Assembly (NCBI RefSeq): GCF_052046145.1
Contig: NZ_JBNGZR010000001.1
Span: 1,031,199-1,095,198 of the forward strand
Direction of reading: 5' to 3'
Origin: Candidatus Pelagibacter sp.
GTDB lineage: Bacteria > Pseudomonadota > Alphaproteobacteria > Pelagibacterales > Pelagibacteraceae
DNA: 64,000 nt
Under the pieces are notes generated by a model, which saw only the letters and a program-made list of their open reading frames with translations, ran no database searches and had not been told where the DNA came from. Position 1 is the first letter of the stretch. Every line of letters starts with the position of its first letter. Position numbers and translations under genes: made by a program. This document shows, one piece after another, positions 1-64,000 of the stretch.

Positions 1-1
1 G

Positions 2-256
2 CCTGGTATTGAAATAAAAATATATACTGACTCTCAATATGTAAAAAATGGAATAACTGATTGGATTAATACTTGGTTAGCTAATAATTGGAAAACCTCA
101 AAAAAAGAAGATGTTAAAAATAAAGATTTATGGATTGATCTATATAATTTAAATAAATCTCTTAATATTCAATGGAATTGGGTTAAAGCTCATGATGGAA
201 ACCCTTTAAATGAAGAGGTGGACTTACTTGCTAAAAAAGCAGCAAATTTAGATTAA
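2..256 (+). CDS. rnhA: Ribonuclease HI, C-terminal part (5' truncated by window edge)
   Basis: Manual translation from position 2: PGIEIKIYTDSQYVKNGITDWINTWLANNWKTSKKEDVKNKDLW...WNWVKAHDGNPLNEEVDLLAKKAANLD*. TDSQYV, NxDLW and WVKAH..NE.VD are RNase HI motifs. Not in the ORF track. Confidence 0.95.
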   Translation, partial: PGIEIKIYTDSQYVKNGITDWINTWLANNWKTSKKEDVKNKDLWIDLYNLNKSLNIQWNWVKAHDGNPLNEEVDLLAKKAANLD

Positions 257-736
257 TTTTAAAAAATTTTGAGCTGCTGAAATTTCACAAGTGGCAGTAT
301 CTTCTTCTGCTTGTATTTTCTTTACAACATTGTTGTCAATTAACATTGTATATCTTGCTGATCTCATTCCCTGGCCTCTGTCGTGTCTATCTATTTCTGC
401 TCCAATTGATTTAGTAAATTCACAATATGGGTCTGCAGCCATGAATATTTTATCTTCAACTTTTTGACTATCACCCCATGCTTTCATCACATTTGGATCG
501 TTAACGGAGACACAAATAATTTTTGTAATCCCTTTGTTCTTTGCTTCCTCATAATTATTAACATACCCTGGCAGATGTTTTGCAGAACAAACTTTTGTAA
601 ATGCTCCAGGAACACCAATCACAATTGTTTTATGATTTTTAAATACTTCTGCTGTAGTTATTTTTTTTGCTGCTCCACTTGAGTCTAAATAATAAAATTC
701 TGAATTTGGAAGTTGTTCGCCTTCTTTAATCTTCAT
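248..736 (-). CDS. Peroxiredoxin, Prx5/redoxin family
   Basis: PGAFTKVC peroxidatic PxxxTxxC motif; CVSVNDPNVMKAW; RSARY. Confidence 0.92.
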   Translation of the reverse strand: MKIKEGEQLPNSEFYYLDSSGAAKKITTAEVFKNHKTIVIGVPGAFTKVCSAKHLPGYVNNYEEAKNKGITKIICVSVNDPNVMKAWGDSQKVEDKIFMAADPYCEFTKSIGAEIDRHDRGQGMRSARYTMLIDNNVVKKIQAEEDTATCEISAAQNFLKLI

Positions 737-2115
737 TTTGTTTTACCTATAATATAGTTTTTAATTTTTTCTAAATTATTTTCTAATATATCATAATCTT
801 CTCTTTCATTCAAAATAAACTCAAGTTCTTTTGGTAAATCAGATTTTAAATTAATAGCTTTGGAAACTGCATCAGGAAATTTACACGGATGTGCAGTTGC
901 TAGTACAATATTATTTCCTCTTAAGTTGTGTTTGTCGAATGCACCATATCCAATTGCTGTGTGTGGATCTAAAACTACGGAAAATTTTTCATACACCTTT
1001 TTAATAACCTCCAAAGTCTCATTTTCACTCAGACTAGCTGATAAAAAATTTTCTCTAATTTTATTTAATTTATCATCACCAATTAAATATTTTCCATTCT
1101 CTTTAATATTTTTCATATCTAATGTAGTCTGTTTATCACCCTCATTATTAAGATCGAATATAAGTCTCTCGAAATTACTAGCTATTTGAATATCCATACT
1201 AGGAGAAATAGTTTCCGAAACCTTTTCTGCTTCATAACTACCTTTTGATATTGCTCTATGTAAAATGTCGTTTTGATTAGTTGCAACAATCAGTTTATTT
1301 ATGGGCAAGCCCATTTTTTTGGCTAAATATCCAGCATAAACATCTCCAAAATTTCCTGTTGGTACTGAAAAATTTGTTGGTTCAGCTGTATTTTCAACCA
1401 ATGAATAACTATAAAAATAGTAAACACTTTGAGCAATAATCCTTGCCCAATTAATAGAGTTTACACCTGACATTTTGATATCATTTGAAAACTGCTTATC
1501 TGCAAACATTGATTTAACTAGGTTTTGGCAATCATCAAAATTTCCCTTTATAGCTATATTAAATACATTTTCATGTTTACCTGTTGTCATTAATTTTCTT
1601 TGAACTGGTGAAACACGATTGTCTGGATGAAGCACAAAAATATTAACATTTTTTTTACCTTTAATTGCATCAATTGCTGCAGCACCAGTATCTCCAGATG
1701 TTGCAACAACAATATTAATTTTTTGATTTTCATTGTTTAGGTAATATTCGTAAAAGTTACCTAAAAGTTGCATGGCAACATCTTTAAAAGCTAAAGTCGG
1801 ACCATGAAATAATTCTAATATTGTTTTGTCTCCAAGCTTTATGAAATCTACAACGTTATCTTTTCTAAATGTGGAGTAAGATTTATCAATAATTTTGCCC
1901 AATTCAGCTTCAGACATAAAATTACCAATAAATGGATAAACAATTTTTTTTGCTAACTCTGAATAACTAAGTGTTTTTAAATCTCTAATTTCATTTTCTC
2001 CATATTTCACTAATGTTTCTGGAATAAATAAACCTCCATCTTCGGCAAGACCTTTGATAAAAACGTCTTTAAATTCAAATGTTTTTGATGTGTCTCTTGT
2101 ACTTACGTATTTCAT
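733..2115 (-). CDS. thrC: Threonine synthase
   Basis: MKYVSTR start, ELFHGPTLAFKD PLP lysine, ATSGDTG, SVPTGNFGD. Confidence 0.97.
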   Translation of the reverse strand: MKYVSTRDTSKTFEFKDVFIKGLAEDGGLFIPETLVKYGENEIRDLKTLSYSELAKKIVYPFIGNFMSEAELGKIIDKSYSTFRKDNVVDFIKLGDKTILELFHGPTLAFKDVAMQLLGNFYEYYLNNENQKINIVVATSGDTGAAAIDAIKGKKNVNIFVLHPDNRVSPVQRKLMTTGKHENVFNIAIKGNFDDCQNLVKSMFADKQFSNDIKMSGVNSINWARIIAQSVYYFYSYSLVENTAEPTNFSVPTGNFGDVYAGYLAKKMGLPINKLIVATNQNDILHRAISKGSYEAEKVSETISPSMDIQIASNFERLIFDLNNEGDKQTTLDMKNIKENGKYLIGDDKLNKIRENFLSASLSENETLEVIKKVYEKFSVVLDPHTAIGYGAFDKHNLRGNNIVLATAHPCKFPDAVSKAINLKSDLPKELEFILNEREDYDILENNLEKIKNYIIGKTK

Positions 2116-2769
2116 TTAATAATTTTTTTTCCTAAAATATAAATATATTAAAAGGATTGAAATCGCCATAGTAAACCAGGTAATTGCATACTTCTTGTGA
2201 TTATTTGAAATTTTAGCAGTTATCACTCTTGGTTTTGGAATTTTATAATCACCGTTTAAATAGATTACATACTCTGAAAAATTTCTTCCAGTAAATTTTA
2301 AAATATCTTCTCTATCCAAAGTGAACCAATAATTTTTTTCAATATCATTTTCAGGCTTAAACGTACTTGCTTTATTTTGCAACATAAGAGTGCCAACTAT
2401 TTGATTTTGATCAACTAAATTTATTTCAGGTAGGTCTTTTTTTTCAAAAGGTATCCATCCCCTATTCACTAAGTAATTTTCATCACCAATTTTTATTGGA
2501 TTAATTACCTCAAATCCAGGTTTGCCTGTATCATTTAAATTGTATAAATACATTTGTTTATCAAGATCAATTTCTCCGCTTGTCTTTATTCTTAGATAAT
2601 TTTTTTTTTCAATGTTAGATAATTCCACAGGATCGTTTTTTAAAGAATTTTCTATTTGCTCAATTAAATCTAATTTCCAATTTAATCTATAGATTTGCCA
2701 AAACCCAAGAGAGAGCAGGGTCAAAATAATAAAATAAACAAAAACTGAAAATAGTAATTTATTTTTCAA
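2116..2769 (-). CDS. surf1: SURF1/Shy1 family cytochrome oxidase assembly protein (TTG start)
   Basis: LGFWQIYR..WK, LVNRGWIP, NNHKKYAITWF; lies in the cox operon. Confidence 0.93.
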   Translation of the reverse strand: MKNKLLFSVFVYFIILTLLSLGFWQIYRLNWKLDLIEQIENSLKNDPVELSNIEKKNYLRIKTSGEIDLDKQMYLYNLNDTGKPGFEVINPIKIGDENYLVNRGWIPFEKKDLPEINLVDQNQIVGTLMLQNKASTFKPENDIEKNYWFTLDREDILKFTGRNFSEYVIYLNGDYKIPKPRVITAKISNNHKKYAITWFTMAISILLIYLYFRKKNY

Positions 2770-2778
2770 GTATAAATA

Positions 2779-3567
2779 TTAACTTCCCCAAATATAAATT
2801 GCAGCAAATAAGAATAGCCACACTACGTCAACAAAATGCCAGTACCAAGCAGCCGCTTCAAATCCAAAATGGTGATCTTTAGTAAAATGACCAAGTTTTC
2901 CTCTCCACAAACATACTGCTAAAAATATCGTTCCAATTATGACGTGAAAACCATGAAAACCTGTTGCCATATAAAATACAGCTCCATAAATATGGCCTGA
3001 GTAAGTGAAAGTAGCGTGATGATATTCGTATGCTTGCAATAATGTAAAAAAGAAACCAAGAATAACAGTCAGAGTTAAACCTTGTATAAAGCCTTTTCTA
3101 TCATCTTCTAATAAAGCGTGATGAGCCCAAGTAACAGTTGTTCCTGATAATAATAAAACTAACGTATTTATTAAAGGAATGTCCCAAGGATCAAATGTTT
3201 CAATATCTTTTGGTGGCCATACATTTCCAACAAATTCATTTGGAAATAAACTTATGTCGAAGTAAGCCCAAAACCATGCAACAAAGAACATTACCTCTGA
3301 AGCAATAAATAAAGTCATTCCATATCTATGATGAATTTGAACGACTGGAGTATGATGACCTTGATGCTCAGCTTCAATAACTACATCTCTGAACCACATG
3401 TACGCACCATAAATTAATAACGCTAAACCAAGATACATTCCCCAGGAAATACCGTTATGCATATAAAAAATTGCACCTATTGCTAATACTAAGCATGCAA
3501 AAGATGTATAGATTGGCCAAGGGCTTGGATCAACTAAGTGGTAATCGTGTTTTTTCTCTGCTGACAT
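2779..3567 (-). CDS. ctaE: Cytochrome c oxidase subunit III
   Basis: HDYHLVDPSPWP, FIASEVMFF, TGFHGFHV, WYWHFVDVVWLFLF. Confidence 0.97.
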   Translation of the reverse strand: MSAEKKHDYHLVDPSPWPIYTSFACLVLAIGAIFYMHNGISWGMYLGLALLIYGAYMWFRDVVIEAEHQGHHTPVVQIHHRYGMTLFIASEVMFFVAWFWAYFDISLFPNEFVGNVWPPKDIETFDPWDIPLINTLVLLLSGTTVTWAHHALLEDDRKGFIQGLTLTVILGFFFTLLQAYEYHHATFTYSGHIYGAVFYMATGFHGFHVIIGTIFLAVCLWRGKLGHFTKDHHFGFEAAAWYWHFVDVVWLFLFAAIYIWGS

Positions 3568-3576
3568 TTTTCGTGA

Positions 3577-4110
3577 TTATGATTGTTTATAGTAATCTGT
3601 CGAGAAAAAAGTGTACGACATAGTTACATCTTGTAAATTTTTTGTTGTTGGGTCGTTCACAAGGTCAGGGTCTAAATAAAAAGTCATTACGTAAGTTGCT
3701 TTCTCTCCAGCCTTCAACTCTTGTTTTTCAAAGCAAAAACATCCTAATTTACTATAATATTTACCAAAACTTGCCGGTGAAACATTGAAACTTGCTACAC
3801 CATAAGTAGTTTCGTCTCCAATATTCTCAACTTCAAATTCTATTCTGTTGACCTGACCAACTTTCACATCAATCACGTTTGATTTTGCTTTAAAATTCCA
3901 TTCAAGATTGTTTACATTTGTATCAAACCTCACACTAACAACCTTATCTAATACTATTTTAGGAGCTTCTTTAGATACCTGGGTTGTTCCTCCAAAGCCT
4001 GTAACTCTGCAGAATAGGTCATACAAAGGTACTGCTGCAAAAGACAATCCCAACATAAGGACAAAAATCCCAGCTAAAAGTAAAGGAGTTAATGTTTTGC
4101 CTTTAATCAT
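3577..4110 (-). CDS. ctaG: Cytochrome c oxidase assembly protein CtaG/Cox11
   Basis: VPLYDLFCRVTGFGGT and KLGCFCFE copper-binding motif. Confidence 0.96.
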   Translation of the reverse strand: MIKGKTLTPLLLAGIFVLMLGLSFAAVPLYDLFCRVTGFGGTTQVSKEAPKIVLDKVVSVRFDTNVNNLEWNFKAKSNVIDVKVGQVNRIEFEVENIGDETTYGVASFNVSPASFGKYYSKLGCFCFEKQELKAGEKATYVMTFYLDPDLVNDPTTKNLQDVTMSYTFFSTDYYKQS

Positions 4111-4232
4111 ATCTGTCTATCAAATACTCCTACATTGTATAAAGTAAAAACAAATAAAAATACCATAAACGCTAAAATTGCTATTGCAGTTATAATATTT
4201 TTTTTCTTTGTTTTTTTGTCAGGTGTTATCAT
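4107..4232 (-). CDS. 41-aa single-TM protein between ctaB and ctaG (CoxF-like position)
   Basis: Manual translation MITPDKKTKKKNIITAIAILAFMVFLFVFTLYNVGVFDRQI*; ATGA overlaps with ctaB stop and ctaG start; not in the ORF track. Confidence 0.75.
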   Translation of the reverse strand: MITPDKKTKKKNIITAIAILAFMVFLFVFTLYNVGVFDRQI

Positions 4233-5140
4233 AAAATTTTATCAATTAAAAAAAGAACAAAAATTAAGAATAAATACAAAATTGAATATCCAAAAATAAA
4301 TTTTGCCTTTTTTGCATCAAATTTGTTTTTTTTAAATTTATAAAGGTCGAAACATAAATAATTATAATAAATTGTCAAAATTAAAGATGGGATTAAAAAA
4401 GTTATACCTACAAAGCCAATTGCATAAGGTAAAACAATTACTGGTAACATTGTTAAAGAATAGACAAATATATTTAATTTTGTACTCTCAACACCGTTTG
4501 TTAGTGGAAGCATTGGAATTTTCGCTTTTTTGTAATCATCTGATTTATACAAACTTAAAGCCCAAAAATGTGAAGGCGTCCAAAAGAATATAATCAAAAA
4601 GAATGTAATTGGCTCAAAAGTTAAAGAATTGGTAGCTATAGTCCAACCAATCACTGGGGGTAATGCTCCTGCAGCTCCTCCTATCACTATATTTTGTGGA
4701 GTTTTTCTTTTTAACCAAATTGTATAAACAAACACATAAAACAAAATAGTAAAAAGTAATAAACTAGCTGATATTCTGTTAGAATAATAATCAAGCGCAA
4801 TTACAGAAAATATTGAAAGGGAAATTCCAAAAACTAGAGCTTGATTTTTGTTTACCTTTCCCGTGGGTATTGGTCTAAGGCAAGTTCTTGTCATTAATGC
4901 ATCAAGATCAGACTCATACCACATGTTTAAAGCTCCAGCAGCACCTGCTCCAATTGAAACTAAAATTATTCCGATTATTGCATCCTTTGTTGGGATAATA
5001 TTTGGGGCCATTAACAAACCAACTGCACATGTAAAGATAACCAATGACATTACTCTTGGTTTCATTAATTTAAATAATTCAGATAAATTAAAGTCGTCTT
5101 CTTGAGATAAGTTTCTATTTTTTAATTTAGACTTAATCAT
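4229..5140 (-). CDS. ctaB: Protoheme IX farnesyltransferase (heme o synthase)
   Basis: LMKPRVMSL, NMWYESDLDALMTRTCLRPIPTG, QNIVIGGAAGALPP, FWTPSHFWAL. Confidence 0.96.
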   Translation of the reverse strand: MIKSKLKNRNLSQEDDFNLSELFKLMKPRVMSLVIFTCAVGLLMAPNIIPTKDAIIGIILVSIGAGAAGALNMWYESDLDALMTRTCLRPIPTGKVNKNQALVFGISLSIFSVIALDYYSNRISASLLLFTILFYVFVYTIWLKRKTPQNIVIGGAAGALPPVIGWTIATNSLTFEPITFFLIIFFWTPSHFWALSLYKSDDYKKAKIPMLPLTNGVESTKLNIFVYSLTMLPVIVLPYAIGFVGITFLIPSLILTIYYNYLCFDLYKFKKNKFDAKKAKFIFGYSILYLFLIFVLFLIDKIL

Positions 5141-5173
5141 TAATTTAAAGTTAAAAAATCTTGTTAGCTATAT

Positions 5174-7625
<2,452 letters not shown>

Positions 7626-7686
7626 TTTTTTACCCTATATAGAGTGTCTTTTAAAAAAATACACTTTTACTTTTAGCGACAAAATA

Positions 7687-8385
7687 TCAATTAATGGCGT
7701 AATTTATGATCGATAAAGCAGAAATTACAGCCGTTTCAGATCTCAAGATGTTTTCATTGATTTTAACAGACTGAACACCATTAAATTTGAGAATCTCTTC
7801 TCTCTCCCGCTCAGAAAAATCTCCTTCAGGCCCTATGATTACGCAAGTGGGTTTATTTGTTAACTTTGTAAGATCAATTTTTGTATTAGCAGTATTGAGG
7901 TCAGTAAAGATTAAATCCATATCATTGCTTAGAAAGCTTTTTAATTTTTGAGGATCCGCAATTGATGGAACTGTTATTCTATTTGACTGTTCAGCTGCTT
8001 CAATTATTACTTTTTCCAATCTCTCTTTATTGACCTTTCTAACAATCGTTCTTTCAAAGATAATTGGTAAAAACTTAGTTACACCTAGCTCTGTAGCTTT
8101 TTGGATCATAAAATTAAAGTAATTTGATTTGATTGGAGAAAAAGCCAGCCAGAGATCTTTGTTATTTTCTTTCTGTCTTAATTGTTTTGTAACATTAAAT
8201 TCAACTAAGTTTTGTGAGATATTTAAGATTTTCGCTTCCCATTCGCCAGTACTATTAAAGAGAGAGAAAACTTCTTTCTCTTTAAGTCTCATGACTTTTG
8301 AAACATAGTGTGATTGAGATTTATCAAGTTTGTTAGTCAAATTAAGATATAAACTTTTTGAATAAAATAATCTAATGTTACTCAT
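7687..8385 (-). CDS. rsmE: 16S rRNA m3U1498 methyltransferase
   Basis: HYVSKVMRL, KATELGV, EAAEQS, IIGPEGDFS, ILRSETA. Confidence 0.94.
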   Translation of the reverse strand: MSNIRLFYSKSLYLNLTNKLDKSQSHYVSKVMRLKEKEVFSLFNSTGEWEAKILNISQNLVEFNVTKQLRQKENNKDLWLAFSPIKSNYFNFMIQKATELGVTKFLPIIFERTIVRKVNKERLEKVIIEAAEQSNRITVPSIADPQKLKSFLSNDMDLIFTDLNTANTKIDLTKLTNKPTCVIIGPEGDFSEREREEILKFNGVQSVKINENILRSETAVISALSIINYAIN

Positions 8386-8401
8386 ATGGATAAGTTAGTT
8401 T

Positions 8402-9064
8402 ATGAAAAATATTAAAGCAATAATTTTTGATGCTTACGGTACCTTATTTGATGTGAATTCAGCTGCTGAAAAATGTAAAGATAAAATAGGTAATAAGTGG
8501 GAAGGTTTCGCCAATTATTGGAGAACCACACAATTAGAATATACTTGGCTGAGAAGTTTAATGAAACGTCATAAGAATTTTTGGCAAGTGACAGAAGAAA
8601 GTTTAGATAAATCTATGAAAACTTATGAGATAGATTCTTCTATGAGAAATGAGTTATTAGATCTTTATAAAGTTCTATCGACCTTTAAAGAAGTTCCTGA
8701 AGTTTTAAAATCATTAAAAGAAAAAAATTTTAAACTTGCTATTCTTTCAAATGGTACACCTGCCCTTCTTAATGAATTGGTTAAGAGCAACAATTTAGAA
8801 AATATATTTGATGATATTTTTTCAATTGAGGAAGTTGGAGTTTATAAACCAGACTCTAAAGTTTATGATATTCCGGTTAAGAAATATCAAATTCAAAGAA
8901 ATGAAATTACTTTTTTAAGTGCAAATACTTGGGATGTATCTGGTGGTGGAAATTATGGTTATAATTCTATTTGGGTTAATAGAAATAGTAATACTTTTGA
9001 CAATCTAGATTATTTACCAAAACATCAAATCGAAGACCTTAGTAAGTTACTTGATATAATATAA
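8402..9064 (+). CDS. Haloacid dehalogenase type II (L-2-haloacid dehalogenase family)
   Basis: FDAYGTLFDV, WRTTQLEYTW, ILSNG, YKPD, SANTWD. Confidence 0.9.
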   Translation: MKNIKAIIFDAYGTLFDVNSAAEKCKDKIGNKWEGFANYWRTTQLEYTWLRSLMKRHKNFWQVTEESLDKSMKTYEIDSSMRNELLDLYKVLSTFKEVPEVLKSLKEKNFKLAILSNGTPALLNELVKSNNLENIFDDIFSIEEVGVYKPDSKVYDIPVKKYQIQRNEITFLSANTWDVSGGGNYGYNSIWVNRNSNTFDNLDYLPKHQIEDLSKLLDII

Positions 9065-9084
9065 AAAATTCTTATGTACTAATT

Positions 9085-9921
9085 ATGAAAAATATTGAAG
9101 TAAGTAAAATTATTGATCCTATTCCAGCCTCTGACGGTGCTGGAGTAAAATTAAAAAGAAGCATTGGTGTTGAGCCAAATTATTTTGATCCTTTCTTAAT
9201 GCTTGATGAATTTGGATCAGAAAATAGTGAGGATTATATTGCGGGTTTCCCACCCCACCCTCATAGAGGAATTGAAACAGTGACTTATATGTTGGCTGGA
9301 GATTTTGAGCATAAAGATAGTACAGGTGGTGAAGGTAGAATGACTGCAGGAGATGTTCAATGGATGAAAACGGGAAGTGGGATCATTCATTCAGAAATGC
9401 CTGCTATGAAAGAAGGAAGACTTCATGGTTTTCAATTATGGATTAACATGCCTGCTAAATTAAAAATGAGTAAGCCTGAATATCTTTATATTGATGCTGA
9501 TAAAATGAGTGTTCATAAAGATGATGAGAAACAAGTAAAAGTTATTGCTGGTAAATTCGAGAATGCTGAAGGACCAGTAAAAGGTCATAACGTAGAACCA
9601 GTTTATTTTGATGTTGAACTCAACAAAAGTAAAGAATTTAATTTTAAATTACCATCTACCCACAATACTTTTGTTTATTTAATTAGTGGTGAAATTGAAA
9701 TTGGAAAAGATAAACACGATCAAGTTATAGATAGTACTTTAATATTATTAACTAAAGGTGAAAATTTAAGTATTAAAGCAAAATCAAATGCTAAGTTTTT
9801 AGTGATTTCGGGTAAACCAATAAATGAGGAAATAGCTAGAGGCGGACCGTTTGTGATGAATACCAAAGCAGAAATCTTGCAAGCAGTTCAAGATTATCAT
9901 AATGGTACGTTTGTAAAATAA
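9085..9921 (+). CDS. Pirin family protein
   Basis: DPFLMLDEF, HPHRGIETVTY, QWMKTGSGIIHSE, GPFVMNT. Confidence 0.95.
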   Translation: MKNIEVSKIIDPIPASDGAGVKLKRSIGVEPNYFDPFLMLDEFGSENSEDYIAGFPPHPHRGIETVTYMLAGDFEHKDSTGGEGRMTAGDVQWMKTGSGIIHSEMPAMKEGRLHGFQLWINMPAKLKMSKPEYLYIDADKMSVHKDDEKQVKVIAGKFENAEGPVKGHNVEPVYFDVELNKSKEFNFKLPSTHNTFVYLISGEIEIGKDKHDQVIDSTLILLTKGENLSIKAKSNAKFLVISGKPINEEIARGGPFVMNTKAEILQAVQDYHNGTFVK

Positions 9922-9924
9922 ATT

Positions 9925-10899
9925 ATGAAAGCTGTACAAATCAATAAAACTGGTGGACCTGAAGTTTTAGAAGTTAAAGATATATCTTTAGACAAACCGG
10001 GTCCTGATCAAGTAACCATTGAACAAAAAGCAATTGGTCTTAACTACATTGATACTTACCATAGATCAGGTTTATACCCTTTAAAACTGCCGATTGGTTT
10101 AGGTTTAGAAGGTGCTGGAATTATTACTGATGTTGGAGAGAACGTTAAAGATTTCAAAGTTGGTGACAAAATTTCTTATGCAGGTATTCCTTTAGGTTCA
10201 TATAGTTCTCACAGAAACTATCCAACTAAGAATTTGGTTAAAGTACCAGATGGTATTGATCTAGAAATAGCTGCAACATTAATGACAAAAGGTTTAACAA
10301 CTTTTTATCTTTTGCATAAAACTTATCCAATTAAATCAGGTGAAACAATTTTATTTCATGCAGCTGCTGGTGGTGTTGGTCAAATTTTTGGACAATGGGC
10401 AAAAAATTTAGGATGTACTGTTATAGGTACAGTTGGATCGGATGAAAAAGTAAATATAGCAAAAGAAAATGGTTATGATCATGTTATAAATTATAATAAA
10501 GAAAATTTTGCAAAAAAAATTTTAGAGATTACTGACGGTAAGGGTGTCCCAGTTGTTTATGATGGTGTGGGTAAAGATACACTAGATGGATCTATTGAAT
10601 GTTTAGCTATTAGAGGAATGATGGTTTCTTTTGGAAATGCATCTGGACCATTGTCAGATATCAATGTGCCAAAAGTTATTCAACCTAAAGGTCTTTATCT
10701 TGTAAGACCATCAATGCAACAATACCTTTCAACTAGAGAAGAATTAGATGAAGCTTCAAAAACAATGTTTGAAAAAATTAGCTCTGGAAAAGTAAAAATT
10801 AAAATTTTCAAAAAATATAAGCTAGAGGAAGTTATACAAGCTCACCAAGATCTTGAGGGAAGAAAAATTTTAGGCCCCGCTGTAATAGTTCCTAATTAA
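9925..10899 (+). CDS. qor: NADPH:quinone oxidoreductase (zeta-crystallin family)
   Basis: GLNYIDTYHRSGLYP, HAAAGGVG, YDGVGK, SFGNASG. Confidence 0.92.
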   Translation: MKAVQINKTGGPEVLEVKDISLDKPGPDQVTIEQKAIGLNYIDTYHRSGLYPLKLPIGLGLEGAGIITDVGENVKDFKVGDKISYAGIPLGSYSSHRNYPTKNLVKVPDGIDLEIAATLMTKGLTTFYLLHKTYPIKSGETILFHAAAGGVGQIFGQWAKNLGCTVIGTVGSDEKVNIAKENGYDHVINYNKENFAKKILEITDGKGVPVVYDGVGKDTLDGSIECLAIRGMMVSFGNASGPLSDINVPKVIQPKGLYLVRPSMQQYLSTREELDEASKTMFEKISSGKVKIKIFKKYKLEEVIQAHQDLEGRKILGPAVIVPN

Positions 10900-11305
10900 C
10901 ATCAACATCCATATCTGACATATGAAGTTTAAGAGCATTAGTTGAAATTTGAATTTCTCTAATAAAAAATAATATTGATATTATCATTGATAAACAACAA
11001 GATCCAAAAATTACCCTAGCGAGAAAAACTTCATCTAAATATAAAGCAAATACAGTCAACATATTAAAAAGAAATCCAAATGAAGCAAAAAGTATTGTCC
11101 ATCTTAAAAGAGTTATTCTTCCACTTAGATTGATAAACTGTTTTTTCCATTCTGGTGGAATATGCTTTTCATAAACATGCTCATCATGTAGCTGTCTGAT
11201 TAAAATACTTAAAGAATGAAATCTATTACTATAAACAGCCATCATTAAAGGAATTGCAGGAAACATTAATGCTGTGACTGTGTAATCTATATTCATACGA
11301 ATCAA
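10892..11305 (-). CDS. DUF2721-like membrane protein
   Basis: LMFPAIPLMMAVYSNRF...EIQISTNAL; recognition from memory, two hydrophobic C-terminal segments. Confidence 0.7.
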   Translation of the reverse strand: MIRMNIDYTVTALMFPAIPLMMAVYSNRFHSLSILIRQLHDEHVYEKHIPPEWKKQFINLSGRITLLRWTILFASFGFLFNMLTVFALYLDEVFLARVIFGSCCLSMIISILFFIREIQISTNALKLHMSDMDVDVN

Positions 11306-11345
11306 TTTGATTATGAATCTACCCTTTGTTATTTACAAGTAAATT

Positions 11346-12215
11346 ATGAACCAAATAAAGTTATTTATAGAACTTACAAGATTAAAAAAACCAATTGGTT
11401 TCATGCTTTTATTTTGGCCATGTGCCTGGGGATTAACTTTAGCTTATGACTTTAAAGATAGTTTAAATCTTTATTTTTTTTATTTATTTCTATTTTTTTT
11501 AGGATCTGTCTTAATGAGATCTGCTGGGTGTATTGTAAACGATATATTGGATAAAGAATTTGATACGAAAGTATTTCGTACAAAAAATCGCCCCATTGCT
11601 TCAGGAAAAATTTCTATAAAACTTGCAATTATTTATTCAGCAGGACTATGTTTTTTAGCCCTTTTAGTGTTATTAAATTTTAATCCTTTTACAATTATTT
11701 TAGCTTTAAGTTCAATGCCCCTTGCTTTTTCTTACCCTTTAATGAAAAGATATACTTATTGGCCTCAGTTGTTTTTAGGGGTAACATTTAACTATGGACT
11801 AATTCTTGGATGGACTTCAACAAAAGGGAGTATAGATTTCACCCCAATTCTATTCTATCTAGGAGCCATATTTTGGACACTCGGTTATGACACGGTGTAT
11901 GGATATCAAGATATCAAAGATGATGAAATTATAGGACTTAAGTCAACTTCTATAAAATTTAAAGAGGAACCGAAAAAGTTTTTATTCTTTTGTTACACTT
12001 CTTTAATAATTTTATTTTTGATCGGAGGATATTTTATGAAGTTTAATTATATTTATTTTTTATTGTTTGTAATTCCTTCTTTTCATCTACTTTTTTTTCA
12101 ATTGAAAATTTTTAATTTTAAAAATCCTTCAAGTTGCCTTAGGGCATTCAAGAGTAATAATTTTCTTGGTTTAATTATATTTTTAAATATTTTAGTTGCA
12201 AAGTATCTAATATGA
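11346..12215 (+). CDS. ubiA: 4-hydroxybenzoate polyprenyltransferase
   Basis: RLKKPIG, MRSAGCIVNDILDKEFD..RTKNRP, YPLMKR, YDTVYGYQDIKDD. Confidence 0.96.
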   Translation: MNQIKLFIELTRLKKPIGFMLLFWPCAWGLTLAYDFKDSLNLYFFYLFLFFLGSVLMRSAGCIVNDILDKEFDTKVFRTKNRPIASGKISIKLAIIYSAGLCFLALLVLLNFNPFTIILALSSMPLAFSYPLMKRYTYWPQLFLGVTFNYGLILGWTSTKGSIDFTPILFYLGAIFWTLGYDTVYGYQDIKDDEIIGLKSTSIKFKEEPKKFLFFCYTSLIILFLIGGYFMKFNYIYFLLFVIPSFHLLFFQLKIFNFKNPSSCLRAFKSNNFLGLIIFLNILVAKYLI

Positions 12216-13948
12216 AGAAATCTGAAATTTATAAAAGATTATGGAATGATTATTCAAAAATTTATTTAAATAAAATTTTTTTGTCAGGTTTTTTTTCAAT
12301 ATTAGTAGCAGGCAGCACCTCATCTATTGCATGGCTTCTAGATCCAGCAATTAAAAAACTTTTCATTGAAAAAGATCAAACGTTAATATTTTTCATTCCA
12401 TTGTTAATTATTCTTGCTTTTACAACAAAAGGTTTATCATTATATTTTGCAAAATCTATTATGATTGGTGTTGGCGAGGCGATTAAAAAGAAATTGCAGT
12501 ATGATATGATAAATACTCTAATTGGAACTGATACACAAATAATAGACAAAAAACACTCAGGAAAATTTATTTCAAATTTAACATATGATGTTATGCATAT
12601 TACAAATTTATTAAGTACAGCAGTATTGTCCTTATTCAAAGATTCTCTTACTTTAATAGGATTATTAGCTGTAATGTTTTTTCAGAATTGGAAACTAGCA
12701 TTAATATCAATTGTAATGATACCACTTGCAAGTATTTCAGCAAAAACTCTCGGTAAAAGAATGAGCAAGGTAGCGACTGAGGCTCAAGAAAAATCAGGTT
12801 TTTTAACAACTTATTTAGTTGAATTATTTAAAAATCATAAATTAATTAAAATCTTTCAAAAAGAAGATTACGAAAAGGAAAGAGCAAACCTACATTTATC
12901 AGAATTGAAAGAAAAAAATCAAAAAATACAAACCGTATTTATAAGAATATCTCCAATAATGGAAATATTAACAGGCATAATGATTGCTGTTTTAATTTTT
13001 TATTCAGGAAAGCTTATGGCTAATGGAGAAGTTGATATAAATAATTTTTTCTCCTTCTTAGCCGCTATGATGTTAGCATATCAACCTGTCAGAGCACTAT
13101 CAACTTTAAATATAACCTTAAATCAAGGTTTATCTGCTGCTTCAAGGATTATACCTATTATTGATCAAAAAAATAATATTATTGATATAAATAACGCTGA
13201 TACTCTTAATGTTAAAAATTCAGATATAAAATTTAAAAACCTTAAATTTTCTTATGAAACAGATGAAAAGACTACATTAAATTCTATTAACCTTGAATTC
13301 ATAGGAGGAAAAATGACTTCACTAGTAGGGCATAGTGGATCAGGAAAATCGACAATTTTAAATTTAATACCAAGATTTTATGATGCACAATCTGGAGATA
13401 TAACTATAGATAATCAATCCATTTATAAAATCAAAATTGAGTCTCTTAGAAACGAAATATCAATGGTAAGTCAAGAAACTACTTTGTTTGATGATACAAT
13501 TAAAAATAATATTAAATACGCGAATGAGCATGCAACAAATGAGGAGGTCTACAAAGTTGCAAAACTCTCATTTTGTGAGGAGTTTATTAATAAACTTCCA
13601 AATAAATATGAAACTTTAATAGGAGAAAATGGTGTTAGATTATCTGGAGGTGAAAAACAAAGGCTATCTATAGCTAGAGCGATGTTAAAAAAGAGTTCAA
13701 TCATATTATTAGATGAAGCAACATCATCATTGGACTCTGAAACAGAAAATAAAATACAAGAAGCATTGAAAATTTTAACAAGAAACAAAACTACAATTGT
13801 TATTGCTCATAGACTATCAACAATTTTAAATTCAAATAATATTTATGTAATTGATTCTGGACAAGTAGTAGATAGTGGCAAACATAATGACCTAATGAAT
13901 AAGTCAGAGTTGTATAAGAGTTTTTATGAAAAACAAATTCAAAAATAA
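12212..13948 (+). CDS. msbA: MsbA-type ABC exporter (TMD+NBD)
   Basis: GHSGSGKST, LSGGEKQR, LLDEATSSLD, IAHRLST; adjacent to waaA-lpxK-lpxL. Confidence 0.85.
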   Translation: MKKSEIYKRLWNDYSKIYLNKIFLSGFFSILVAGSTSSIAWLLDPAIKKLFIEKDQTLIFFIPLLIILAFTTKGLSLYFAKSIMIGVGEAIKKKLQYDMINTLIGTDTQIIDKKHSGKFISNLTYDVMHITNLLSTAVLSLFKDSLTLIGLLAVMFFQNWKLALISIVMIPLASISAKTLGKRMSKVATEAQEKSGFLTTYLVELFKNHKLIKIFQKEDYEKERANLHLSELKEKNQKIQTVFIRISPIMEILTGIMIAVLIFYSGKLMANGEVDINNFFSFLAAMMLAYQPVRALSTLNITLNQGLSAASRIIPIIDQKNNIIDINNADTLNVKNSDIKFKNLKFSYETDEKTTLNSINLEFIGGKMTSLVGHSGSGKSTILNLIPRFYDAQSGDITIDNQSIYKIKIESLRNEISMVSQETTLFDDTIKNNIKYANEHATNEEVYKVAKLSFCEEFINKLPNKYETLIGENGVRLSGGEKQRLSIARAMLKKSSIILLDEATSSLDSETENKIQEALKILTRNKTTIVIAHRLSTILNSNNIYVIDSGQVVDSGKHNDLMNKSELYKSFYEKQIQK

Positions 13949-13950
13949 AT

Positions 13951-15201
13951 ATGTTTTTAATTTATCAAATTATTATTTCTTTGCTCATAATAATTTCTCC
14001 TTTTGTTATTATCTTTAGAATTTTTAAAAAAAAAGAGGATAAAAAAAGATTTATTGAAAAATTTAGCATATCGACAGTTAAAAGAAGAAAAGGTAAAATT
14101 ATATGGTTTCATGGTGCTAGTGTAGGTGAAGTTCTAAGTATTATACCAATCATAAAATATTATGAAAAAAAAAAATCTATTGACCAAATATTAATCACCT
14201 CATCTACACTAAGTTCTTCATATGTTTTAAAAAAATTTAATTTTAAAAAAACTGTTCATCAATTTTATCCTATTGATCATTTTTTGTTTACAAAGAATTT
14301 TTTAAACTATTGGAAACCAAGTTTGGCAATTTTTATAGAGTCAGAAATATGGCCTTATATGTTTAAAAATTTACAAAAAAAAAAAATTCCTTTAATTTTA
14401 TTAAATGCAAGAATTACAAACAAAACCTTTAATCGATGGTTAAAAATTAAATTTTTCTCAAAATTAATTTTTAAAATGGTAACAATTGCCTATCCACAAA
14501 ATATTGAAACCAAATATTTTTTAAAAAAAATAAACACCAAAAAAATAAATCTCATAGGAAATCTCAAATTTGCTGCAAATCCAGAAGAGAATTTCATAAT
14601 AAAAAATAAAAAATTACAATCTGAATTTAATAGAAATAAAATTTGGGTAGCCTCTAGCACACATAAAAATGAAGAAATTTTTTGCGCCTATGCTCACAAA
14701 GAACTTAAAAAAAAAATTAAAAACCTAATTACTATAATTATTCCTCGACATGTACATAGAGCAAATGAAATAGCATTAGAAATGAAAAAAATTGATTTAA
14801 AAGTAGCTTATCACAGCTCAAAAATTAAAACTTTAAAAAATATTGATATTTATATTGTTGATACATTTGGTGAGACTAAATTATTTCATAAAATCAGTTC
14901 CACAGTCTTTTTAGGAGGATCTATAATTAATAGAGGGGGACAGAACCCTCTAGAAGCTGCAAGATTAGGATCAAAAATACTACATGGACCTAATACAGAT
15001 AATTTTAAGGATGTATATAAGCATTTAGAGTTATTAAATATTGCTAAAAAAATTAATACACCATTGCAACTTGCATCATCAATTGTTTTTAAAAAAAATA
15101 AAAATTCAGGTAAAAAAATAAAACAAATAGGAAAAAAAATTTTAAAGAAAACTATAAATGAATTAAATTATCTAATTAATAATGAATTTAAAAAAACCTA
15201 A
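13951..15201 (+). CDS. waaA: Kdo transferase
   Basis: IWFHGASVGE, FIESEIWP, LLNARI, ASSTHKNEE, PRHVHR, GGQNPLEAA. Confidence 0.94.
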   Translation: MFLIYQIIISLLIIISPFVIIFRIFKKKEDKKRFIEKFSISTVKRRKGKIIWFHGASVGEVLSIIPIIKYYEKKKSIDQILITSSTLSSSYVLKKFNFKKTVHQFYPIDHFLFTKNFLNYWKPSLAIFIESEIWPYMFKNLQKKKIPLILLNARITNKTFNRWLKIKFFSKLIFKMVTIAYPQNIETKYFLKKINTKKINLIGNLKFAANPEENFIIKNKKLQSEFNRNKIWVASSTHKNEEIFCAYAHKELKKKIKNLITIIIPRHVHRANEIALEMKKIDLKVAYHSSKIKTLKNIDIYIVDTFGETKLFHKISSTVFLGGSIINRGGQNPLEAARLGSKILHGPNTDNFKDVYKHLELLNIAKKINTPLQLASSIVFKKNKNSGKKIKQIGKKILKKTINELNYLINNEFKKT

Positions 15202-16108
15202 TTTTTGGGATAAAAAGAGACCAAATATATTGGCATATTTATTATTTCCAGCAGCATTAATAATACAAATTTTTAATTATCTTAAAAAAAAACCGGATAA
15301 TGCTAAAATGAATATCAAAACTATTTGTGTAGGAAATTTTTATATCGGTGGCACTGGTAAAACTTCATTATGTATTAAAATAAATAAAATCTTTAAAAAA
15401 AGAAAAATTAAATCCTGCTTTATTAAAAAGTCTTATAAAAATCAAGCTGATGAGCAAAAACTTTTAAGTAATTATGGTAAGCTATTTTTATCCTCATATA
15501 GAAGAAAAGCTTTACAAAATGCCATTGATGAAAATTATGAAGTAGCGATACTTGATGATGGAATTCAAGATAAATCTATTACATACGATTTAAGTTTTAT
15601 TTGTTTTAATAATATTAACTGGATAGGAAATGGAATGACTATTCCTGCTGGACCATTAAGGGAGGATATAGGAAATTTGAAGAATTATGATCACGTATTT
15701 TTAAATGGCAATTTAGAAAATTTAGATGAAATAAAAACACAAATACTAAAAATTAATTCTAAAATAAATATTCATTTAGGAAAATATGAGATTACAAATT
15801 TAAACGAATTTAAAAAAGAAAATGATTATTTGGTATTTTCTGGAATTGGCAATCATGCAACCTTTGTTGCGATGCTTAAAGAACATGGATTTAAAATTAA
15901 AAAAGATTTAGAATTTTCTGACCATTATCAATACAATGGAAATGATTTAAATAAAATCATTTCAGAAGCAGAATTATTAAATTGCAAAATAATTACAACT
16001 GAAAAGGATTTTTTAAGATTAAATGAAAAAAATGATAGTAAAATAAAATTTATAAAATCAGAATTAAAAATAATTGATGAGGAGAAACTAATTAAATTTA
16101 TTAATTAA
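15182..16108 (+). CDS. lpxK: Tetraacyldisaccharide 4'-kinase
   Basis: VGNFYIGGTGKT, ADE, ILDDGIQD, PAGPLRE, FSDH, TTEKD. Confidence 0.94.
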   Translation: MNLKKPNFWDKKRPNILAYLLFPAALIIQIFNYLKKKPDNAKMNIKTICVGNFYIGGTGKTSLCIKINKIFKKRKIKSCFIKKSYKNQADEQKLLSNYGKLFLSSYRRKALQNAIDENYEVAILDDGIQDKSITYDLSFICFNNINWIGNGMTIPAGPLREDIGNLKNYDHVFLNGNLENLDEIKTQILKINSKINIHLGKYEITNLNEFKKENDYLVFSGIGNHATFVAMLKEHGFKIKKDLEFSDHYQYNGNDLNKIISEAELLNCKIITTEKDFLRLNEKNDSKIKFIKSELKIIDEEKLIKFIN

Positions 16109-16110
16109 TT

Positions 16111-16971
16111 ATGAAATATATTAAATATTTTTTTGAATTTTTATTCTCAATTTTTTTCTTTATTTTTTTTAAAATTATTGGACCTAAACTATCTTCAAAT
16201 ATAAGTGGAAAAATATTTGAAATGATCGGTCCTTTTTTTAGATCAAAAAAAGTAATTCATAATAACATAAAAAGAGCTTTGCCTGAAATTGATGAAACTA
16301 ATTTAAAGAATATTGAAAACTCGATGTGGAATAATTATGGAAGAATTTTTGCAGAGTATATTTTTCTCAAAGATTTTAGATATGGAAAATTGGCTTCTGA
16401 AGTACAAATTGAAGGTAAAGAAATTTTAAATGATATTAAAGAAAACAACAAACAAGTAATTTTTATTTCTGGTCATTTGAGTAATTTTGAACTTATGGCA
16501 ATGTTTATAGAAAAATCTGGTATAAACTTATCTGCTATTTATCGCCCTTTAAATAATATATTTTTAAATGTAATAATGGAAAGTATTAGAAAAAAATATA
16601 TTTGTAAAAATCAAATTAAAAAAGGTTTAGCTGGATTAAAAAAATTAATTAAATTAAAAAAAAAAAATTACTCTACTGCTCTAATGATTGACCAGAGAGT
16701 GTCGGAGGGCATCTTATCACCTTTATTTAAAGAAAAAGCACTTACCACCACTATACCAGCTCAGTTAGTTAAAAAATTCAATATACCAATAGTCCCTGTT
16801 TATATTGAAAGGATTAATGGGTTAAAATTCAAAATTACTATAAATCAACCTCTTTTCTTTCCTCAAAACTTAACCCAACAACAAATAACTGACAATTTAA
16901 ATCAAATTCTTGAAAAGTTTATTTTAAGTAAGCCAGAGAATTGGATATGGTCGCACAATAGATGGAAATAA
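16111..16971 (+). CDS. lpxL: Lipid A late acyltransferase (LpxL/HtrB family)
   Basis: GHLSNFE, IYRPLNN, LMIDQR, PENWIWSHNRWK. Confidence 0.88.
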   Translation: MKYIKYFFEFLFSIFFFIFFKIIGPKLSSNISGKIFEMIGPFFRSKKVIHNNIKRALPEIDETNLKNIENSMWNNYGRIFAEYIFLKDFRYGKLASEVQIEGKEILNDIKENNKQVIFISGHLSNFELMAMFIEKSGINLSAIYRPLNNIFLNVIMESIRKKYICKNQIKKGLAGLKKLIKLKKKNYSTALMIDQRVSEGILSPLFKEKALTTTIPAQLVKKFNIPIVPVYIERINGLKFKITINQPLFFPQNLTQQQITDNLNQILEKFILSKPENWIWSHNRWK

Positions 16972-16973
16972 GT

Positions 16974-17171
16974 TTATTTTTTGTTTGTGTCTGATCTTTT
17001 TTTATCCGCTTCCATATATGAGAAATATGGTTCTTGTAATTCTACATTCCAATAAGTTAAATTTTCTAGATCAATTCTCTTTCCAGAGACAGCACATTCA
17101 ACATAATCCCCTTGTTCAATAATTTGAAAATTATTTGGTAAATATTTTATTTTTGCTAATTTTTTTTTCAT
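16974..17171 (-). CDS. DUF2093 family small protein (start re-set to MKKKLAK, 65 aa)
   Basis: GDYVECAVSGKRIDLENLTYWNVELQEPY pattern; the longer track ORF overlaps the purD start head-to-head. Confidence 0.8.
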   Translation of the reverse strand: MKKKLAKIKYLPNNFQIIEQGDYVECAVSGKRIDLENLTYWNVELQEPYFSYMEADKKRSDTNKK

Positions 17172-17192
17172 TTTTAGTTTATACAGTTTTAT

Positions 17193-18455
17193 ATGAAAGT
17201 TGGAATAATAGGAAGTGGTGGAAGAGAACACGCAATATGTCAAAGTTTAAAGAATTCCAACAAAATCAATAAAATATTTTGTTTTCCAGGAAATGCTGGA
17301 ACTCAGCAAATTGCAGAAAACGTTAAAATTGATCTTGAGAAATTTGAAAATTTAAAAAACTTTATTTTTGAAAATAAAATTGAATTAATAATTGTAGGTC
17401 CAGAGAAACCGTTAGTTGATGGTTTGGTGGATTATTTAGAAAAATTTCAAATAAAAGTCTTTGGACCAAATAAATTTTCCTCTCAACTTGAAGGATCGAA
17501 AATTTTTACTAAAGAACTTTGTAAAAAATATAAAATTCCAACTGCTAAGTTTGGAATTTTTGAAGATAGTAGTAAAGCAAAAAATTTTGTCAATAATTCC
17601 AATTTTCCAATAGTTGTTAAAGCAGATAATCTAGCTTCTGGAAAAGGAGTTTATATTTGTCATAGTAAAGAGGAAGCAGAAACAGCAATAGATGAAATTT
17701 TTAATGGAAAGTTTGGTATAGCTAAAAATATTTTAATAGAAGAGTTTCTAAAAGGTGAGGAAATGAGTTTTTTTACTATTCATGATGGTGTCTCATTTAA
17801 AACATTTGAAACTGCACAAGATCATAAAAGAGTTTTGGAAGGCGATAAAGGGAAAAATACTGGAGGTATGGGCGCCTACTCTCCCTCAAGGTTAATTAAT
17901 AATGAACTAGAGAAAAAAATTATAAATAAAATAATTAATCCTACCCTAAAAGGTTTATCGGAAATGGGATCTGAGTATAAGGGTTTTTTATACACAGGAT
18001 TAATGATTGTAGATAATGAACCTTATTTAATTGAGTATAATGTGAGAATGGGTGATCCTGAATGTCAAACTATACTTCCAAGATTAAAAACAGATCTTAT
18101 TGATATATTTTTAGCCTGTTGTGAAAAAGAGCTTAAAGAAATTAATATTGAATGGAAAAATGCAAAAAGTTTATGTGTTGTTTTGTGCTCGAATGGTTAT
18201 CCCGATGCATTTAAAAAAAATATTCAAATTAATAACTTAAATAATATTAAACTTAATTTAGATAACTATATGTTTCATGCGGGTACTATAAAAAAAAATG
18301 AAAAAATTTTAGCAGTTGGAGGAAGAGTTTTAAATTTTGTTAGTCTTTCAAATGATTTCAAAATAGCTAAAAAAAATGTAGTGGAAAATTTAGAAAAATT
18401 AAACTGGACTGGTGGTTTTTTTAGGAAAGATATAGGTTATAAGGTTGTTGAATAA
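17193..18455 (+). CDS. purD: Phosphoribosylamine-glycine ligase
   Basis: GSGGREHA, QLEGSK, QDHKR..GD.G.NTGGMGAY, EYNVRMGDPE. Confidence 0.98.
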   Translation: MKVGIIGSGGREHAICQSLKNSNKINKIFCFPGNAGTQQIAENVKIDLEKFENLKNFIFENKIELIIVGPEKPLVDGLVDYLEKFQIKVFGPNKFSSQLEGSKIFTKELCKKYKIPTAKFGIFEDSSKAKNFVNNSNFPIVVKADNLASGKGVYICHSKEEAETAIDEIFNGKFGIAKNILIEEFLKGEEMSFFTIHDGVSFKTFETAQDHKRVLEGDKGKNTGGMGAYSPSRLINNELEKKIINKIINPTLKGLSEMGSEYKGFLYTGLMIVDNEPYLIEYNVRMGDPECQTILPRLKTDLIDIFLACCEKELKEINIEWKNAKSLCVVLCSNGYPDAFKKNIQINNLNNIKLNLDNYMFHAGTIKKNEKILAVGGRVLNFVSLSNDFKIAKKNVVENLEKLNWTGGFFRKDIGYKVVE

Positions 18456-19021
18456 TGAGAATAATATCTGGCTCTTTTAAAGGAAAAAAAATTTTAGAAC
18501 CAAAAGATAAAAAGACACGACCTCTAAAGGATTTAGCAAAAGAATCTATTTTTAATATCATTAACCACTCAAATAAATTTAAAATTGATTTTAATAATTC
18601 TACTATTTTAGATTTATTTTCTGGAGTTGGGTCTTTTGGTCTAGAATGCTTATCAAGAGGAGTAAAAGAAGTATTTTTTATAGAAAATTATATAGGAGTT
18701 TTACCAATTTTAGAAAAAAATCTATCCAACTTAAAGTCAATCAATAATTGTAAAATAATAAAAAAAGATATTTATAAAGATGATATTTTTAATAACTTTG
18801 AAAATAAATTTGATATTATTTTTTTAGATCCACCATACAAAGATAAAAATATAAATATAATATTTGAAAAGATTACTGATTATAAAATACTTAAAAAAAA
18901 CGCCATTATTATTCTTCATAGACATCATAAAGAAGAAGATATTTTTCCAAAAAACTTCAAAATCATAGAAGAAAAAAAATATGGAATTTCAAAGATAATT
19001 TTTTTATCCAATTTAAGTTAA
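18455..19021 (+). CDS. rsmD: 16S rRNA m2G966 methyltransferase
   Basis: MRIISG, TRP, LDLFSGVG..GLECLSRG, DIIFLDPPY. Confidence 0.93.
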   Translation: MRIISGSFKGKKILEPKDKKTRPLKDLAKESIFNIINHSNKFKIDFNNSTILDLFSGVGSFGLECLSRGVKEVFFIENYIGVLPILEKNLSNLKSINNCKIIKKDIYKDDIFNNFENKFDIIFLDPPYKDKNINIIFEKITDYKILKKNAIIILHRHHKEEDIFPKNFKIIEEKKYGISKIIFLSNLS

Positions 19022-20164
19022 AATTTTTTTTGTTTCTTTCTTAATTAATTCAACAGCTGGTTGATCATAAGGGTTTAATTTTAGTGCCTTACCAAGTAAA
19101 ATTGTTTCTAAAATAAAAAAGGAAAACAATTCCCCTAAAGTTTTTTCATCCCTTTTTTTAATTTCAAAACTTCTAAATGGTATATTTTTTTTCAAAAAAA
19201 TATTTTCACTGGCTTTTTTTTGAGAATAAATAATTTTTGATATTGATTTATTTTTTAAGAATTTATGTGATGGTAATATAATTTTATTATTTAGTTTTTT
19301 TGATTTTTTTTCATAAACATAAAAGAATGTATAAAAATTATTTTGAAAACCATCTAAATAAAGTTGCATTACACTATGGTTATCTTTTGGCATATTTGAT
19401 ACTATTGGCAAAAGTCCTTTTTTTTTCTTACCTAAACTTTCTGCAACTAGTTGTTGATACCATTTAAATAAACTTTCAGACTTTTCGTCATAATTAATAA
19501 TTATAGAATTAAACTTTCTTTTTTTAATATAATAAAGTATTGAACCAACATTGGTAATAAGTGAATTTAAAAATCTTCTATTTTTTATTAAAGAATTAAA
19601 TTGTCTAAAATTTTTAGATTTTAAACCCATCAATTCGGCTGGTAACATTCCTACTTCAGATAAAACTGAATACCTTCCACCAATATAATTATTATGATGG
19701 ACGATTTCTCCTTTGAGATTTTCTGCTAATCGATAAAGATAATTCTTTTTGTTTTCGGTGACAAAAATATTTCTATTATTTTTCTTTATAATTATATTTG
19801 AATTTGTAATCGTCTCAATTGTATTTCCCGATTTTGACACGATTATATTAACAGTTTTTTTTTTACTTTGAGATAAAGTATTCTGAAGATTATCAATAAA
19901 TAAAAAATTTTTTTTTATTTTATGTTGTAAAAATTCATAAATTGTTCGAGTTCCAAGTATTGAACCCCCCATTCCTATTATTCTGTAATTTGAAAATGCT
20001 TTATACTTATTAATTAAATTTTTTTTATAACTATCTTGATAATTTTTACTTAATGAGTTAAGTATCTCATTTTTATCATTAATAATTAATTGTAAATTTT
20101 TTCTTAGTTTAAAAGACTTGTTTTTTTTTTTAAAATTAACAAAGCTAATACCCGAGGTTAGCAT
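19013..20164 (-). CDS. pgi: Glucose-6-phosphate isomerase (short form)
   Basis: IGMGGSILG, SKSGNTIET, GGRYSVLS, QLVAESLGK, YDQPAVE. Confidence 0.88.
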   Translation of the reverse strand: MLTSGISFVNFKKKNKSFKLRKNLQLIINDKNEILNSLSKNYQDSYKKNLINKYKAFSNYRIIGMGGSILGTRTIYEFLQHKIKKNFLFIDNLQNTLSQSKKKTVNIIVSKSGNTIETITNSNIIIKKNNRNIFVTENKKNYLYRLAENLKGEIVHHNNYIGGRYSVLSEVGMLPAELMGLKSKNFRQFNSLIKNRRFLNSLITNVGSILYYIKKRKFNSIIINYDEKSESLFKWYQQLVAESLGKKKKGLLPIVSNMPKDNHSVMQLYLDGFQNNFYTFFYVYEKKSKKLNNKIILPSHKFLKNKSISKIIYSQKKASENIFLKKNIPFRSFEIKKRDEKTLGELFSFFILETILLGKALKLNPYDQPAVELIKKETKKILT

Positions 20165-20481
20165 TAATTCTTAATTTTTTTTAATACTGACTGTTCTATA
20201 TTCGAATTACCATCTTCAGCATTATTCATTTCAGCATTTTCATTGTTTTTTTTTGATACAAGATCTTTTATTTTATTTTCATTGGTCTCTGCCGTTTTAT
20301 TATTCTGATCAGGTACAGGCAAATCATTATAATCTGGAGGCATTACAAGTGGTGATTTTTTTTCGACTAGAAATTCATCGCTGCTTGACTTTTTTTGATT
20401 TGTAAATCCTTCTTTAAGTGTTGAGCATGAATAAAGAAATAAAATTAATTTAAAAAAAACTAATATTTTAAAGTATTTCAT
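20164..20481 (-). CDS. DUF3035 family lipoprotein (start re-set to MKYFKIL)
   Basis: Lipobox LYSC; DEFLVEKKSPLVMPPDYNDLPVP; typical position downstream of lspA. Confidence 0.8.
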   Translation of the reverse strand: MKYFKILVFFKLILFLYSCSTLKEGFTNQKKSSSDEFLVEKKSPLVMPPDYNDLPVPDQNNKTAETNENKIKDLVSKKNNENAEMNNAEDGNSNIEQSVLKKIKN

Positions 20482-20962
20482 ATTTATTGTTTTTATTATT
20501 ACCAGTAATTTCAATTATTATCATAAAAATAACACCTAAAGTAATGAATATATCAGCCACATTAAATATGAACCAATGAAAATTTCCTATATGAAAATCT
20601 ATAAAATCTGGAACAGCTCCATAAAATATACGGTCATAAACATTTCCTATTGCACCTCCTAATATCATTAAAAAAGAGTATTTTTTAAGTCCATAACTCT
20701 TTAGAACCATAAAAAAAATTATTAAAATAATAATAAAAATTATAAAAGTTAATAAATTATAAATAATTTTATCATTGAACGATAATAAGCCAAATGCAAT
20801 TCCTTCATTCCAAATTAAACGTATATTCAAAAATTTTGAAGATAATATTTCAATTCCTAATAATTTATCATTTAAATAAATTACATAAGTTTTAGAAACC
20901 CTATCAAGTAAAAAAATTAAAAAAATAACAGATGAACTAATAAAAAAATTTTTTTTTATCAT
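20468..20962 (-). CDS. lspA: Lipoprotein signal peptidase (start re-set to MIKKNFF, ATGA overlap with ileS)
   Basis: LDRVSK, WNEGIAFG, GAIGNVYDR, VPDFIDF, FNVAD. Confidence 0.96.
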   Translation of the reverse strand: MIKKNFFISSSVIFLIFLLDRVSKTYVIYLNDKLLGIEILSSKFLNIRLIWNEGIAFGLLSFNDKIIYNLLTFIIFIIILIIFFMVLKSYGLKKYSFLMILGGAIGNVYDRIFYGAVPDFIDFHIGNFHWFIFNVADIFITLGVIFMIIIEITGNNKNNKYEIL

Positions 20963-23691
20963 GCTATGTTCACAGCACAATTAGCTCTACTACAAGATGA
21001 TTCTTTTATCTTCCAACAAATAGAGCACTTCGATCCATTTGCCTTGCTAGTAATTGCGGTTGTCTCGATATCATCCTTATAACTAACTTCAGCACTTGAC
21101 GTTATACAAAGTTCTGAAAAATCTGTATTTTCTGTAAGACTTTTTAATTTTTGATTTAGTTGTATCTTTAAATCTGCTTCTAAACTAGATCCTATATCCT
21201 TACTAGCTCTTTTTTCTTCAATACTTATGTTGCAAATATTTCTTATTTTTACTAATTCAATCCATTTATTACTAAGCTTTTCATTTTTAAATTTATCAGG
21301 AAATTCTAAAAATTTTTCAAGGTGAATACTTTTTTGGTCTTTAAACAACAATTTAAAAATTTCCTCTGTTGTAAAAGATAGTATGGGTGCAAACCATTTT
21401 AGTAGAGCATTTAAAATAATATTAAGAAGTAAAATTGTTGATTTTCTTTTTTCTGTGTCTATAGAATCACAATAAAGATTATCCTTTCTAATATCAAAGT
21501 AAAAAGCAGACAAATCAACAGTGCAAAAATTTAATAATTCTTTATATAAATTGTGAAAATCATAATTTTTAAAATATTTTTTAAAATTACTATTTAAAAC
21601 ATAAATTTTATGTAGCATTAACTGTTCTAACTCAGGTAAACTATCTACATCTAGCTCATCAAAATTTATTGTTTCATATTTATCATTAATGTTTCCTAGT
21701 AAATATCTAAAAGTATTTCTAATTTTTCTATAAGACTCTGCGTGTTGATCTAAAATGGAGTAATCTATTCTTAAGTCCTCAGCATAATTTGATGATGCTA
21801 CCCAAATTCTTAAAATATCAGCGCCATATTTTTTCAAAATATCTTCAGGTGCTATTACATTTCCCAGCGATTTCGACATCTTTAGGCCTTTGCCATCTAC
21901 AACAAAACCATGAGATAAAATTGACTCGAAAGGTGCTCTATCTCTCGTTCCACAAGATTCTAATAATGATGAATGAAACCAGCCCCTATGTTGATCTGAA
22001 CCCTCTAAATACATTGATGCTGGCCATTTTAAATCCTCTCTTTTTTCCAATACAAAAGAGTGAGTTGAACCGCTATCAAACCAAACTTCAACGATATCAC
22101 TTAATTTTTGATAATCATCAGCTTTATATTTCTTACCTAAAAATCTTTGAGGATCATCTGAAAACCAACAATCTGAACCCTCCTTTTCATAAATTGATGA
22201 AATATTTTCGATAACCTCATCATCAATTAAAATTTCTTTTGTTTTTTTATTCACAAAAATTGGAAGAGGCACGCCCCAAACTCTTTGTCTTGAAACACAC
22301 CAGTCAGGTCTTGTTTCAATCATTGATTTTAATCTTTCTTTACCTTTGTTTGGATAAAAAGTAGTTTCATCAATTGCTTTCAATGCTTTATCTCTTAATT
22401 TATGACTTTCCATTGATATAAACCACTGAGGTGTAGCTCTATGAACAAGTGGGGCTTTAGATCTCCATGAATGTGGATAAGAATGGACTAGCTCACCATT
22501 AAATAATAAATTTTTTTGTTCTTTGAGTTTTTCAATTACAATGGGATTTGCTTTAAAAATATGAATTCCTTCAAACAATTTAACATTATTTGTATATTTT
22601 CCATCTCCATCCACAGTTTCAATAGCTTTAATATCATTGTTCAGACATAAATTAAAATCATCAGGTCCGTGGCTTGGTGCACAGTGAACAATTCCAGTTC
22701 CTTGCTCAGTTGTTACAAATCTAGCTTCCAACATAGGGATATCGTGATCATAACCAAGGTTCAAAAATGGATGACTGCAAATAGTATTTTTAAATTCTTT
22801 ACCTTTAAACGTAAGAATTTTTTTATATTCTTTTAATCCACACTCTTTAACGACTGATTCAAGTAGAGCGTCAGCAATAACAATTTTTCTATTTTTAAAA
22901 TCACCTTCGTCATTTATTTCTAAAATAACATATTCAAGAGACTCATTATATGCTAAAGCTTTATTAGCTGGTATTGTCCATGGAGTTGTTGTCCAAATAA
23001 CAATTTCAACTCCAACCAAATCTTTTAAATTAGATGATTTAACTTTAAACGAAGTATAAATTGTATCTGATTTATGATCTTGATATTCTACTTCGGCATC
23101 AGCAAGTGCAGTCTTCTCAACTGTTGACCACAACACAGGTTTAAAACCTCTATATAAACTTCCTTCTTTTAAAAATTTACCAAGCTCCCTAACTATTTGT
23201 GCCTCTGCATCAAAGCTCATTGTGGAATAATAATTTTCCCAATCTCCAACGACACCTAATCTTTTAAATTGACTTTTGTGAATTTCAATCCACTTCTCAG
23301 CAAATGTTCTACATTCTTTTCTAAACTCAACTATAGGAACTTCGTTTTTGTTTTTTTTGTTTTTTTTATATTGTTCTTCAATTTTCCACTCAATGGGCAA
23401 ACCATGACAATCCCAACCCGGAACATAAATAGAATCTTTTCCATCCATTTGATGAAATTTTACAATTATATCTTTAAGAATTTTATTAAGAGCTGTTCCC
23501 ATATGGATATTTCCATTCGCATAAGGGGGCCCATCATGAAGAACAAATTTTTCCTTTCCTTTACTTTCATTTCTTAGCTCGTCATAAAGATTTATTTTTT
23601 TCCAATATTCAAGAATTTCTGGCTCTCGAGTAGGTAAGTTAGCTTTCATGGAAAAAGCTGTTTTAGGCAGATTTATTTGTGATTTAGTCAT
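20959..23691 (-). CDS. ileS: Isoleucyl-tRNA synthetase
   Basis: DGPPYANGNIHMG, PGWDCHGLPIE, EGSDQHRGWF, KMSKS, C-terminal CxxC..CxxxxC. Confidence 0.99.
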   Translation of the reverse strand: MTKSQINLPKTAFSMKANLPTREPEILEYWKKINLYDELRNESKGKEKFVLHDGPPYANGNIHMGTALNKILKDIIVKFHQMDGKDSIYVPGWDCHGLPIEWKIEEQYKKNKKNKNEVPIVEFRKECRTFAEKWIEIHKSQFKRLGVVGDWENYYSTMSFDAEAQIVRELGKFLKEGSLYRGFKPVLWSTVEKTALADAEVEYQDHKSDTIYTSFKVKSSNLKDLVGVEIVIWTTTPWTIPANKALAYNESLEYVILEINDEGDFKNRKIVIADALLESVVKECGLKEYKKILTFKGKEFKNTICSHPFLNLGYDHDIPMLEARFVTTEQGTGIVHCAPSHGPDDFNLCLNNDIKAIETVDGDGKYTNNVKLFEGIHIFKANPIVIEKLKEQKNLLFNGELVHSYPHSWRSKAPLVHRATPQWFISMESHKLRDKALKAIDETTFYPNKGKERLKSMIETRPDWCVSRQRVWGVPLPIFVNKKTKEILIDDEVIENISSIYEKEGSDCWFSDDPQRFLGKKYKADDYQKLSDIVEVWFDSGSTHSFVLEKREDLKWPASMYLEGSDQHRGWFHSSLLESCGTRDRAPFESILSHGFVVDGKGLKMSKSLGNVIAPEDILKKYGADILRIWVASSNYAEDLRIDYSILDQHAESYRKIRNTFRYLLGNINDKYETINFDELDVDSLPELEQLMLHKIYVLNSNFKKYFKNYDFHNLYKELLNFCTVDLSAFYFDIRKDNLYCDSIDTEKRKSTILLLNIILNALLKWFAPILSFTTEEIFKLLFKDQKSIHLEKFLEFPDKFKNEKLSNKWIELVKIRNICNISIEEKRASKDIGSSLEADLKIQLNQKLKSLTENTDFSELCITSSAEVSYKDDIETTAITSKANGSKCSICWKIKESSCSRANCAVNIA

Positions 23692-24611
23692 TTGGTTTTT
23701 TTTGCAATATTTAAATCTTTTTTTATTTGAGATCTTAATTGATTTACATTTTTAAATTTTTTTTCTTTCCTTATAAACTTTAAAAACTCTACTGATAAAA
23801 GCTTATTATAAAGATTTCCAGAAAAATTAAATAGATGAACTTCTAATAATATTTTTTTTTGATTAAATGTTGGCCTATACCCAAGATTAGCAATACCTTT
23901 TATATATTTTGAGCTATTTTTTCTCAAAACTTTGACAGCATAAACCCCCGGTTTTGCTAAAACATAATCGCCAATGTCTATATTGCAGGTTGGAAATCCA
24001 ATTTTTTTTCCAACTTGTCTTCCTTTTTTAACTACTCCTTGGATAGTCCAATTTCTTTTTAAAAGATTATTAGCTTTATCCAACAAACCCTTTTCTAAAA
24101 GATTTCTTATTAAAGATGATGATACAATTTTTTTACTTTTAATTAATGGTTCAGGTTTAACAACTTTATAATTAAATAATTGCTCGTATCTTTTTAGTAA
24201 ATTAACATTTCCTTCTCTTTTATTTCCAAATCTAAAATTATTACTGACAAAAATAAATTTGGAACTAAGTTTTTTATTTAAAATATGAGATATAAAATTA
24301 AGTGCTTTAGTTTTTGAAAATTTTTTATCAAATCTTTTTGTAATAACAAAATCTACTTTTAAGTTACTAAGTAATTTAATTTTTTGATTACTATTAGAAA
24401 GCCTAAAATTTTTTAATTTATTATTAAAAAACATTTTTGGCATTGGATCAAAATTCACAACACCAATTTTTAAATTATATTTTTTCTTATATGACTGTGC
24501 TAATTGAAATAATTTTTGATGCCCCAAATGTAAACCATCAAAATTACCTATTAAAATAATTGATCCTCTGTGTGTTTTTTTAATATTAAAATTTGTATAA
24601 TGTTTTACCAT
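23688..24611 (-). CDS. ribF: Bifunctional riboflavin kinase/FAD synthetase
   Basis: GNFDGLHLGHQ, VSSSLIR, GFPTCN, GYRPTF, EVHL, IRKEKKF. Confidence 0.96.
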   Translation of the reverse strand: MVKHYTNFNIKKTHRGSIILIGNFDGLHLGHQKLFQLAQSYKKKYNLKIGVVNFDPMPKMFFNNKLKNFRLSNSNQKIKLLSNLKVDFVITKRFDKKFSKTKALNFISHILNKKLSSKFIFVSNNFRFGNKREGNVNLLKRYEQLFNYKVVKPEPLIKSKKIVSSSLIRNLLEKGLLDKANNLLKRNWTIQGVVKKGRQVGKKIGFPTCNIDIGDYVLAKPGVYAVKVLRKNSSKYIKGIANLGYRPTFNQKKILLEVHLFNFSGNLYNKLLSVEFLKFIRKEKKFKNVNQLRSQIKKDLNIAKKTK

Positions 24612-25423
24612 TTTAAATCTGATTGAATAAAATTAACTATCGCTTCATACTCTTTTGAAACATCTTGTATACCTTTATTTTTTATTTCATATCTATGTAT
24701 TCCATTACTAATTAATAAAGAGTCATAATTTAAAAGATTTGCACCTTTGATATCAGTATTTAAATTATCACCAATTGCTAATATTTTTTTATTTTTATTG
24801 TCAGTTGACTGATTATAGACCTCTGGATGTGGTTTTCCAAAATATACCACTTCTCCGCCCATTTTTTCAAAAACCATTGCGACTGAACCTGCGCACAACT
24901 CTCTAACTTCACCACGATCAACGATTAAATCTGGATTTGTACAAATCATTTTTTTGGTAATATGTTTCTCAAGTAAATCTTTGTAAAATTTTAAATCCTT
25001 ATCGTGATCATCAAATAACCCTGTGCACAATAAATATTCACTATCACTAATATCTTCACACTTATTTTTCTCAAATAAATAAAATAAATCAAAATCTCTG
25101 GGTGGACCTATGTGATAAAACTTTTTCGATAAATAAGATTTTTTCAAATAATTCAATGCTGCTTCTCCTGAGGTAAATACGTGATCTCTGAGTACTTTGT
25201 CCATACCCATCTTTTCCAAAAAATTTTGAACAGTTTTATTTGGTCTTGGGGCATTTGTTAAAAGTACGAACATTTTCTTTTTTTTTAAAAGCTCATTTAA
25301 AACACCTATTGCTTTTTCATGAAGATTAACCCCATTATGAACAACACCCCATAAGTCTACATAAAAAAGATCATAATTATCGGCAATTGATTGTAAGCCA
25401 TTTGAATCTAAATTTTTGGTCAT
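24605..25423 (-). CDS. HAD-superfamily class IIA hydrolase (TIGR01459-like)
   Basis: DLWGVVHNG, LTNAPR, CTNPD, GKPH, IGDNLNTDI. Confidence 0.88.
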   Translation of the reverse strand: MTKNLDSNGLQSIADNYDLFYVDLWGVVHNGVNLHEKAIGVLNELLKKKKMFVLLTNAPRPNKTVQNFLEKMGMDKVLRDHVFTSGEAALNYLKKSYLSKKFYHIGPPRDFDLFYLFEKNKCEDISDSEYLLCTGLFDDHDKDLKFYKDLLEKHITKKMICTNPDLIVDRGEVRELCAGSVAMVFEKMGGEVVYFGKPHPEVYNQSTDNKNKKILAIGDNLNTDIKGANLLNYDSLLISNGIHRYEIKNKGIQDVSKEYEAIVNFIQSDLKW

Positions 25424-25490
25424 ATTTTAAGGTATAAACCATAAAATCCTGAATTTACTAGCATTATTAATATCCTTAAGTCTTTCTGAT

Positions 25491-25518
25491 CTTGAAATAG
25501 GCGGTGAAATATCTATAT
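25491..25518 (+). promoter_or_regulatory. Putative RpoH (sigma32) promoter of groESL
   Basis: CTTGAA (25491-25496), 16 nt, CTATAT (25513-25518); resembles the alphaproteobacterial RpoH consensus. Confidence 0.6.
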
Positions 25519-25555
25519 GAAGTGCATATTTATAAAGATTTATAAAGGAGAATTT

Positions 25556-25846
25556 ATGAAGTTTAAACCGTTACATGACAGAGTTTTAATCGAAGTATTA
25601 GACGGCAGTGAAAAGACTGCTGGAGGAATAATTATACCTGATACGGCTCAAGAAAAACCTCAAGAAGGCAAAGTGGTAGCTGTAGGTGGTGGAGCAAAAA
25701 CTGAGGATGGAAAGATAATTCCAATGGACGTTAAAGTTGGTGATAAAGTTTTATTTGGCAAGTGGTCAGGAACTGAAGTCAAAATTAATGGTAAAGAATA
25801 CAGCATAATGAAAGAGTCTGACATTATGGGTATTTCAGGTAAGTAA
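25556..25846 (+). CDS. groES: Co-chaperonin GroES (start re-set to [10 protein letters not shown])
   Basis: [22 protein letters not shown]; AAGGAG Shine-Dalgarno precedes ATG 25556. Confidence 0.98.
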
Positions 25847-25856
25847 TTTAATTTAA

Positions 25857-27530
<1,674 letters not shown>

Positions 27531-27554
27531 TCGTTCCAACCCAAATCAAAATTC

Positions 27555-27585
27555 AAAAAGGGCAGATTTTACTGCCCTTTTTTTT
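27555..27585 (+). terminator. Rho-independent terminator after groEL
   Basis: AAAAAGGGCAG-ATTTTA-CTGCCC-T8; the A-tract suggests bidirectional use with the convergent hydrolase gene. Confidence 0.9.
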
Positions 27586-27600
27586 ACCCTAAACAAAAAT

Positions 27601-27622
27601 CTGCAATGAATGTTCAATGAAG
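27601..27622 (+). repeat. Tandem imperfect motif (left arm-site-like)
   Basis: CTGCAATGAA-TG-TTCAATGAAG, 11-nt period. Confidence 0.5.
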
Positions 27623-27692
27623 TTTTTAGAATCAAAAAACGGTGCTGAAGGCAACCCTAGTTTATTATTAACAACAAAGAGTAATTAATTTC

Positions 27693-28886
27693 TTAAGCAG
27701 GATTTGGACATTCTATTACTCTGCCCATAGAATCTCTCTCTCCACATTTTTTAGGTTGTTTCTTATAACCCAATGGTAAATATATTAAACTATGATAGTC
27801 GTAATTTCTTTCAACAGAATGAGCAGTAATAATTCTGTTATTATTAAAATCAATCACTACTTGTTGTCCGTAAGCACCATCCATCATTAAAATAGGTCTG
27901 TCTTCTAATCCGATTGGGTCAAAGTGAAACTGACCACCGTAAGTTTGTGCTGATCTATGATTGCCTTTATATATACTATACTCACCATGTTGTTTATCAA
28001 CTCTATTTTCATACATTGTTTTTAAATACTTACCAACGCAAGTATCATTGTTCCAATGAATCATCATCATGTTAGCAATTCTTACATAATCATATCTATC
28101 AGCATAGAAAGAATATCTTCCGTATTCACCAGATTTTCTGTTACCAGTTTTATTAGCATATAAAGTTTTATGAAAATAAACTCTTTTAGCAACTTTAGCG
28201 TCTTCTACAAATATCTTATGTAATAACTTGTTCCAGTTATCACCAGTTTTGTAAATAACATAGTTCATAATAACATTGGTTGTCATGGCACTATAGTTAT
28301 AATAAGTACCAGGTTCTAAACCATCAACATTTTTAAAGTATTTCTTCATAACTTTTTTGATAGGTATAGTATTAACATTAGGACCTTTACCTTTGATAGG
28401 GTTGTCCCATGCGTAAATTCTTTGTCCTACTATTTTATCATCACCTGCCTGCATATTAAGTAAGTTAATTAATTTTTGATTTTCATATAAAGTACCTTCA
28501 ACCGTTGGGTAATCTATTCTGTCATAAACAGTATGATTAATATAACCACCACACATTGCATAACCTGTAACTAAAGATACCAAAGACTTACCTATGGAAT
28601 GCGAAGGATATGGTCCCCGATATTTACTTTTTCTATTTTCATCAACTAAAATCTTATTGTTTTCAAATAAGATGTAAGAAACTAAACCAGTATCTTTACG
28701 TGATATTTGTTTTTTAACTTTTACAGATAATTTATTAGTTTGTAAATCAAACTCAAAATCATAGGTTTCATTTTTTTTATCACCTATTTTGTATTTGTGG
28801 TGACAATTAAAACAATATTTCTCACCAGCGAATGTTACGCCGACCATTATAAAGAAAGAAAGGATAAAATAAATAATTCTAGTCAT
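27693..28886 (-). CDS. Secreted beta-lactamase-fold serine hydrolase (class C/NylB-like)
   Basis: Signal peptide ending VTFA; SIGK (SxxK), YNYSA, DGAYGQQVVIDF; CFNCH just after the signal peptide. Confidence 0.8.
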   Translation of the reverse strand: MTRIIYFILSFFIMVGVTFAGEKYCFNCHHKYKIGDKKNETYDFEFDLQTNKLSVKVKKQISRKDTGLVSYILFENNKILVDENRKSKYRGPYPSHSIGKSLVSLVTGYAMCGGYINHTVYDRIDYPTVEGTLYENQKLINLLNMQAGDDKIVGQRIYAWDNPIKGKGPNVNTIPIKKVMKKYFKNVDGLEPGTYYNYSAMTTNVIMNYVIYKTGDNWNKLLHKIFVEDAKVAKRVYFHKTLYANKTGNRKSGEYGRYSFYADRYDYVRIANMMMIHWNNDTCVGKYLKTMYENRVDKQHGEYSIYKGNHRSAQTYGGQFHFDPIGLEDRPILMMDGAYGQQVVIDFNNNRIITAHSVERNYDYHSLIYLPLGYKKQPKKCGERDSMGRVIECPNPA

Positions 28887-28962
28887 TCAAATGTTGTATT
28901 GGAAATTTAACTCAACTCTTAAATGAAGTCACCTTTCTGTTTGCTTTCTATTTAGGGTGTTT

Positions 28963-28985
28963 CTGCAGTGAAGTTTGCAGTGAAG
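28963..28985 (+). repeat. Tandem motif (right arm-site-like)
   Basis: CTGCAGTGAAG-T-TTGCAGTGAAG, 12-nt period. Confidence 0.6.
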
Positions 28986-29053
28986 AAGTTAAATAAGTGA
29001 GTATTGGCGTAATATGTGTGTGAATGTAATCCCTCATTTTCTTGAATAAATTT

Positions 29054-29083
29054 AAAAGGCCATCTTAAGATGGCCTTTTTTTT
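29054..29083 (+). terminator. Rho-independent terminator with no sense gene directly upstream (probably the displaced native groEL terminator)
   Basis: AAAAGGCCATC-TTAA-GATGGCC-T8. Confidence 0.85.
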
Positions 29084-29098
29084 ATGTGAAGATTAATT

Positions 29099-29215
29099 AT
29101 GTCAAAAAGATATAGCGGCAAATCATTTAAAGACTCTAGTGTTAAAAAAAAACCTAAATTGAGCTTCAAAGAAAAAAGAAAACTTAAAAAAGATAAGCAA
29201 AAAAAGACAAATTAA
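29099..29215 (+). CDS. Putative 38-aa highly basic protein
   Basis: Manual translation MSKRYSGKSFKDSSVKKKPKLSFKEKRKLKKDKQKKTN*; fills the gap between terminator and typA; weak Shine-Dalgarno; not in the ORF track. Confidence 0.5.
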   Translation: MSKRYSGKSFKDSSVKKKPKLSFKEKRKLKKDKQKKTN

Positions 29216-29300
29216 TCCTGAATTTTGAAAATTATTCAAGCCTGTTATGAGTTTTTTTGAGTTTTAATATCCTTTTAAATATGTATAAGAGCCAGAATTT

Positions 29301-31127
29301 ATGAGTAATAATATCAGAAACATCACAATCATAGCCCATGTTGATCATGGCAAAACTACTCTAATTGATAATTTAATGAAACAAAGTGGTTCATTTAGAG
29401 AGAATGAAGTTGTTGATGAAAGATTAATGGACTCAGGTGAGCTCGAAAAAGAAAGAGGAATTACAATTTTAGCTAAACCTGCTTCAATTAATTGGAATAA
29501 TTCAAGAATAAATATAATCGATACCCCAGGCCACAGAGATTTTGCTGCTGAAGTTGAAAGAGTTTTAAGTATGGCAGATGGAGCATTACTATTAATTGAC
29601 TCTGCAGAAGGTGTTATGCCTCAAACTAAATTTGTATTATCCAAAGCTCTTAAACAAGGATTAAAGCCAATTGTTGTTATTAATAAATTAGATAAAGCTG
29701 ATCAAAGAGCTAATGAAGTTTTGGATGAAACATTTGATTTGTTTGTTAGCTTAGATGCAAATGAAGAACAATTAGATTTTCCAGTTCTGTATGCAAGTGG
29801 AAGATCAGGTTGGGCTCATCATGAAGTTGATGGTCCAAGAGAAAATTTAAACCCTTTGTTAGATTTAATTGTTGATCATGTAAAACCTGCTGAACTTGAT
29901 AAAAATAAACCTTTTGCAATGTTGTCAACGCTACTTTATGCAGATAGTTTTTTAGGAAGAAGTTTAGTTGGAAGAATTGCACAGGGAACTGCGAAAGCTA
30001 ATCAATCTATAAAAGCAATAAATTTAAATGGTGAAAAAGTTGATGAAGGAAAATTAACAAAAATTTTTAGATATGAAGGGACAAAAAAAGTTCCGATAGA
30101 TGTTGGAGAGGCTGGGGATATCGTAGTTGTAGCCGGGTTAGAAAAAGCAAATGTTGCTGATACGATATGTGATCTAGGGGTTAATGAGCCAATCCCTGCT
30201 ACACCAATAGATCCTCCTACAATGTCAATTACAATTACTGTAAATACTTCACCCTTAGCTGGAACTGAAGGTAAAAGACTAACCAGCACCCAAATAAGAG
30301 ATAGATTAGTTCAAGAGGCACAAAATAATGTTGGAATTACATTTTCTGAAAACGAGGGAAAAGACTCTTTTGTTGTTAGTGGTAGAGGTGAGTTGATGTT
30401 GGAAATTCTTTTAACTCAAATGAGAAGAGAAGGTTTTGAAATGACAGTTAGTCCTCCAAAAGTTTTATATAAAACTGATGAAAGTGGAAACAAACTTGAG
30501 CCAATTGAAGAAATTACTATGGATCTTGATGAAGAACATTCATCAAAAGTAATTGACTCAATGAACAGAAGAAAAGGTAAACTAATAGAACTAAAAGATA
30601 CTGGAACTAACAAAAAAAGATTAATTTTTCATGCACCTACTAGAGGTTTAATGGGCTACACAAGCAGATTTCTTACACTTACAAAAGGAAATGGAGTGAT
30701 CAACAGAATATTCCATAGCTATGGTCCTTTTGAAGGAGAGATGGAAGGTAGAAGAAATGGGGCATTAATCTCAATGGAGCAAGGAAAAGCTGTTGCATTT
30801 GCTATCTTTAACTTACAGGCACGAGGAGAAATGTTTGTTAAACATAATGACTCTGTTTATCCTGGAATGATAGTTGGTCTTTCACCTAAACCAGGTGATA
30901 TGATTATTAATGTAATGAAGGGTAAAAAATTGACTAATATGAGAACTCAAGGTACTGATGAGAATGTTGTTCTTACACCAGTAAGAAAGATGTCAATTGC
31001 AGAACAATTAAGTATACTGAATACAGATGAAGCTTTAGAGATAACACCAGACTCATGCAGATTAAGAAAAGCAATTCTTGATCCACATGAAAGAAAAAAA
31101 AGTGAAAAAGCTATAGCTGCAGCCTAA
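29301..31127 (+). CDS. typA: Translational GTPase TypA/BipA
   Basis: AHVDHGKTT, ERGITILAK, DTPGH, SGRGEL, KKLTNMR, LEITP...RLRK. Confidence 0.97.
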   Translation: MSNNIRNITIIAHVDHGKTTLIDNLMKQSGSFRENEVVDERLMDSGELEKERGITILAKPASINWNNSRINIIDTPGHRDFAAEVERVLSMADGALLLIDSAEGVMPQTKFVLSKALKQGLKPIVVINKLDKADQRANEVLDETFDLFVSLDANEEQLDFPVLYASGRSGWAHHEVDGPRENLNPLLDLIVDHVKPAELDKNKPFAMLSTLLYADSFLGRSLVGRIAQGTAKANQSIKAINLNGEKVDEGKLTKIFRYEGTKKVPIDVGEAGDIVVVAGLEKANVADTICDLGVNEPIPATPIDPPTMSITITVNTSPLAGTEGKRLTSTQIRDRLVQEAQNNVGITFSENEGKDSFVVSGRGELMLEILLTQMRREGFEMTVSPPKVLYKTDESGNKLEPIEEITMDLDEEHSSKVIDSMNRRKGKLIELKDTGTNKKRLIFHAPTRGLMGYTSRFLTLTKGNGVINRIFHSYGPFEGEMEGRRNGALISMEQGKAVAFAIFNLQARGEMFVKHNDSVYPGMIVGLSPKPGDMIINVMKGKKLTNMRTQGTDENVVLTPVRKMSIAEQLSILNTDEALEITPDSCRLRKAILDPHERKKSEKAIAAA

Positions 31128-31771
31128 TCAAAAGTTTTATCAACTAAATAAAGTCCTAAAGCAACGCAAGGACCTATGCCAAATGCAAATAATAAAGTTC
31201 CAACCCCAACTGTTCCTCCTAAATACCACCCAATACTAACAACTGAAATTTCTAATGTTCCTCTTACAACAGCTATAGGAAAATTAGTTAATTTTTGTAA
31301 TCCTATCATTAATCCATCTCTAGGACCGGCTCCTAAATTAGATACTAAGTAAATACCGCCACCTATTCCAACCATGATTACAGAAATTACAGCTAATAAT
31401 AATTGATAAATATAATTTGATGGTGTTGGAACATATTTAATGCAAAGATCAATCATAATTGCAATTATCAAAGCATTAAATATTGTACCCATCCCTGGTT
31501 TTTGGCCAAGAGGGATCCATAAAATTAAAACAGCAATACTTATTAATAATGTGATAGTTCCAATACTTAAATTAACATTTAAAGAAATACCTTGGGCTAA
31601 AACACTCCAAGGAGAGGCTCCAGTAAATGAAACAATTAACAATCCCTCACCTAATCCAAATAAAGATAAACCAAAACATAAGAAAAAAAATGTAGAAAAC
31701 TTTGGTTTAAAATTAAATGGTTTTTCTGAGCTCCATTTTACTTTTGGAATTTTTTTTATTTTTAAAAACAT
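31124..31771 (-). CDS. YczE/YyaS/YitT family membrane protein
   Basis: GASPWSVL, LGAGPRDGLMIGL, LGGTVGVGT. Confidence 0.8.
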   Translation of the reverse strand: MFLKIKKIPKVKWSSEKPFNFKPKFSTFFFLCFGLSLFGLGEGLLIVSFTGASPWSVLAQGISLNVNLSIGTITLLISIAVLILWIPLGQKPGMGTIFNALIIAIMIDLCIKYVPTPSNYIYQLLLAVISVIMVGIGGGIYLVSNLGAGPRDGLMIGLQKLTNFPIAVVRGTLEISVVSIGWYLGGTVGVGTLLFAFGIGPCVALGLYLVDKTFD

Positions 31772-31824
31772 ATTTGTAATAAGCTATATCTATTAATGTA
31801 AAATTCTAATATTATAACTAGCAA

Positions 31825-32505
31825 ATGAAAAAGTTTGTAGTTACTTTACTTATTGTATTTTTCTCATCAATTTCTTTAGCCCATATAGGTCATTATAACA
31901 AATTTAATAAAATAGAAATGGAGATCTTGAGAAATGATGAAGTAATTGGATATAACAATTATTATTTTAAAAGAGATGGTGAAAAAACGATAGTAAAAAA
32001 TCAATATAAATTTGAGGTAAAATTACTATCTGCAACAATATTTAAAGTAGAGGGTTATGGAGAAGAAATTTATTTAAAAGATAATTTAATATCTTTTCAA
32101 TCAAAGACGCTTCAAAATAAAAAAGAAAAATTTGTGAACTTAAAACTGGATAAAAATAATAAAAAATTTGATATTAAAGGATCTTCCTATTCAGGTGAAG
32201 CCTCTGTAAAAAATATTATTGGAAATTGGTGGAGTCATAAAATTTTACAAGCAGAAAGCCAAATAAGTCCTATTTCTGGAAGTATAAAAGAACAAATAGT
32301 TAATTTTGTTGGCAAAGAAAATGTTTCAATTAATGGCAAACAATACGAAACAGATCATTTCAAACTTACATCTAAAGATATGTCTCTTCCTGAAGATAAA
32401 AAATTAAATTTTGATATTTGGCTTGATAAAAAAACAGCAGTGATTGTTAAAATTACATATGAAAGAATGGGAAATTGGGAATATCGTTTAAAAAATCTTG
32501 AATAA
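31825..32505 (+). CDS. Exported beta-rich protein (DUF6134-like)
   Basis: Signal peptide, ILRNDEVIG, GNWWSH, YERMGNWEYRL; family assignment from memory. Confidence 0.55.
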   Translation: MKKFVVTLLIVFFSSISLAHIGHYNKFNKIEMEILRNDEVIGYNNYYFKRDGEKTIVKNQYKFEVKLLSATIFKVEGYGEEIYLKDNLISFQSKTLQNKKEKFVNLKLDKNNKKFDIKGSSYSGEASVKNIIGNWWSHKILQAESQISPISGSIKEQIVNFVGKENVSINGKQYETDHFKLTSKDMSLPEDKKLNFDIWLDKKTAVIVKITYERMGNWEYRLKNLE

Positions 32506-32507
32506 AA

Positions 32508-33479
32508 TTATTTATTTATTTTTTTATAAAGATCATTTGCACTTATCCATCCAGCCTCTACTCTAGGACCTACAAACCAATCTGCACATACACCTAATTT
32601 TAATTTAGAATTCCAATAACTTTTGATTTTAAAGGGCCTAGAGTTTGAGGAATATTTCCAACCATGATTTATTGAAGTTGATATTTTTGTTTTTTTAATT
32701 CCGGTAAGTTTAAAAAATCGATCAATTAAAATCTTTGAATTTTTTTCTTTATTCTCTCTATTTTTATTTATTTTTTTATTTGCCCACAGATTTGTACTTT
32801 GCAAAGTCCATAAATCATTATTACTTTTAAATCTTTTTTTACTATTTTCTTTAGCCGCCCAACCTAAAATTTTATCGTTAAATAAATAACTTGATATGTT
32901 TATATTTGTTTTTTTAATTTCGATCATGACTGTAATATTTGCATCCATTTTGATTTTTTGCTTAATGAATGAATCCTTAATAAATTTTTTTGATAATTTT
33001 TTTAATTGTGGGAATGGACAAGTTAATATTAATTTATCATAATATTTTATTTGTTTGTTCTTAAAATCTAATTTCCATTTATTTTTAACATATTTAATCC
33101 TCTTTAACTCACTTTGAAAATTACAATTTATATTCTTTATTAAATGTTTGCTAATATCATTGTTGCCTTTGCAGCCAATAATTTTGACATGATTTTTATT
33201 TTCTTTTTTTAATTTTTTTAAAAAAATATGTTTGCCACTCCATTTTTTCAGAATTTTTTTTTTTCGTAATTTTTCAATAAATTTTTTAAATTGAATTGAT
33301 TTTGGAGAAATATATTGTGCTCCGTGATCAAATCCTTTTGACTTATTTAATCTTTTAAAAGAAGATCTGCCACCTGGACCTCGAGCTTTGTCATAAATGT
33401 GTACAGAATTTTTTTTACTTAATAAATTAGCTATTGTTGCTCCTGAAATTCCAGAACCAATGACACAATAACTACTCAT
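32508..33479 (-). CDS. Renalase-like NAD/FAD-dependent oxidoreductase
   Basis: IGSGISG, DKARGPGGRSS, FDHGAQY, HGWKYS, CADWFVGPRVEAGWIS. Confidence 0.85.
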   Translation of the reverse strand: MSSYCVIGSGISGATIANLLSKKNSVHIYDKARGPGGRSSFKRLNKSKGFDHGAQYISPKSIQFKKFIEKLRKKKILKKWSGKHIFLKKLKKENKNHVKIIGCKGNNDISKHLIKNINCNFQSELKRIKYVKNKWKLDFKNKQIKYYDKLILTCPFPQLKKLSKKFIKDSFIKQKIKMDANITVMIEIKKTNINISSYLFNDKILGWAAKENSKKRFKSNNDLWTLQSTNLWANKKINKNRENKEKNSKILIDRFFKLTGIKKTKISTSINHGWKYSSNSRPFKIKSYWNSKLKLGVCADWFVGPRVEAGWISANDLYKKINK

Positions 33480-34792
33480 TTCCCTGCAACAGTCATACCC
33501 TCTATCATCATAGTCGGTGAATTGACTGAATATTCAAATTCTAAATCATTAGCTAAAATTATATTTTTGAACATATCTTTAAAATTACCAGCAATTGTTA
33601 TTTCATTAACAGGATATTTAAATTCTCCATCTTCAACTAAAAAACCAGTGGCACCTACTGAATAATCTCCTGTTACAATGTTAGATCCGTGACCAATAGT
33701 TTCAGTAATATAAAGACTTCTTGAATTTTTTTTTAGAAGATCTTCGTAGCTTTTATTTCCTTTTTCAAAATATAAATTGGTAGTTCCACCACTTCTTCCA
33801 TTTGATTGTAAATTTAATTTTTTTCCATTGTAAGTGTCCACAAGATAATTTTTAAGTATTCCGTTCTCTATAAGTTGTAATGTATTTGAGTTTACACCCT
33901 CTGAATCAAAATTTTGAGAACCCATTCCTTTAATTATATCTGGTTTATCAATTACATTTATTGAATCAGCAAAAACTTGTTGATCAATTTTATTCTTTAA
34001 AAATGAAGTGCCTCTTGCAATTGCGGATGCAGATATTGCACTTGCAAAAACACTTAACATTCCCTTTGAAATTCTTTTATCAAAAATTATACTGATCTTC
34101 TCACTTCCAATTTTTTTAGGGCTCAATTTTCTAATAGTTTGCTTGGCAGCTTTATTTCCGAGATCTATTGCTTGCTTAATATCAGACAAATGACGTTTGC
34201 TAGAAAATTCATAGTCTCTTTCCATACTATTTTCATCTTTTGCAACTGTTACGCAAGAAGCCGAAAAAGAAGAAGTTTTATAACCGTCACAAAAACCGTC
34301 ACTATTTGCTAATATAAAATTTGATTTGTTTTCAGTGAAACTAGTTTCTGTATTTATGATTTGATTATTTGATGAGGCAGATTCCTCTAAATCTTTTAAA
34401 TATTTTATTTTTTTATCATTTTCAAATCTTGTTTCATCATACAAATTAAGACTACTAATTTGTTTGGCTAATAAATCTTTATCAGGCAAAGAATTAAATT
34501 CATCCTCTGGTGTCATTTTTGTAGTTTCAAAGCACTTTTCAATTAAAGTTTTTATATTTTCATCTAGTAAATTTGAAGATGAAATTGATGACCTTCTTTT
34601 GCCTAAATAAGTTTCTATTCTTAATGCCAATCCATCTGATCTATCTGAAGCTTCTAGGGATTTATTTCTAAAATTAACTGTTTCTGAAATTGAGTGACCA
34701 ACTGTAACACTTGCATTAGTTGCTCCCATTTTTTTTGCCAAATCTAAACAATATGAAGCTTTCGATTTTAGAAATTCTTGATCCTTAACCAT
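33476..34792 (-). CDS. pmbA: Metalloprotease partner PmbA/TldE
   Basis: FDSEG, VTGDYSVGATGF..GE..YPVNEITIAGN; adjacent to tldD. Confidence 0.92.
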   Translation of the reverse strand: MVKDQEFLKSKASYCLDLAKKMGATNASVTVGHSISETVNFRNKSLEASDRSDGLALRIETYLGKRRSSISSSNLLDENIKTLIEKCFETTKMTPEDEFNSLPDKDLLAKQISSLNLYDETRFENDKKIKYLKDLEESASSNNQIINTETSFTENKSNFILANSDGFCDGYKTSSFSASCVTVAKDENSMERDYEFSSKRHLSDIKQAIDLGNKAAKQTIRKLSPKKIGSEKISIIFDKRISKGMLSVFASAISASAIARGTSFLKNKIDQQVFADSINVIDKPDIIKGMGSQNFDSEGVNSNTLQLIENGILKNYLVDTYNGKKLNLQSNGRSGGTTNLYFEKGNKSYEDLLKKNSRSLYITETIGHGSNIVTGDYSVGATGFLVEDGEFKYPVNEITIAGNFKDMFKNIILANDLEFEYSVNSPTMMIEGMTVAGK

Positions 34793-34798
34793 AATACT

Positions 34799-36211
34799 TT
34801 AAAGTTTTGTTCCACCAACTGTCATTTTATCGATTAAAATTGAAGGTTGAGCGACTCCCACAGGAACACCTTGTCCTGCTTTTCCACAAGTTCCTATGCC
34901 TGGATCTAACATCATATCATTTCCTACCATCGATACTTCTTTAAGTATTGATGGTCCATCACCAATAAGTGTTGCACCTTTAATTGGAGATCCAATTTTC
35001 CCATTTTTTATCTCGTAAGCTTCAGTACAATTAAATACAAATTTTCCAGATGTAATATCTACCTGGCCACCTCCAAAACTTACTGCAAAAATTCCTTTAT
35101 CAACAGATTTGATCATTTCATCTTGAGTTTGATTTCCACTTAACATCATTGTATTTCTCATCCTTGGCAAAACAATATGTCTATAATTTTCTCTTCTCCC
35201 AGATCCAGTAGATCTTGTATTCATTAATCTCGCATTATGCCTGTCTTGCATAAAGTTTTTTAGAATACCATTTTCAATTAAAACTGTTCGCTCAGTTGGC
35301 GTTCCCTCATCGTCAATAGTTAGACTACCTCTTCTATTATCTATCGTACCATCATCAACAATTGTTACTCCCTCACTTGCAACTTTTTCTCCCATCAGGT
35401 CATGAAATGCTGAGGTTTTTTTTCTATTAAAATCTCCTTCTAGACCATGACCAATTGCTTCATGAATTAATATAGCGGGCCAACCAGGTCCCAAGACTAC
35501 TTTCATCTCACCAGCAGGTGCTGGTTTACTTTCTAAATTTACTGATGCAATTCTAAAAGCCTCTTCACAAACATTTTTCCAATTATCATTTTTTAAATAA
35601 TCATCATAAGATTGTCTGCCACCAATTCCATATACTCCCGTTTCTTTTCTTCCATTTTTTTCCAACATTACAGATACATTAAATCTAATTAATGGACGTA
35701 CATCAGTAAGCGCTTCTCCACCTGGTCGAATAATTTCAATTGATTTTTGCTCACCAGCAAAACTAGCAGTCACTTGTTTTACTGATTCATCTTTTTTTCT
35801 TAAAAAATCGTTTACTTTATTTAAAACTTCTAATTTCGAGTCTAAAGTTTTTTGTTCAATTGGATTAATGTCTTTATAAAATTTTTTATTAGATTTTGGA
35901 ATTTCATGATTATATGTGCCTTTAATTGATTTAAGAGTTGATTTAAGATTTTCTGAGGAATTTTTTAGTGAATCTTTTGATATTTCATTTGAATATGAAT
36001 AGGCAACAACCTCGTTTGAAATAGCTCTGAAGCCAAATCCTAAATCAGAACTATAATTTGAGCTTTTTATTTTATTGTCATCTAACAAAATTGACTCTGA
36101 TTTAGACTCCTCTAAATAAAGCTCACCATCATCACAATTATTTAGTGTTTCAGATACTATTTTATCAGCATCTTGTCTTGTTAAATCAGATTTGTTAAAG
36201 AAATTATTCAT
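34799..36211 (-). CDS. tldD: Metalloprotease TldD
   Basis: HEAIGHGLEGD, DDEG, PRMRNT, GTCGKAGQGVPV. Confidence 0.96.
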   Translation of the reverse strand: MNNFFNKSDLTRQDADKIVSETLNNCDDGELYLEESKSESILLDDNKIKSSNYSSDLGFGFRAISNEVVAYSYSNEISKDSLKNSSENLKSTLKSIKGTYNHEIPKSNKKFYKDINPIEQKTLDSKLEVLNKVNDFLRKKDESVKQVTASFAGEQKSIEIIRPGGEALTDVRPLIRFNVSVMLEKNGRKETGVYGIGGRQSYDDYLKNDNWKNVCEEAFRIASVNLESKPAPAGEMKVVLGPGWPAILIHEAIGHGLEGDFNRKKTSAFHDLMGEKVASEGVTIVDDGTIDNRRGSLTIDDEGTPTERTVLIENGILKNFMQDRHNARLMNTRSTGSGRRENYRHIVLPRMRNTMMLSGNQTQDEMIKSVDKGIFAVSFGGGQVDITSGKFVFNCTEAYEIKNGKIGSPIKGATLIGDGPSILKEVSMVGNDMMLDPGIGTCGKAGQGVPVGVAQPSILIDKMTVGGTKL

Positions 36212-36296
36212 TCATCTTAAATAGAGGTTTGTTGATAATTTTCAACTGATCATTTTACGCATGTACAATTTATTACTAAAAGTTAATTATTGTTAA

Positions 36297-36650
36297 ATGA
36301 AAGTATTTTTTAATAACTCTTGTAAAATATGTAGATCAGAAATTAACTTATATAAAAAAGAAAATATCAAAGATATTGACTGGATAGATATAACAAATAA
36401 CTCAGATGCTGAAAAAGAAACATCTAGAAATGATAAAGAATTATTAAGAAGATTACATGTTAAGGAGAATGGTAAAATTATTCAAGGTGCAGAGGCATTT
36501 CTTTATGTTTGGAAAAAAATTCCAAAATATAAATTTTTATATAAATTTTTCAAACTACCAATAATTTTCACAATCTTTAAATATGGATATGAGATAATTG
36601 CCTTTTTTTTATATTTAAAAAATAAAAAACAACTTAAAAAACTAAGTTAA
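36297..36650 (+). CDS. DCC1/DUF393 thiol-disulfide oxidoreductase family
   Basis: NNSCKICRSE (CxxC), RLHV, GAEAFLYVW. Confidence 0.82.
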   Translation: MKVFFNNSCKICRSEINLYKKENIKDIDWIDITNNSDAEKETSRNDKELLRRLHVKENGKIIQGAEAFLYVWKKIPKYKFLYKFFKLPIIFTIFKYGYEIIAFFLYLKNKKQLKKLS

Positions 36651-36935
36651 AAAAAATATTAAAAATTCACTAAGTAAAGACATAGATAATAAAAACATAA
36701 TTAATAATATCGAATACATTAGAGTTATAACTCTATTTCTTTTTCTCCTCAGTCTAACAAAAGTTTTATCATCTAGATCTGAAATATCTCTTTCACCAAC
36801 TACGGGATAGTCATAACTCCATCGCCATGTAGATTGGCCTAATCTAGAGTCGAGACTGTTAAAATATCTTATCCAAGCAAGAACATATTTTAATACTAGA
36901 TACAAAATAATCATTAGTATTGAAGAAAATAACAT
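36642..36935 (-). CDS. Hypothetical 2-TM membrane protein
   Basis: 97 aa with hydrophobic N and C ends and a WRWSYDYP loop; co-oriented 30 nt after the upstream gene. Confidence 0.7.
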   Translation of the reverse strand: MLFSSILMIILYLVLKYVLAWIRYFNSLDSRLGQSTWRWSYDYPVVGERDISDLDDKTFVRLRRKRNRVITLMYSILLIMFLLSMSLLSEFLIFFLT

Positions 36936-36965
36936 TTTGAATGATACTTAATTATGTATGATAAT

Positions 36966-38216
36966 TTAATTGATATTTTTGGCTCTTTTTCTTGCGATTA
37001 ACTGCGTAAGAGCATCAACCATAGTATCTGAGGCCTTAAATATTTCATTATTTTTAAACTCATGAGAAATATTTTTTTCTGGATTAGTTTTGTCTTCAAT
37101 AACTATTCCTTCATCTGGTGAATTATTTTTTATATAAATTAATAAAAGCCATTCATCATCTGAGGCTTCATCCCATTTAACAAATATTTCTCCTGTTTCA
37201 AATCTTCTGTCTATACATCTAAAGATAGACATATGTCTTGTTATGTGTCTTTTGTTTAATTGAAATACTAAACTGCTAGCACTTCTGTAAAAACTTTCGA
37301 GAGCAAATTCAATTTTCTGTCTAGCTAAAGTATATTCTTTTTCTTTTTGTAACAGTGTTTCTCTATCTTCATCTCCTTGAATTTTAACTCCTAAAGCCTC
37401 TACTCTTTCTCTAATTTTTTGATCTCTAATAATTCGATATTTTTCTTTTAATTTTTCTATTCTTTGTTGTAATCCAGCATAATCCTCTCTCTTTTCTCTT
37501 AAGGAAATTTTTTCCAATTTCTCTAATTCTTTAATCTCTCTAACTCTAAATTTTTCAATTTGCTTATCTAATTTTAATTGTTGTAAAAATTGCTTTTGTT
37601 TTTCTGCTTGTTCAATTCTTAAAAGAGCTTGTTCTTTTCTTAAGAATAATTTTATTTCTTTTGTTCTTTGTTTTTCTAATCTAATTTCATCTTTTAAAGC
37701 TTGTTCTTTTAATTTAACTTTTAATTCAGCCTCTTTTTGTTTTTTTTTTGCAGCTTCAATCTTTTCTAATCTTTCTCTTTCTTGTTTTTCTAATTTTAAC
37801 CTTCTTGCTTCGTCTTTTTTTAAAATTTTATACTGTGAAATTGTGTCTGCTATTTTATCAAAAAATGCTTGGATATATTTTTCAAAACCAAAATTTAATC
37901 TAAACTTAAATTCAGGCTTTAAAGAATTTTGTAAGTTAACTACTTTTAAAAGAAAATCTTGTTTCTTTTGTACAGTAAATTTAGATTTTTTTGAAATTTT
38001 TTTTGATTGTTTTGGTTTTTTTGACTTTTTTTGTTTTTCATTTTTTTGTTTTCTTCGATTATTAATTTTCTTTACAGATTTATTTTTAATCTTAAATTTA
38101 TTAGACTTTTTAGATATTTTTTTAACTCTTTTTTTGGTTTTTCTTTGATTTATAGAAATACTTTTTTTTAATTTTTTTTTCTTTTTTTTCATTTTAAGAG
38201 AGTTAGTTTCTACCAA
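36966..38216 (-). CDS. Hypothetical Lys-rich, coiled-coil protein
   Basis: 416-aa open frame; basic low-complexity N-terminus, E/K/Q/R helical middle, globular-looking C-terminus. Confidence 0.75.
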   Translation of the reverse strand: MVETNSLKMKKKKKKLKKSISINQRKTKKRVKKISKKSNKFKIKNKSVKKINNRRKQKNEKQKKSKKPKQSKKISKKSKFTVQKKQDFLLKVVNLQNSLKPEFKFRLNFGFEKYIQAFFDKIADTISQYKILKKDEARRLKLEKQERERLEKIEAAKKKQKEAELKVKLKEQALKDEIRLEKQRTKEIKLFLRKEQALLRIEQAEKQKQFLQQLKLDKQIEKFRVREIKELEKLEKISLREKREDYAGLQQRIEKLKEKYRIIRDQKIRERVEALGVKIQGDEDRETLLQKEKEYTLARQKIEFALESFYRSASSLVFQLNKRHITRHMSIFRCIDRRFETGEIFVKWDEASDDEWLLLIYIKNNSPDEGIVIEDKTNPEKNISHEFKNNEIFKASDTMVDALTQLIARKRAKNIN

Positions 38217-38220
38217 TTAT

Positions 38221-39411
38221 TTATTGATAAATATAGTCTCTTGTAACAGGTGTAGAAGAATAATTCTTTGTTAATTGAAATTGGTATACAACTTGATCAC
38301 CCCACTTAAATGCCATCTCACAACCAGCAAGATAAAATTCCCACATCCTAAAAAATCTTTCATCAAACATTTCAACTATTTTATCTTTATTTCGAATACA
38401 ATTTTCTTTCCAATGTCTTAGTGTATGTGAGTAATGAAGTCTTAAAACCTCAATATCTGCAACAATTAAGCCTGCTTTTTCAATTGGTGTTGTTACCTCA
38501 CTTAAACTTGGAGTATAACCTCCTGGAAAAATATACTTAGTGATCCATGGATGTGGATCTCTTGGTGGATTTACTGATCCTATAGTATGAATTAATGACA
38601 CTCCATCATCTTTTAAAAGTTTTTCAACTTGTGAAAAAAATTTTTTATAAAATTTTCTTCCTACATGTTCAAACATACCAACACTGACTATTCTATCAAA
38701 TTTTTCATTGAGCTCTCTATAATCCATTAATTTAAAGTGCAATTGATTTTCTAAATTAAGTTCTTTTGCTCTTTGCTTACAGTAATTAAATTGGTTTTCT
38801 GAAAGTGTAATACCTGTTACTTCGCAGTTTGCACTTTTTGCAATATCTACTGCTAAAGAACCCCATCCACATCCAATATCTAAAACTTTTTGATTTGGCT
38901 TTATGTTAAGTTTTTTAATTATGTGTTGAATTTTATTATTTTGAGCAGTTTCCAGTGTATCTGTTTCATTTTTAAAATATGCACATGAGTATTGTCTTTT
39001 AGGATCTAAAAATAAGTCATATAAATCGTCTGAAATATCATAATGATGAGACACATTCATTTTAGATTTTTTTATAAAATTAAAATTAGTTAAATATCTA
39101 TAAGAACCTCTTAATCTATTAATTAAATAACTAAAAAAATTTAAGTCTCCTCTACCAAAATTCATTAAAGAAAGATCCAAAAAATCAGTTAATGTTCCAT
39201 TCTCAATAGTTATTTCACCATCTGTATAAGCCTCACCAAAGTATAAATCGGGATGAAACAATAATTTATAATGAAGATTTTTATTTAAAATTTTAACTTT
39301 TATTGGGTTTTCACTTTTTGGATTTCCAATAATGTAACTTTTTGAATTAGCATCAACTAATATAAATCCATCTTTTTTAAAAACATTATTTAAAAATCTA
39401 GCTAGTTGCAT
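38221..39411 (-). CDS. cfa: Cyclopropane-fatty-acyl-phospholipid synthase family methyltransferase
   Basis: HYDISDDLY, YSCAYF, LDIGCGWG, SVGMFEHVG, YIFPGG, RMWEFYL. Confidence 0.9.
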   Translation of the reverse strand: MQLARFLNNVFKKDGFILVDANSKSYIIGNPKSENPIKVKILNKNLHYKLLFHPDLYFGEAYTDGEITIENGTLTDFLDLSLMNFGRGDLNFFSYLINRLRGSYRYLTNFNFIKKSKMNVSHHYDISDDLYDLFLDPKRQYSCAYFKNETDTLETAQNNKIQHIIKKLNIKPNQKVLDIGCGWGSLAVDIAKSANCEVTGITLSENQFNYCKQRAKELNLENQLHFKLMDYRELNEKFDRIVSVGMFEHVGRKFYKKFFSQVEKLLKDDGVSLIHTIGSVNPPRDPHPWITKYIFPGGYTPSLSEVTTPIEKAGLIVADIEVLRLHYSHTLRHWKENCIRNKDKIVEMFDERFFRMWEFYLAGCEMAFKWGDQVVYQFQLTKNYSSTPVTRDYIYQ

Positions 39412-40296
39412 CTAAGCCGCCTTGGTACTTTTAATTGAAAAATTTAATTTCTCTAAATTATTGATTAAATCCGATTCATCTTTAGCATTTAGAATGCTAA
39501 GTGGTGGTAAAAGGTTTTTATAGTAAATTTCTTTTTTACTAAAGTATGTATGTAAACCTGAGATTAAATTATATTTTTCAAATTCAGCTCTTACATCACA
39601 AAGGTTTTGGTTTACTGTCTGATCGTTTCCATTATTAAAATCATCGTATACTTTTCTTGCCAGTGCAGAAGTGGCATTGCATGTAGCTGTTATAATTCCT
39701 GAGCAGCCTAATTGAAGTCCTTTAAATAATTTAGATTCTGATCCAGGTAAAACTGAAAAATTATCAATTTTTAAGTTTTCAAAAAGATTGTAAGAACTAT
39801 CTTTTACTCCAATAATATTTTTTGGGTATTTTTTAACTAACTCTTCAATACACTCAATACTAAACTTATAACCACATAGTTTTTCAAAATTATATAGTAC
39901 TATTTTGCAATCAGAAATTACCTCCAATATTTTGCTATAAAATTCTATTACCTCTTTATCTCCATATTTATAGTAAGCAGGTGGCATAATTAAGAATCTA
40001 TTAAAACCTAAAGAATGAGAAACTCTCATCAAATTAATTGTTTCACCTAAAGAATTTAAACCAGTGCCGATGATATACTTTTCTTTGTATTTGCTTGAAG
40101 TCAAATGATTTAACAAATTAATTTTTTCAGAGATAGGTATAAGTTGGGCCTGTCCAGTACTTCCAAAAATAGCTGCTCCATGACAACCATTATCAATAAC
40201 CATTTCAGCGTGTTTAATAGTTTTTTCAACATTTAGTGTTAAATCATCATTTAACACTGATATTGAGGCTGCATATATTCCTTTTATTAAACTCAT
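39412..40296 (-). CDS. DapA/NanA-family class I aldolase
   Basis: GSTGQ, LYNFE, GVKDSS Schiff-base Lys; substrate uncertain. Confidence 0.8.
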   Translation of the reverse strand: MSLIKGIYAASISVLNDDLTLNVEKTIKHAEMVIDNGCHGAAIFGSTGQAQLIPISEKINLLNHLTSSKYKEKYIIGTGLNSLGETINLMRVSHSLGFNRFLIMPPAYYKYGDKEVIEFYSKILEVISDCKIVLYNFEKLCGYKFSIECIEELVKKYPKNIIGVKDSSYNLFENLKIDNFSVLPGSESKLFKGLQLGCSGIITATCNATSALARKVYDDFNNGNDQTVNQNLCDVRAEFEKYNLISGLHTYFSKKEIYYKNLLPPLSILNAKDESDLINNLEKLNFSIKSTKAA

Positions 40297-40330
40297 ATAT
40301 TTTTTAAAACATATAATAATTAAAAAAATA

Positions 40331-41266
40331 ATGAATAAAAGAGTAAACTTGATTATTGGTTCTGGTGTATTAGGTGCGTATTTATCAGCTGAACTTTTAA
40401 AAAAAAAAGAAAAAGTAATTGTAACTTCAAGATCAGTAAATAAAAAATTTATTAATTATAAATACCTCAAAATAGAACACAAAATTAAATTTGAAAAACT
40501 CAATACAAGTAACAAAAATCAAATTAAAAATATTATTCAAAAATATAATCCTAATAAAATTTTCTATTTTAGTGGACAAAGCTCCCTAACGAAAAGTATT
40601 AAAAGTAAAAAAGAAACTCTAATTTCACATTATAATGGTACTAAAAATTTCTTAGATATTTTAAAAAGTCTAAAATTAGATACTAAATTTTTTAAAGCCA
40701 ACTCAGGTTATATATTTTCACCACAAAACGGTCTTATTAATTTAAATTGTAAATTCTCTTCAAACAACAATCCATATATCAAAGCACAGCAAAAAGTATT
40801 TAATTTAATTAAAATATATAGAAAATTTGGATTAAATTTATCAAATTTGATATTTATGCAAATTGAGTCTCCATTAAGGAAAAATGATTTTTTTATCAAA
40901 AAGGTTTGTTTGGGAGCTAAAAATAAAAAAAAGATTGTGGTTGGAAATTTAAAAACATTTAGAGATTATTCTTGGATTACAGATGTAGTCAAAGCAATAG
41001 TTCTCACATCTAATTTAAAATCTAAAGATTATATTATTTCAGCAGGAAAAAAACTTTCTGGCATTGAAATAATTAAAACAGCTTATAATCTTAACAAATT
41101 AGATTATCGAAAATATTTTTCAATTAGTAAAAAATTTTTTAGAAAGAAAGAAAATAAATTCTTAATTGGATCAAATAAAAATTCTTTACACCTAAAAAAT
41201 AAACATAATTTTAAATTTAATATTTTTGGTAAAAAATTAATAAAAAAAATGTATCAAAGTTTATGA
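40331..41266 (+). CDS. GDP-mannose 4,6-dehydratase-like extended SDR with divergent active site
   Basis: GSGVLG, FSGQSS, IESPLR, GNLKTFRDYSW match the Gmd layout; catalytic motifs altered. Confidence 0.7.
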   Translation: MNKRVNLIIGSGVLGAYLSAELLKKKEKVIVTSRSVNKKFINYKYLKIEHKIKFEKLNTSNKNQIKNIIQKYNPNKIFYFSGQSSLTKSIKSKKETLISHYNGTKNFLDILKSLKLDTKFFKANSGYIFSPQNGLINLNCKFSSNNNPYIKAQQKVFNLIKIYRKFGLNLSNLIFMQIESPLRKNDFFIKKVCLGAKNKKKIVVGNLKTFRDYSWITDVVKAIVLTSNLKSKDYIISAGKKLSGIEIIKTAYNLNKLDYRKYFSISKKFFRKKENKFLIGSNKNSLHLKNKHNFKFNIFGKKLIKKMYQSL

Positions 41267-42201
41267 AAACAGGTATCTATTTAAGTTATACTGGCTTGGG
41301 TGCAAATTTACTTCATCTTTCCTATTGTCATCAAATTGCCAAAAAGCATGGACCAGTAACTATTGTAACTCTCTGTAAAAATTTAAAAGAAGCACTAGCT
41401 GATGATCCTCTTATTGAAGATGTATATTACCTAGATAAATATCACAAAAAACTTTTAGACATTTTTAATCTTAGTAAGATTCTTAAGAAATTTCATTTTC
41501 AAAATTTATTAATTTATTATCCAAGTTTAAGATTATATTTTGCAGCAAAAATCGCTGGTATTGAGAACATATGGTCATATAAATCTAAAAATAAAAAAAA
41601 TTTACACCTAGTTAAATCAGCAAAAGAATTAACAGAAAATTTTCTTAATATTGACAATTGTCTCACCGAAACCAACTTTTTTATAGATAAAGATAGAATC
41701 AAAAAAGTTAAAGAAGAATTAAATAATAATAGTTATAAAATAGTAATTGGTGCTGGTTCGTCTGGTCCAACCACAAGATGGGGGACAAGTAATTATGCTA
41801 ATTTAATAAATAAGTTAAATGAACTAGATGATTATTTTTTTTTTATCTTATGTGGTCCAAATGAAAAAGAAATTGAAAATCAAATTTTATCTAAATTAAA
41901 GAAAAAAAATTTTTTAACTTTAAGTAGCAAAAGAATATATGATTTAATTCCATACCTTGGTATTTCAGACATGTATGTTGGAAACGATTCATTTGGTTCA
42001 CATATAGTTTCACAGTGTGGAAAAAAAAGTGTTGTATTTCTCTTAGATGCTCCAAAAGCATATACAGACTATAGCGAGAACTATTATAGATTAGTTCCTG
42101 ATGGATATAAAATTGATGAAATAACCCATGGTACTAATGCGGATCCAAATTTAATTTTAGTAAATGATGTAGTTGAAATAATTAATAAAATAAAAAATTA
42201 A
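41263..42201 (+). CDS. Glycosyltransferase family 9 (heptosyltransferase-like)
   Basis: GAGSSGPTTRW, LCGPNE, YVGNDSFGSH. Confidence 0.78.
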   Translation: MKTGIYLSYTGLGANLLHLSYCHQIAKKHGPVTIVTLCKNLKEALADDPLIEDVYYLDKYHKKLLDIFNLSKILKKFHFQNLLIYYPSLRLYFAAKIAGIENIWSYKSKNKKNLHLVKSAKELTENFLNIDNCLTETNFFIDKDRIKKVKEELNNNSYKIVIGAGSSGPTTRWGTSNYANLINKLNELDDYFFFILCGPNEKEIENQILSKLKKKNFLTLSSKRIYDLIPYLGISDMYVGNDSFGSHIVSQCGKKSVVFLLDAPKAYTDYSENYYRLVPDGYKIDEITHGTNADPNLILVNDVVEIINKIKN

Positions 42202-42701
42202 CTAATATCTTTTAATACAATTTCCTTAGCCTCATTAACTATTGCAGAAAGTCTTGATGTTTCGGGAGATATATCTGGGTGTATTTTTTTTTGAATTTTT
42301 TGATAAGCTTTATTAACTATTTCTTTGGTTGGTTTTTTATTAATATCTAAATTTAAAATCTTATATGCCTCAGATATCGATAATGATGAAGAATTATTAT
42401 TTTGATATTGATTGAAAGAAAATCTTCCAGAATTTCTCAACGTTTGAATAAGTCTATAAAGAGAAAGCAATTGTATCAATGATAAACCTTTAAGTTTAAC
42501 TAAAGCAAGACTTGCAAGAGTTAATGGTAATGTGAGTAGAAATTTTCCACCAATAGCAAATAAAATCGCTAATAAAGCCAACAATAAAATTGTTATCAGC
42601 CTCACTCCTTTTGACATTTTTTTTGGAGAAATATTTGACCACCATCTTAATAAAAAATATAAGATGACTAAAATTACAAGTAGATAAATAATAATATTCA
42701 T
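42198..42701 (-). CDS. Membrane protein with C-terminal J domain (start re-set to MNIIIYLL)
   Basis: N-terminal TM helices; EAYKILNL...AYQKIQKKIHPD J-domain motif. Confidence 0.82.
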   Translation of the reverse strand: MNIIIYLLVILVILYFLLRWWSNISPKKMSKGVRLITILLLALLAILFAIGGKFLLTLPLTLASLALVKLKGLSLIQLLSLYRLIQTLRNSGRFSFNQYQNNNSSSLSISEAYKILNLDINKKPTKEIVNKAYQKIQKKIHPDISPETSRLSAIVNEAKEIVLKDIS

Positions 42702-42716
42702 ATATTTCCTTATTAA

Positions 42717-44792
42717 ATGAAAGTACCACAACTTAAAAAAAAACTAGAGATAAAAACTTGTCACAATATTGAGTGGGAAGACAATTACAGCTGGATTCAT
42801 CAACATAATATTTTAGAAGTTCTAAAAGATAAAAGCAAGTTAGATCCTGAAGTGAAAAAATATTTAGAAGATGAAAATGCTTACTCAGAGCATCATTTAA
42901 AAGATACAAAAGATATCCAAAAAAAATTATTTGATGAAATTAAAGCAAGAATTAAATTAGATGATGAATCTTTGCCCTATAAAGATCACACTTATGAGTA
43001 TTGGACAAAAACTACAACAAAAGGAAATTATTCCATAAAACTTAGAAAAAAAATTGGTTCAGAAAATATTGAGGAAATATGGAATGGAGATAAAGAAAAA
43101 GAAAAACTTAAAACTGAATATTTTGGGGTTGGAGATTTAGAAGTAAGTAACAATGATAAATATCTAGGATACTCTTTAGATCTTAAAGGTTCTGAGTATT
43201 ACACAATTTATTTAAGAGATATAAAAACCAACAAAATTATTTCAAAAGAAATTGCAGAAACATCAGGGGGAATAACATTTAGTTTGGATGATAAATATAT
43301 TTTTTATTCTAAACTTGATGAAAATCATAGAGCAAGAACAATATACAGGCACAGAATAGGTGATTTTGAGGGCAAAGATGAATTAATATTTGAGGAGAAA
43401 AGTGAGGCTTTTACAGTGGGAATTGGAAAAAGCTCAGATGAAAAATATTATTTCATAAATACTTCTGACCATAATACTTCAGAGCAATATTACTTTAAAT
43501 CAGATGAATTAAATCCATCTCCAAAACTTATTATTAAAAGAGAAAGAGGTGTTCTGTATTCTGTTAATTCATGGAATGGTAAATTTTATAATCATACAAA
43601 TAAAAATGCTGAAGACTTTAAAATTGATATTTGTGACAATTTAGAAAATCAAAATTGGCAAACATATATTCCAGCAAAAGACGAAGTTTTAATTGGTGGA
43701 TTAACATTCCTTAAAAATTGGATTATTCGTGGTGAAACATCAGATGCATTAGATAAATTATTTGTCAAAAATATTTCTACAAATGTAGAAGAGGAATTAA
43801 TTTTTTCTGATGAAACTGTTTATGTTCCAGGAGTAAGCTTAACTCAAAAAGATAGAAATACTGATGAAGTTCATTTGGGATATTCATCACCTAAAACTCC
43901 TTCTAGAGTATTTAAGTATAATTTAGCAACAAAATCTAAAGAACTTGTTAAAGAACAAGAGATCCCATCTGGTCATAATAAAGATGACTATATTGTTGAG
44001 AGGGTTGAGTTTAAATCTCATGACGGAAGAATGGTTCCATTAACAATTACTAGACACAAAAAAACAAAAATTGATGGGTCTGCAAACGTTTTATTGTATG
44101 GATATGGGTCTTATGGAAATTCTATGTCCCCAAGTTTTTCTTCTACAAGACTAAGTCTTATAAATAGAGATATAATTTGGGCCACAGCTCATATCAGAGG
44201 TGGTATGGAAAAAGGTATGAAATGGTGGAAAGAGGGAAAATTAACAAACAAAAAAAACACTTTTGAAGATTATATTTACGCAGCAAAATATTTGATCGAA
44301 AAGAATTATACGTCAAAAGGAAATATTATTGGAATGGGTGGATCAGCTGGAGGATTATTAATGGGAGCTGTTGTCAATCAATCTCCTGAATTATTTTTAG
44401 GAATTATTATGGCTGTTCCTTTTGTAGATTCTTTAACAACAAATCTAGATCATTCTTTACCTTTAACTGTTGGAGAATTTGACGAATTTGGAAATGCAAA
44501 AGAGAATAAAGAACACTTTGATTATATTTTTTCATATGCACCCTACAACAATATTAAAAAAATGGATTATCCACATATTTTTATTACAACAAGTTTAAGT
44601 GATAATAGAGTTTTATTTGATGAACCTGCAAAGTTCACAGCAAAACTTAGAGACTATAAAACAGATAATAATTTGCTTCTCTTGAAAACCGAAATGAATG
44701 CTGGTCATGGTGGAAAATCAGGAAGAGATGGCGCAATAGAAGAAATTGCTATTGACTATGCATTTGCATTAAAAATTTCAAAAAAAATTTAG
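42717..44792 (+). CDS. ptrB: Oligopeptidase B (peptidase S9A)
   Basis: EDNYSW, YGYGSYG, HIRGG, GGSAGG (Ser), DNRV (Asp), GHGG (His). Confidence 0.93.
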   Translation: MKVPQLKKKLEIKTCHNIEWEDNYSWIHQHNILEVLKDKSKLDPEVKKYLEDENAYSEHHLKDTKDIQKKLFDEIKARIKLDDESLPYKDHTYEYWTKTTTKGNYSIKLRKKIGSENIEEIWNGDKEKEKLKTEYFGVGDLEVSNNDKYLGYSLDLKGSEYYTIYLRDIKTNKIISKEIAETSGGITFSLDDKYIFYSKLDENHRARTIYRHRIGDFEGKDELIFEEKSEAFTVGIGKSSDEKYYFINTSDHNTSEQYYFKSDELNPSPKLIIKRERGVLYSVNSWNGKFYNHTNKNAEDFKIDICDNLENQNWQTYIPAKDEVLIGGLTFLKNWIIRGETSDALDKLFVKNISTNVEEELIFSDETVYVPGVSLTQKDRNTDEVHLGYSSPKTPSRVFKYNLATKSKELVKEQEIPSGHNKDDYIVERVEFKSHDGRMVPLTITRHKKTKIDGSANVLLYGYGSYGNSMSPSFSSTRLSLINRDIIWATAHIRGGMEKGMKWWKEGKLTNKKNTFEDYIYAAKYLIEKNYTSKGNIIGMGGSAGGLLMGAVVNQSPELFLGIIMAVPFVDSLTTNLDHSLPLTVGEFDEFGNAKENKEHFDYIFSYAPYNNIKKMDYPHIFITTSLSDNRVLFDEPAKFTAKLRDYKTDNNLLLLKTEMNAGHGGKSGRDGAIEEIAIDYAFALKISKKI

Positions 44793-44804
44793 TACACTTT
44801 AAAT

Positions 44805-44832
44805 CTTGAAAAAAACAAATTAATTCCCATAT
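44805..44832 (+). promoter_or_regulatory. RpoH (sigma32) promoter of ibpA
   Basis: CTTGAA (44805-44810), 15 nt, CCCATAT (44826-44832). Confidence 0.75.
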
Positions 44833-44839
44833 AAACTTA

Positions 44840-44889
44840 GTAAGTCGCCTAATGGGGCTTACATAAATAAACTTGCTTAACAAAGGAGG
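44840..44889 (+). promoter_or_regulatory. ROSE-like RNA thermometer in the ibpA 5' UTR
   Basis: Hairpin 1 GUAAGUC(G)CC-UAAU-GGGGCUUAC; hairpin 2 CUU(G)CUU-AACA-AAGGAG pairs the UUGCU motif with the Shine-Dalgarno, leaving a bulged G. Confidence 0.65.
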
Positions 44890-44894
44890 ATATT

Positions 44895-45341
44895 ATGACA
44901 AGTAAGGATCTATCTATATTTAACTCACTTAGACCTTTTTCAATTGGTTTTGATGATATGTTCGACCAATTCGAAAATATGTTGGGAAATGGGAATTTGA
45001 CGATGCAGTCAAATTATCCACCATACAACATACGAAAGACAGGCAAAGACAACTATGCAATTGAGGTAGCATTAGCTGGCTTTAGCAAAAAAGACGTAGA
45101 GGTTGAGTTCGAAGACAATTTATTAACAGTAAGAACAAAACAAGTTAATAAGTCTGAGGACAATGATGTTAATGGAGAAATTATTCATAAAGGTATTTCT
45201 CAAAGACAATTTGCAAGATCATTCACTATTGCTGATGATGTAAAAGTTAATGGTGCTGAACTTAAAGATGGTCTTTTAACAATATCTTGTGAAAGAATAA
45301 TTCCAGAACATAAAAAAAAGAAGCTTATTGAAATTAAATAA
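44895..45341 (+). CDS. ibpA: Small heat-shock protein (Hsp20)
   Basis: FSIGFD, NYPPYNI, EVALAGF, HKGISQRQFARSF, LKDGLL. Confidence 0.95.
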   Translation: MTSKDLSIFNSLRPFSIGFDDMFDQFENMLGNGNLTMQSNYPPYNIRKTGKDNYAIEVALAGFSKKDVEVEFEDNLLTVRTKQVNKSEDNDVNGEIIHKGISQRQFARSFTIADDVKVNGAELKDGLLTISCERIIPEHKKKKLIEIK

Positions 45342-45354
45342 GTCTTAAACCTTG

Positions 45355-45378
45355 CTTGTGGGGATTTCTCCCCACAAG
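45355..45378. terminator. Hairpin between convergent ibpA and permease
   Basis: CTTGTGGGGA-TTTC-TCCCCACAAG, perfect 10-bp stem. Confidence 0.75.
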
Positions 45379-45388
45379 TTTAAATTAA

Positions 45389-46711
45389 TTATTTCTTTGC
45401 CATTATAGCATTTAAAACAAATGCTAGTAACCCAGCAGGTATAAGTCCAGTTGTTAACAGTAGTTTTAAACTTATTCCAAAATCTGGAATATTTTTCACA
45501 AAGTCTGGTAACAATGACATTCCAATTCCAAAAGACAAAGAAAGAGCTAAGATTAATAAATTTCTTTGATCCATTTCTGCCCTTGAAATCAATTTAATGC
45601 CAGCAGCTACAATCATACCAAACATAATAATTGCTGCACCACCTATCACAGATTCTGGCATCGCTGCAATTATTCCACCTAATTTTGGAAATAATCCCAT
45701 AAGAACCAAAACTATTCCAGCTATAGTTCCAACATGTCTACTTACAACTCCTGTAAACGCAACTAGTCCAGCATTTTGCGAATAAGATGTATTTGGCATC
45801 GCATTAAATATTGCACCAAATGCAGTACCAACACCATCTGCCATAATTCCACCTGATATTTCTTTATCCGTTGCCTCTCGTTTAGCACCACCCATTGTCG
45901 TAGCACTTATGTCTCCAATTGTTTCAATTGTTGTAACAACTGACATAAACAACATTAAAATTATTGCACCAGGTACAAAATCAATTCCATATTGAAGTGG
46001 CATTGGAAATGCAAACCATGATGCGGAAGCAATTTTTCCGTAGTTAACCATTCCTAGTGCAGCTGCAACTATGAAGCCAGCTACTATTCCAATTAAAATT
46101 GATCCTGCAGAAGCCATCCCTTTTCCTCTAAGATTAAAAAAGATAGCAACTATAAACACTGTGAAAGCAACAGTTAAATGATTTGCATTTGCAAAGATTT
46201 CAGGTTTATTATTCATTAACCATCCACCTCCACCAGCATACATAAAACCAACTTTAAGCAAACTAAATCCAATCATTAGTACAACTATTCCTGTGACCAA
46301 TGGTGGGAATAGATGTCTTATTGGTTTTAAAACTTTTCCAATAAAAATTTGAAAAATTCCTCCAATGAACGCTGCTGTAAATACAGCACCTAATCCTGCT
46401 GCTTTAAATGGTAGCATAATTGGTATAAACGCAAAACTTGTTCCTTGAACAATAGGAAGTCTTGCACCAATTTCTTTGTATCCAACTGTTTGGATAATTG
46501 TTGCAACTCCTGCAACAAACAAAGCCATTTGAATCAAAAATATTTTTTGTTCAGGCGTTTGACCAAAAACTCCAGCCACAATAATAGGAACCGTTATATT
46601 ACCAGCAAACATTGCTAGTACGTGCTGAATTCCTAAAGGTATGGATTTATTTAATGGAAGTTTTTTATCCGGACTGTTTGTAGAGCCCGCTTTTGTTTTT
46701 TTTGAAGCCAT
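45389..46711 (-). CDS. NCS2/NAT family nucleobase permease (xanthine/urate)
   Basis: QHVLAMF, QGTSFAF, ETIGD, SYSQNAGLVAFTGV NAT signature. Confidence 0.9.
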   Translation of the reverse strand: MASKKTKAGSTNSPDKKLPLNKSIPLGIQHVLAMFAGNITVPIIVAGVFGQTPEQKIFLIQMALFVAGVATIIQTVGYKEIGARLPIVQGTSFAFIPIMLPFKAAGLGAVFTAAFIGGIFQIFIGKVLKPIRHLFPPLVTGIVVLMIGFSLLKVGFMYAGGGGWLMNNKPEIFANANHLTVAFTVFIVAIFFNLRGKGMASAGSILIGIVAGFIVAAALGMVNYGKIASASWFAFPMPLQYGIDFVPGAIILMLFMSVVTTIETIGDISATTMGGAKREATDKEISGGIMADGVGTAFGAIFNAMPNTSYSQNAGLVAFTGVVSRHVGTIAGIVLVLMGLFPKLGGIIAAMPESVIGGAAIIMFGMIVAAGIKLISRAEMDQRNLLILALSLSFGIGMSLLPDFVKNIPDFGISLKLLLTTGLIPAGLLAFVLNAIMAKK

Positions 46712-46849
46712 ATAACCTCCGTCGTTAACTAAATAGACGTTACATTATTGGCTATGAATTAATATAAAAAAACTGATTAGTTTAGAACAACTCCACCTTA
46801 GATAGTGAAAAAAACCTATAATGAGCAGATTTATTTTAATTTATAAAAT

Positions 46850-47155
46850 TTAAAAGCAACCGTTTGAAACAAAACCCACAACTATATTCTCTGAATTTAT
46901 TTCAAACCTACGTTCGCATGGAACAAGGTATTTTTTACTATTATAAACAAACTCAAAATTGCCTTTAGCATTTTTAAAATCTTCGTCTGGTTTTCCAAGC
47001 TCCATCTGAAGTTCACTAGCTGATTTTCCAAGAAATTTACTTAATTTTTCATTTTCCTTTTCAACAATAGCATCTGTTTTATCTTTAACAGTTTGACACC
47101 CTGAAAAAAAAATTAATATAATTACAAGACTTATTAATGATTTAAATTTTGACAT
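46850..47155 (-). CDS. Hypothetical lipoprotein
   Basis: Lipobox FSGC; LGKPD; two further Cys. Confidence 0.72.
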   Translation of the reverse strand: MSKFKSLISLVIILIFFSGCQTVKDKTDAIVEKENEKLSKFLGKSASELQMELGKPDEDFKNAKGNFEFVYNSKKYLVPCERRFEINSENIVVGFVSNGCF

Positions 47156-47281
47156 AAGTTTAAATTAACATCTTTTGTTTCACAAATTATTAACTTTAAA
47201 GTTGTATAAATAATTTATTTCTTATTACTTTTAAGTTTAATTATAGTAACAATTGTGTTCTTTATTTGATGGTCCAAGCAT

Positions 47282-47872
47282 ATGAATGAAAAAGCCCTAG
47301 AAAAGATACTAAATATATTTTTAAAAGAAGTTTTACCCTTAACTGAACAAGGTGTTGCCAAAGGTAGTAAAATATTTGGTGCCGCAATAATTAAAAAAGA
47401 TGATTTATCTCTTGTAGTTTCAGAAACAAACAATGAAATAGAAAATCCATTGTGGCATGGTGAGATGCATACTCTTAAAAAATTTTATGAATTAGATGCA
47501 AATAAAAGACCAAAAGAAAAAGACTGCATGTTCTTAAGTTCTCATGAGCCTTGCAGTATGTGTTTGAGTGCAATCACATTTTCTGGATTTGATAATTTTT
47601 ATTATTTGTTTCCGTATACTGCCACAAATGATGAATTTAATATTCCACATGATTTAAATATACTCAAAGAAGTATTTAAAATTAATGATGGAGAATATAA
47701 TAAAGAAAATTCCTATTGGAAAAGTCAGAATATAAATTTACTTGTTGAAAATTTACCTTCTTCAAAAAAAGAAAACATTTTAAATCAATTAGACGAAATT
47801 AAAAAAAAATATAAAAAATTATCAAATCAATATCAGGAAAATAAGGATGGAAATTCTATACCATTAAATTAA
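47282..47872 (+). CDS. CDA-fold Zn-dependent nucleoside/nucleobase deaminase, substrate unknown
   Basis: IFGAAI, LWHGEMH, HEPCSMC (HxE...PCxxC). Confidence 0.85.
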   Translation: MNEKALEKILNIFLKEVLPLTEQGVAKGSKIFGAAIIKKDDLSLVVSETNNEIENPLWHGEMHTLKKFYELDANKRPKEKDCMFLSSHEPCSMCLSAITFSGFDNFYYLFPYTATNDEFNIPHDLNILKEVFKINDGEYNKENSYWKSQNINLLVENLPSSKKENILNQLDEIKKKYKKLSNQYQENKDGNSIPLN

Positions 47873-47875
47873 TTA

Positions 47876-49366
47876 ATGAATACAAACCTTAAAATTTCAA
47901 ATGTAACTAAAATATATCCTGGGTGTGTTGCAAACGACAATATTTCACTCGAATTTAATAGTGGTAAAATTTATGCTCTTCTCGGAGAAAATGGTGCTGG
48001 AAAATCTACACTAGTTAAAATTCTATCAGGCGTCATCATTCCTGACGAAGGTAAAATTTATTTAAATGAAAATAATCTAAAGCTTAATTCGCCATTAGAT
48101 GCAAAAAAAAATGATATCGGAATGGTATTCCAGCATTTTAATCTTTTTGAAACATTGTCCGTATTTGAAAACTTAATAATAGATTCAGATGAACAAAGGG
48201 AAAGTTTAAGAGAAAAAATTGATACAATTATGAAAAAATATAATTTTTCAATTGATCTTGATATTCCTATTCTAAATCTATCAGCAGGTCAAAAACAGAA
48301 AGTGGAAATAATAAGATGCCTAATAAGGAATCCAAAAGTTTTAATTATGGATGAACCAACATCTGTATTAACAGAACAAGAAACGAGTGAATTATTCTTA
48401 TCTTTGAAAAAATTTTCAGAAGAAGGAATTTTAATTATTTATATAACACATAAACTAAAGGAAGTTATGCAGCTTTGTGATGAAGTTGCTGTAATGAGAA
48501 GAGGAAAGTTAGTTTCTGTAAGTGAAATAAAGAACGAAAATATTGAGTCACTTGCTAACAAAATGGTGGGTCAGAACCTAAAAACAATTAAGAAAAAAAA
48601 AGCAAAAACTTCATCAGATCAATTAATTAAAATAACGAATCTTAATTTTACAAGTGAAGACCCCTTTGAAACAAATTTAACGGATATTAATTTTTCTGTT
48701 AATCGAGGGGAGTGTTTAGGAATTGCTGGTATATCAGGAAACGGACAAAGTGAATTATTTCAAGTATTAAGTGGTGAAATTATTTCGGAAAAGAACTCTA
48801 TAGAATTTAACAATAATTACATAGGAGATTTAAGCCCTCAAGAAAGAAGAGAATATTTGATGGCCTTTTCTCCAGAGGATAGGCTTGAGCAGGCTGCAAT
48901 TCCACAAATGAAAATTTTTGAAAATGTAGCTCTAAACAATTTTAAATCATCAAATTTTTTTAATAATGGATTAATAAACGAAAACAAAATTAAAGAACAT
49001 TCCAAAAAAATAATTTCAGATTTTAATGTTAATACGGACAACATTGAATTAAAAAGCCAATTTTTGTCCGGAGGTAATCTTCAAAAATTAATTATTGGAA
49101 GAGAATTAATAACATCTCCAGATTTATTAATTTGTTTTAATCCAACTTGGGGTCTAGATGTTGGAGCAATAAATTATATCCACGAAACATTGATTAAAAT
49201 CAATGAACAAAATAAATCAATTATATTAATATCTACAGACACTGATGAGTTATTAAAATTAAGTGATAAAATTTCAGTGATTCATAAAGGAAAGTTGTCA
49301 AAAATTATGAATTCTGAAGAAGTTACCTCTGAAAAACTTGGGATACTAATGGGAGGAGCAAATTGA
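47876..49366 (+). CDS. Nucleoside/purine ABC transporter, double ATPase
   Basis: GENGAGKST, LSAGQKQ, MDEPT; second domain LSGGNLQK and degenerate NPTWGLDVGA. Confidence 0.9.
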   Translation: MNTNLKISNVTKIYPGCVANDNISLEFNSGKIYALLGENGAGKSTLVKILSGVIIPDEGKIYLNENNLKLNSPLDAKKNDIGMVFQHFNLFETLSVFENLIIDSDEQRESLREKIDTIMKKYNFSIDLDIPILNLSAGQKQKVEIIRCLIRNPKVLIMDEPTSVLTEQETSELFLSLKKFSEEGILIIYITHKLKEVMQLCDEVAVMRRGKLVSVSEIKNENIESLANKMVGQNLKTIKKKKAKTSSDQLIKITNLNFTSEDPFETNLTDINFSVNRGECLGIAGISGNGQSELFQVLSGEIISEKNSIEFNNNYIGDLSPQERREYLMAFSPEDRLEQAAIPQMKIFENVALNNFKSSNFFNNGLINENKIKEHSKKIISDFNVNTDNIELKSQFLSGGNLQKLIIGRELITSPDLLICFNPTWGLDVGAINYIHETLIKINEQNKSIILISTDTDELLKLSDKISVIHKGKLSKIMNSEEVTSEKLGILMGGAN

Positions 49367-50427
49367 TTAAAATCGTAAAAAGAGACCAACCATCAAGAGC
49401 TATTTTTTTCTTTACACCTGTGTTGGCTATTTTTCTAACATTAGTAGCGGGAGGTTTGATTTTTTTTATTTTAGGTTTTAAACCATTTGAAGCTCTTAAA
49501 TTTTTTTTCATAGTTCCAATTGCAGATAAATATGGTTTCAGTGAATTACTATTAAAAGCTACACCTCTTTGTTTAATAGCAATCGGTTTATCTTTTTGTT
49601 TTAAAAGTAATAACTGGAATATTGGAGCCGAAGGACAATTAACTTTTGGGGCGATAGTTTCTGGAGGAGTTGCATTATTGTTTTATGAGCAAGAAGGATT
49701 TTACATTCTTCCAACAGTAATTTTAGCTGGTGCAATTGGTGGTATGCTTTATGCATCAATACCCGCAATATTAAAAACTTACTTTAATACAAATGAAATA
49801 TTAGTAAGTCTTATGTTGGTATATGTCTCAAAATTAATTTTAGACTATCTTGTTGTTGGCCCTTGGAGTAATCCAGAGGGGTTTAATTTTCCTGAAACTA
49901 GACAGTTCAGTGACTCTGCTAAACTTCCGTTATTATTTGAAGGACTGAGAATTCACGCGGGAATATTCTTAGCTTTAGCTGCGGTGGTTATCAGTTGGTT
50001 TGTTTTTTATAAAACGTATTTAGGGTTCCAAATGAAAGTTTCGGGTTTTAGTTTAAAGACAGCAAAATATGCCGGATACAAAGGTAAAAAAATGATCATC
50101 CTTGTTTTTCTAATAAGTGGTGCTTGCGCGGGTTTAGCTGGAGTTGGAGAAATAACTGGACCTATTGGACAGCTTCATAGAGAAATTTCTCCAGATTATG
50201 GTTTTACTGCTATAATTGTAGCGTTTTTGGGTCGTTTACATCCTGTCGGTATTATCTTTGCATCTCTAGTCGTTGCAATAACTTATCTGGGTGCTGAGAC
50301 AGCTCAAATATTTATGCAAATACCTAAATATACTGGTCAGGTTTTTCAAGGAATGATTTTATTTTTTCTTCTTGCATCAGATTATTTACTTTTTTTCAAA
50401 ATTAAATTTATAGGTTTAAAAAAATGA
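49363..50427 (+). CDS. Nucleoside/purine ABC transporter permease
   Basis: NIGAEGQ, NEILVSLM, YGFTAIIVAFLGRLHP. Confidence 0.9.
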   Translation: MIKIVKRDQPSRAIFFFTPVLAIFLTLVAGGLIFFILGFKPFEALKFFFIVPIADKYGFSELLLKATPLCLIAIGLSFCFKSNNWNIGAEGQLTFGAIVSGGVALLFYEQEGFYILPTVILAGAIGGMLYASIPAILKTYFNTNEILVSLMLVYVSKLILDYLVVGPWSNPEGFNFPETRQFSDSAKLPLLFEGLRIHAGIFLALAAVVISWFVFYKTYLGFQMKVSGFSLKTAKYAGYKGKKMIILVFLISGACAGLAGVGEITGPIGQLHREISPDYGFTAIIVAFLGRLHPVGIIFASLVVAITYLGAETAQIFMQIPKYTGQVFQGMILFFLLASDYLLFFKIKFIGLKK

Positions 50428-51356
50428 TCATCGATATAAATTTTATTGGACTGATAATTGCATCAATCATGGCCTCCGCTGTTCCATTAATCCTAGCGTC
50501 TTGTGGTGAACTGATTACAGAAAGGTCTGGAGTTTTAAACCTTGGTGTTGAAGGAATGATGATCATTGGTGCTATATCAGGCTTTGCACTAATGACAGTG
50601 ACAGGAAGTTTAATTATTGCAATTTTTGGTGCAATGTTAGCTGGAGTTTTAATTTCAACTATTTTTGCATTCCTGACGCAAACATTGATCACAAATCATG
50701 TTGCTACTGGTTTGGCGCTTACCATATTTGGAATTGGTATTTCTGCGATGATAGGAAAAAATTTTGTAGGTATTCCTGGAAAAGAGTTTCCTGTTTTATT
50801 TGAAGGTTTAAAAGATACAATACCACTTTTAGGTCCAATATTATTTGGACATTCAATTGTTTTTTATTTTGCTTTTGCCCTTCCCTTCATAACTAGCTAT
50901 TTTTTAAAAAAAACGAAAATTGGATTAATTGTAAGAGCTGTAGGAGACTCACCTGAGTCTGCATCTAATCAAGGAATAAATGTTAGGCTAGTTCGTTACG
51001 CTTGTATACTTTATGGAGGCGCAATGAGTGGACTTGCTGGTGCATATTTATCCATGATTTATACTCCTCAGTGGATTGAAAATATGACAGGTGGAAGAGG
51101 TTGGATCGCATTGGCTCTGGTGGTTTTCTCGACCTGGAACCCAATTAAAATTTTGATTGGTGCTATGATTTTTGGCGGGTTAACAATTATTCAATTTCAT
51201 ATGCAAGCAATTGGGGTAAGAATTCCTGTGCAATTTTTAACAGCTCTACCTTACATCGTTACAATAATAGTTTTAGTTGTAATTTCTCGTGATAGTAGAA
51301 AAATTAGGCTAAGTACTCCTAGTTCTCTGGGGAAATCTTTTCATAAAGACAATTAA
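50424..51356 (+). CDS. Nucleoside/purine ABC transporter permease
   Basis: ERSGVLNLGVEG, GRGWIALALV, LPYIVT. Confidence 0.9.
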   Translation: MIIDINFIGLIIASIMASAVPLILASCGELITERSGVLNLGVEGMMIIGAISGFALMTVTGSLIIAIFGAMLAGVLISTIFAFLTQTLITNHVATGLALTIFGIGISAMIGKNFVGIPGKEFPVLFEGLKDTIPLLGPILFGHSIVFYFAFALPFITSYFLKKTKIGLIVRAVGDSPESASNQGINVRLVRYACILYGGAMSGLAGAYLSMIYTPQWIENMTGGRGWIALALVVFSTWNPIKILIGAMIFGGLTIIQFHMQAIGVRIPVQFLTALPYIVTIIVLVVISRDSRKIRLSTPSSLGKSFHKDN

Positions 51357-51433
51357 TTCTAAAATAATTATTTTTTTTAAGATAATTTAATTTAAATTTA
51401 AATAATTAAAAAATCAAAAGGGGAAATAAATTT

Positions 51434-52504
51434 ATGCATAAATTTTTAATTCGATCTTTCGTCTCTTCTTTAGTTTTATTATTTACATTAACTGTAGCTG
51501 CAGTTGCCAAAGATGTTAAGGCAGCATTTGTTTATATTGGTCCAACTGGTGACCATGGATGGACATATCAGCATGATGTAGGTAGAAAAGCTGTTGAAGC
51601 TGCCGGATTTAAAACAACTTACGTAGAAGGTGTTCCAGAAAGTGCCGATGCTGAGAGGGTTCTTAGACAATTAGCTAACTCTGGTCATGATGTTATCTTT
51701 ACAACTAGTTTTGGATATATGAATCCAACTAACAAAGTTGCAAAAGAATTTCCAAATGTAAAATTTGAACATGCTACTGGATACAAAAGAGAACATCCAA
51801 ATGTTTCAACATACGCAGCTAGATTCTATGAAGGTAGAACTATCTTAGGAACAATTGCTGGAACTATGACAAAATCAAATGTTATTGGTTATGTTGCATC
51901 TTTTCCAATTCCTGAAGTTATCAGAGGTATCAATTCATTTACTTTAGCAGCTCAAAAAGTTAACCCAAATATTAAAACTAAAATTGTTTGGGCTTTCACT
52001 TGGTATGATCCAGGTAAAGAAGCAGAGGCAGCAAAAGCTTTAATCGATCAGGGTGCTGATGTAATTGCTCAACATACAGATAGTACTGCTATTGTTCAAA
52101 TGGCTGAAAAAGCTGGAGTATATGCTTTTGGACAAGCAAGTGATATGGACAAGTTTGCTCCTAAAGCTGTATTAACTTCAGTTGAGAACAATTGGGGACC
52201 ATATTACGTAGACAGAGTTAAAGCAGTTGCAAATGGTACATGGAGCCAAAAAGATACTTGGCATGGTATTGGAGATGGTATGGTTGTGATATCAGATTTG
52301 GATTCACAAATGCCAGCTGACCTGAGATCAAAAGTTAAAAAACTTCAGGCAGATTTAGCATCTGGAAAAGTTCATTCTTTCACAGGACCAATTTATGACC
52401 AGAAAGGTAACTTGATGGTTGCTGAAGGAAAAACTGCAGATGATGGAATGCTTGCAGGAATGATGACTTATGTTAAAGGTGTTGAAGGAGATATACCGAA
52501 GTAA
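51434..52504 (+). CDS. BMP-family purine/nucleoside-binding periplasmic protein
   Basis: GDHGWTYQH, TTSFGY, EHATGY, PIPEVIRGIN, WYDPGKE, QHTDS. Confidence 0.9.
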   Translation: MHKFLIRSFVSSLVLLFTLTVAAVAKDVKAAFVYIGPTGDHGWTYQHDVGRKAVEAAGFKTTYVEGVPESADAERVLRQLANSGHDVIFTTSFGYMNPTNKVAKEFPNVKFEHATGYKREHPNVSTYAARFYEGRTILGTIAGTMTKSNVIGYVASFPIPEVIRGINSFTLAAQKVNPNIKTKIVWAFTWYDPGKEAEAAKALIDQGADVIAQHTDSTAIVQMAEKAGVYAFGQASDMDKFAPKAVLTSVENNWGPYYVDRVKAVANGTWSQKDTWHGIGDGMVVISDLDSQMPADLRSKVKKLQADLASGKVHSFTGPIYDQKGNLMVAEGKTADDGMLAGMMTYVKGVEGDIPK

Positions 52505-52526
52505 GCTCTTAAACTTATAAAAATTT

Positions 52527-52556
52527 AAAAGGCCAGTTTTTTAACTGGCCTTTTTT
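52527..52556. terminator. Bidirectional rho-independent terminator
   Basis: AAAAGGCCAGTT-TTTT-AACTGGCC-T6 between convergent BMP and PRTase genes. Confidence 0.9.
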
Positions 52557-53079
52557 ATATTTGATGTTTTTTTTTAATTTCTTCAATTCTTAATTCTTCA
52601 TAAATTTCGAAGGGCTGCACAATCCAAGGATTATCAGGAAGTTTTTTTGCACAAAAATCTGGCTCAAATGTTGATTTCTTTTTTTTAAATAAAGTAGCAG
52701 TCTTGATATCCTCAATTTTATCCTTTATTGGTTCATATTTTTTTAACCAGTCTATACTTTTGTTAAAAGTTATTCCTGTATCAGATAAATCATCGCATAA
52801 AAGTATTTTACCACCCATATTAGGTGCGATAGAACTCATTTCCCTTGAGAACACAATATCACCCTGCTCATCCTCCACTCCTTTACCACTGTAAGACTCA
52901 ACTGCAAGATATGCACATTTTAATTTAAATATTCTGCTTAATACGTCTATCATTGGTGCTGCACCACGCATGATGCCAATCAGTATTGTTGGTTTATATC
53001 CACTTTCATCAATTTGGATTGCTAACTTTTCAACAGTCTGGTTGTACTCTTCCCAACTGACAATCATTTTTTCTGTCAT
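52555..53079 (-). CDS. gpt: Purine (xanthine/guanine) phosphoribosyltransferase
   Basis: GIMRGA, LLCDDLSDTGIT PRPP loop, WIVQPFE; purine cluster context. Confidence 0.75.
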   Translation of the reverse strand: MTEKMIVSWEEYNQTVEKLAIQIDESGYKPTILIGIMRGAAPMIDVLSRIFKLKCAYLAVESYSGKGVEDEQGDIVFSREMSSIAPNMGGKILLCDDLSDTGITFNKSIDWLKKYEPIKDKIEDIKTATLFKKKKSTFEPDFCAKKLPDNPWIVQPFEIYEELRIEEIKKKHQI

Positions 53080-53096
53080 AATTTTTTAATATCTAT

Positions 53097-54005
53097 TTAT
53101 TTAAATAATAAAACTAAAACTGCAAGAACGATAAGTGCAATTATTGAAGATATTAAGATATACAACCTATGAATGTTTCTTCCTCTTAAATTAAAATAAT
53201 GTCGTGCTACTCCAGTAATAACTGCTAATGCACATAATATTAACCAATTATACTGATGATAAACTAAGAAACTTGAGTGTCCAGAAAGCATTATAAACAA
53301 TACTAAAAAAGTGGAATAATTATTATGAATTGATCTCTGTTTAGCTGCAAGAGATAAACTCATATCAAATTTTTCACCTCTTTTACTACTGGTGATGATG
53401 TTCATTTGATTGGGTATAATAACTGTAAAAACATTACCAAACATATTGGTTCCTATAATTAGTCCAACACTTAAAATTGCAAATTTTGGTCCAAACAATT
53501 TTGTTAAACCAAAGGAAACAGCTGCTAATAAAATAATTGCTGTAGATATAAATAGTACATTATTTTCAATCAATTTTGATTTACACAATAGATCGTATAT
53601 AAACCAAAAAATAATTAATGATAAAAGCGAGATAATAATGGCGTAACTAGGAGGCATCAACAGAACACGTTTATCGACCATTAATACACCAGCGTTATAA
53701 TAATAAATTACAACTAAGAGCAACATTCCTGTTACAAAAGTTAGGTAACTTTGCCATTTAAAAATTACTAATCTATTTAAATAATCCTGTGGTGGTGAGG
53801 TTTTTAACCTTGAAAGTTTATAAAAAAAACCAGAATGCATCAGATATCCTTCTCCATCGACATCATCACTTGTTATATTTTTATTTAAATTATTGTCTAA
53901 GTAATTAAATAAAAAACTGTTACCTACCCATAATATTGCAAATACTACATGGCCCCATCTTAGAATAACTTCTAACCATTTAATTGTATAAGGTAAAAAT
54001 TCCAT
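53097..54005 (-). CDS. puuD: PuuD-type membrane urate oxidase, membrane domain only
   Basis: RWGHV..WVG.SF, FKWQSY.T..TG, IIPNQ, AKQRSIHNNY, RHYFN; ends at 302 aa with no CxxCH. Confidence 0.85.
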   Translation of the reverse strand: MEFLPYTIKWLEVILRWGHVVFAILWVGNSFLFNYLDNNLNKNITSDDVDGEGYLMHSGFFYKLSRLKTSPPQDYLNRLVIFKWQSYLTFVTGMLLLVVIYYYNAGVLMVDKRVLLMPPSYAIIISLLSLIIFWFIYDLLCKSKLIENNVLFISTAIILLAAVSFGLTKLFGPKFAILSVGLIIGTNMFGNVFTVIIPNQMNIITSSKRGEKFDMSLSLAAKQRSIHNNYSTFLVLFIMLSGHSSFLVYHQYNWLILCALAVITGVARHYFNLRGRNIHRLYILISSIIALIVLAVLVLLFK

Positions 54006-54475
54006 CAGTATTTTATTTTATCTACTTTTTTATCCCAAATTTCAAAAGCTTTTAAAGCTTCTTCTCTAAGCATTTGTACCATTTTAATTTTTCTATCATC
54101 AATTTTTTTTGGAATTTCTGTATAAATAAAAGAATCATCAAAATCTATATTTTTTGCATCTTCTCTAGTGTTAGCATAATATATTTTACCTAATCTTGAC
54201 CAATAAATTGCTGAAAGACACATTGGGCAAGGTTCACAAGATGTATAAATCTCGCATCCAGATAGATCAAAAGTATTTAAATTTTTACAAGCTTCTCGAA
54301 TTGCTACTATTTCTCCATGAGCAGTTGGATCATTTGTGGAAGTAACTTTGTTAGAGCCCTCTGCAATAATCTTTTGATCCTTAACTATAACACTTCCAAA
54401 GGGACCTCCTATAGTATTCGCACTTTTTATTGAAAGTTCAATGGCTTTTGCCATAAATTTTTTTTTATCTTCCAT
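54005..54475 (-). CDS. guaD: Guanine deaminase, CDA-fold (B. subtilis GuaD type)
   Basis: GGPFGSVIV, NDPTAHGE, EPCPMCLSAIYW, FDDSFIY. Confidence 0.88.
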   Translation of the reverse strand: MEDKKKFMAKAIELSIKSANTIGGPFGSVIVKDQKIIAEGSNKVTSTNDPTAHGEIVAIREACKNLNTFDLSGCEIYTSCEPCPMCLSAIYWSRLGKIYYANTREDAKNIDFDDSFIYTEIPKKIDDRKIKMVQMLREEALKAFEIWDKKVDKIKY

Positions 54476-56780
54476 TTTTTTTTTTTATTTTATTTTTAAT
54501 TTTGTTAATACTCATTAAAATTCTTTCAGGTGTTGCTGGCGCATTAAGTTCTGGTACAAACTGATAATTTCCAACTGAAGCAACTGCATCTTTAATTGCA
54601 TAAAAAACACTCATAGCTAACATTAGAGGAGGTTCGCCTGTTGTCTTTGCTTTATTAACAACTTTTTCTTTATTTATTCCATCTTTAAAAATTTCTACAT
54701 TAAATTTTTTTGGAATATCACTTACAGCAGGAATTTTATACGTTGATGGAGAGAAAGTTGTAATTTGACCATTTGATTTCCAATTTAGTTCTTCAATAGT
54801 TAACCAACCTTGTCCTTGAACAAAACCCCCTTCGATCTGACCTAATTCAAGTGCAGGATTTATTGGTTTTCCTGCATCATGCAAAATATCAACTCTTTCT
54901 AGGATATTTTCACCTGTTAGCGTATCTATAGTTACTTCTGAAACAGCTGCACCATAACAAAAATAATAAAATGGTCTTCCTCTAAATTTTTTTTTATCAA
55001 AGTTTATTTTTGGCGTTGAATAAAAACCTGAGGATGAAAGAGAAATTCTATTTAAATATGCTTCTTGGATAATACTTTTAAATTCAAATTGTCTGTTTCC
55101 AAATATTATATATTGATCCTTATAAATTGCTTCTTGATTGTAAATCTTATATTTTTTTTTAATAAATTTTTCTAAATTTAATTTAATTTTTGCTACTGCA
55201 TTTAATGCTGCAGCACCATTAAGGTCTGTGGTTGAAGATGCAGCGCTAGCTGAAGTATTTGGTACCTTAGCTGTATTTGTTGATGAAATATGTACTAAAT
55301 TATATGGTAATCCCAAGGAATTGGCCACTAGTTGAGCTATTTTTGTATGAGTCCCTTGACCCATTTCTATACCACCATGGTTCAAGTACACACTTCCATC
55401 TGTATAAATATGCACTAAAGCACCAGCTTGATTTAAATGAATTGTTGTAAATGAAATCCCAAATTTTACTGGTGTAATAGCTATACCCTTCTTTTTAAAT
55501 TTATTTTTTTCATTGAATTTTTTTATCTCTGAATATCTTTTCTTATAATTAGATTTATTTTCTAAATTTTTAAATATTTCATTAATCACATTGTCTTCAA
55601 TAGTCATTCCATAGTGAGTTATATTTTTTTTATCTTTTTGATAAAAATTTTTCTTTCGAACTTGAATAGGATCTATTTTTAAATACCTTGAAATATTATC
55701 AATAACATTTTCTATAGCCATCATTCCTTGATTTCCACCAAAGCCTCTAAATGCAGTTGAAGTTGGAATATTTGTCTTGCATAAATTATTTGTTACCTCG
55801 ATATCTGATATGTAATACGCATTGTCTATATGAAGAAGAGCTCTTTCATTTATTGCTGCTGATAAATCAGGCGACATTCCACAATTTGATGATAAGTTAA
55901 TTTTTAATCCTTCAATAATTCCTTCATCATTAAATCCAACTTCGTATTCAGATAAAAATTCATGCCTTTTACCAGTCAAAATTATATCATCATCTCTATC
56001 TAGTCTTAATTTCACAGGCTGACCTGTTTTTTTTGCCAACAACGCACAAATACATGCAGTCATAAAATTTGTCTCTTTCCCTCCAAATCCACCTCCAATT
56101 CTTCTTACTTCAACATTTATAGAATTACTTTTCTGATTAAACATTTTTGCAATTAATTGTTGTGTCTCAGAAGGATGTTGTGTTGAACTGTAAACTAAAA
56201 AATTATCATCTTCTTTAGGTATAACAAACGCTGCCTGACCCTCTAAATAAAAGTGTTCTTGACTTCCGGTTGTAAAGTTTCCTTTCAAATTATATTTTGA
56301 ATTTTTAATTTTCTTAGAAGGGTTTCCTTTTTTAATTTTTCTAGGCTTAAATAAAAATTGTTTTTTATTTAAAGCATCTTTTATTGTGATAACTGGTTTT
56401 AAATCTTTATAAGTGATTTTTGCCTTTAATACTGCTTTTCTTGCAAGTTCAGTAGTTGTGGCGGCTACAGCGAACAAAGGTTGACCAAAAAACTCAACTT
56501 TTTTATCTGGAAATATTGGATCACCATCAAAAACAGGGCCTACATCGTTCCTTCCTGAGATATCACTTTGAGTGACTACTGATATCACCCCTTCACTTTT
56601 TTTTACATCGCTTAAGTCTATTTTTTTGATTATTGCATGAGCTTTTTTACTTAAACCAATAGCACCATAAATTGTATTTTTTGGTTCATTAATGTCGTCA
56701 GTGTATTCAGCGTATCCACTTACATGCTTATAAGCACTATCATGTGGTCTTACATCATTAATATAGTTCTCTTTGCTCAT
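54465..56780 (-). CDS. xdhB: Xanthine dehydrogenase molybdopterin subunit
   Basis: QEHFYLEGQ, GGGFGGKE, AFRGFGG.QG, GQIEGGFVQG, GEPP. Confidence 0.96.
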   Translation of the reverse strand: MSKENYINDVRPHDSAYKHVSGYAEYTDDINEPKNTIYGAIGLSKKAHAIIKKIDLSDVKKSEGVISVVTQSDISGRNDVGPVFDGDPIFPDKKVEFFGQPLFAVAATTTELARKAVLKAKITYKDLKPVITIKDALNKKQFLFKPRKIKKGNPSKKIKNSKYNLKGNFTTGSQEHFYLEGQAAFVIPKEDDNFLVYSSTQHPSETQQLIAKMFNQKSNSINVEVRRIGGGFGGKETNFMTACICALLAKKTGQPVKLRLDRDDDIILTGKRHEFLSEYEVGFNDEGIIEGLKINLSSNCGMSPDLSAAINERALLHIDNAYYISDIEVTNNLCKTNIPTSTAFRGFGGNQGMMAIENVIDNISRYLKIDPIQVRKKNFYQKDKKNITHYGMTIEDNVINEIFKNLENKSNYKKRYSEIKKFNEKNKFKKKGIAITPVKFGISFTTIHLNQAGALVHIYTDGSVYLNHGGIEMGQGTHTKIAQLVANSLGLPYNLVHISSTNTAKVPNTSASAASSTTDLNGAAALNAVAKIKLNLEKFIKKKYKIYNQEAIYKDQYIIFGNRQFEFKSIIQEAYLNRISLSSSGFYSTPKINFDKKKFRGRPFYYFCYGAAVSEVTIDTLTGENILERVDILHDAGKPINPALELGQIEGGFVQGQGWLTIEELNWKSNGQITTFSPSTYKIPAVSDIPKKFNVEIFKDGINKEKVVNKAKTTGEPPLMLAMSVFYAIKDAVASVGNYQFVPELNAPATPERILMSINKIKNKIKKKNGR

Positions 56781-58217
56781 TTAATTAACTCTCGTTAGCT
56801 TATTAGAATGTATTTCTACGAAACATTTCATCAATAAATTTTTTGCTATCTCTAGTCTATATTCTTTACTTGCTCTCATATCCCCTATAGGACTTAGGTC
56901 TTTATCAAGATAATTTTTGGCTTGATTAAAAGTACTTAAATTAAGAGGTTTATTCTTAAGAATTTTCTCACAGGCTTTAGCTCTTTTTGGTACAGCTGCC
57001 ATACCTCCAAAAGCAATAAAAACCTCTTTAATTTTATTTTTATCAATTTCAAAATTAAAAGATCCACAAACAGATGAAATATCATCATCAAATCTTTTTG
57101 ATATTTTAAATGCTTTAAAAATATTTTTCTTAAATAATGGTATTTTTATTGAGTGAATAAATTCATTCTTTTTTAATTTAGTTTTTCTATAATCAAGGAA
57201 AAAATTGTTTATAGGAATAACTTTTCTTTGATTGAAGCTTTCAATTAAAATTTCTGCATTTAAAGATAACAAAATTGGTAATGTATCACCTATCGGAGAT
57301 GCTGTTGCAATGTTACCACCTATAGTTCCTACATTTCGAATTTGAACAGAACCATATCTTTTAAGAACTAAATAAAAATCTGGATAATGTTTTTTAATTT
57401 CTTTTTCAAATTTTATTAAAGGTGTAGAGGCGCCAACCTCAAGGTAATTTTTATTTACTTTTATAAAGTCTAATTCTTTTATTTCTTTTAAATCAATTAT
57501 AAAAGGAATTTCTTTTCTTTCTTTTGTAACTTTTAAAGATAAGTCTGTTCCACCTGCAAGAAAACTAAAATTTGAGTATTTTTTAATTATATTTTTTAAA
57601 TCCTTAATATTCTTTGGTGAAAAATAAATTTTATCATCTTTTTTAATATAAATATTTTTTGGTTTAATTTTTTTTAATAATTGAATAACTTTATTATTAT
57701 TTTTACTAAATTGATCATTCCTGTTTTTCTTGTCTAAACTTTTTGCAGCATCTAATATAGGTCTATATCCAGTGCAACGACATAAATTACCTGATATAGA
57801 ATCTGTTATTAATTCATTATTAAGATTTTTGTTATTTTTAAACATTGAAAATAAAGCCATAACAAATCCTGGTGTACAGAAACCGCATTGGGAACCATGA
57901 AATTTTACCATCGCATCTTGTACAGGGTGAAGTTTGCCATCTTTGGAAACCAAATCTTCTACAATTAAAAGTTGTTTACCATTTAATGATGGAACAAATG
58001 AAATACAGGAATTAATTGCTTTATATATAATCTTATTATCGACTAATTCACCTAAAACAATTGTACACGCGCCACAACCACCCTCTGAACATCCTTCTTT
58101 GGTTCCAGTCTTTTTTAATTCGGTTCTAATATAATTAAGTATGGTTTGATTTGGATCAGGATTATTGATTACTATAAGTTTATCATTTAATAGAAATTTA
58201 ACAGAGCTCGATATCAC
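56781..58217 (-). CDS. xdhA: Xanthine dehydrogenase 2Fe-2S/FAD subunit (GTG start)
   Basis: GCSEGGCGAC, QCGFCTPG, CRCTGY, AGGTD, GGNIATASPIGD, KISKRFDDDIS. Confidence 0.96.
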   Translation of the reverse strand: MISSSVKFLLNDKLIVINNPDPNQTILNYIRTELKKTGTKEGCSEGGCGACTIVLGELVDNKIIYKAINSCISFVPSLNGKQLLIVEDLVSKDGKLHPVQDAMVKFHGSQCGFCTPGFVMALFSMFKNNKNLNNELITDSISGNLCRCTGYRPILDAAKSLDKKNRNDQFSKNNNKVIQLLKKIKPKNIYIKKDDKIYFSPKNIKDLKNIIKKYSNFSFLAGGTDLSLKVTKERKEIPFIIDLKEIKELDFIKVNKNYLEVGASTPLIKFEKEIKKHYPDFYLVLKRYGSVQIRNVGTIGGNIATASPIGDTLPILLSLNAEILIESFNQRKVIPINNFFLDYRKTKLKKNEFIHSIKIPLFKKNIFKAFKISKRFDDDISSVCGSFNFEIDKNKIKEVFIAFGGMAAVPKRAKACEKILKNKPLNLSTFNQAKNYLDKDLSPIGDMRASKEYRLEIAKNLLMKCFVEIHSNKLTRVN

Positions 58218-58568
58218 TTAACTACCTCTATAAGTAGAATAACTCCAAGGTGAAACAAGTAAAGGAACATGATAGTGCTGTGAGGGATCTGAAATACCAA
58301 ATCTGATAATAACATCATCCAGGAATGGAACATCGCTAGCTGCAGATGTATTTTTAAAATAATCACCAATATGAAAAACTAATTCATATTTACCCTTAAT
58401 AAAAATATCGCCCTCAGCTAATGGTGAATTAGCTCTACCATCGTCATTGAGTTTTGTTGACGTTAATTTTTTTCGTTCTGAATTATTAATATAAAACAAC
58501 TCAACTAGGATACCATTGCCAGGTTTACCAGAATACACATCTAAAACATGAGTTGTGAGCTTTGTCAT
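58218..58568 (-). CDS. uraH: 5-hydroxyisourate hydrolase
   Basis: LTTHVLD, HYHVPLL, C-terminal YRGS. Confidence 0.96.
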   Translation of the reverse strand: MTKLTTHVLDVYSGKPGNGILVELFYINNSERKKLTSTKLNDDGRANSPLAEGDIFIKGKYELVFHIGDYFKNTSAASDVPFLDDVIIRFGISDPSQHYHVPLLVSPWSYSTYRGS

Positions 58569-58616
58569 AAAATTATAATATCATTTAGTTTTAAACTTAA
58601 ATTATTTTAAAGTTAT

Positions 58617-59114
58617 ATGAGAACAATAGATAACATTAACGATCTTAACAAGTCTGATTTTTTGTCTTTATTTGGTAATGTTTTTGAAAAAACTGAGTCA
58701 GTTGCAGTGGAAGCATTTGAGTCAAAACCATTTAAAAACTTCGAAGATATTATGTTTAAAATGCTTGATATTTATGAAAATTACGAAAAGAATAAAATTT
58801 TAGAGATTTTAAATGCTCATCCTGAGCTTGCTGTAGCAAAAAAAATGACCTCCGAATCTATATCAGAACAAGCTTCTGCAAAATTAAACCAATGTTCTAA
58901 TGATGAATATGAAGAATTTAAAAAATTAAATTCAGAATATAAAAAAAAGTTTAATTTTCCTTTTATAATTGCCGTAAAAGGTAAAGATAAAAATGAAATT
59001 TTGAATAATTTTAGACAAAGAATACAAAGTGATGTAGAAAGTGAATTCCTTGAAGCAAAAAAACAAGTAAAAAAAATCGCAACCTTTCGTTTGAATGAAA
59101 TAAATAAAAAATGA
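58617..59114 (+). CDS. uraD: OHCU decarboxylase
   Basis: VFEKT, AHPEL, SISEQ, YKKKFNFPFIIAV, QVKKIATFRL. Confidence 0.92.
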   Translation: MRTIDNINDLNKSDFLSLFGNVFEKTESVAVEAFESKPFKNFEDIMFKMLDIYENYEKNKILEILNAHPELAVAKKMTSESISEQASAKLNQCSNDEYEEFKKLNSEYKKKFNFPFIIAVKGKDKNEILNNFRQRIQSDVESEFLEAKKQVKKIATFRLNEINKK

Positions 59115-60097
59115 AAAAATTTATAAGTGCAAAAATGATTAACTTAGCGGATCCAAGAATTGGATCTAAAGTAATTTTTAAGACTGACGATTTTTTTGCA
59201 GCTGCTCACAGAATATTAAATATTAAAACTCCAGTTTTTAAAGATGGACTATTTGACAAACATGGTAAATGGATGGATGGATGGGAAACAAGAAGAAGAA
59301 GATCAAAAGGTTTTGATTATTTAATTTTAAAACTTGGTAAACCTGGAAAGATATTTGATATAGACATTGACACAACACATTTCAATGGAAATCAGCCCAC
59401 ACATGCTTCGTTAGAGGGTTGCTTAAGTAAAACAAAGCCTAATAAGAAAACTAAATGGATTTCTTTACTGAGCAAAAAAAAACTTGGGCCAAGCCGAAAC
59501 CATAGCTTCAAATCAAACAACAAATCTGTTTTTAATTATATAAGACTAAATATTTTTCCAGATGGTGGAGTTGCAAGGTTAAGGCTTTATGGAAAAATTG
59601 AAATGGAGAAAAACTTTTTAAATAACAAAACTATTAACCTTACATCTGTTTTAAATGGCGCTTCAATTATTGGTTGTAATAATGAACATTTTGGCAGAGC
59701 TGAAAATATCATAGCACCTGGTAAAGGAAAAAATATGGGAGATGGTTGGGAAACAAGAAGAAGTAGAGGAAAAAACTTTGATTGGCTTATAATAAAATTT
59801 GGAAAACCAGGATTAATAAAAAAGCTAGAGATAGATACCCATCATTTTAAAGGAAACTATCCCGATAGTTGTTCAATTCAAACTGCAAGCATTTCAAAAA
59901 AACTGTCCAATAAATCAATTGTCAATAATTCAAAAAATTGGAAGTTTATTATAAATAAGTCAAAACTGTCAGCTCACAAGAAACATATTTTTAAAAAATT
60001 CTTAATTAAGAGAAGTAAGGAAAATTATCTTAAAATAAATATCTATCCAGACGGTGGAATTTCAAGAATAAGGGCATTTGGAAATTTTGTGAGATGA
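59111..60097 (+). CDS. alc: Allantoicase
   Basis: Two repeats with DGWETRR, IDT.HF.GN, PDGG..R.R. Confidence 0.95.
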   Translation: MKKFISAKMINLADPRIGSKVIFKTDDFFAAAHRILNIKTPVFKDGLFDKHGKWMDGWETRRRRSKGFDYLILKLGKPGKIFDIDIDTTHFNGNQPTHASLEGCLSKTKPNKKTKWISLLSKKKLGPSRNHSFKSNNKSVFNYIRLNIFPDGGVARLRLYGKIEMEKNFLNNKTINLTSVLNGASIIGCNNEHFGRAENIIAPGKGKNMGDGWETRRSRGKNFDWLIIKFGKPGLIKKLEIDTHHFKGNYPDSCSIQTASISKKLSNKSIVNNSKNWKFIINKSKLSAHKKHIFKKFLIKRSKENYLKINIYPDGGISRIRAFGNFVR

Positions 60098-60585
60098 AAA
60101 TAATAAAAGCAAAAAAAATTACTAAAAAAAATTTTTCTAAATTTGGTCAATTAATAGATACGTCAAAAAAAAATCCTATAAATATTAATGATGGGTATGC
60201 AAAAAGATTTGATAATTTAATTAACGTAGATGCATCTAAAAACAAAGGGAAAGCAATTGTTAGTATTTTTAAAGCAAAAAAAAGAAGGTTTCCTATGAAA
60301 ATTGACATGATGGAAAAACATCCTTTAGGAAGCCAAGCCTTTATACCAATGGAAGATACAAAATTTTTAGTATTTGTAGCACCAAAAGGAGATAAACCAG
60401 ATGTAAATAAAATCCAATCCTTTTTAGTCCCAAAACAAACTGGAGTTAATTACAATGCTGGTATTTGGCACTTTCCGTTGATTTCTATGAAAAATATGAA
60501 TTTTCTAATTGTTGATAGAAAAGGAAAAGGAAACAATCTTGTTATTTATAAATTTAAAAAAGATAAAATTATTTTGAAAAAATGA
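60094..60585 (+). CDS. allA: Ureidoglycolate lyase
   Basis: FSKFG, MEKHPLGSQAFIP, GVNYNAGIWHFP, VDRKG. Confidence 0.92.
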   Translation: MKIIKAKKITKKNFSKFGQLIDTSKKNPININDGYAKRFDNLINVDASKNKGKAIVSIFKAKKRRFPMKIDMMEKHPLGSQAFIPMEDTKFLVFVAPKGDKPDVNKIQSFLVPKQTGVNYNAGIWHFPLISMKNMNFLIVDRKGKGNNLVIYKFKKDKIILKK

Positions 60586-61481
60586 AAAAAAAATACCCAA
60601 GAGATTTAGTGGGATATGGTTCCAAAAAAGTTAAGGTAAAGTGGCCTGGTAATGCTAAGTTAGCTTTGCAATTTGTACTTAATTACGAGGAGGGAGCAGA
60701 AAATTGTACTCTTCATGGTGATAAAACTTCAGAAGTATTTTTATCAGAAATTATAGGAGCAAAACCAATTAAAGGTCGACACTTAAATATGGAATCAATT
60801 TATGAATATGGATCAAGAAGAGGGTTTTGGAGAATTCATGATCTATTTAATAAAAAGAAAATTCCACTTACTATTTTTGGAGTTGGTATGGCATTGGAGA
60901 GAAATAAAGAAGTTTGTTCTGCTATAAAAAAAGCAAAGTATGAAGTTGCTTGTCATGGGTGGAGATGGATTGATTATCAAAATGTATCAAAGAAAAAAGA
61001 AAAGAATGATATGAAACTTGCAGTCAAATCTATAAAAAAGATTTTTGGCTATCAACCTGCTGGTTGGTACACTGGTAGGTGTAGTACAAATACTTTAGAT
61101 TTAGTAATCGAAAATGGTGATTTTTTATACTGTAGCGACACATATAGTGATGATCTTCCTTATTGGATAAAAAAAGGTAGTAAAAAACAACTCATGGTTC
61201 CTTATACACTCGATAACAATGATATGAGATTTGCAACTAATCAAGGATTTAATTCGGGTGAACAATTTTATAATTATTTAAAAGATAGTTTCGATGCCCT
61301 TTATGAGGAAGGAAAAACTTCACCAAAGATGATGTCGGTTGGCTTACATTGTAGATTAATTGGAAGACCTGGTAGAATACAGTCTCTTAAAAAATTTTTA
61401 AATTACATTACAAAATTTAAGGATATTTGGATCTGCAAAAGAGTAGATATAGCTAAACATTGGATAAAAAATTACAGTTAA
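60582..61481 (+). CDS. puuE: Allantoinase PuuE (polysaccharide deacetylase fold)
   Basis: YPRDLVGY, NYEEGAE, YEYGSR, HGWRW, MSVGLHCR. Confidence 0.95.
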   Translation: MKKKYPRDLVGYGSKKVKVKWPGNAKLALQFVLNYEEGAENCTLHGDKTSEVFLSEIIGAKPIKGRHLNMESIYEYGSRRGFWRIHDLFNKKKIPLTIFGVGMALERNKEVCSAIKKAKYEVACHGWRWIDYQNVSKKKEKNDMKLAVKSIKKIFGYQPAGWYTGRCSTNTLDLVIENGDFLYCSDTYSDDLPYWIKKGSKKQLMVPYTLDNNDMRFATNQGFNSGEQFYNYLKDSFDALYEEGKTSPKMMSVGLHCRLIGRPGRIQSLKKFLNYITKFKDIWICKRVDIAKHWIKNYS

Positions 61482-61488
61482 ATTTTTA

Positions 61489-61812
61489 TTATTGTTCAGC
61501 AGCTATAGAAGTATAGTGAGCAACTGCTTCTATTTCATCATCAGTTAATATACCCTCCATCGCAGGCATTACTCCTATACCGTTTCTAACTGCCATTATA
61601 ATTCTTTGAATATCGGGTCTAATTTCATTTAAATTTGGACCAACCATTGCGTTCGATCCAGCATCTGAGAGCATATGGCATGCTGCACAATTTCCAGCCC
61701 CCAGAAAAACTTCTTTTCCCTTATTAAACAATTCATCGGCATTAACCTGGGTTAATGATGAAAATATCAAAAATAATAATGTACAAAAGAAATTTAAAAA
61801 TAATTTTTTCAC
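61489..61812 (-). CDS. Monoheme class I c-type cytochrome with signal peptide
   Basis: CAACH, GPNL, GVMPAM axial Met. Confidence 0.9.
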   Translation of the reverse strand: MKKLFLNFFCTLLFLIFSSLTQVNADELFNKGKEVFLGAGNCAACHMLSDAGSNAMVGPNLNEIRPDIQRIIMAVRNGIGVMPAMEGILTDDEIEAVAHYTSIAAEQ

Positions 61813-61855
61813 ATAAATTTGGTATCATAATTAAAAAAAATTAAAAAGGAGAATT

Positions 61856-62143
61856 ATGAAAGCTTATTGGGTTGCAAATTATACAGAAATAAAAGACGAC
61901 GAAAGACTTAAAAAATATGCCGTTAAAGCTAAAGAAGCGGTTGAAAAATATTCTGGAAAAATAATAGCGAGAAGTGCAAATAATATAACTTTAGAAGGTA
62001 GGGAAATGGTTAGAGTAGCACTTGCAGAATTTCCAGATATTGAAACAGCAAAAAATTGTTACAATTCCAAAGAGTATGTTGAAGCTAGAAAACATTTGGA
62101 AAATAATGCTACTCGAGAACATATAATTTTTGAGGGAATGTAA
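61856..62143 (+). CDS. DUF1330 family protein
   Basis: AYWVA, EFPDIETAKNCYNSKEY; AAGGAG Shine-Dalgarno. Confidence 0.85.
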   Translation: MKAYWVANYTEIKDDERLKKYAVKAKEAVEKYSGKIIARSANNITLEGREMVRVALAEFPDIETAKNCYNSKEYVEARKHLENNATREHIIFEGM

Positions 62144-62155
62144 GCTGATAAAGGC

Positions 62156-62791
62156 TTAATATTGAATAGGTTCGGGATCTATACTTCTCCATAAATACCA
62201 AGTCGCTACAGAACAGTAAGGGGAAAACTTTTTGTTTAAATATTTCACGTAACTTTCAGGTGGAAGATATTTTTTATTAAAATTTTTTGAAATAGCTCTT
62301 AACAAACCAATATCTTGGATTGGCCAAATATTAGGACGATTATAAGTAAATAATAAAATCATTTCTGCTGACCATCTTCCAATTTGTCTTAATTGAGAAA
62401 GATATATTATGGCATCTTCATCAGACATATTTGAAATAAGTCTTGGATTAAACTCTTTACTTAATATTTTTTGGGCTAAACTTTTTATTCCTTTCACTTT
62501 CTGTCTACTTAGACCGCAGCTTTTGAGCTGAACAGTAGATAACTTACTTACTGTTTTTGCGTTAATTTTATTTTTACATTTTTTCTTAAATTTTAAAAAA
62601 ACTGAATTAGCAGCAGCTACACTAATTTGTTGTCCAATTATACTTTTACAGAGGGAGAAAAAAACATCTTTTCTTGTAGTTAGTACTGTCTCTGAAGGGG
62701 ATTTATATTTTTTAATCAAAGAAGACATGATTTTATCTTTTTTAGATAAATATTTTTTTGCTTTATTCCAATATGATGGGGTTTTACTCAT
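62156..62791 (-). CDS. alkA: DNA-3-methyladenine glycosylase II (HhH-GPD)
   Basis: IIGQQIS, QIGRWSAEM, PIQDIG, TWYLW. Confidence 0.88.
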   Translation of the reverse strand: MSKTPSYWNKAKKYLSKKDKIMSSLIKKYKSPSETVLTTRKDVFFSLCKSIIGQQISVAAANSVFLKFKKKCKNKINAKTVSKLSTVQLKSCGLSRQKVKGIKSLAQKILSKEFNPRLISNMSDEDAIIYLSQLRQIGRWSAEMILLFTYNRPNIWPIQDIGLLRAISKNFNKKYLPPESYVKYLNKKFSPYCSVATWYLWRSIDPEPIQY

Positions 62792-63665
62792 GTCGTGAAA
62801 CAGATAACTTTTTTTTCAAATACATCTCTCTTCTAAATATAATTATAGATGAAACTATAACTAATAAAGCTCCTAATAATGTTTTAGAGGTTGGTATTTC
62901 GTTCCAAATAAAATATCCAAATATTATAGCAAAGACTAATCCAAGATATTTTAAAGGGGAAACTAAACTTACTTCTGAATATTTATAAGATTGTGATAAC
63001 CATAAATTAGCAAGACCACCTAATATACCAACCATAGATAGCAAAAATAAATCAATTAAACTTGGCAAAATCCATCCCTGATAAATAGATAGAAAACTTA
63101 AAAGCATTATTGAGAATGAAAAGAAAAAACTAATCAACCAGGCAGGTTCAGTCGATGATAATTTTCTTATAGCAATAGCAACGTAAGATAGACCTAAGCA
63201 AAAAATTATTGGATAAATATAATATAAATTTAAAGAGCTAAAACCTGGTTCAGTTATGAAAATTATACCAACAAATCCAACTAGGACCGCTAACCATCTA
63301 TAAATACCAACTTTTTCTTTTAATAAAAAAATTGAAAATATTGTTATAAATATTGGTGCTGCAAAAGATATACTCACAACTGTTGCCAAAGGTAAATTTC
63401 TTAGTGCTACAAATATAGAAACCAAAGCAATTAATCCTGCTAAACATCTTTTAAAATGAAGAAATGGTCTAGTTGTTTTATAAAAATCTAAATATCTATC
63501 TTTAGGAATAAGAAATAAAATAGGAATTATTCCACAAAATCCTCTGAAAAATAATACTTGTCCAACGGGATAATCCTCAGACCATTTAACAATCACATCC
63601 ATAAGTGAAAATGCACATACCGATATGAACATGTAAAAAAAGCCTAATTGATTTTTTGATAGCAT
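62784..63665 (-). CDS. DMT/EamA family transporter
   Basis: About 10 TM; FFRG, FAAPIF, EKVGIYRW, YLGLVF. Confidence 0.88.
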   Translation of the reverse strand: MLSKNQLGFFYMFISVCAFSLMDVIVKWSEDYPVGQVLFFRGFCGIIPILFLIPKDRYLDFYKTTRPFLHFKRCLAGLIALVSIFVALRNLPLATVVSISFAAPIFITIFSIFLLKEKVGIYRWLAVLVGFVGIIFITEPGFSSLNLYYIYPIIFCLGLSYVAIAIRKLSSTEPAWLISFFFSFSIMLLSFLSIYQGWILPSLIDLFLLSMVGILGGLANLWLSQSYKYSEVSLVSPLKYLGLVFAIIFGYFIWNEIPTSKTLLGALLVIVSSIIIFRREMYLKKKLSVSRHE

Positions 63666-63699
63666 ATGATTAACTTTAGATTAATTAAGTTAATTATCA

Positions 63700-64000
63700 A
63701 TGGAAATAGCAATTTTAGGATTAGGATGTTTTTGGGGACCAGAAATTAAGTTTAGTAAACTTGATGGAGTTATTAAAACAGAAGTAGGTTATTGTGGAGG
63801 TCATAATGCTGAAACCAATTACAAAGAAGTATGCACAGGCACAACAAATCATGCAGAAGTAGTAAAATTAGATTTTGATCCTAAAGTAATATCTTACGAG
63901 AAAATTCTTGAATATTTTTTTGAAATTCATGATCCAACAACTTTAAATTCTCAAGGACCAGATTTTGGAACCCAATATAGAAGTGAAATATTTTATTTAA
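63700..64000 (+). CDS. msrA: Peptide methionine sulfoxide reductase A (3' truncated by window edge)
   Basis: Manual translation [13 protein letters not shown]...[20 protein letters not shown]...[19 protein letters not shown]; not in the ORF track. Confidence 0.95.

What the first reader, a model, noticed from the sequence alone, without database searches (positions are those of the whole stretch)
45389..61481. Self-contained 16-kb purine uptake-salvage-catabolism cluster
Seen: two uptake systems, two deaminases, PRTase, xdhAB, puuD, uraH, uraD, puuE, alc and allA together. Established chemistry: guanine to xanthine to urate to HIU to OHCU to allantoin to allantoate to ureidoglycolate to glyoxylate plus urea. 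Inference: an accessory niche module in a streamlined genome. Purine use by SAR11 has been reported in general, so novelty lies in the architecture rather than the pathway.
Basis: partly seen in the sequence, partly recalled or inferred. Interest (0 to 1): 0.55.

Follow-up and report, generated by a model that had tools for sequence, protein, structure and literature searches.

The report
Known SAR11 purine catabolism island
This is a real, intact 16-kb gene cluster that lets a minority of SAR11 ocean bacteria import purines and break them down to glyoxylate, urea and ammonia, but the cluster, its gene order, its patchy distribution and its ocean-wide recruitment have already been published.

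Summary
The accessory reading is supported. XdhB orthologues occur in 5 of 36 same-genus genomes and about 31 of 200 family genomes, always at the same chromosomal site.

The claim that the architecture is new is not supported. Haro-Moreno 2020 described it as a genomic island in HIMB083 with Tara recruitment. Braakman 2025 published this gene order. An ISME J 2025 paper named the genus 'Xanthinipelagibacter' for the trait.

'Self-contained' is overstated. XdhC, Moco synthesis and urease are encoded 110-280 kb away. The lipoprotein, a permease and PRT are core genes, not island genes.

Small additions from this work:
- The site is modular, and two genera carry the block on opposite sides of DUF1330.
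- PuuD lacks the fused cytochrome c once called invariant, and a stand-alone cytochrome c (61489-61812) travels with the island in this genus only.
- The ABC binding protein resembles purine-base binders.
- Deaminase 2 is the only candidate adenine deaminase.

The scan had already flagged the split PuuD and the orphan deaminase separately.

The parts
45389..46711 (-). NCS2-family xanthine/urate-type permease (PbuX-like). It is a separately variable cassette between ibpA and the lipoprotein gene.
   Evidence: TIGR00801 353.5 bits (cut-off 291.8); TIGR03173 pbuX 409.1 (cut-off 414.15). Present in the window, L030, L031, L045 and L046. Absent in the otherwise full loci L024, L025 and L047.
46850..47155 (-). 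101-aa lipoprotein-like ORF (signal peptide plus lipobox Cys) of unknown function. It is a core resident of the site, not island cargo.
   Evidence: Translation. No Pfam or NCBIfam family. Orthologues at 28-94% identity sit beside the purine permease/PRT in 29 of the 31 fetched loci (not seen in L028 and L035), with or without catabolic genes. The Atlas search gave only 'hypothetical' clusters and a weak BamE/OsmE lead at 0.87.
47282..47872 (+). Deaminase 2: a divergent 196-aa CDA-fold zinc deaminase (HGE and PCSMC motifs) 3 bp upstream of the ABC ATPase. Substrate unknown. It is the only candidate for adenine to hypoxanthine in this genome.
   Evidence: PF00383 E = 3.7e-10. Best PDB hit is B. 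subtilis GuaD at only 3e-6, over the N-terminal 100 aa. The genome lacks PF00962 and a true Ade. Deaminase 2 is absent from the ABC-only loci L018 and L032 and present in all full loci.
47876..52504 (+). ABC importer: a double-ATPase subunit, two permeases and a Bmp/PnrA-family periplasmic binding protein (51434-52504). Probably a high-affinity purine-base (guanine/adenine) importer.
   Evidence: The binding protein matches PDB 3S99 at 1.4e-119 and AtzT (6PI5) at 3.4e-109. AtzT binds guanine with KD 110 nM and adenine with 2.5 uM, and 3S99 holds adenine (PMC6834077).
52555..53079 (-). Purine phosphoribosyltransferase (type I PRT, the salvage branch). A core gene of the site.
   Evidence: PF00156 95 bits. 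Best PDB hits are purine PRT GpT-2 and HGPRTs, 2e-10 to 1e-7. Present in 30 of the 31 fetched loci (all but L028) regardless of catabolic genes.
53097..54005 (-). PuuD membrane urate oxidase: a full-length DUF989/Urate_ox_N domain of 302 aa with no fused cytochrome c domain.
   Evidence: PF06181 286.7 bits, model positions 2-293 of 295. Only 17 bp separate it from PRT. All 120 closest relatives are 274-313 aa (nearly all 302-303) and carry PF06181 only. The g4 orthologue is 280 aa and also has no tail.
54005..54475 (-). Deaminase 1: a GuaD-type (CDA-fold) guanine deaminase, 156 aa, ending in Tyr.
   Evidence: PDB 1WKQ/1TIY, B. subtilis guanine deaminase, E = 8e-48 over residues 5-155. HGE and PCPMC motifs.
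54465..58217 (-). Xanthine dehydrogenase: XdhB (Mo-pterin subunit, 54465-56780) and XdhA (2Fe-2S/FAD subunit, 56781-58217).
   Evidence: TIGR02965 1103.7 (cut-off 849.5) and TIGR02963 576.5 (cut-off 467).
58218..58568 (-). UraH, 5-hydroxyisourate hydrolase. First gene of the minus-strand operon uraH-xdhA-xdhB-deam1-puuD-PRT.
   Evidence: TIGR02962 125.4 (cut-off 87.45). Gaps between genes are 0-17 bp or overlaps.
58617..61481 (+). Plus-strand operon uraD-alc-allA-puuE: OHCU decarboxylase, allantoicase, ureidoglycolate lyase and PuuE allantoinase, joined by 4-bp overlaps.
   Evidence: TIGR03164 161.5 (cut-off 96); TIGR02961 390.2 (cut-off 278); NF002949 179 (cut-off 230, E = 6e-53); TIGR03212 485.1 (cut-off 425).
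61489..61812 (-). Stand-alone periplasmic monoheme cytochrome c with a signal peptide, CAACH and a distal Met.
   Evidence: PF13442 45.8 bits, PF00034 33.1 bits, SorU-like 83.7 bits. Present beside the block in all 8 same-genus loci whose distal end was captured (window, L016, L025, L030, L031, L045-L047; L024 is cut off by its contig end). Absent from the 11 syntenic loci without PuuD. Orthologue-level hits occur only in the 6 XdhB-positive genomes of the genus.

Best explanation
This is the previously described SAR11 aerobic purine-degradation island in its fullest, consolidated form. It sits at a conserved chromosomal site in a 1.33-Mb Pelagibacter-type genome.

Proposed working, inferred from homology:
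1. Free purine bases enter through a PbuX-like NCS2 symporter (xanthine/urate type) and a high-affinity ABC system whose binding protein resembles guanine/adenine binders.
2. The core PRT diverts part of the bases to nucleotides (salvage).
3. GuaD-type deaminase 1 converts guanine to xanthine plus NH3. Deaminase 2 probably handles another aminopurine, most plausibly adenine.
4. XdhAB oxidises hypoxanthine and xanthine to urate and yields NADH. It uses Moco and an XdhC chaperone encoded elsewhere.
5. Membrane PuuD oxidises urate to 5-hydroxyisourate. It probably passes the electrons to the island's own periplasmic cytochrome c and on to the respiratory chain, without making H2O2.
6. UraH and UraD give (S)-allantoin. 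PuuE, Alc and AllA give glyoxylate plus two urea.
7. Because this genome also has an unlinked urease, the urea nitrogen can be recovered as ammonium. Glyoxylate can feed malate or glycine synthesis.

The cluster has five or six transcription units, no regulator and no mobility genes.

Shown here: gene identities, intactness, linkage and distribution. Inferred: substrates of the transporters and of deaminase 2, the PuuD-cytochrome partnership, and the physiological use.
For: - Gene identities above curated cut-offs; GuaD homology; binding-protein homology to purine-base binders.
- The gene order matches genes a, b, c, e-k and m-o of Braakman 2025 Fig. 3. Their genes d (MFS permease) and l (allantoin NCS1 permease) are absent here.
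- The cluster was described as a genomic island of the HIMB083 genomospecies and as the trait of 'Xanthinipelagibacter', with urease in 6 of 8 genomes and xdhAB under purifying selection, pN/pS 0.084.
- Patchy distribution: XdhB orthologues in 5/36 genus genomes and about 31/200 family genomes.
- Same site in three genera, with modular variants.
- Unlinked helpers are present: split XdhC with MoaA/C/E, MoeA, UreABC and UreG.
- PuuD function rests on the Agrobacterium fabrum knockout and complementation of Doniselli 2015.
Against:
- AllA and the pbuX subfamily score just below curated cut-offs.
- PRT scores far below the HGPRT equivalog cut-off, 49 against 150, so its base preference is unknown.
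- PuuD lacks the cytochrome domain that Doniselli 2015 regarded as essential. Genera g4 and g9 have no cytochrome c next to PuuD, so the electron route is uncertain.
- No regulator or riboswitch was found, so induction by purines is unproven.
Confidence: 0.9

Rival explanations
1. The block is an ancestral, vertically inherited locus that most SAR11 lineages have lost (differential loss plus homologous recombination across conserved flanks), rather than a horizontally acquired island.
For: - It occupies the same chromosomal site (POP-ibpA...HhH-GPD-EamA-msrA) in genera g1, g4 and g9.
- XdhB identity falls in step with the flanking genes. It is 92-99% where POP is 85-98%, 77-78% where POP is 82-83%, and 70-73% where POP is 36-70%.
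- There is no tRNA, integrase or real flanking repeat, and no deviation in GC.
Against: - The block lies on opposite sides of DUF1330 in g1 (PRT | block | DUF1330) and in g4/g9 (PRT-DUF1330 | block | HhH-GPD), which suggests two insertion events or a local rearrangement.
- Within one genus it is present in only 5/36 genomes, which would need many independent losses.
- No rooted tree was built.
Confidence: 0.5
2. In this strain the cluster serves mainly to harvest nitrogen (five N per guanine) rather than energy or carbon. It should be read together with the unlinked urease as one nitrogen-scavenging system.
For: - A urease locus with ureABC and ureG is present at about 917-922 kb of the genome.
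- Urease is rare in SAR11 (about 5%) and is enriched among surface purine catabolisers (Braakman 2025). It occurs in 6 of 8 'Xanthinipelagibacter' genomes.
- Two uptake systems point to scavenging at low concentrations.
Against: - The pathway also yields NADH, respiratory electrons and glyoxylate whatever happens to the nitrogen.
- No nitrogen-responsive regulator or site was identified.
- This is a question of emphasis and does not exclude the main explanation.
Confidence: 0.5
3. The small cytochrome c at 61489-61812 has nothing to do with purine catabolism. It is a general respiratory or SorU-like carrier that merely sits at the edge of a variable region.
For: - Its best family match is SorU-like sulfite-dehydrogenase cytochrome, 83.7 bits against a cut-off of 100.
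- Homologues at 35-50% identity occur in genera without any XDH, namely g10, g12, g14 and g17.
- g4/g9 islands lack it.
- It is a separate transcription unit, convergent with puuE.
- No longer, fused relatives were found by the word-based search.
Against: - Within the genus, orthologue-level copies occur only in the 6 XdhB-positive genomes and in none of the other 30.
- It stays next to the block even in the short versions that lack alc-allA-puuE, L016 and L045.
- It matches the heme domain of three fused PuuD representatives at 46-51 bits.
- PuuD elsewhere normally carries such a domain (62 of 99 representatives).
Confidence: 0.35

Closest known systems
SAR11 purine degradation cluster / genomic island of HIMB083-type genomes (Haro-Moreno et al. 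2020, PMC7318151; Braakman et al. 2025, PMC11698098 Fig. 3; 'Xanthinipelagibacter' in PMC12636525)
   Same: Same organism group, same genes and same order: NCS2 permease, deaminase 2, ABC transporter, PRT, PuuD, deaminase 1, XDH Mo and FAD subunits, HIU hydrolase, OHCU decarboxylase, allantoicase, ureidoglycolate lyase and PuuE. It has the same accessory status (18-22% of genomes against about 16% here) and the same association with urease.
   Different: Nothing essential differs.
- Braakman 2025 does not mention the edge cytochrome c or the lipoprotein (0 occurrences of either word), and Haro-Moreno 2020 does not mention cytochrome c. I did not search PMC12636525 for these words.
- The papers label both deaminases 'tadA' and the ABC system 'nupNOPQ' (nucleoside). 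Here deaminase 1 is GuaD-type and the binding protein resembles purine-base binders.
- This window lacks their genes d (MFS permease) and l (allantoin NCS1 permease).
PuuD, the integral-membrane cytochrome c urate oxidase of Agrobacterium fabrum (Doniselli et al. 2015, PMC4562309)
   Same: A full-length 8-TM DUF989 domain (PF06181, positions 2-293 of 295) encoded within a purine catabolic cluster next to xdh, uraH and uraD.
   Different: The C-terminal cytochrome c domain, reported there as invariant and probably essential, is missing. A separate secreted monoheme cytochrome c is encoded 7.5 kb away at the island edge in this genus, and no linked cytochrome exists in genera g4 and g9.
Classical proteobacterial purine catabolic clusters (Pseudomonas/Rhodobacter type: xdhABC, guaD, puuE/uraD, alc, allA)
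   Same: The same enzyme families and the same urea-releasing allantoicase/ureidoglycolate lyase route. XdhAB is of the two-subunit Rhodobacter type (TIGR02963/TIGR02965).
   Different: There is no xdhC in the cluster. The genome's only XdhC is split into 109-aa and 226-aa ORFs beside a CoxL-like enzyme. The cluster has no transcriptional regulator, uses a CDA-fold rather than an amidohydrolase-type guanine deaminase, and is tightly packed with overlapping genes.

Membership tests
Published SAR11 purine degradation island/operon | Gene content and order a, b, c, e, f, g, h, i, j, k, m, n, o as in Braakman 2025 Fig. 3 | tested here: met
   The annotations follow the order listed. Their genes d (MFS permease) and l (allantoin NCS1 permease) are absent here; they vary between genomes in that paper too.
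Published SAR11 purine degradation island/operon | Accessory: present in a minority (about 18-22%) of SAR11 genomes | tested here: met
   XdhB orthologues (at least 68% identity) in about 31 of 200 family genomes and 5 of 36 genus genomes. Absent from 11 of 18 syntenic same-genus loci.
Published SAR11 purine degradation island/operon | Host is a streamlined SAR11/Pelagibacter genome | tested here: met
   1,330,391 bp on one contig and 99.87% complete; about 29% GC in the window. The nearest named PuuD relative is 'Candidatus Pelagibacter sp.'. No taxon name is given by the tools, so assignment to 'Xanthinipelagibacter' is an inference from the trait set.
Xanthine dehydrogenase XdhAB (Rhodobacter type) | Both subunits score above the equivalog cut-offs | tested here: met
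   TIGR02965 1103.7 against 849.5, and TIGR02963 576.5 against 467.
Xanthine dehydrogenase XdhAB (Rhodobacter type) | A dedicated XdhC chaperone encoded with xdhAB | tested here: not met
   There is no XdhC in the window. The only XdhC is split (109 + 226 aa) at about 799 kb beside a CoxL-like Mo-hydroxylase. One relative, L016, does carry a split XdhC inside the island.
PuuD cytochrome c urate oxidase (COG3748) | Full-length 8-TM DUF989 domain in a purine catabolic context | tested here: met
   PF06181 286.7 bits, positions 2-293 of 295, flanked by PRT and guanine deaminase/xdh.
PuuD cytochrome c urate oxidase (COG3748) | Fused C-terminal cytochrome c domain with CXXCH | tested here: not met
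   The protein ends at residue 302, 17 bp before PRT, and has no CXXCH. Among 99 full-length family representatives, 62 are fused, 26 have tails without heme motifs and 11 have no tail.
CDA-fold guanine deaminase (B. subtilis GuaD) | Zinc motifs H-x-E and PCxxC plus full-length similarity to GuaD | tested here: met
   Deaminase 1: HGE and PCPMC motifs; 1WKQ at E = 7.7e-48 over residues 5-155. Deaminase 2 has the motifs but only 3e-6 similarity over 100 residues, so I do not file it as GuaD.
Uricolysis and allantoin enzymes (UraH, UraD, PuuE, Alc, AllA) | Equivalog cut-offs reached | tested here: met
   UraH 125.4 against 87.45; UraD 161.5 against 96.25; PuuE 485.1 against 424.6; Alc 390.2 against 277.9. 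AllA alone is below its cut-offs (179 against 230) though E = 6e-53, so AllA is inconclusive on the cut-off and clear at family level.
Mobile genomic island (integrative element) | Integrase or recombinase, tRNA target, flanking direct repeats, atypical composition | tested here: not met
   No tRNA in the window. Only AT-rich chance repeats. No recombinase among the annotated ORFs. GC is 28-33%, like its surroundings.

The most novel reading that the evidence does not exclude
In SAR11 the urate oxidase PuuD works as a two-gene enzyme: a tail-less DUF989 membrane subunit plus a separately secreted monoheme cytochrome c that takes its electrons. The island carries its own cytochrome (and in one relative its own XdhC) only in the genus whose genomic background lacks that helper. 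Genera g4 and g9 use a homologous cytochrome encoded elsewhere. On this reading the fused cytochrome of PuuD is dispensable in cis, and streamlined genomes package pathway helpers into islands according to what the recipient lacks. The scan has flagged this split-PuuD idea as a separate finding.
Probability: 0.4. Interest if true: 0.45.

Novelty: already known. Interest (0 to 1): 0.22.

Why it matters
Purines exuded by Prochlorococcus and other plankton are a substantial flux of nitrogen, carbon and energy in the ocean, and SAR11 is the most abundant consumer. That significance is already established in the literature for this exact cluster, so this report mainly confirms and corrects.

- It fixes the island's true limits: the catabolic block plus the cytochrome c. 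The lipoprotein, a permease and PRT are core genes.
- It shows the pathway depends on unlinked XdhC, Moco and urease genes.
- It corrects the published 'tadA' label and questions the 'nupNOPQ' nucleoside label.
- It documents that two genera carry the block at different junctions of the same site.
- It points to two testable gaps: the electron acceptor of tail-less PuuD, and the substrate of deaminase 2.

Tried and rejected
- **Riboswitch or structured RNA.** I looked in the unusually long 570-bp region between the NCS2 permease and deaminase 2. Rfam gave nothing at gathering score over the whole window, and only chance-level hits at E up to 1 in 44700-62300. The region instead holds a small lipoprotein ORF.
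- **Mobile-element signatures.** No tRNA and no meaningful direct or inverted repeats at the borders.
- **The stand-alone cytochrome c as a fission product of PuuD.** The word-based search for longer relatives found none. phmmer against 150 PuuD-family representatives hit only 3 of 62 fused tails. This is compatible with fission but not demonstrated.
- **A universal PuuD-cytochrome c linkage.** Rejected. Ten g4/g9 loci have PuuD and no CXXCH-bearing small ORF within about 20 kb.
- **'1 TGA inside' the XdhB matches of g4/g9 as a possible recoding signal.** Rejected. The ORF is intact at 768 aa in L040, directly abutting xdhA, so the stop is a boundary effect of the match.
- **Canonical adenine or adenosine deaminases.** None were found in the genome.
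- **Phylogenetic trees.** I built none, so the direction and number of gains or losses are not resolved.

Full report
**1. Observation**

The window is G000:C1:1031199-1095198 of a complete 1,330,391-bp single-contig genome, with about 29% GC across the window.
- NCS2 permease (45389-46711, minus strand)
- CDA-fold deaminase 2 (47282-47872)
- an ABC importer with a Bmp-type binding protein (47876-52504)
- PRT (52555-53079, minus)
- PuuD (53097-54005, minus)
- deaminase 1 (54005-54475, minus)
- XdhB and XdhA (54465-58217, minus)
- UraH (58218-58568, minus)
- UraD, Alc, AllA and PuuE (58617-61481, plus)

XdhA, XdhB, UraH, UraD, Alc and PuuE exceed their equivalog cut-offs. AllA and the pbuX subfamily fall just below theirs but have E-values of 6e-53 and 2e-122. 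The flanks are ibpA on the left and DUF1330 plus an HhH-GPD glycosylase on the right.

The gene spacing gives five or six transcription units with translational coupling, through overlaps of 1-11 bp or gaps of 0-17 bp. No regulator, riboswitch, tRNA or border repeat was found.

**2.

A 101-aa ORF with a signal peptide and a lipobox cysteine lies in the long spacer between the permease and deaminase 2.

A 107-aa secreted monoheme cytochrome c lies 7 bp beyond the stated end, at 61489-61812 on the minus strand. It has a CAACH motif and a distal Met.

**3. The cluster is not self-contained**

Several required functions are encoded elsewhere in the genome:
- XdhC exists only as two ORFs (109 + 226 aa) at about 799 kb. 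It sits beside a CoxL-like Mo-hydroxylase, a MocA-like transferase, MoaA/C/E and an MsrPQ-like pair.
- MoeA is at 873 kb.
- UreABC and UreG lie at about 917-922 kb.

The urease matters because the Alc/AllA route releases urea. With urease, all ring nitrogen becomes available as ammonium.

**4. Distribution and architecture**

*Frequency.* True XdhB orthologues (at least 68% identity) occur in 5 of 36 near-complete same-genus genomes. Across the family they occur in about 31 of 200 genomes, concentrated in genera g4 (19/24) and g9 (6/6).

*Method.* I anchored on the neighbouring prolyl oligopeptidase, fetched 18 same-genus loci, and mapped the window's proteins onto them.

*Core of the site.* The core is POP, ibpA, the lipoprotein, a permease, PRT, DUF1330, HhH-GPD, EamA and msrA. 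In minimal loci the permease is a different NCS2-family protein of 428-436 aa. So 'uptake plus PRT' is core, as Braakman et al. inferred.

*Variants found:*
- ABC transporter without catabolism (L018, L032)
- a short block PuuD-deam1-XdhBA-UraH-UraD-cytochrome c (L016, L045)
- the full form seen here (L024, L025, L030, L031, L046, L047)

The PbuX-like permease is itself optional: it is absent in L024, L025 and L047.

*Other genera.* In g4 and g9, ten loci carry the short block at the same site. There it lies between DUF1330 and HhH-GPD, not between PRT and DUF1330. No cytochrome c is nearby. Allantoicase sits at another locus.

*Allantoin-only genomes.* Six same-genus genomes have allantoicase without XdhB. 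This matches the 'allantoin-only' type in the literature.

*Inheritance.* XdhB identity declines in step with the flanking genes, and nothing marks the block as mobile. Differential loss or recombination across conserved flanks is therefore at least as likely as horizontal acquisition. The two junctions argue for more than one event.

**5. Prior knowledge**

- Haro-Moreno et al. [quoted passage not shown] They mapped its Tara Oceans recruitment.
- Braakman et al. 2025 (PMC11698098) drew the operon gene by gene in the order found here. They gave frequencies of 18-22% and about 5% for urease, defined assimilation-only, allantoin-only and full-catabolism types, and analysed metagenomes and metatranscriptomes.
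- PMC12636525 made xdhAB, uraA, nupNOPQ and urease the hallmark of a named offshore genus and measured purifying selection on these genes.

The architecture is not new.

(a) *Deaminase 1.* It is a full-length homologue of B. subtilis CDA-fold guanine deaminase (1WKQ, E = 8e-48). It is not TadA as the papers label it.

(b) *CDA-fold genes in the genome.* There are only three: the two in the island and a 389-aa open frame elsewhere that is RibD-like by its length (I did not verify it). There is no ADA-type or Ade-type deaminase.

(c) *Deaminase 2.* It is the only candidate for adenine to hypoxanthine. It is divergent, it has intact zinc motifs, it lies 3 bp upstream of the ABC genes, and it is present only where catabolism is present.

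(d) *ABC binding protein.* It is very close to 3S99 and AtzT (1e-119 and 3e-109). Those proteins bind free guanine (KD 110 nM) and adenine (PMC6834077). A base importer is therefore more likely than a nucleoside importer.

(e) *PuuD has no fused cytochrome.* It is a full-length DUF989 protein, whereas Doniselli et al. 2015 described the fused cytochrome c as invariant and probably essential. All 120 closest relatives share the tail-less form. Among 99 full-length family representatives, 62 are fused, 26 have long tails without heme motifs and 11 have no tail.

(f) *The stand-alone cytochrome follows PuuD within this genus.* Orthologue-level copies occur in all 6 XdhB-positive genomes and in none of the 30 others. 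The gene stays next to the block in the short versions too.

(g) *The linkage does not extend beyond the genus.* g4 and g9 lack it. Homologues at 35-50% identity exist in genera without XDH. The cytochrome resembles only 3 of 62 fused PuuD heme domains.

I read this as moderate support (about 0.4) for a two-gene PuuD in which the island supplies a helper that the recipient background lacks. The island-borne XdhC in L016 fits the same logic. The scan's notes show that the split PuuD and the orphan deaminase were already flagged as separate findings. I reached the split-PuuD reading before consulting those notes.

**7. Verdict**

'Accessory niche module' is supported. 'Self-contained' and 'novel architecture' are not. 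This is a correct re-discovery of a published SAR11 island, so novelty is 'already known' and interest is low. The modest residual interest lies in the PuuD electron acceptor and in the substrate of deaminase 2.

Noticed in passing
window 61489-61812 and 53097-54005: PuuD lacks its usual fused cytochrome c, and a stand-alone secreted monoheme cytochrome c sits at the island edge. Within this genus the cytochrome occurs only in the XdhB/PuuD-positive genomes. In genera g4 and g9 PuuD has no linked cytochrome.
   Followed up: partly
PuuD family representatives P0126-P0275: The PuuD/DUF989 family is more varied in architecture than first described. 26 of 99 full-length representatives have 100-320-aa C-terminal tails without CXXCH (many are 520-560 aa in total). 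A few proteins of 549-733 aa matched PuuD in two stretches.
   Followed up: no
G000:C1:564738-564932 (L002): A second, partial Urate_ox_N hit (model positions 174-238, 203-aa open frame) lies far from the cluster. It probably corresponds to the short 4-TM DUF989 variant with unrelated gene context that Doniselli 2015 mention.
   Followed up: no
whole genome G000: Only three PF00383 (CDA-fold) genes are detectable: the two island deaminases and a 389-aa open frame at about 615 kb that is RibD-like by its length. No stand-alone tRNA adenosine-34 deaminase TadA was seen, which would be unusual for a bacterium. This rests on one Pfam family search only.
   Followed up: no
L033 (G000:C1:790000-806000), ORFs 8824-9504 and 9504-9833: The genome's only XdhC is split into separate XdhC_CoxI (109 aa) and XdhC_C (226 aa) ORFs beside a CoxL-like Mo-hydroxylase, a MocA-like transferase, MoaA/C/E and an MsrPQ-like pair. 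The same split XdhC pair lies inside the purine island of a relative (L016 10817-11832).
   Followed up: partly
window 46850-47155: A small lipoprotein of unknown family is conserved next to the purine permease/PRT in 29 of the 31 SAR11 loci examined, whether or not catabolic genes are present. The only lead is a weak BamE/OsmE-like feature match.
   Followed up: partly
L035-L044 versus the window, L016, L025, L030, L031, L045-L047: The catabolic block is inserted on opposite sides of the small DUF1330 gene in genera g4/g9 and in the window's genus. DUF1330 itself occurs in one or two divergent copies at this site, and a GT17-like gene is sometimes present between DUF1330 and PRT.
   Followed up: partly
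window 51434-52504: The ABC binding protein, labelled as part of a nucleoside system (nupNOPQ) in the literature, is about as close to the purine-base binders 3S99 and AtzT as those two are to each other. This suggests guanine/adenine base uptake.
   Followed up: partly

Follow-up and report, generated by a model that had tools for sequence, protein, structure and literature searches.

A short PuuD accompanied by a free cytochrome c in the SAR11 purine island: a candidate two-part urate:cytochrome c oxidoreductase

Among the urate oxidases of Proteobacteria, PuuD is the main one; to our knowledge no structure of it is available, its mechanism has not been established and there has been no direct test of what its cytochrome does. 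The purine island of a Candidatus Pelagibacter genome (contig NZ_JBNGZR010000001.1), a member of SAR11, the most abundant heterotroph of the ocean, raises the question of where the electrons of urate go when PuuD has no haem domain of its own. An earlier note on the window (that is, the whole analysed stretch of 64,000 nucleotides) had described a "split" urate oxidase, namely a PuuD without its cytochrome c domain and a stand-alone cytochrome c at the cluster edge, and had proposed that the two pass electrons to the aa3 oxidase. The features concerned are collected in Table 1.

Table 1. Genes of the purine island, its two flanks and the terminal oxidase, with positions in the window.
Feature	Position	Strand	Basis or remark
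aa3-type cytochrome c oxidase subunit I	5174-6808	-	PF00115, 546 bits
aa3-type cytochrome c oxidase subunit II	6810-7625	-	PF00116 + PF02790
Purine phosphoribosyltransferase (PRT), left island flank	52555-53079	-	PF00156; also at empty sites
PuuD, membrane urate oxidase	53097-54005	-	302 aa, PF06181 Urate_ox_N full length
CDA-fold purine (guanine-type) deaminase	54005-54475	-	PF00383; kept in all island variants
Xanthine dehydrogenase, large Mo subunit	54465-56780	-	ORF and translation
Xanthine dehydrogenase, FAD/2Fe-2S subunit	56781-58217	-	ORF and translation
UraH, 5-hydroxyisourate hydrolase	58218-58568	-	PF00576
UraD, OHCU decarboxylase	58617-59114	+	PF09349
Allantoicase	59111-60097	+	PF03561
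Ureidoglycolate lyase	60094-60585	+	PF04115
PuuE, allantoinase	60582-61481	+	PF01522
Monohaem periplasmic cytochrome c	61489-61812	-	107 aa, PF13442/PF00034
DUF1330 protein, right island flank	61856-62143	+	PF07045

The SAR11 PuuD has Urate_ox_N (DUF989) as its sole domain, with 8 predicted transmembrane helices; PF06181 aligns with residues 6-297 at profile positions 2-293 of 295 (286-287 bits), and only 5 residues of the C-terminus extend beyond the domain. No CxxCH or other haem c motif was found in the 302-aa protein, in the sequence or among the Pfam domains, and the phosphoribosyltransferase starts (53079) 17 nt past the PuuD stop codon; ORF, Pfam and this gap agree with the earlier description of a PuuD that ends after its last helix and leaves no frameshifted remnant. 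Since metagenomes hold thousands of intact 302-303-aa variants, the short protein is not a sequencing artefact, and a frameshift or pseudogene is ruled out by the same variants together with the nearness of the next gene. All PuuDs sampled from Pelagibacteraceae have the short form. By the positive-inside rule the C-terminus is located at the periplasmic face, in line with the Nout-Cout topology modelled by Doniselli et al. (2015, PMC4562309). The AlphaFold2 model has a pLDDT of 96, and a fold search with it against the PDB returned no match (best E = 0.12), so that it offers no hint on electron transfer within PuuD.

Whether this protein is a urate oxidase at all can be judged from its residues and its genomic company. 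In an alignment of 75 sequences including the SAR11 PuuD, H19, W26, Y137, N228 and H243 are invariant, while H57 and H227 are near-invariant in the family alignment, and the SAR11 protein keeps every family-invariant residue. PF01014 uricase is absent from the whole one-contig genome (1.33 Mb, 99.9% complete), in which PF01494 gives only short Rossmann-motif matches and none of full length, so that no HpxO/HpyO-type enzyme is present; the absence of Uox, HpxO and HpyO, noted earlier for the window, thus extends to the complete genome. The genes uraH, uraD, allantoicase, ureidoglycolate lyase and puuE are all intact, and PuuD is retained in every island along with uraH and uraD, which would otherwise be left without substrate. 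Braakman et al. (2025, Sci Adv, PMC11698098) likewise name PuuD as the urate oxidase of the SAR11 purine operon. On the other side stand the long branch of SAR11 PuuD and its PF06181 score, the lowest of any full-length match in our samples (about 390-470 bits elsewhere), which would favour an inactive relic, a transporter or a sensor, urate being oxidised without any enzyme or by one that is unknown. In view of the conserved residues, the thousands of intact variants, the constant company of uraH and uraD and the lack of any other urate oxidase, we regard this as hardly credible.

Compared with the PuuD of Agrobacterium fabrum (Atu2314), the SAR11 protein has the same 8-helix Urate_ox_N/DUF989 core with all invariant residues, the same xdh, uraH, uraD and puuE context and the same predicted Nout-Cout topology, and there is likewise no H2O2-forming uricase in the genome. 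The difference is that SAR11 PuuD stops after helix 8 without the C-terminal haem c domain, and that its island has a gene of its own for an exported cytochrome c, which belongs to a different sequence type. Doniselli et al. (2015) called the cytochrome domain invariant in all full-length DUF989 proteins, and took it to be essential on the grounds of this invariance and of an S. meliloti ccmC mutant, without removal of the domain; the earlier statement that the cytochrome c is needed for activity was therefore too strong.

The free cytochrome, which does abut puuE as described before, has a Sec-type signal peptide (MKKLF...TQVNA/DELF), a single CAACH motif and a distal GVMP methionine ligand, and it matches PF13442 with 45.8 bits (cut-off 27) as well as PF00034. 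Signal peptide, CAACH and the GVMP methionine ligand are conserved in every copy, and the mature protein is under strong purifying selection, its dN/dS being 0.04 and that of its signal peptide 0.48. The closest SAR11 paralogues are SorB-like proteins (38-47% identity), which belong to the PF13442 family as well; in the cytochrome tree, the island copies form a group of their own outside the SorB clade. SorAB is a sulfite:cytochrome c oxidoreductase, of which SorB is the small monohaem subunit, and the island cytochrome would resemble SorB in being a small periplasmic carrier from a dedicated dehydrogenase towards cytochrome c oxidase. However, no SorA molybdoenzyme (Oxidored_molyb + Mo-co_dimer, Tat signal) lies beside the island cytochrome, and the donor proposed for it is integral to the membrane, whereas SorA is soluble. 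Nor does the island contain any other membrane or periplasmic redox protein. Xanthine dehydrogenase (its homologues in L124 have the XDH Pfam domains) and the other island enzymes are ruled out as partners, being cytoplasmic, or hydrolases and lyases; UraH, for example, has no signal peptide and is therefore cytoplasmic.

The borders of the island show where the cytochrome belongs. At the empty sites of 10 PuuD-negative genomes, the gene order is permease, PRT, in some cases a glycosyltransferase, DUF1330, alkA, eamA and msrA, with DUF1330 at 9 of the 10 sites examined; PRT and DUF1330 stand on either side of an inserted block that runs from PuuD to the cytochrome, and the cytochrome is thus an island member. 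It is kept, with 53-99% identity, in three island layouts: the first (G000 type) has the full pathway and the DUF1330 flank, the second (G714 and G719) has the full pathway and a glycosyltransferase flank, and the third is a short purine-to-allantoin island without the allantoin branch (allantoicase, ureidoglycolate lyase and PuuE), in which the cytochrome adjoins uraD instead of puuE. In the short island of G138 it even lies internally, between uraD and xdhC. The cytochrome forms its own transcription unit, which in all islands is convergent with the adjoining purine gene (here puuE, ending at 61481). No operator common to the cytochrome and purine promoters was found, and the palindrome AACTTTAAAGTT, which lies upstream of the ABC operon, shows no enrichment. 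A scan for promoters and terminators was uninformative, the DNA being AT-rich.

Phylogenetic profiling of short PuuD against the cytochrome, as the earlier note had proposed, was carried out across Pelagibacteraceae. Among 49 assessable PuuD-positive genomes, 42 have the island-type cytochrome, 7 have a SorB-type copy only and none is without a homologue; 2 further PuuD-positive genomes, in which the contig ends exactly at the expected cytochrome position, were left out as not assessable. The island type is found in 0 of the 213 PuuD-negative genomes, where 25 (12%) have a SorB-type copy only and 188 have no homologue. The co-occurrence gives a Fisher p of 1e-34 in this family sample, with genomes counted as independent and shared ancestry ignored, and part of it comes from linkage, because the two genes share one island. 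The cytochrome is accordingly not a core gene of strains without purine genes, and a role as housekeeping carrier from bc1 to aa3 is ruled out by the 188 PuuD-negative genomes without homologue and by the presence of a CycM-like cytochrome.

The pairing is not obligatory, since the islands of G149, G171, G182, G700, G721, G002 and G013 have no cytochrome. Each of these 7 genomes has a SorB-like paralogue, found beside sulfite dehydrogenase (in G149, G171, G182 and G002 the copies adjoin SorA), and the SorB-type cytochrome of sulfite dehydrogenase probably substitutes where the island copy is missing. The oxidoreductase may be modular, with PuuD using any small PF13442 cytochrome c available, whether island copy or SorB; we give this an even chance. 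In G694, the island cytochrome has an in-frame stop and a SorB-type copy is found elsewhere in the genome. The PuuD of G721 is itself truncated.

The same facts bear on whether the cytochrome is a mere passenger, that is, a SorB-like gene linked to the island edge with a function unrelated to purines. Its place at the extreme edge, its separate convergent transcription and its closest SAR11 paralogues, which are sulfite dehydrogenase cytochromes, agree with such a reading. However, the low dN/dS of the mature domain, the persistence of the gene while DUF1330, glycosyltransferase and allantoin genes vary, its internal position in G138, the lack of SorA or another periplasmic dehydrogenase alongside, and the fact that the island type was never seen without PuuD make it very unlikely.

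We therefore consider it probable, if not by a wide measure, that the short PuuD and the free cytochrome of the SAR11 island together make up a two-part urate:cytochrome c oxidoreductase, with electrons going on to aa3; the earlier proposal is supported in part, its core standing as the best-supported reading. In this mechanism, the 8-helix core of PuuD would oxidise urate at the cytoplasmic face and pass 5-hydroxyisourate, the product, on to the cytoplasmic UraH and UraD, while the two electrons would traverse the membrane via PuuD. On the periplasmic side, their acceptor would be the free 107-aa cytochrome c in place of the fused C-terminal domain; once reduced, it would diffuse to the aa3 cytochrome c oxidase. 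Both transfers, from PuuD to the cytochrome and from there to aa3, are inferred. Since the electrons would go to aa3, urate would be oxidised without H2O2 and would feed the last proton-pumping step of respiration. The genome holds a membrane-anchored CycM-like cytochrome c, cytochrome c1, the Ccm system (CcmC, CcmE and CcmF) and aa3, and for this reason ordinary respiration does not need the island cytochrome. A search of the genome for motifs of cbb3 and bd oxidases found none, and aa3 is presumed to be the final acceptor of the urate electrons.

If the modular reading is true, urate oxidation would be a respiratory, energy-conserving step in SAR11, and it would depend on the presence of a soluble cytochrome c whether the purine island can work. 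A role in urate oxidation could further account for the company that the island keeps with a soluble cytochrome c, a protein that most SAR11 genomes otherwise lack. The operon of Braakman et al. (2025) is the same island with the same gene set, in full and energy-harvesting (purine-to-allantoin) variants; the word "cytochrome" is absent from the main text of that paper, and the energy yield counted there is only the NADH from xanthine dehydrogenase. Our analysis suggests that the purine-to-allantoin module feeds aa3 as well as producing NADH, which would give the energy-harvesting module a second yield. A PuuD and a soluble cytochrome that are naturally separate can be expressed, purified and mixed as parts, which makes study much easier, and they would form a naturally separated system for dissecting the redox chemistry of DUF989.

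PuuDs without a cytochrome domain also exist outside SAR11. Acidobacteriota, Myxococcota and Bdellovibrionota have short PuuDs (261-312 aa) in their purine clusters, and no cytochrome c could be recognised up to 8 kb away from them; the short alphaproteobacterial PuuD of G609 has none nearby, and no short PuuD beside a free cytochrome c was found in an independent lineage among 80 loci of other phyla and the class and phylum samples; for this reason the partnership remains inferential. These clusters, the alternative C-terminal architectures of the PuuD family and the 7 SAR11 islands without the gene all speak for a short PuuD that needs no cytochrome c, its DUF989 core passing electrons to quinone or O2 and the cytochrome being a general periplasmic carrier or a superoxide scavenger, an idea raised by Doniselli et al. 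(2015). Yet absence from the cluster says little in other phyla, because large genomes have many soluble cytochromes c. Such a PuuD also fails to explain why a streamlined genome keeps a cytochrome under selection in 42 of 49 islands and three layouts and never outside the island, or why the otherwise rare SorB-type paralogue is present in all PuuD-positive genomes lacking the island copy. We hold it to be unlikely, though the least so of the alternatives.

As to the origin of the two-part arrangement, SAR11 PuuD is sister, on a long branch, to the fused 406-aa PuuD P0129/P0397 (SH-aLRT 99), whose locus is a related low-GC cluster (uraD-puuE-uraH-xdhAB-xdhC-PuuD-alkA-EamA) in which no free cytochrome was found. 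Between the island cytochrome and the P0129 C-terminal domain no similarity could be detected (E = 1.6), and in the cytochrome tree the longest branch (SH-aLRT 100) lies between the two domain types. Gene fission of a fused PuuD is thereby ruled out, and "split", as used earlier, is the wrong word: from these comparisons, an ancestor with fused PuuD appears to have lost its canonical haem domain, after which an unrelated cytochrome of the PF13442 (SorB) type would have joined the island.

The recruited type is itself found fused to PuuD elsewhere. The PF06181-PF13442 fusion is frequent among Actinomycetota and also known from other groups (46 of 120 among the matches listed), and in P0281, from a Solirubrobacteraceae MAG, it lies in a purine cluster, as the two domains do in SAR11. 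Along its entire mature length, the SAR11 cytochrome shares 45-46% identity with the C-terminal domains of the fused PuuDs P0185 and P0197, which indicates compatibility, not orthology, because PF13442 is a very common cytochrome type; these are single polypeptides, whereas in SAR11 the two genes are about 7.5 kb apart (5 kb in short islands). DUF989 has thus been joined to at least two unrelated cytochrome c types, and in several lineages it has none. Many database representatives that looked like "long PuuDs without CxxCH" were rejected, being in fact frameshifted reads with Arg-rich tails. The short PuuD of G525 is interrupted by an insertion sequence. Other C-terminal forms of the family include a CarboxypepD_reg-like domain, a fusion with OHCU decarboxylase and forms without TM8.

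The window genome belongs to the SAR11 group and consists of a single contig of 1.33 Mb with about 29% GC. Its PuuD, a membrane urate oxidase, is a protein of 302 aa that matches the Pfam profile PF06181 across the entire profile, has neither a second domain nor a CxxCH motif, and ends in a stop codon 17 nt ahead of the next gene. The genes of the island (the SAR11 purine-degradation block running from PuuD to a free cytochrome c), together with its neighbours and the aa3 oxidase, are collected in the table; the window island as mapped lacks xdhC. The earlier note had described a short PuuD without CxxCH and a free cytochrome c at the cluster edge, which was borne out throughout, and its remark that no other urate oxidase is present holds genome-wide, since neither a uricase nor a full-length FAD monooxygenase of the HpxO/HpyO kind was found in the window genome.

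Positions in the window of the purine island, its flanking genes and the aa3 oxidase
Feature	Position	Strand
Purine phosphoribosyltransferase (PRT)	52555-53079	-
PuuD	53097-54005	-
CDA-fold deaminase	54005-54475	-
xdhB	54465-56780	-
xdhA	56781-58217	-
uraH	58218-58568	-
uraD	58617-59114	+
Allantoicase	59111-60097	+
Ureidoglycolate lyase	60094-60585	+
puuE	60582-61481	+
Cytochrome c, 107 aa	61489-61812	-
DUF1330	61856-62143	+
aa3 oxidase subunits I and II	5174-7625	

The short PuuD is exceptional among Proteobacteria. All Pelagibacteraceae PuuDs are short (samples of 251 and 301 genomes), and variants of 302-303 aa number thousands in marine metagenomes. At class level, the sampled full-length PuuDs (about 85) have ORFs of at least 395 aa, the exceptions being the window genome, genome G609 and one IS-disrupted copy; in the phylum-level sample, every other full-length PuuD has at least 396 aa. 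The AlphaFold2 model of the window PuuD reached a pLDDT of 96, a fold search of the PDB with it returned no counterpart, and we infer that four histidines, H19 and H243 (invariant) and H57 and H227 (near-invariant), are candidate cofactor ligands. A still shorter PuuD of 280 aa without helix 8, covering profile positions 3-275 of 295, occurs in a second Pelagibacteraceae genus (L025 8290-9132 in G002; L032 5693-6535 in G013), where the DUF1330 gene sits between PRT and PuuD. Because similar PuuDs of 261-288 aa are also found in Acidobacteriota and Myxococcota, helix 8 may do no more than take a C-terminal domain across the membrane. In G249:C3 (L018 3790-5139), PuuD and the downstream phosphoribosyltransferase form one 449-aa frame matching PF06181 and PF00156, which is either a genuine fusion or a one-base assembly error, and in an alphaproteobacterium (L030 8516-9106, G525:C13) an IS-like transposase gene apparently breaks puuD, leaving the membrane domain apart from a remnant with CxxCH.

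The free cytochrome of the window carries a Sec signal peptide, a single CAACH and a GVMP methionine, has 82 residues in its mature form, and matches both PF13442 and PF00034. At the equivalent site of 10 genomes without PuuD, the order is permease, PRT, in some cases a glycosyltransferase, DUF1330 (absent from 1 of the 10), alkA, eamA and msrA, with no cytochrome at the site; therefore, the insert extends from PuuD through the cytochrome, between the flanking genes PRT and DUF1330. Three layouts of the island retain the cytochrome: the complete pathway found in the window; the complete pathway with another right flank (G714 and G719, cytochrome 53-64% identical); and a short island, from purine to allantoin, where the cytochrome adjoins uraD (G238, G033, G249, G242 and G694). 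In the short island of G138 the cytochrome gene has uraD on one side and xdhC on the other, with XdhC encoded as two genes, XdhC_CoxI and XdhC_C, immediately after it (L017 13466-14481). The haem-binding residues are kept in all copies, and dN/dS is 0.04 for the mature cytochrome versus 0.48 for the signal peptide.

Among the Pelagibacteraceae, 51 genomes with PuuD were looked at, of which 2 end at a contig break at the expected gene position, leaving 49 assessable. A cytochrome of the island type (at least 53% identity) was found in 42 of the 49 and in 0 of the 213 genomes without PuuD; when on the same contig as PuuD it lies 5-8 kb away, and a contig end breaks the island in four genomes. 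Raw Fisher tests on these counts are extreme, but they ignore linkage and shared ancestry and are descriptive only. The other 7 assessable genomes carry only a paralogue 38-47% identical to the island cytochrome, so that none of the 49 is without a soluble cytochrome c of this family; among genomes without PuuD, 25 have only the paralogue and 188 have no homologue. In the 4 of the 7 genomes examined, the paralogue adjoins a Tat-exported SorA-type molybdoenzyme, which identifies it as the SorB subunit of a sulfite dehydrogenase. Periplasmic SorAB-type sulfite dehydrogenases are encoded by a minority of the SAR11 genomes, about 12% among those lacking PuuD, and their genes adjoin moaA and other molybdenum-cofactor genes (L021 3809-5383 in G149, also L024, L026 and L028). 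In the metagenome-assembled G694 (L125 7020-7286, G694:C14), an in-frame TAA interrupts the signal-peptide region of the island cytochrome, and the genome has a SorB-type copy at another place; the stop is either an assembly error or decay that redundancy allowed.

The SAR11 PuuD clade stands on a long branch in a tree of 94 database representatives, with the fused 406-aa P0129 as its sister (SH-aLRT 99); therefore, the cytochrome domain was lost secondarily in SAR11. A sister-lineage contig (L124, 27.6% GC) has the order uraD-puuE-uraH-xdhA-xdhB-xdhC-PuuD(fused)-alkA-EamA, with xdh and puuE 63-69% identical to the window counterparts and no free cytochrome c on the contig. Compared with the C-terminal domain of the sister PuuD, the free SAR11 cytochrome shows no similarity; over its full mature length it is 45-46% identical to the C-terminal domains of other fused PuuDs (P0185, P0197 and P0238), which have a clear PF13442 domain. 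Among the 120 matches listed, 46 are fusions of this kind, which are frequent in Actinomycetota and related lineages; P0281 is an example from a purine cluster that also encodes a uraD-uraH fusion, allantoinase and allantoate amidohydrolase. In the haem-domain tree, a very long branch parts the canonical PuuD type from the island cytochromes, SorB and the actinobacterial fused domains. The tree and the fusions together indicate that DUF989 (PF06181) has been joined to two unrelated types of cytochrome c, the second of which is paired in trans in SAR11. The enzyme is thus not 'split', as had been claimed, but results from loss and recruitment rather than fission. The PF13442 fusions are Rosetta-stone evidence for a functional link between PuuD and the cytochrome.

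It is moderately probable that PuuD electrons would pass in trans to the island cytochrome and then on to aa3. This main line of the two-component reading in the earlier note stands; its account of the history does not, and it overstated both how obligatory the pairing is, as seven SAR11 islands lack the cytochrome gene, and how firmly the cytochrome requirement of PuuD had been established. The seven islands speak against the partnership, as does the transcription of the SAR11 cytochrome gene, which is separate and convergent with its neighbour, with no regulatory motif found in common with the purine genes. Among 80 PuuD loci of other phyla are a dozen from Acidobacteriota, Myxococcota and Bdellovibrionota in which a short PuuD (261-312 aa, in several cases without helix 8) belongs to a purine cluster and has no cytochrome c within 8 kb. 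PuuD was defined by Doniselli et al. 2015 (PMC4562309), who proposed an Nout-Cout topology in which urate is oxidised on the cytoplasmic side and the haem domain lies in the periplasm, and called the cytochrome domain invariant in full-length DUF989 proteins. Beyond the architectures described then, the database representatives include DUF989 with a C-terminal region of about 250 aa ending in a CarboxypepD_reg-like domain (P0144, P0147, P0151, P0173 and P0225), fused to OHCU decarboxylase (P0266) or in tandem (P0123 and P0125-P0127). These forms count against the partnership as well, but the lineages with other PuuD forms have large genomes rich in cytochromes, so the comparison is weak; it nevertheless leaves room for a route independent of the cytochrome.

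With electrons passed through the island cytochrome, the SAR11 system would offer a version of a poorly understood enzyme whose two components can be separated for experiments, and it would bear on the energy gained from purines in SAR11. The SAR11 purine operon was described by Braakman et al. 2025 (PMC11698098), who assigned PuuD as its urate oxidase and distinguished energy-, carbon- and nitrogen-harvesting sections of the pathway; the cytochrome goes unmentioned there, and in the literature on PuuD, DUF989 and COG3748 no description of a cytochrome-less PuuD with a separate cytochrome was found. The window genome encodes the CcmC/E/F maturation genes along with the aa3 oxidase, and no cbb3 or bd oxidase motif was found in it. 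Its other cytochromes c include cytochrome c1, a membrane-anchored CycM-like cytochrome c and cytochrome c', and its sole other unexpected CxxCH protein is an exported product of 397 aa (window 27693-28886), with CFNCH encoded immediately 3' of the signal peptide.
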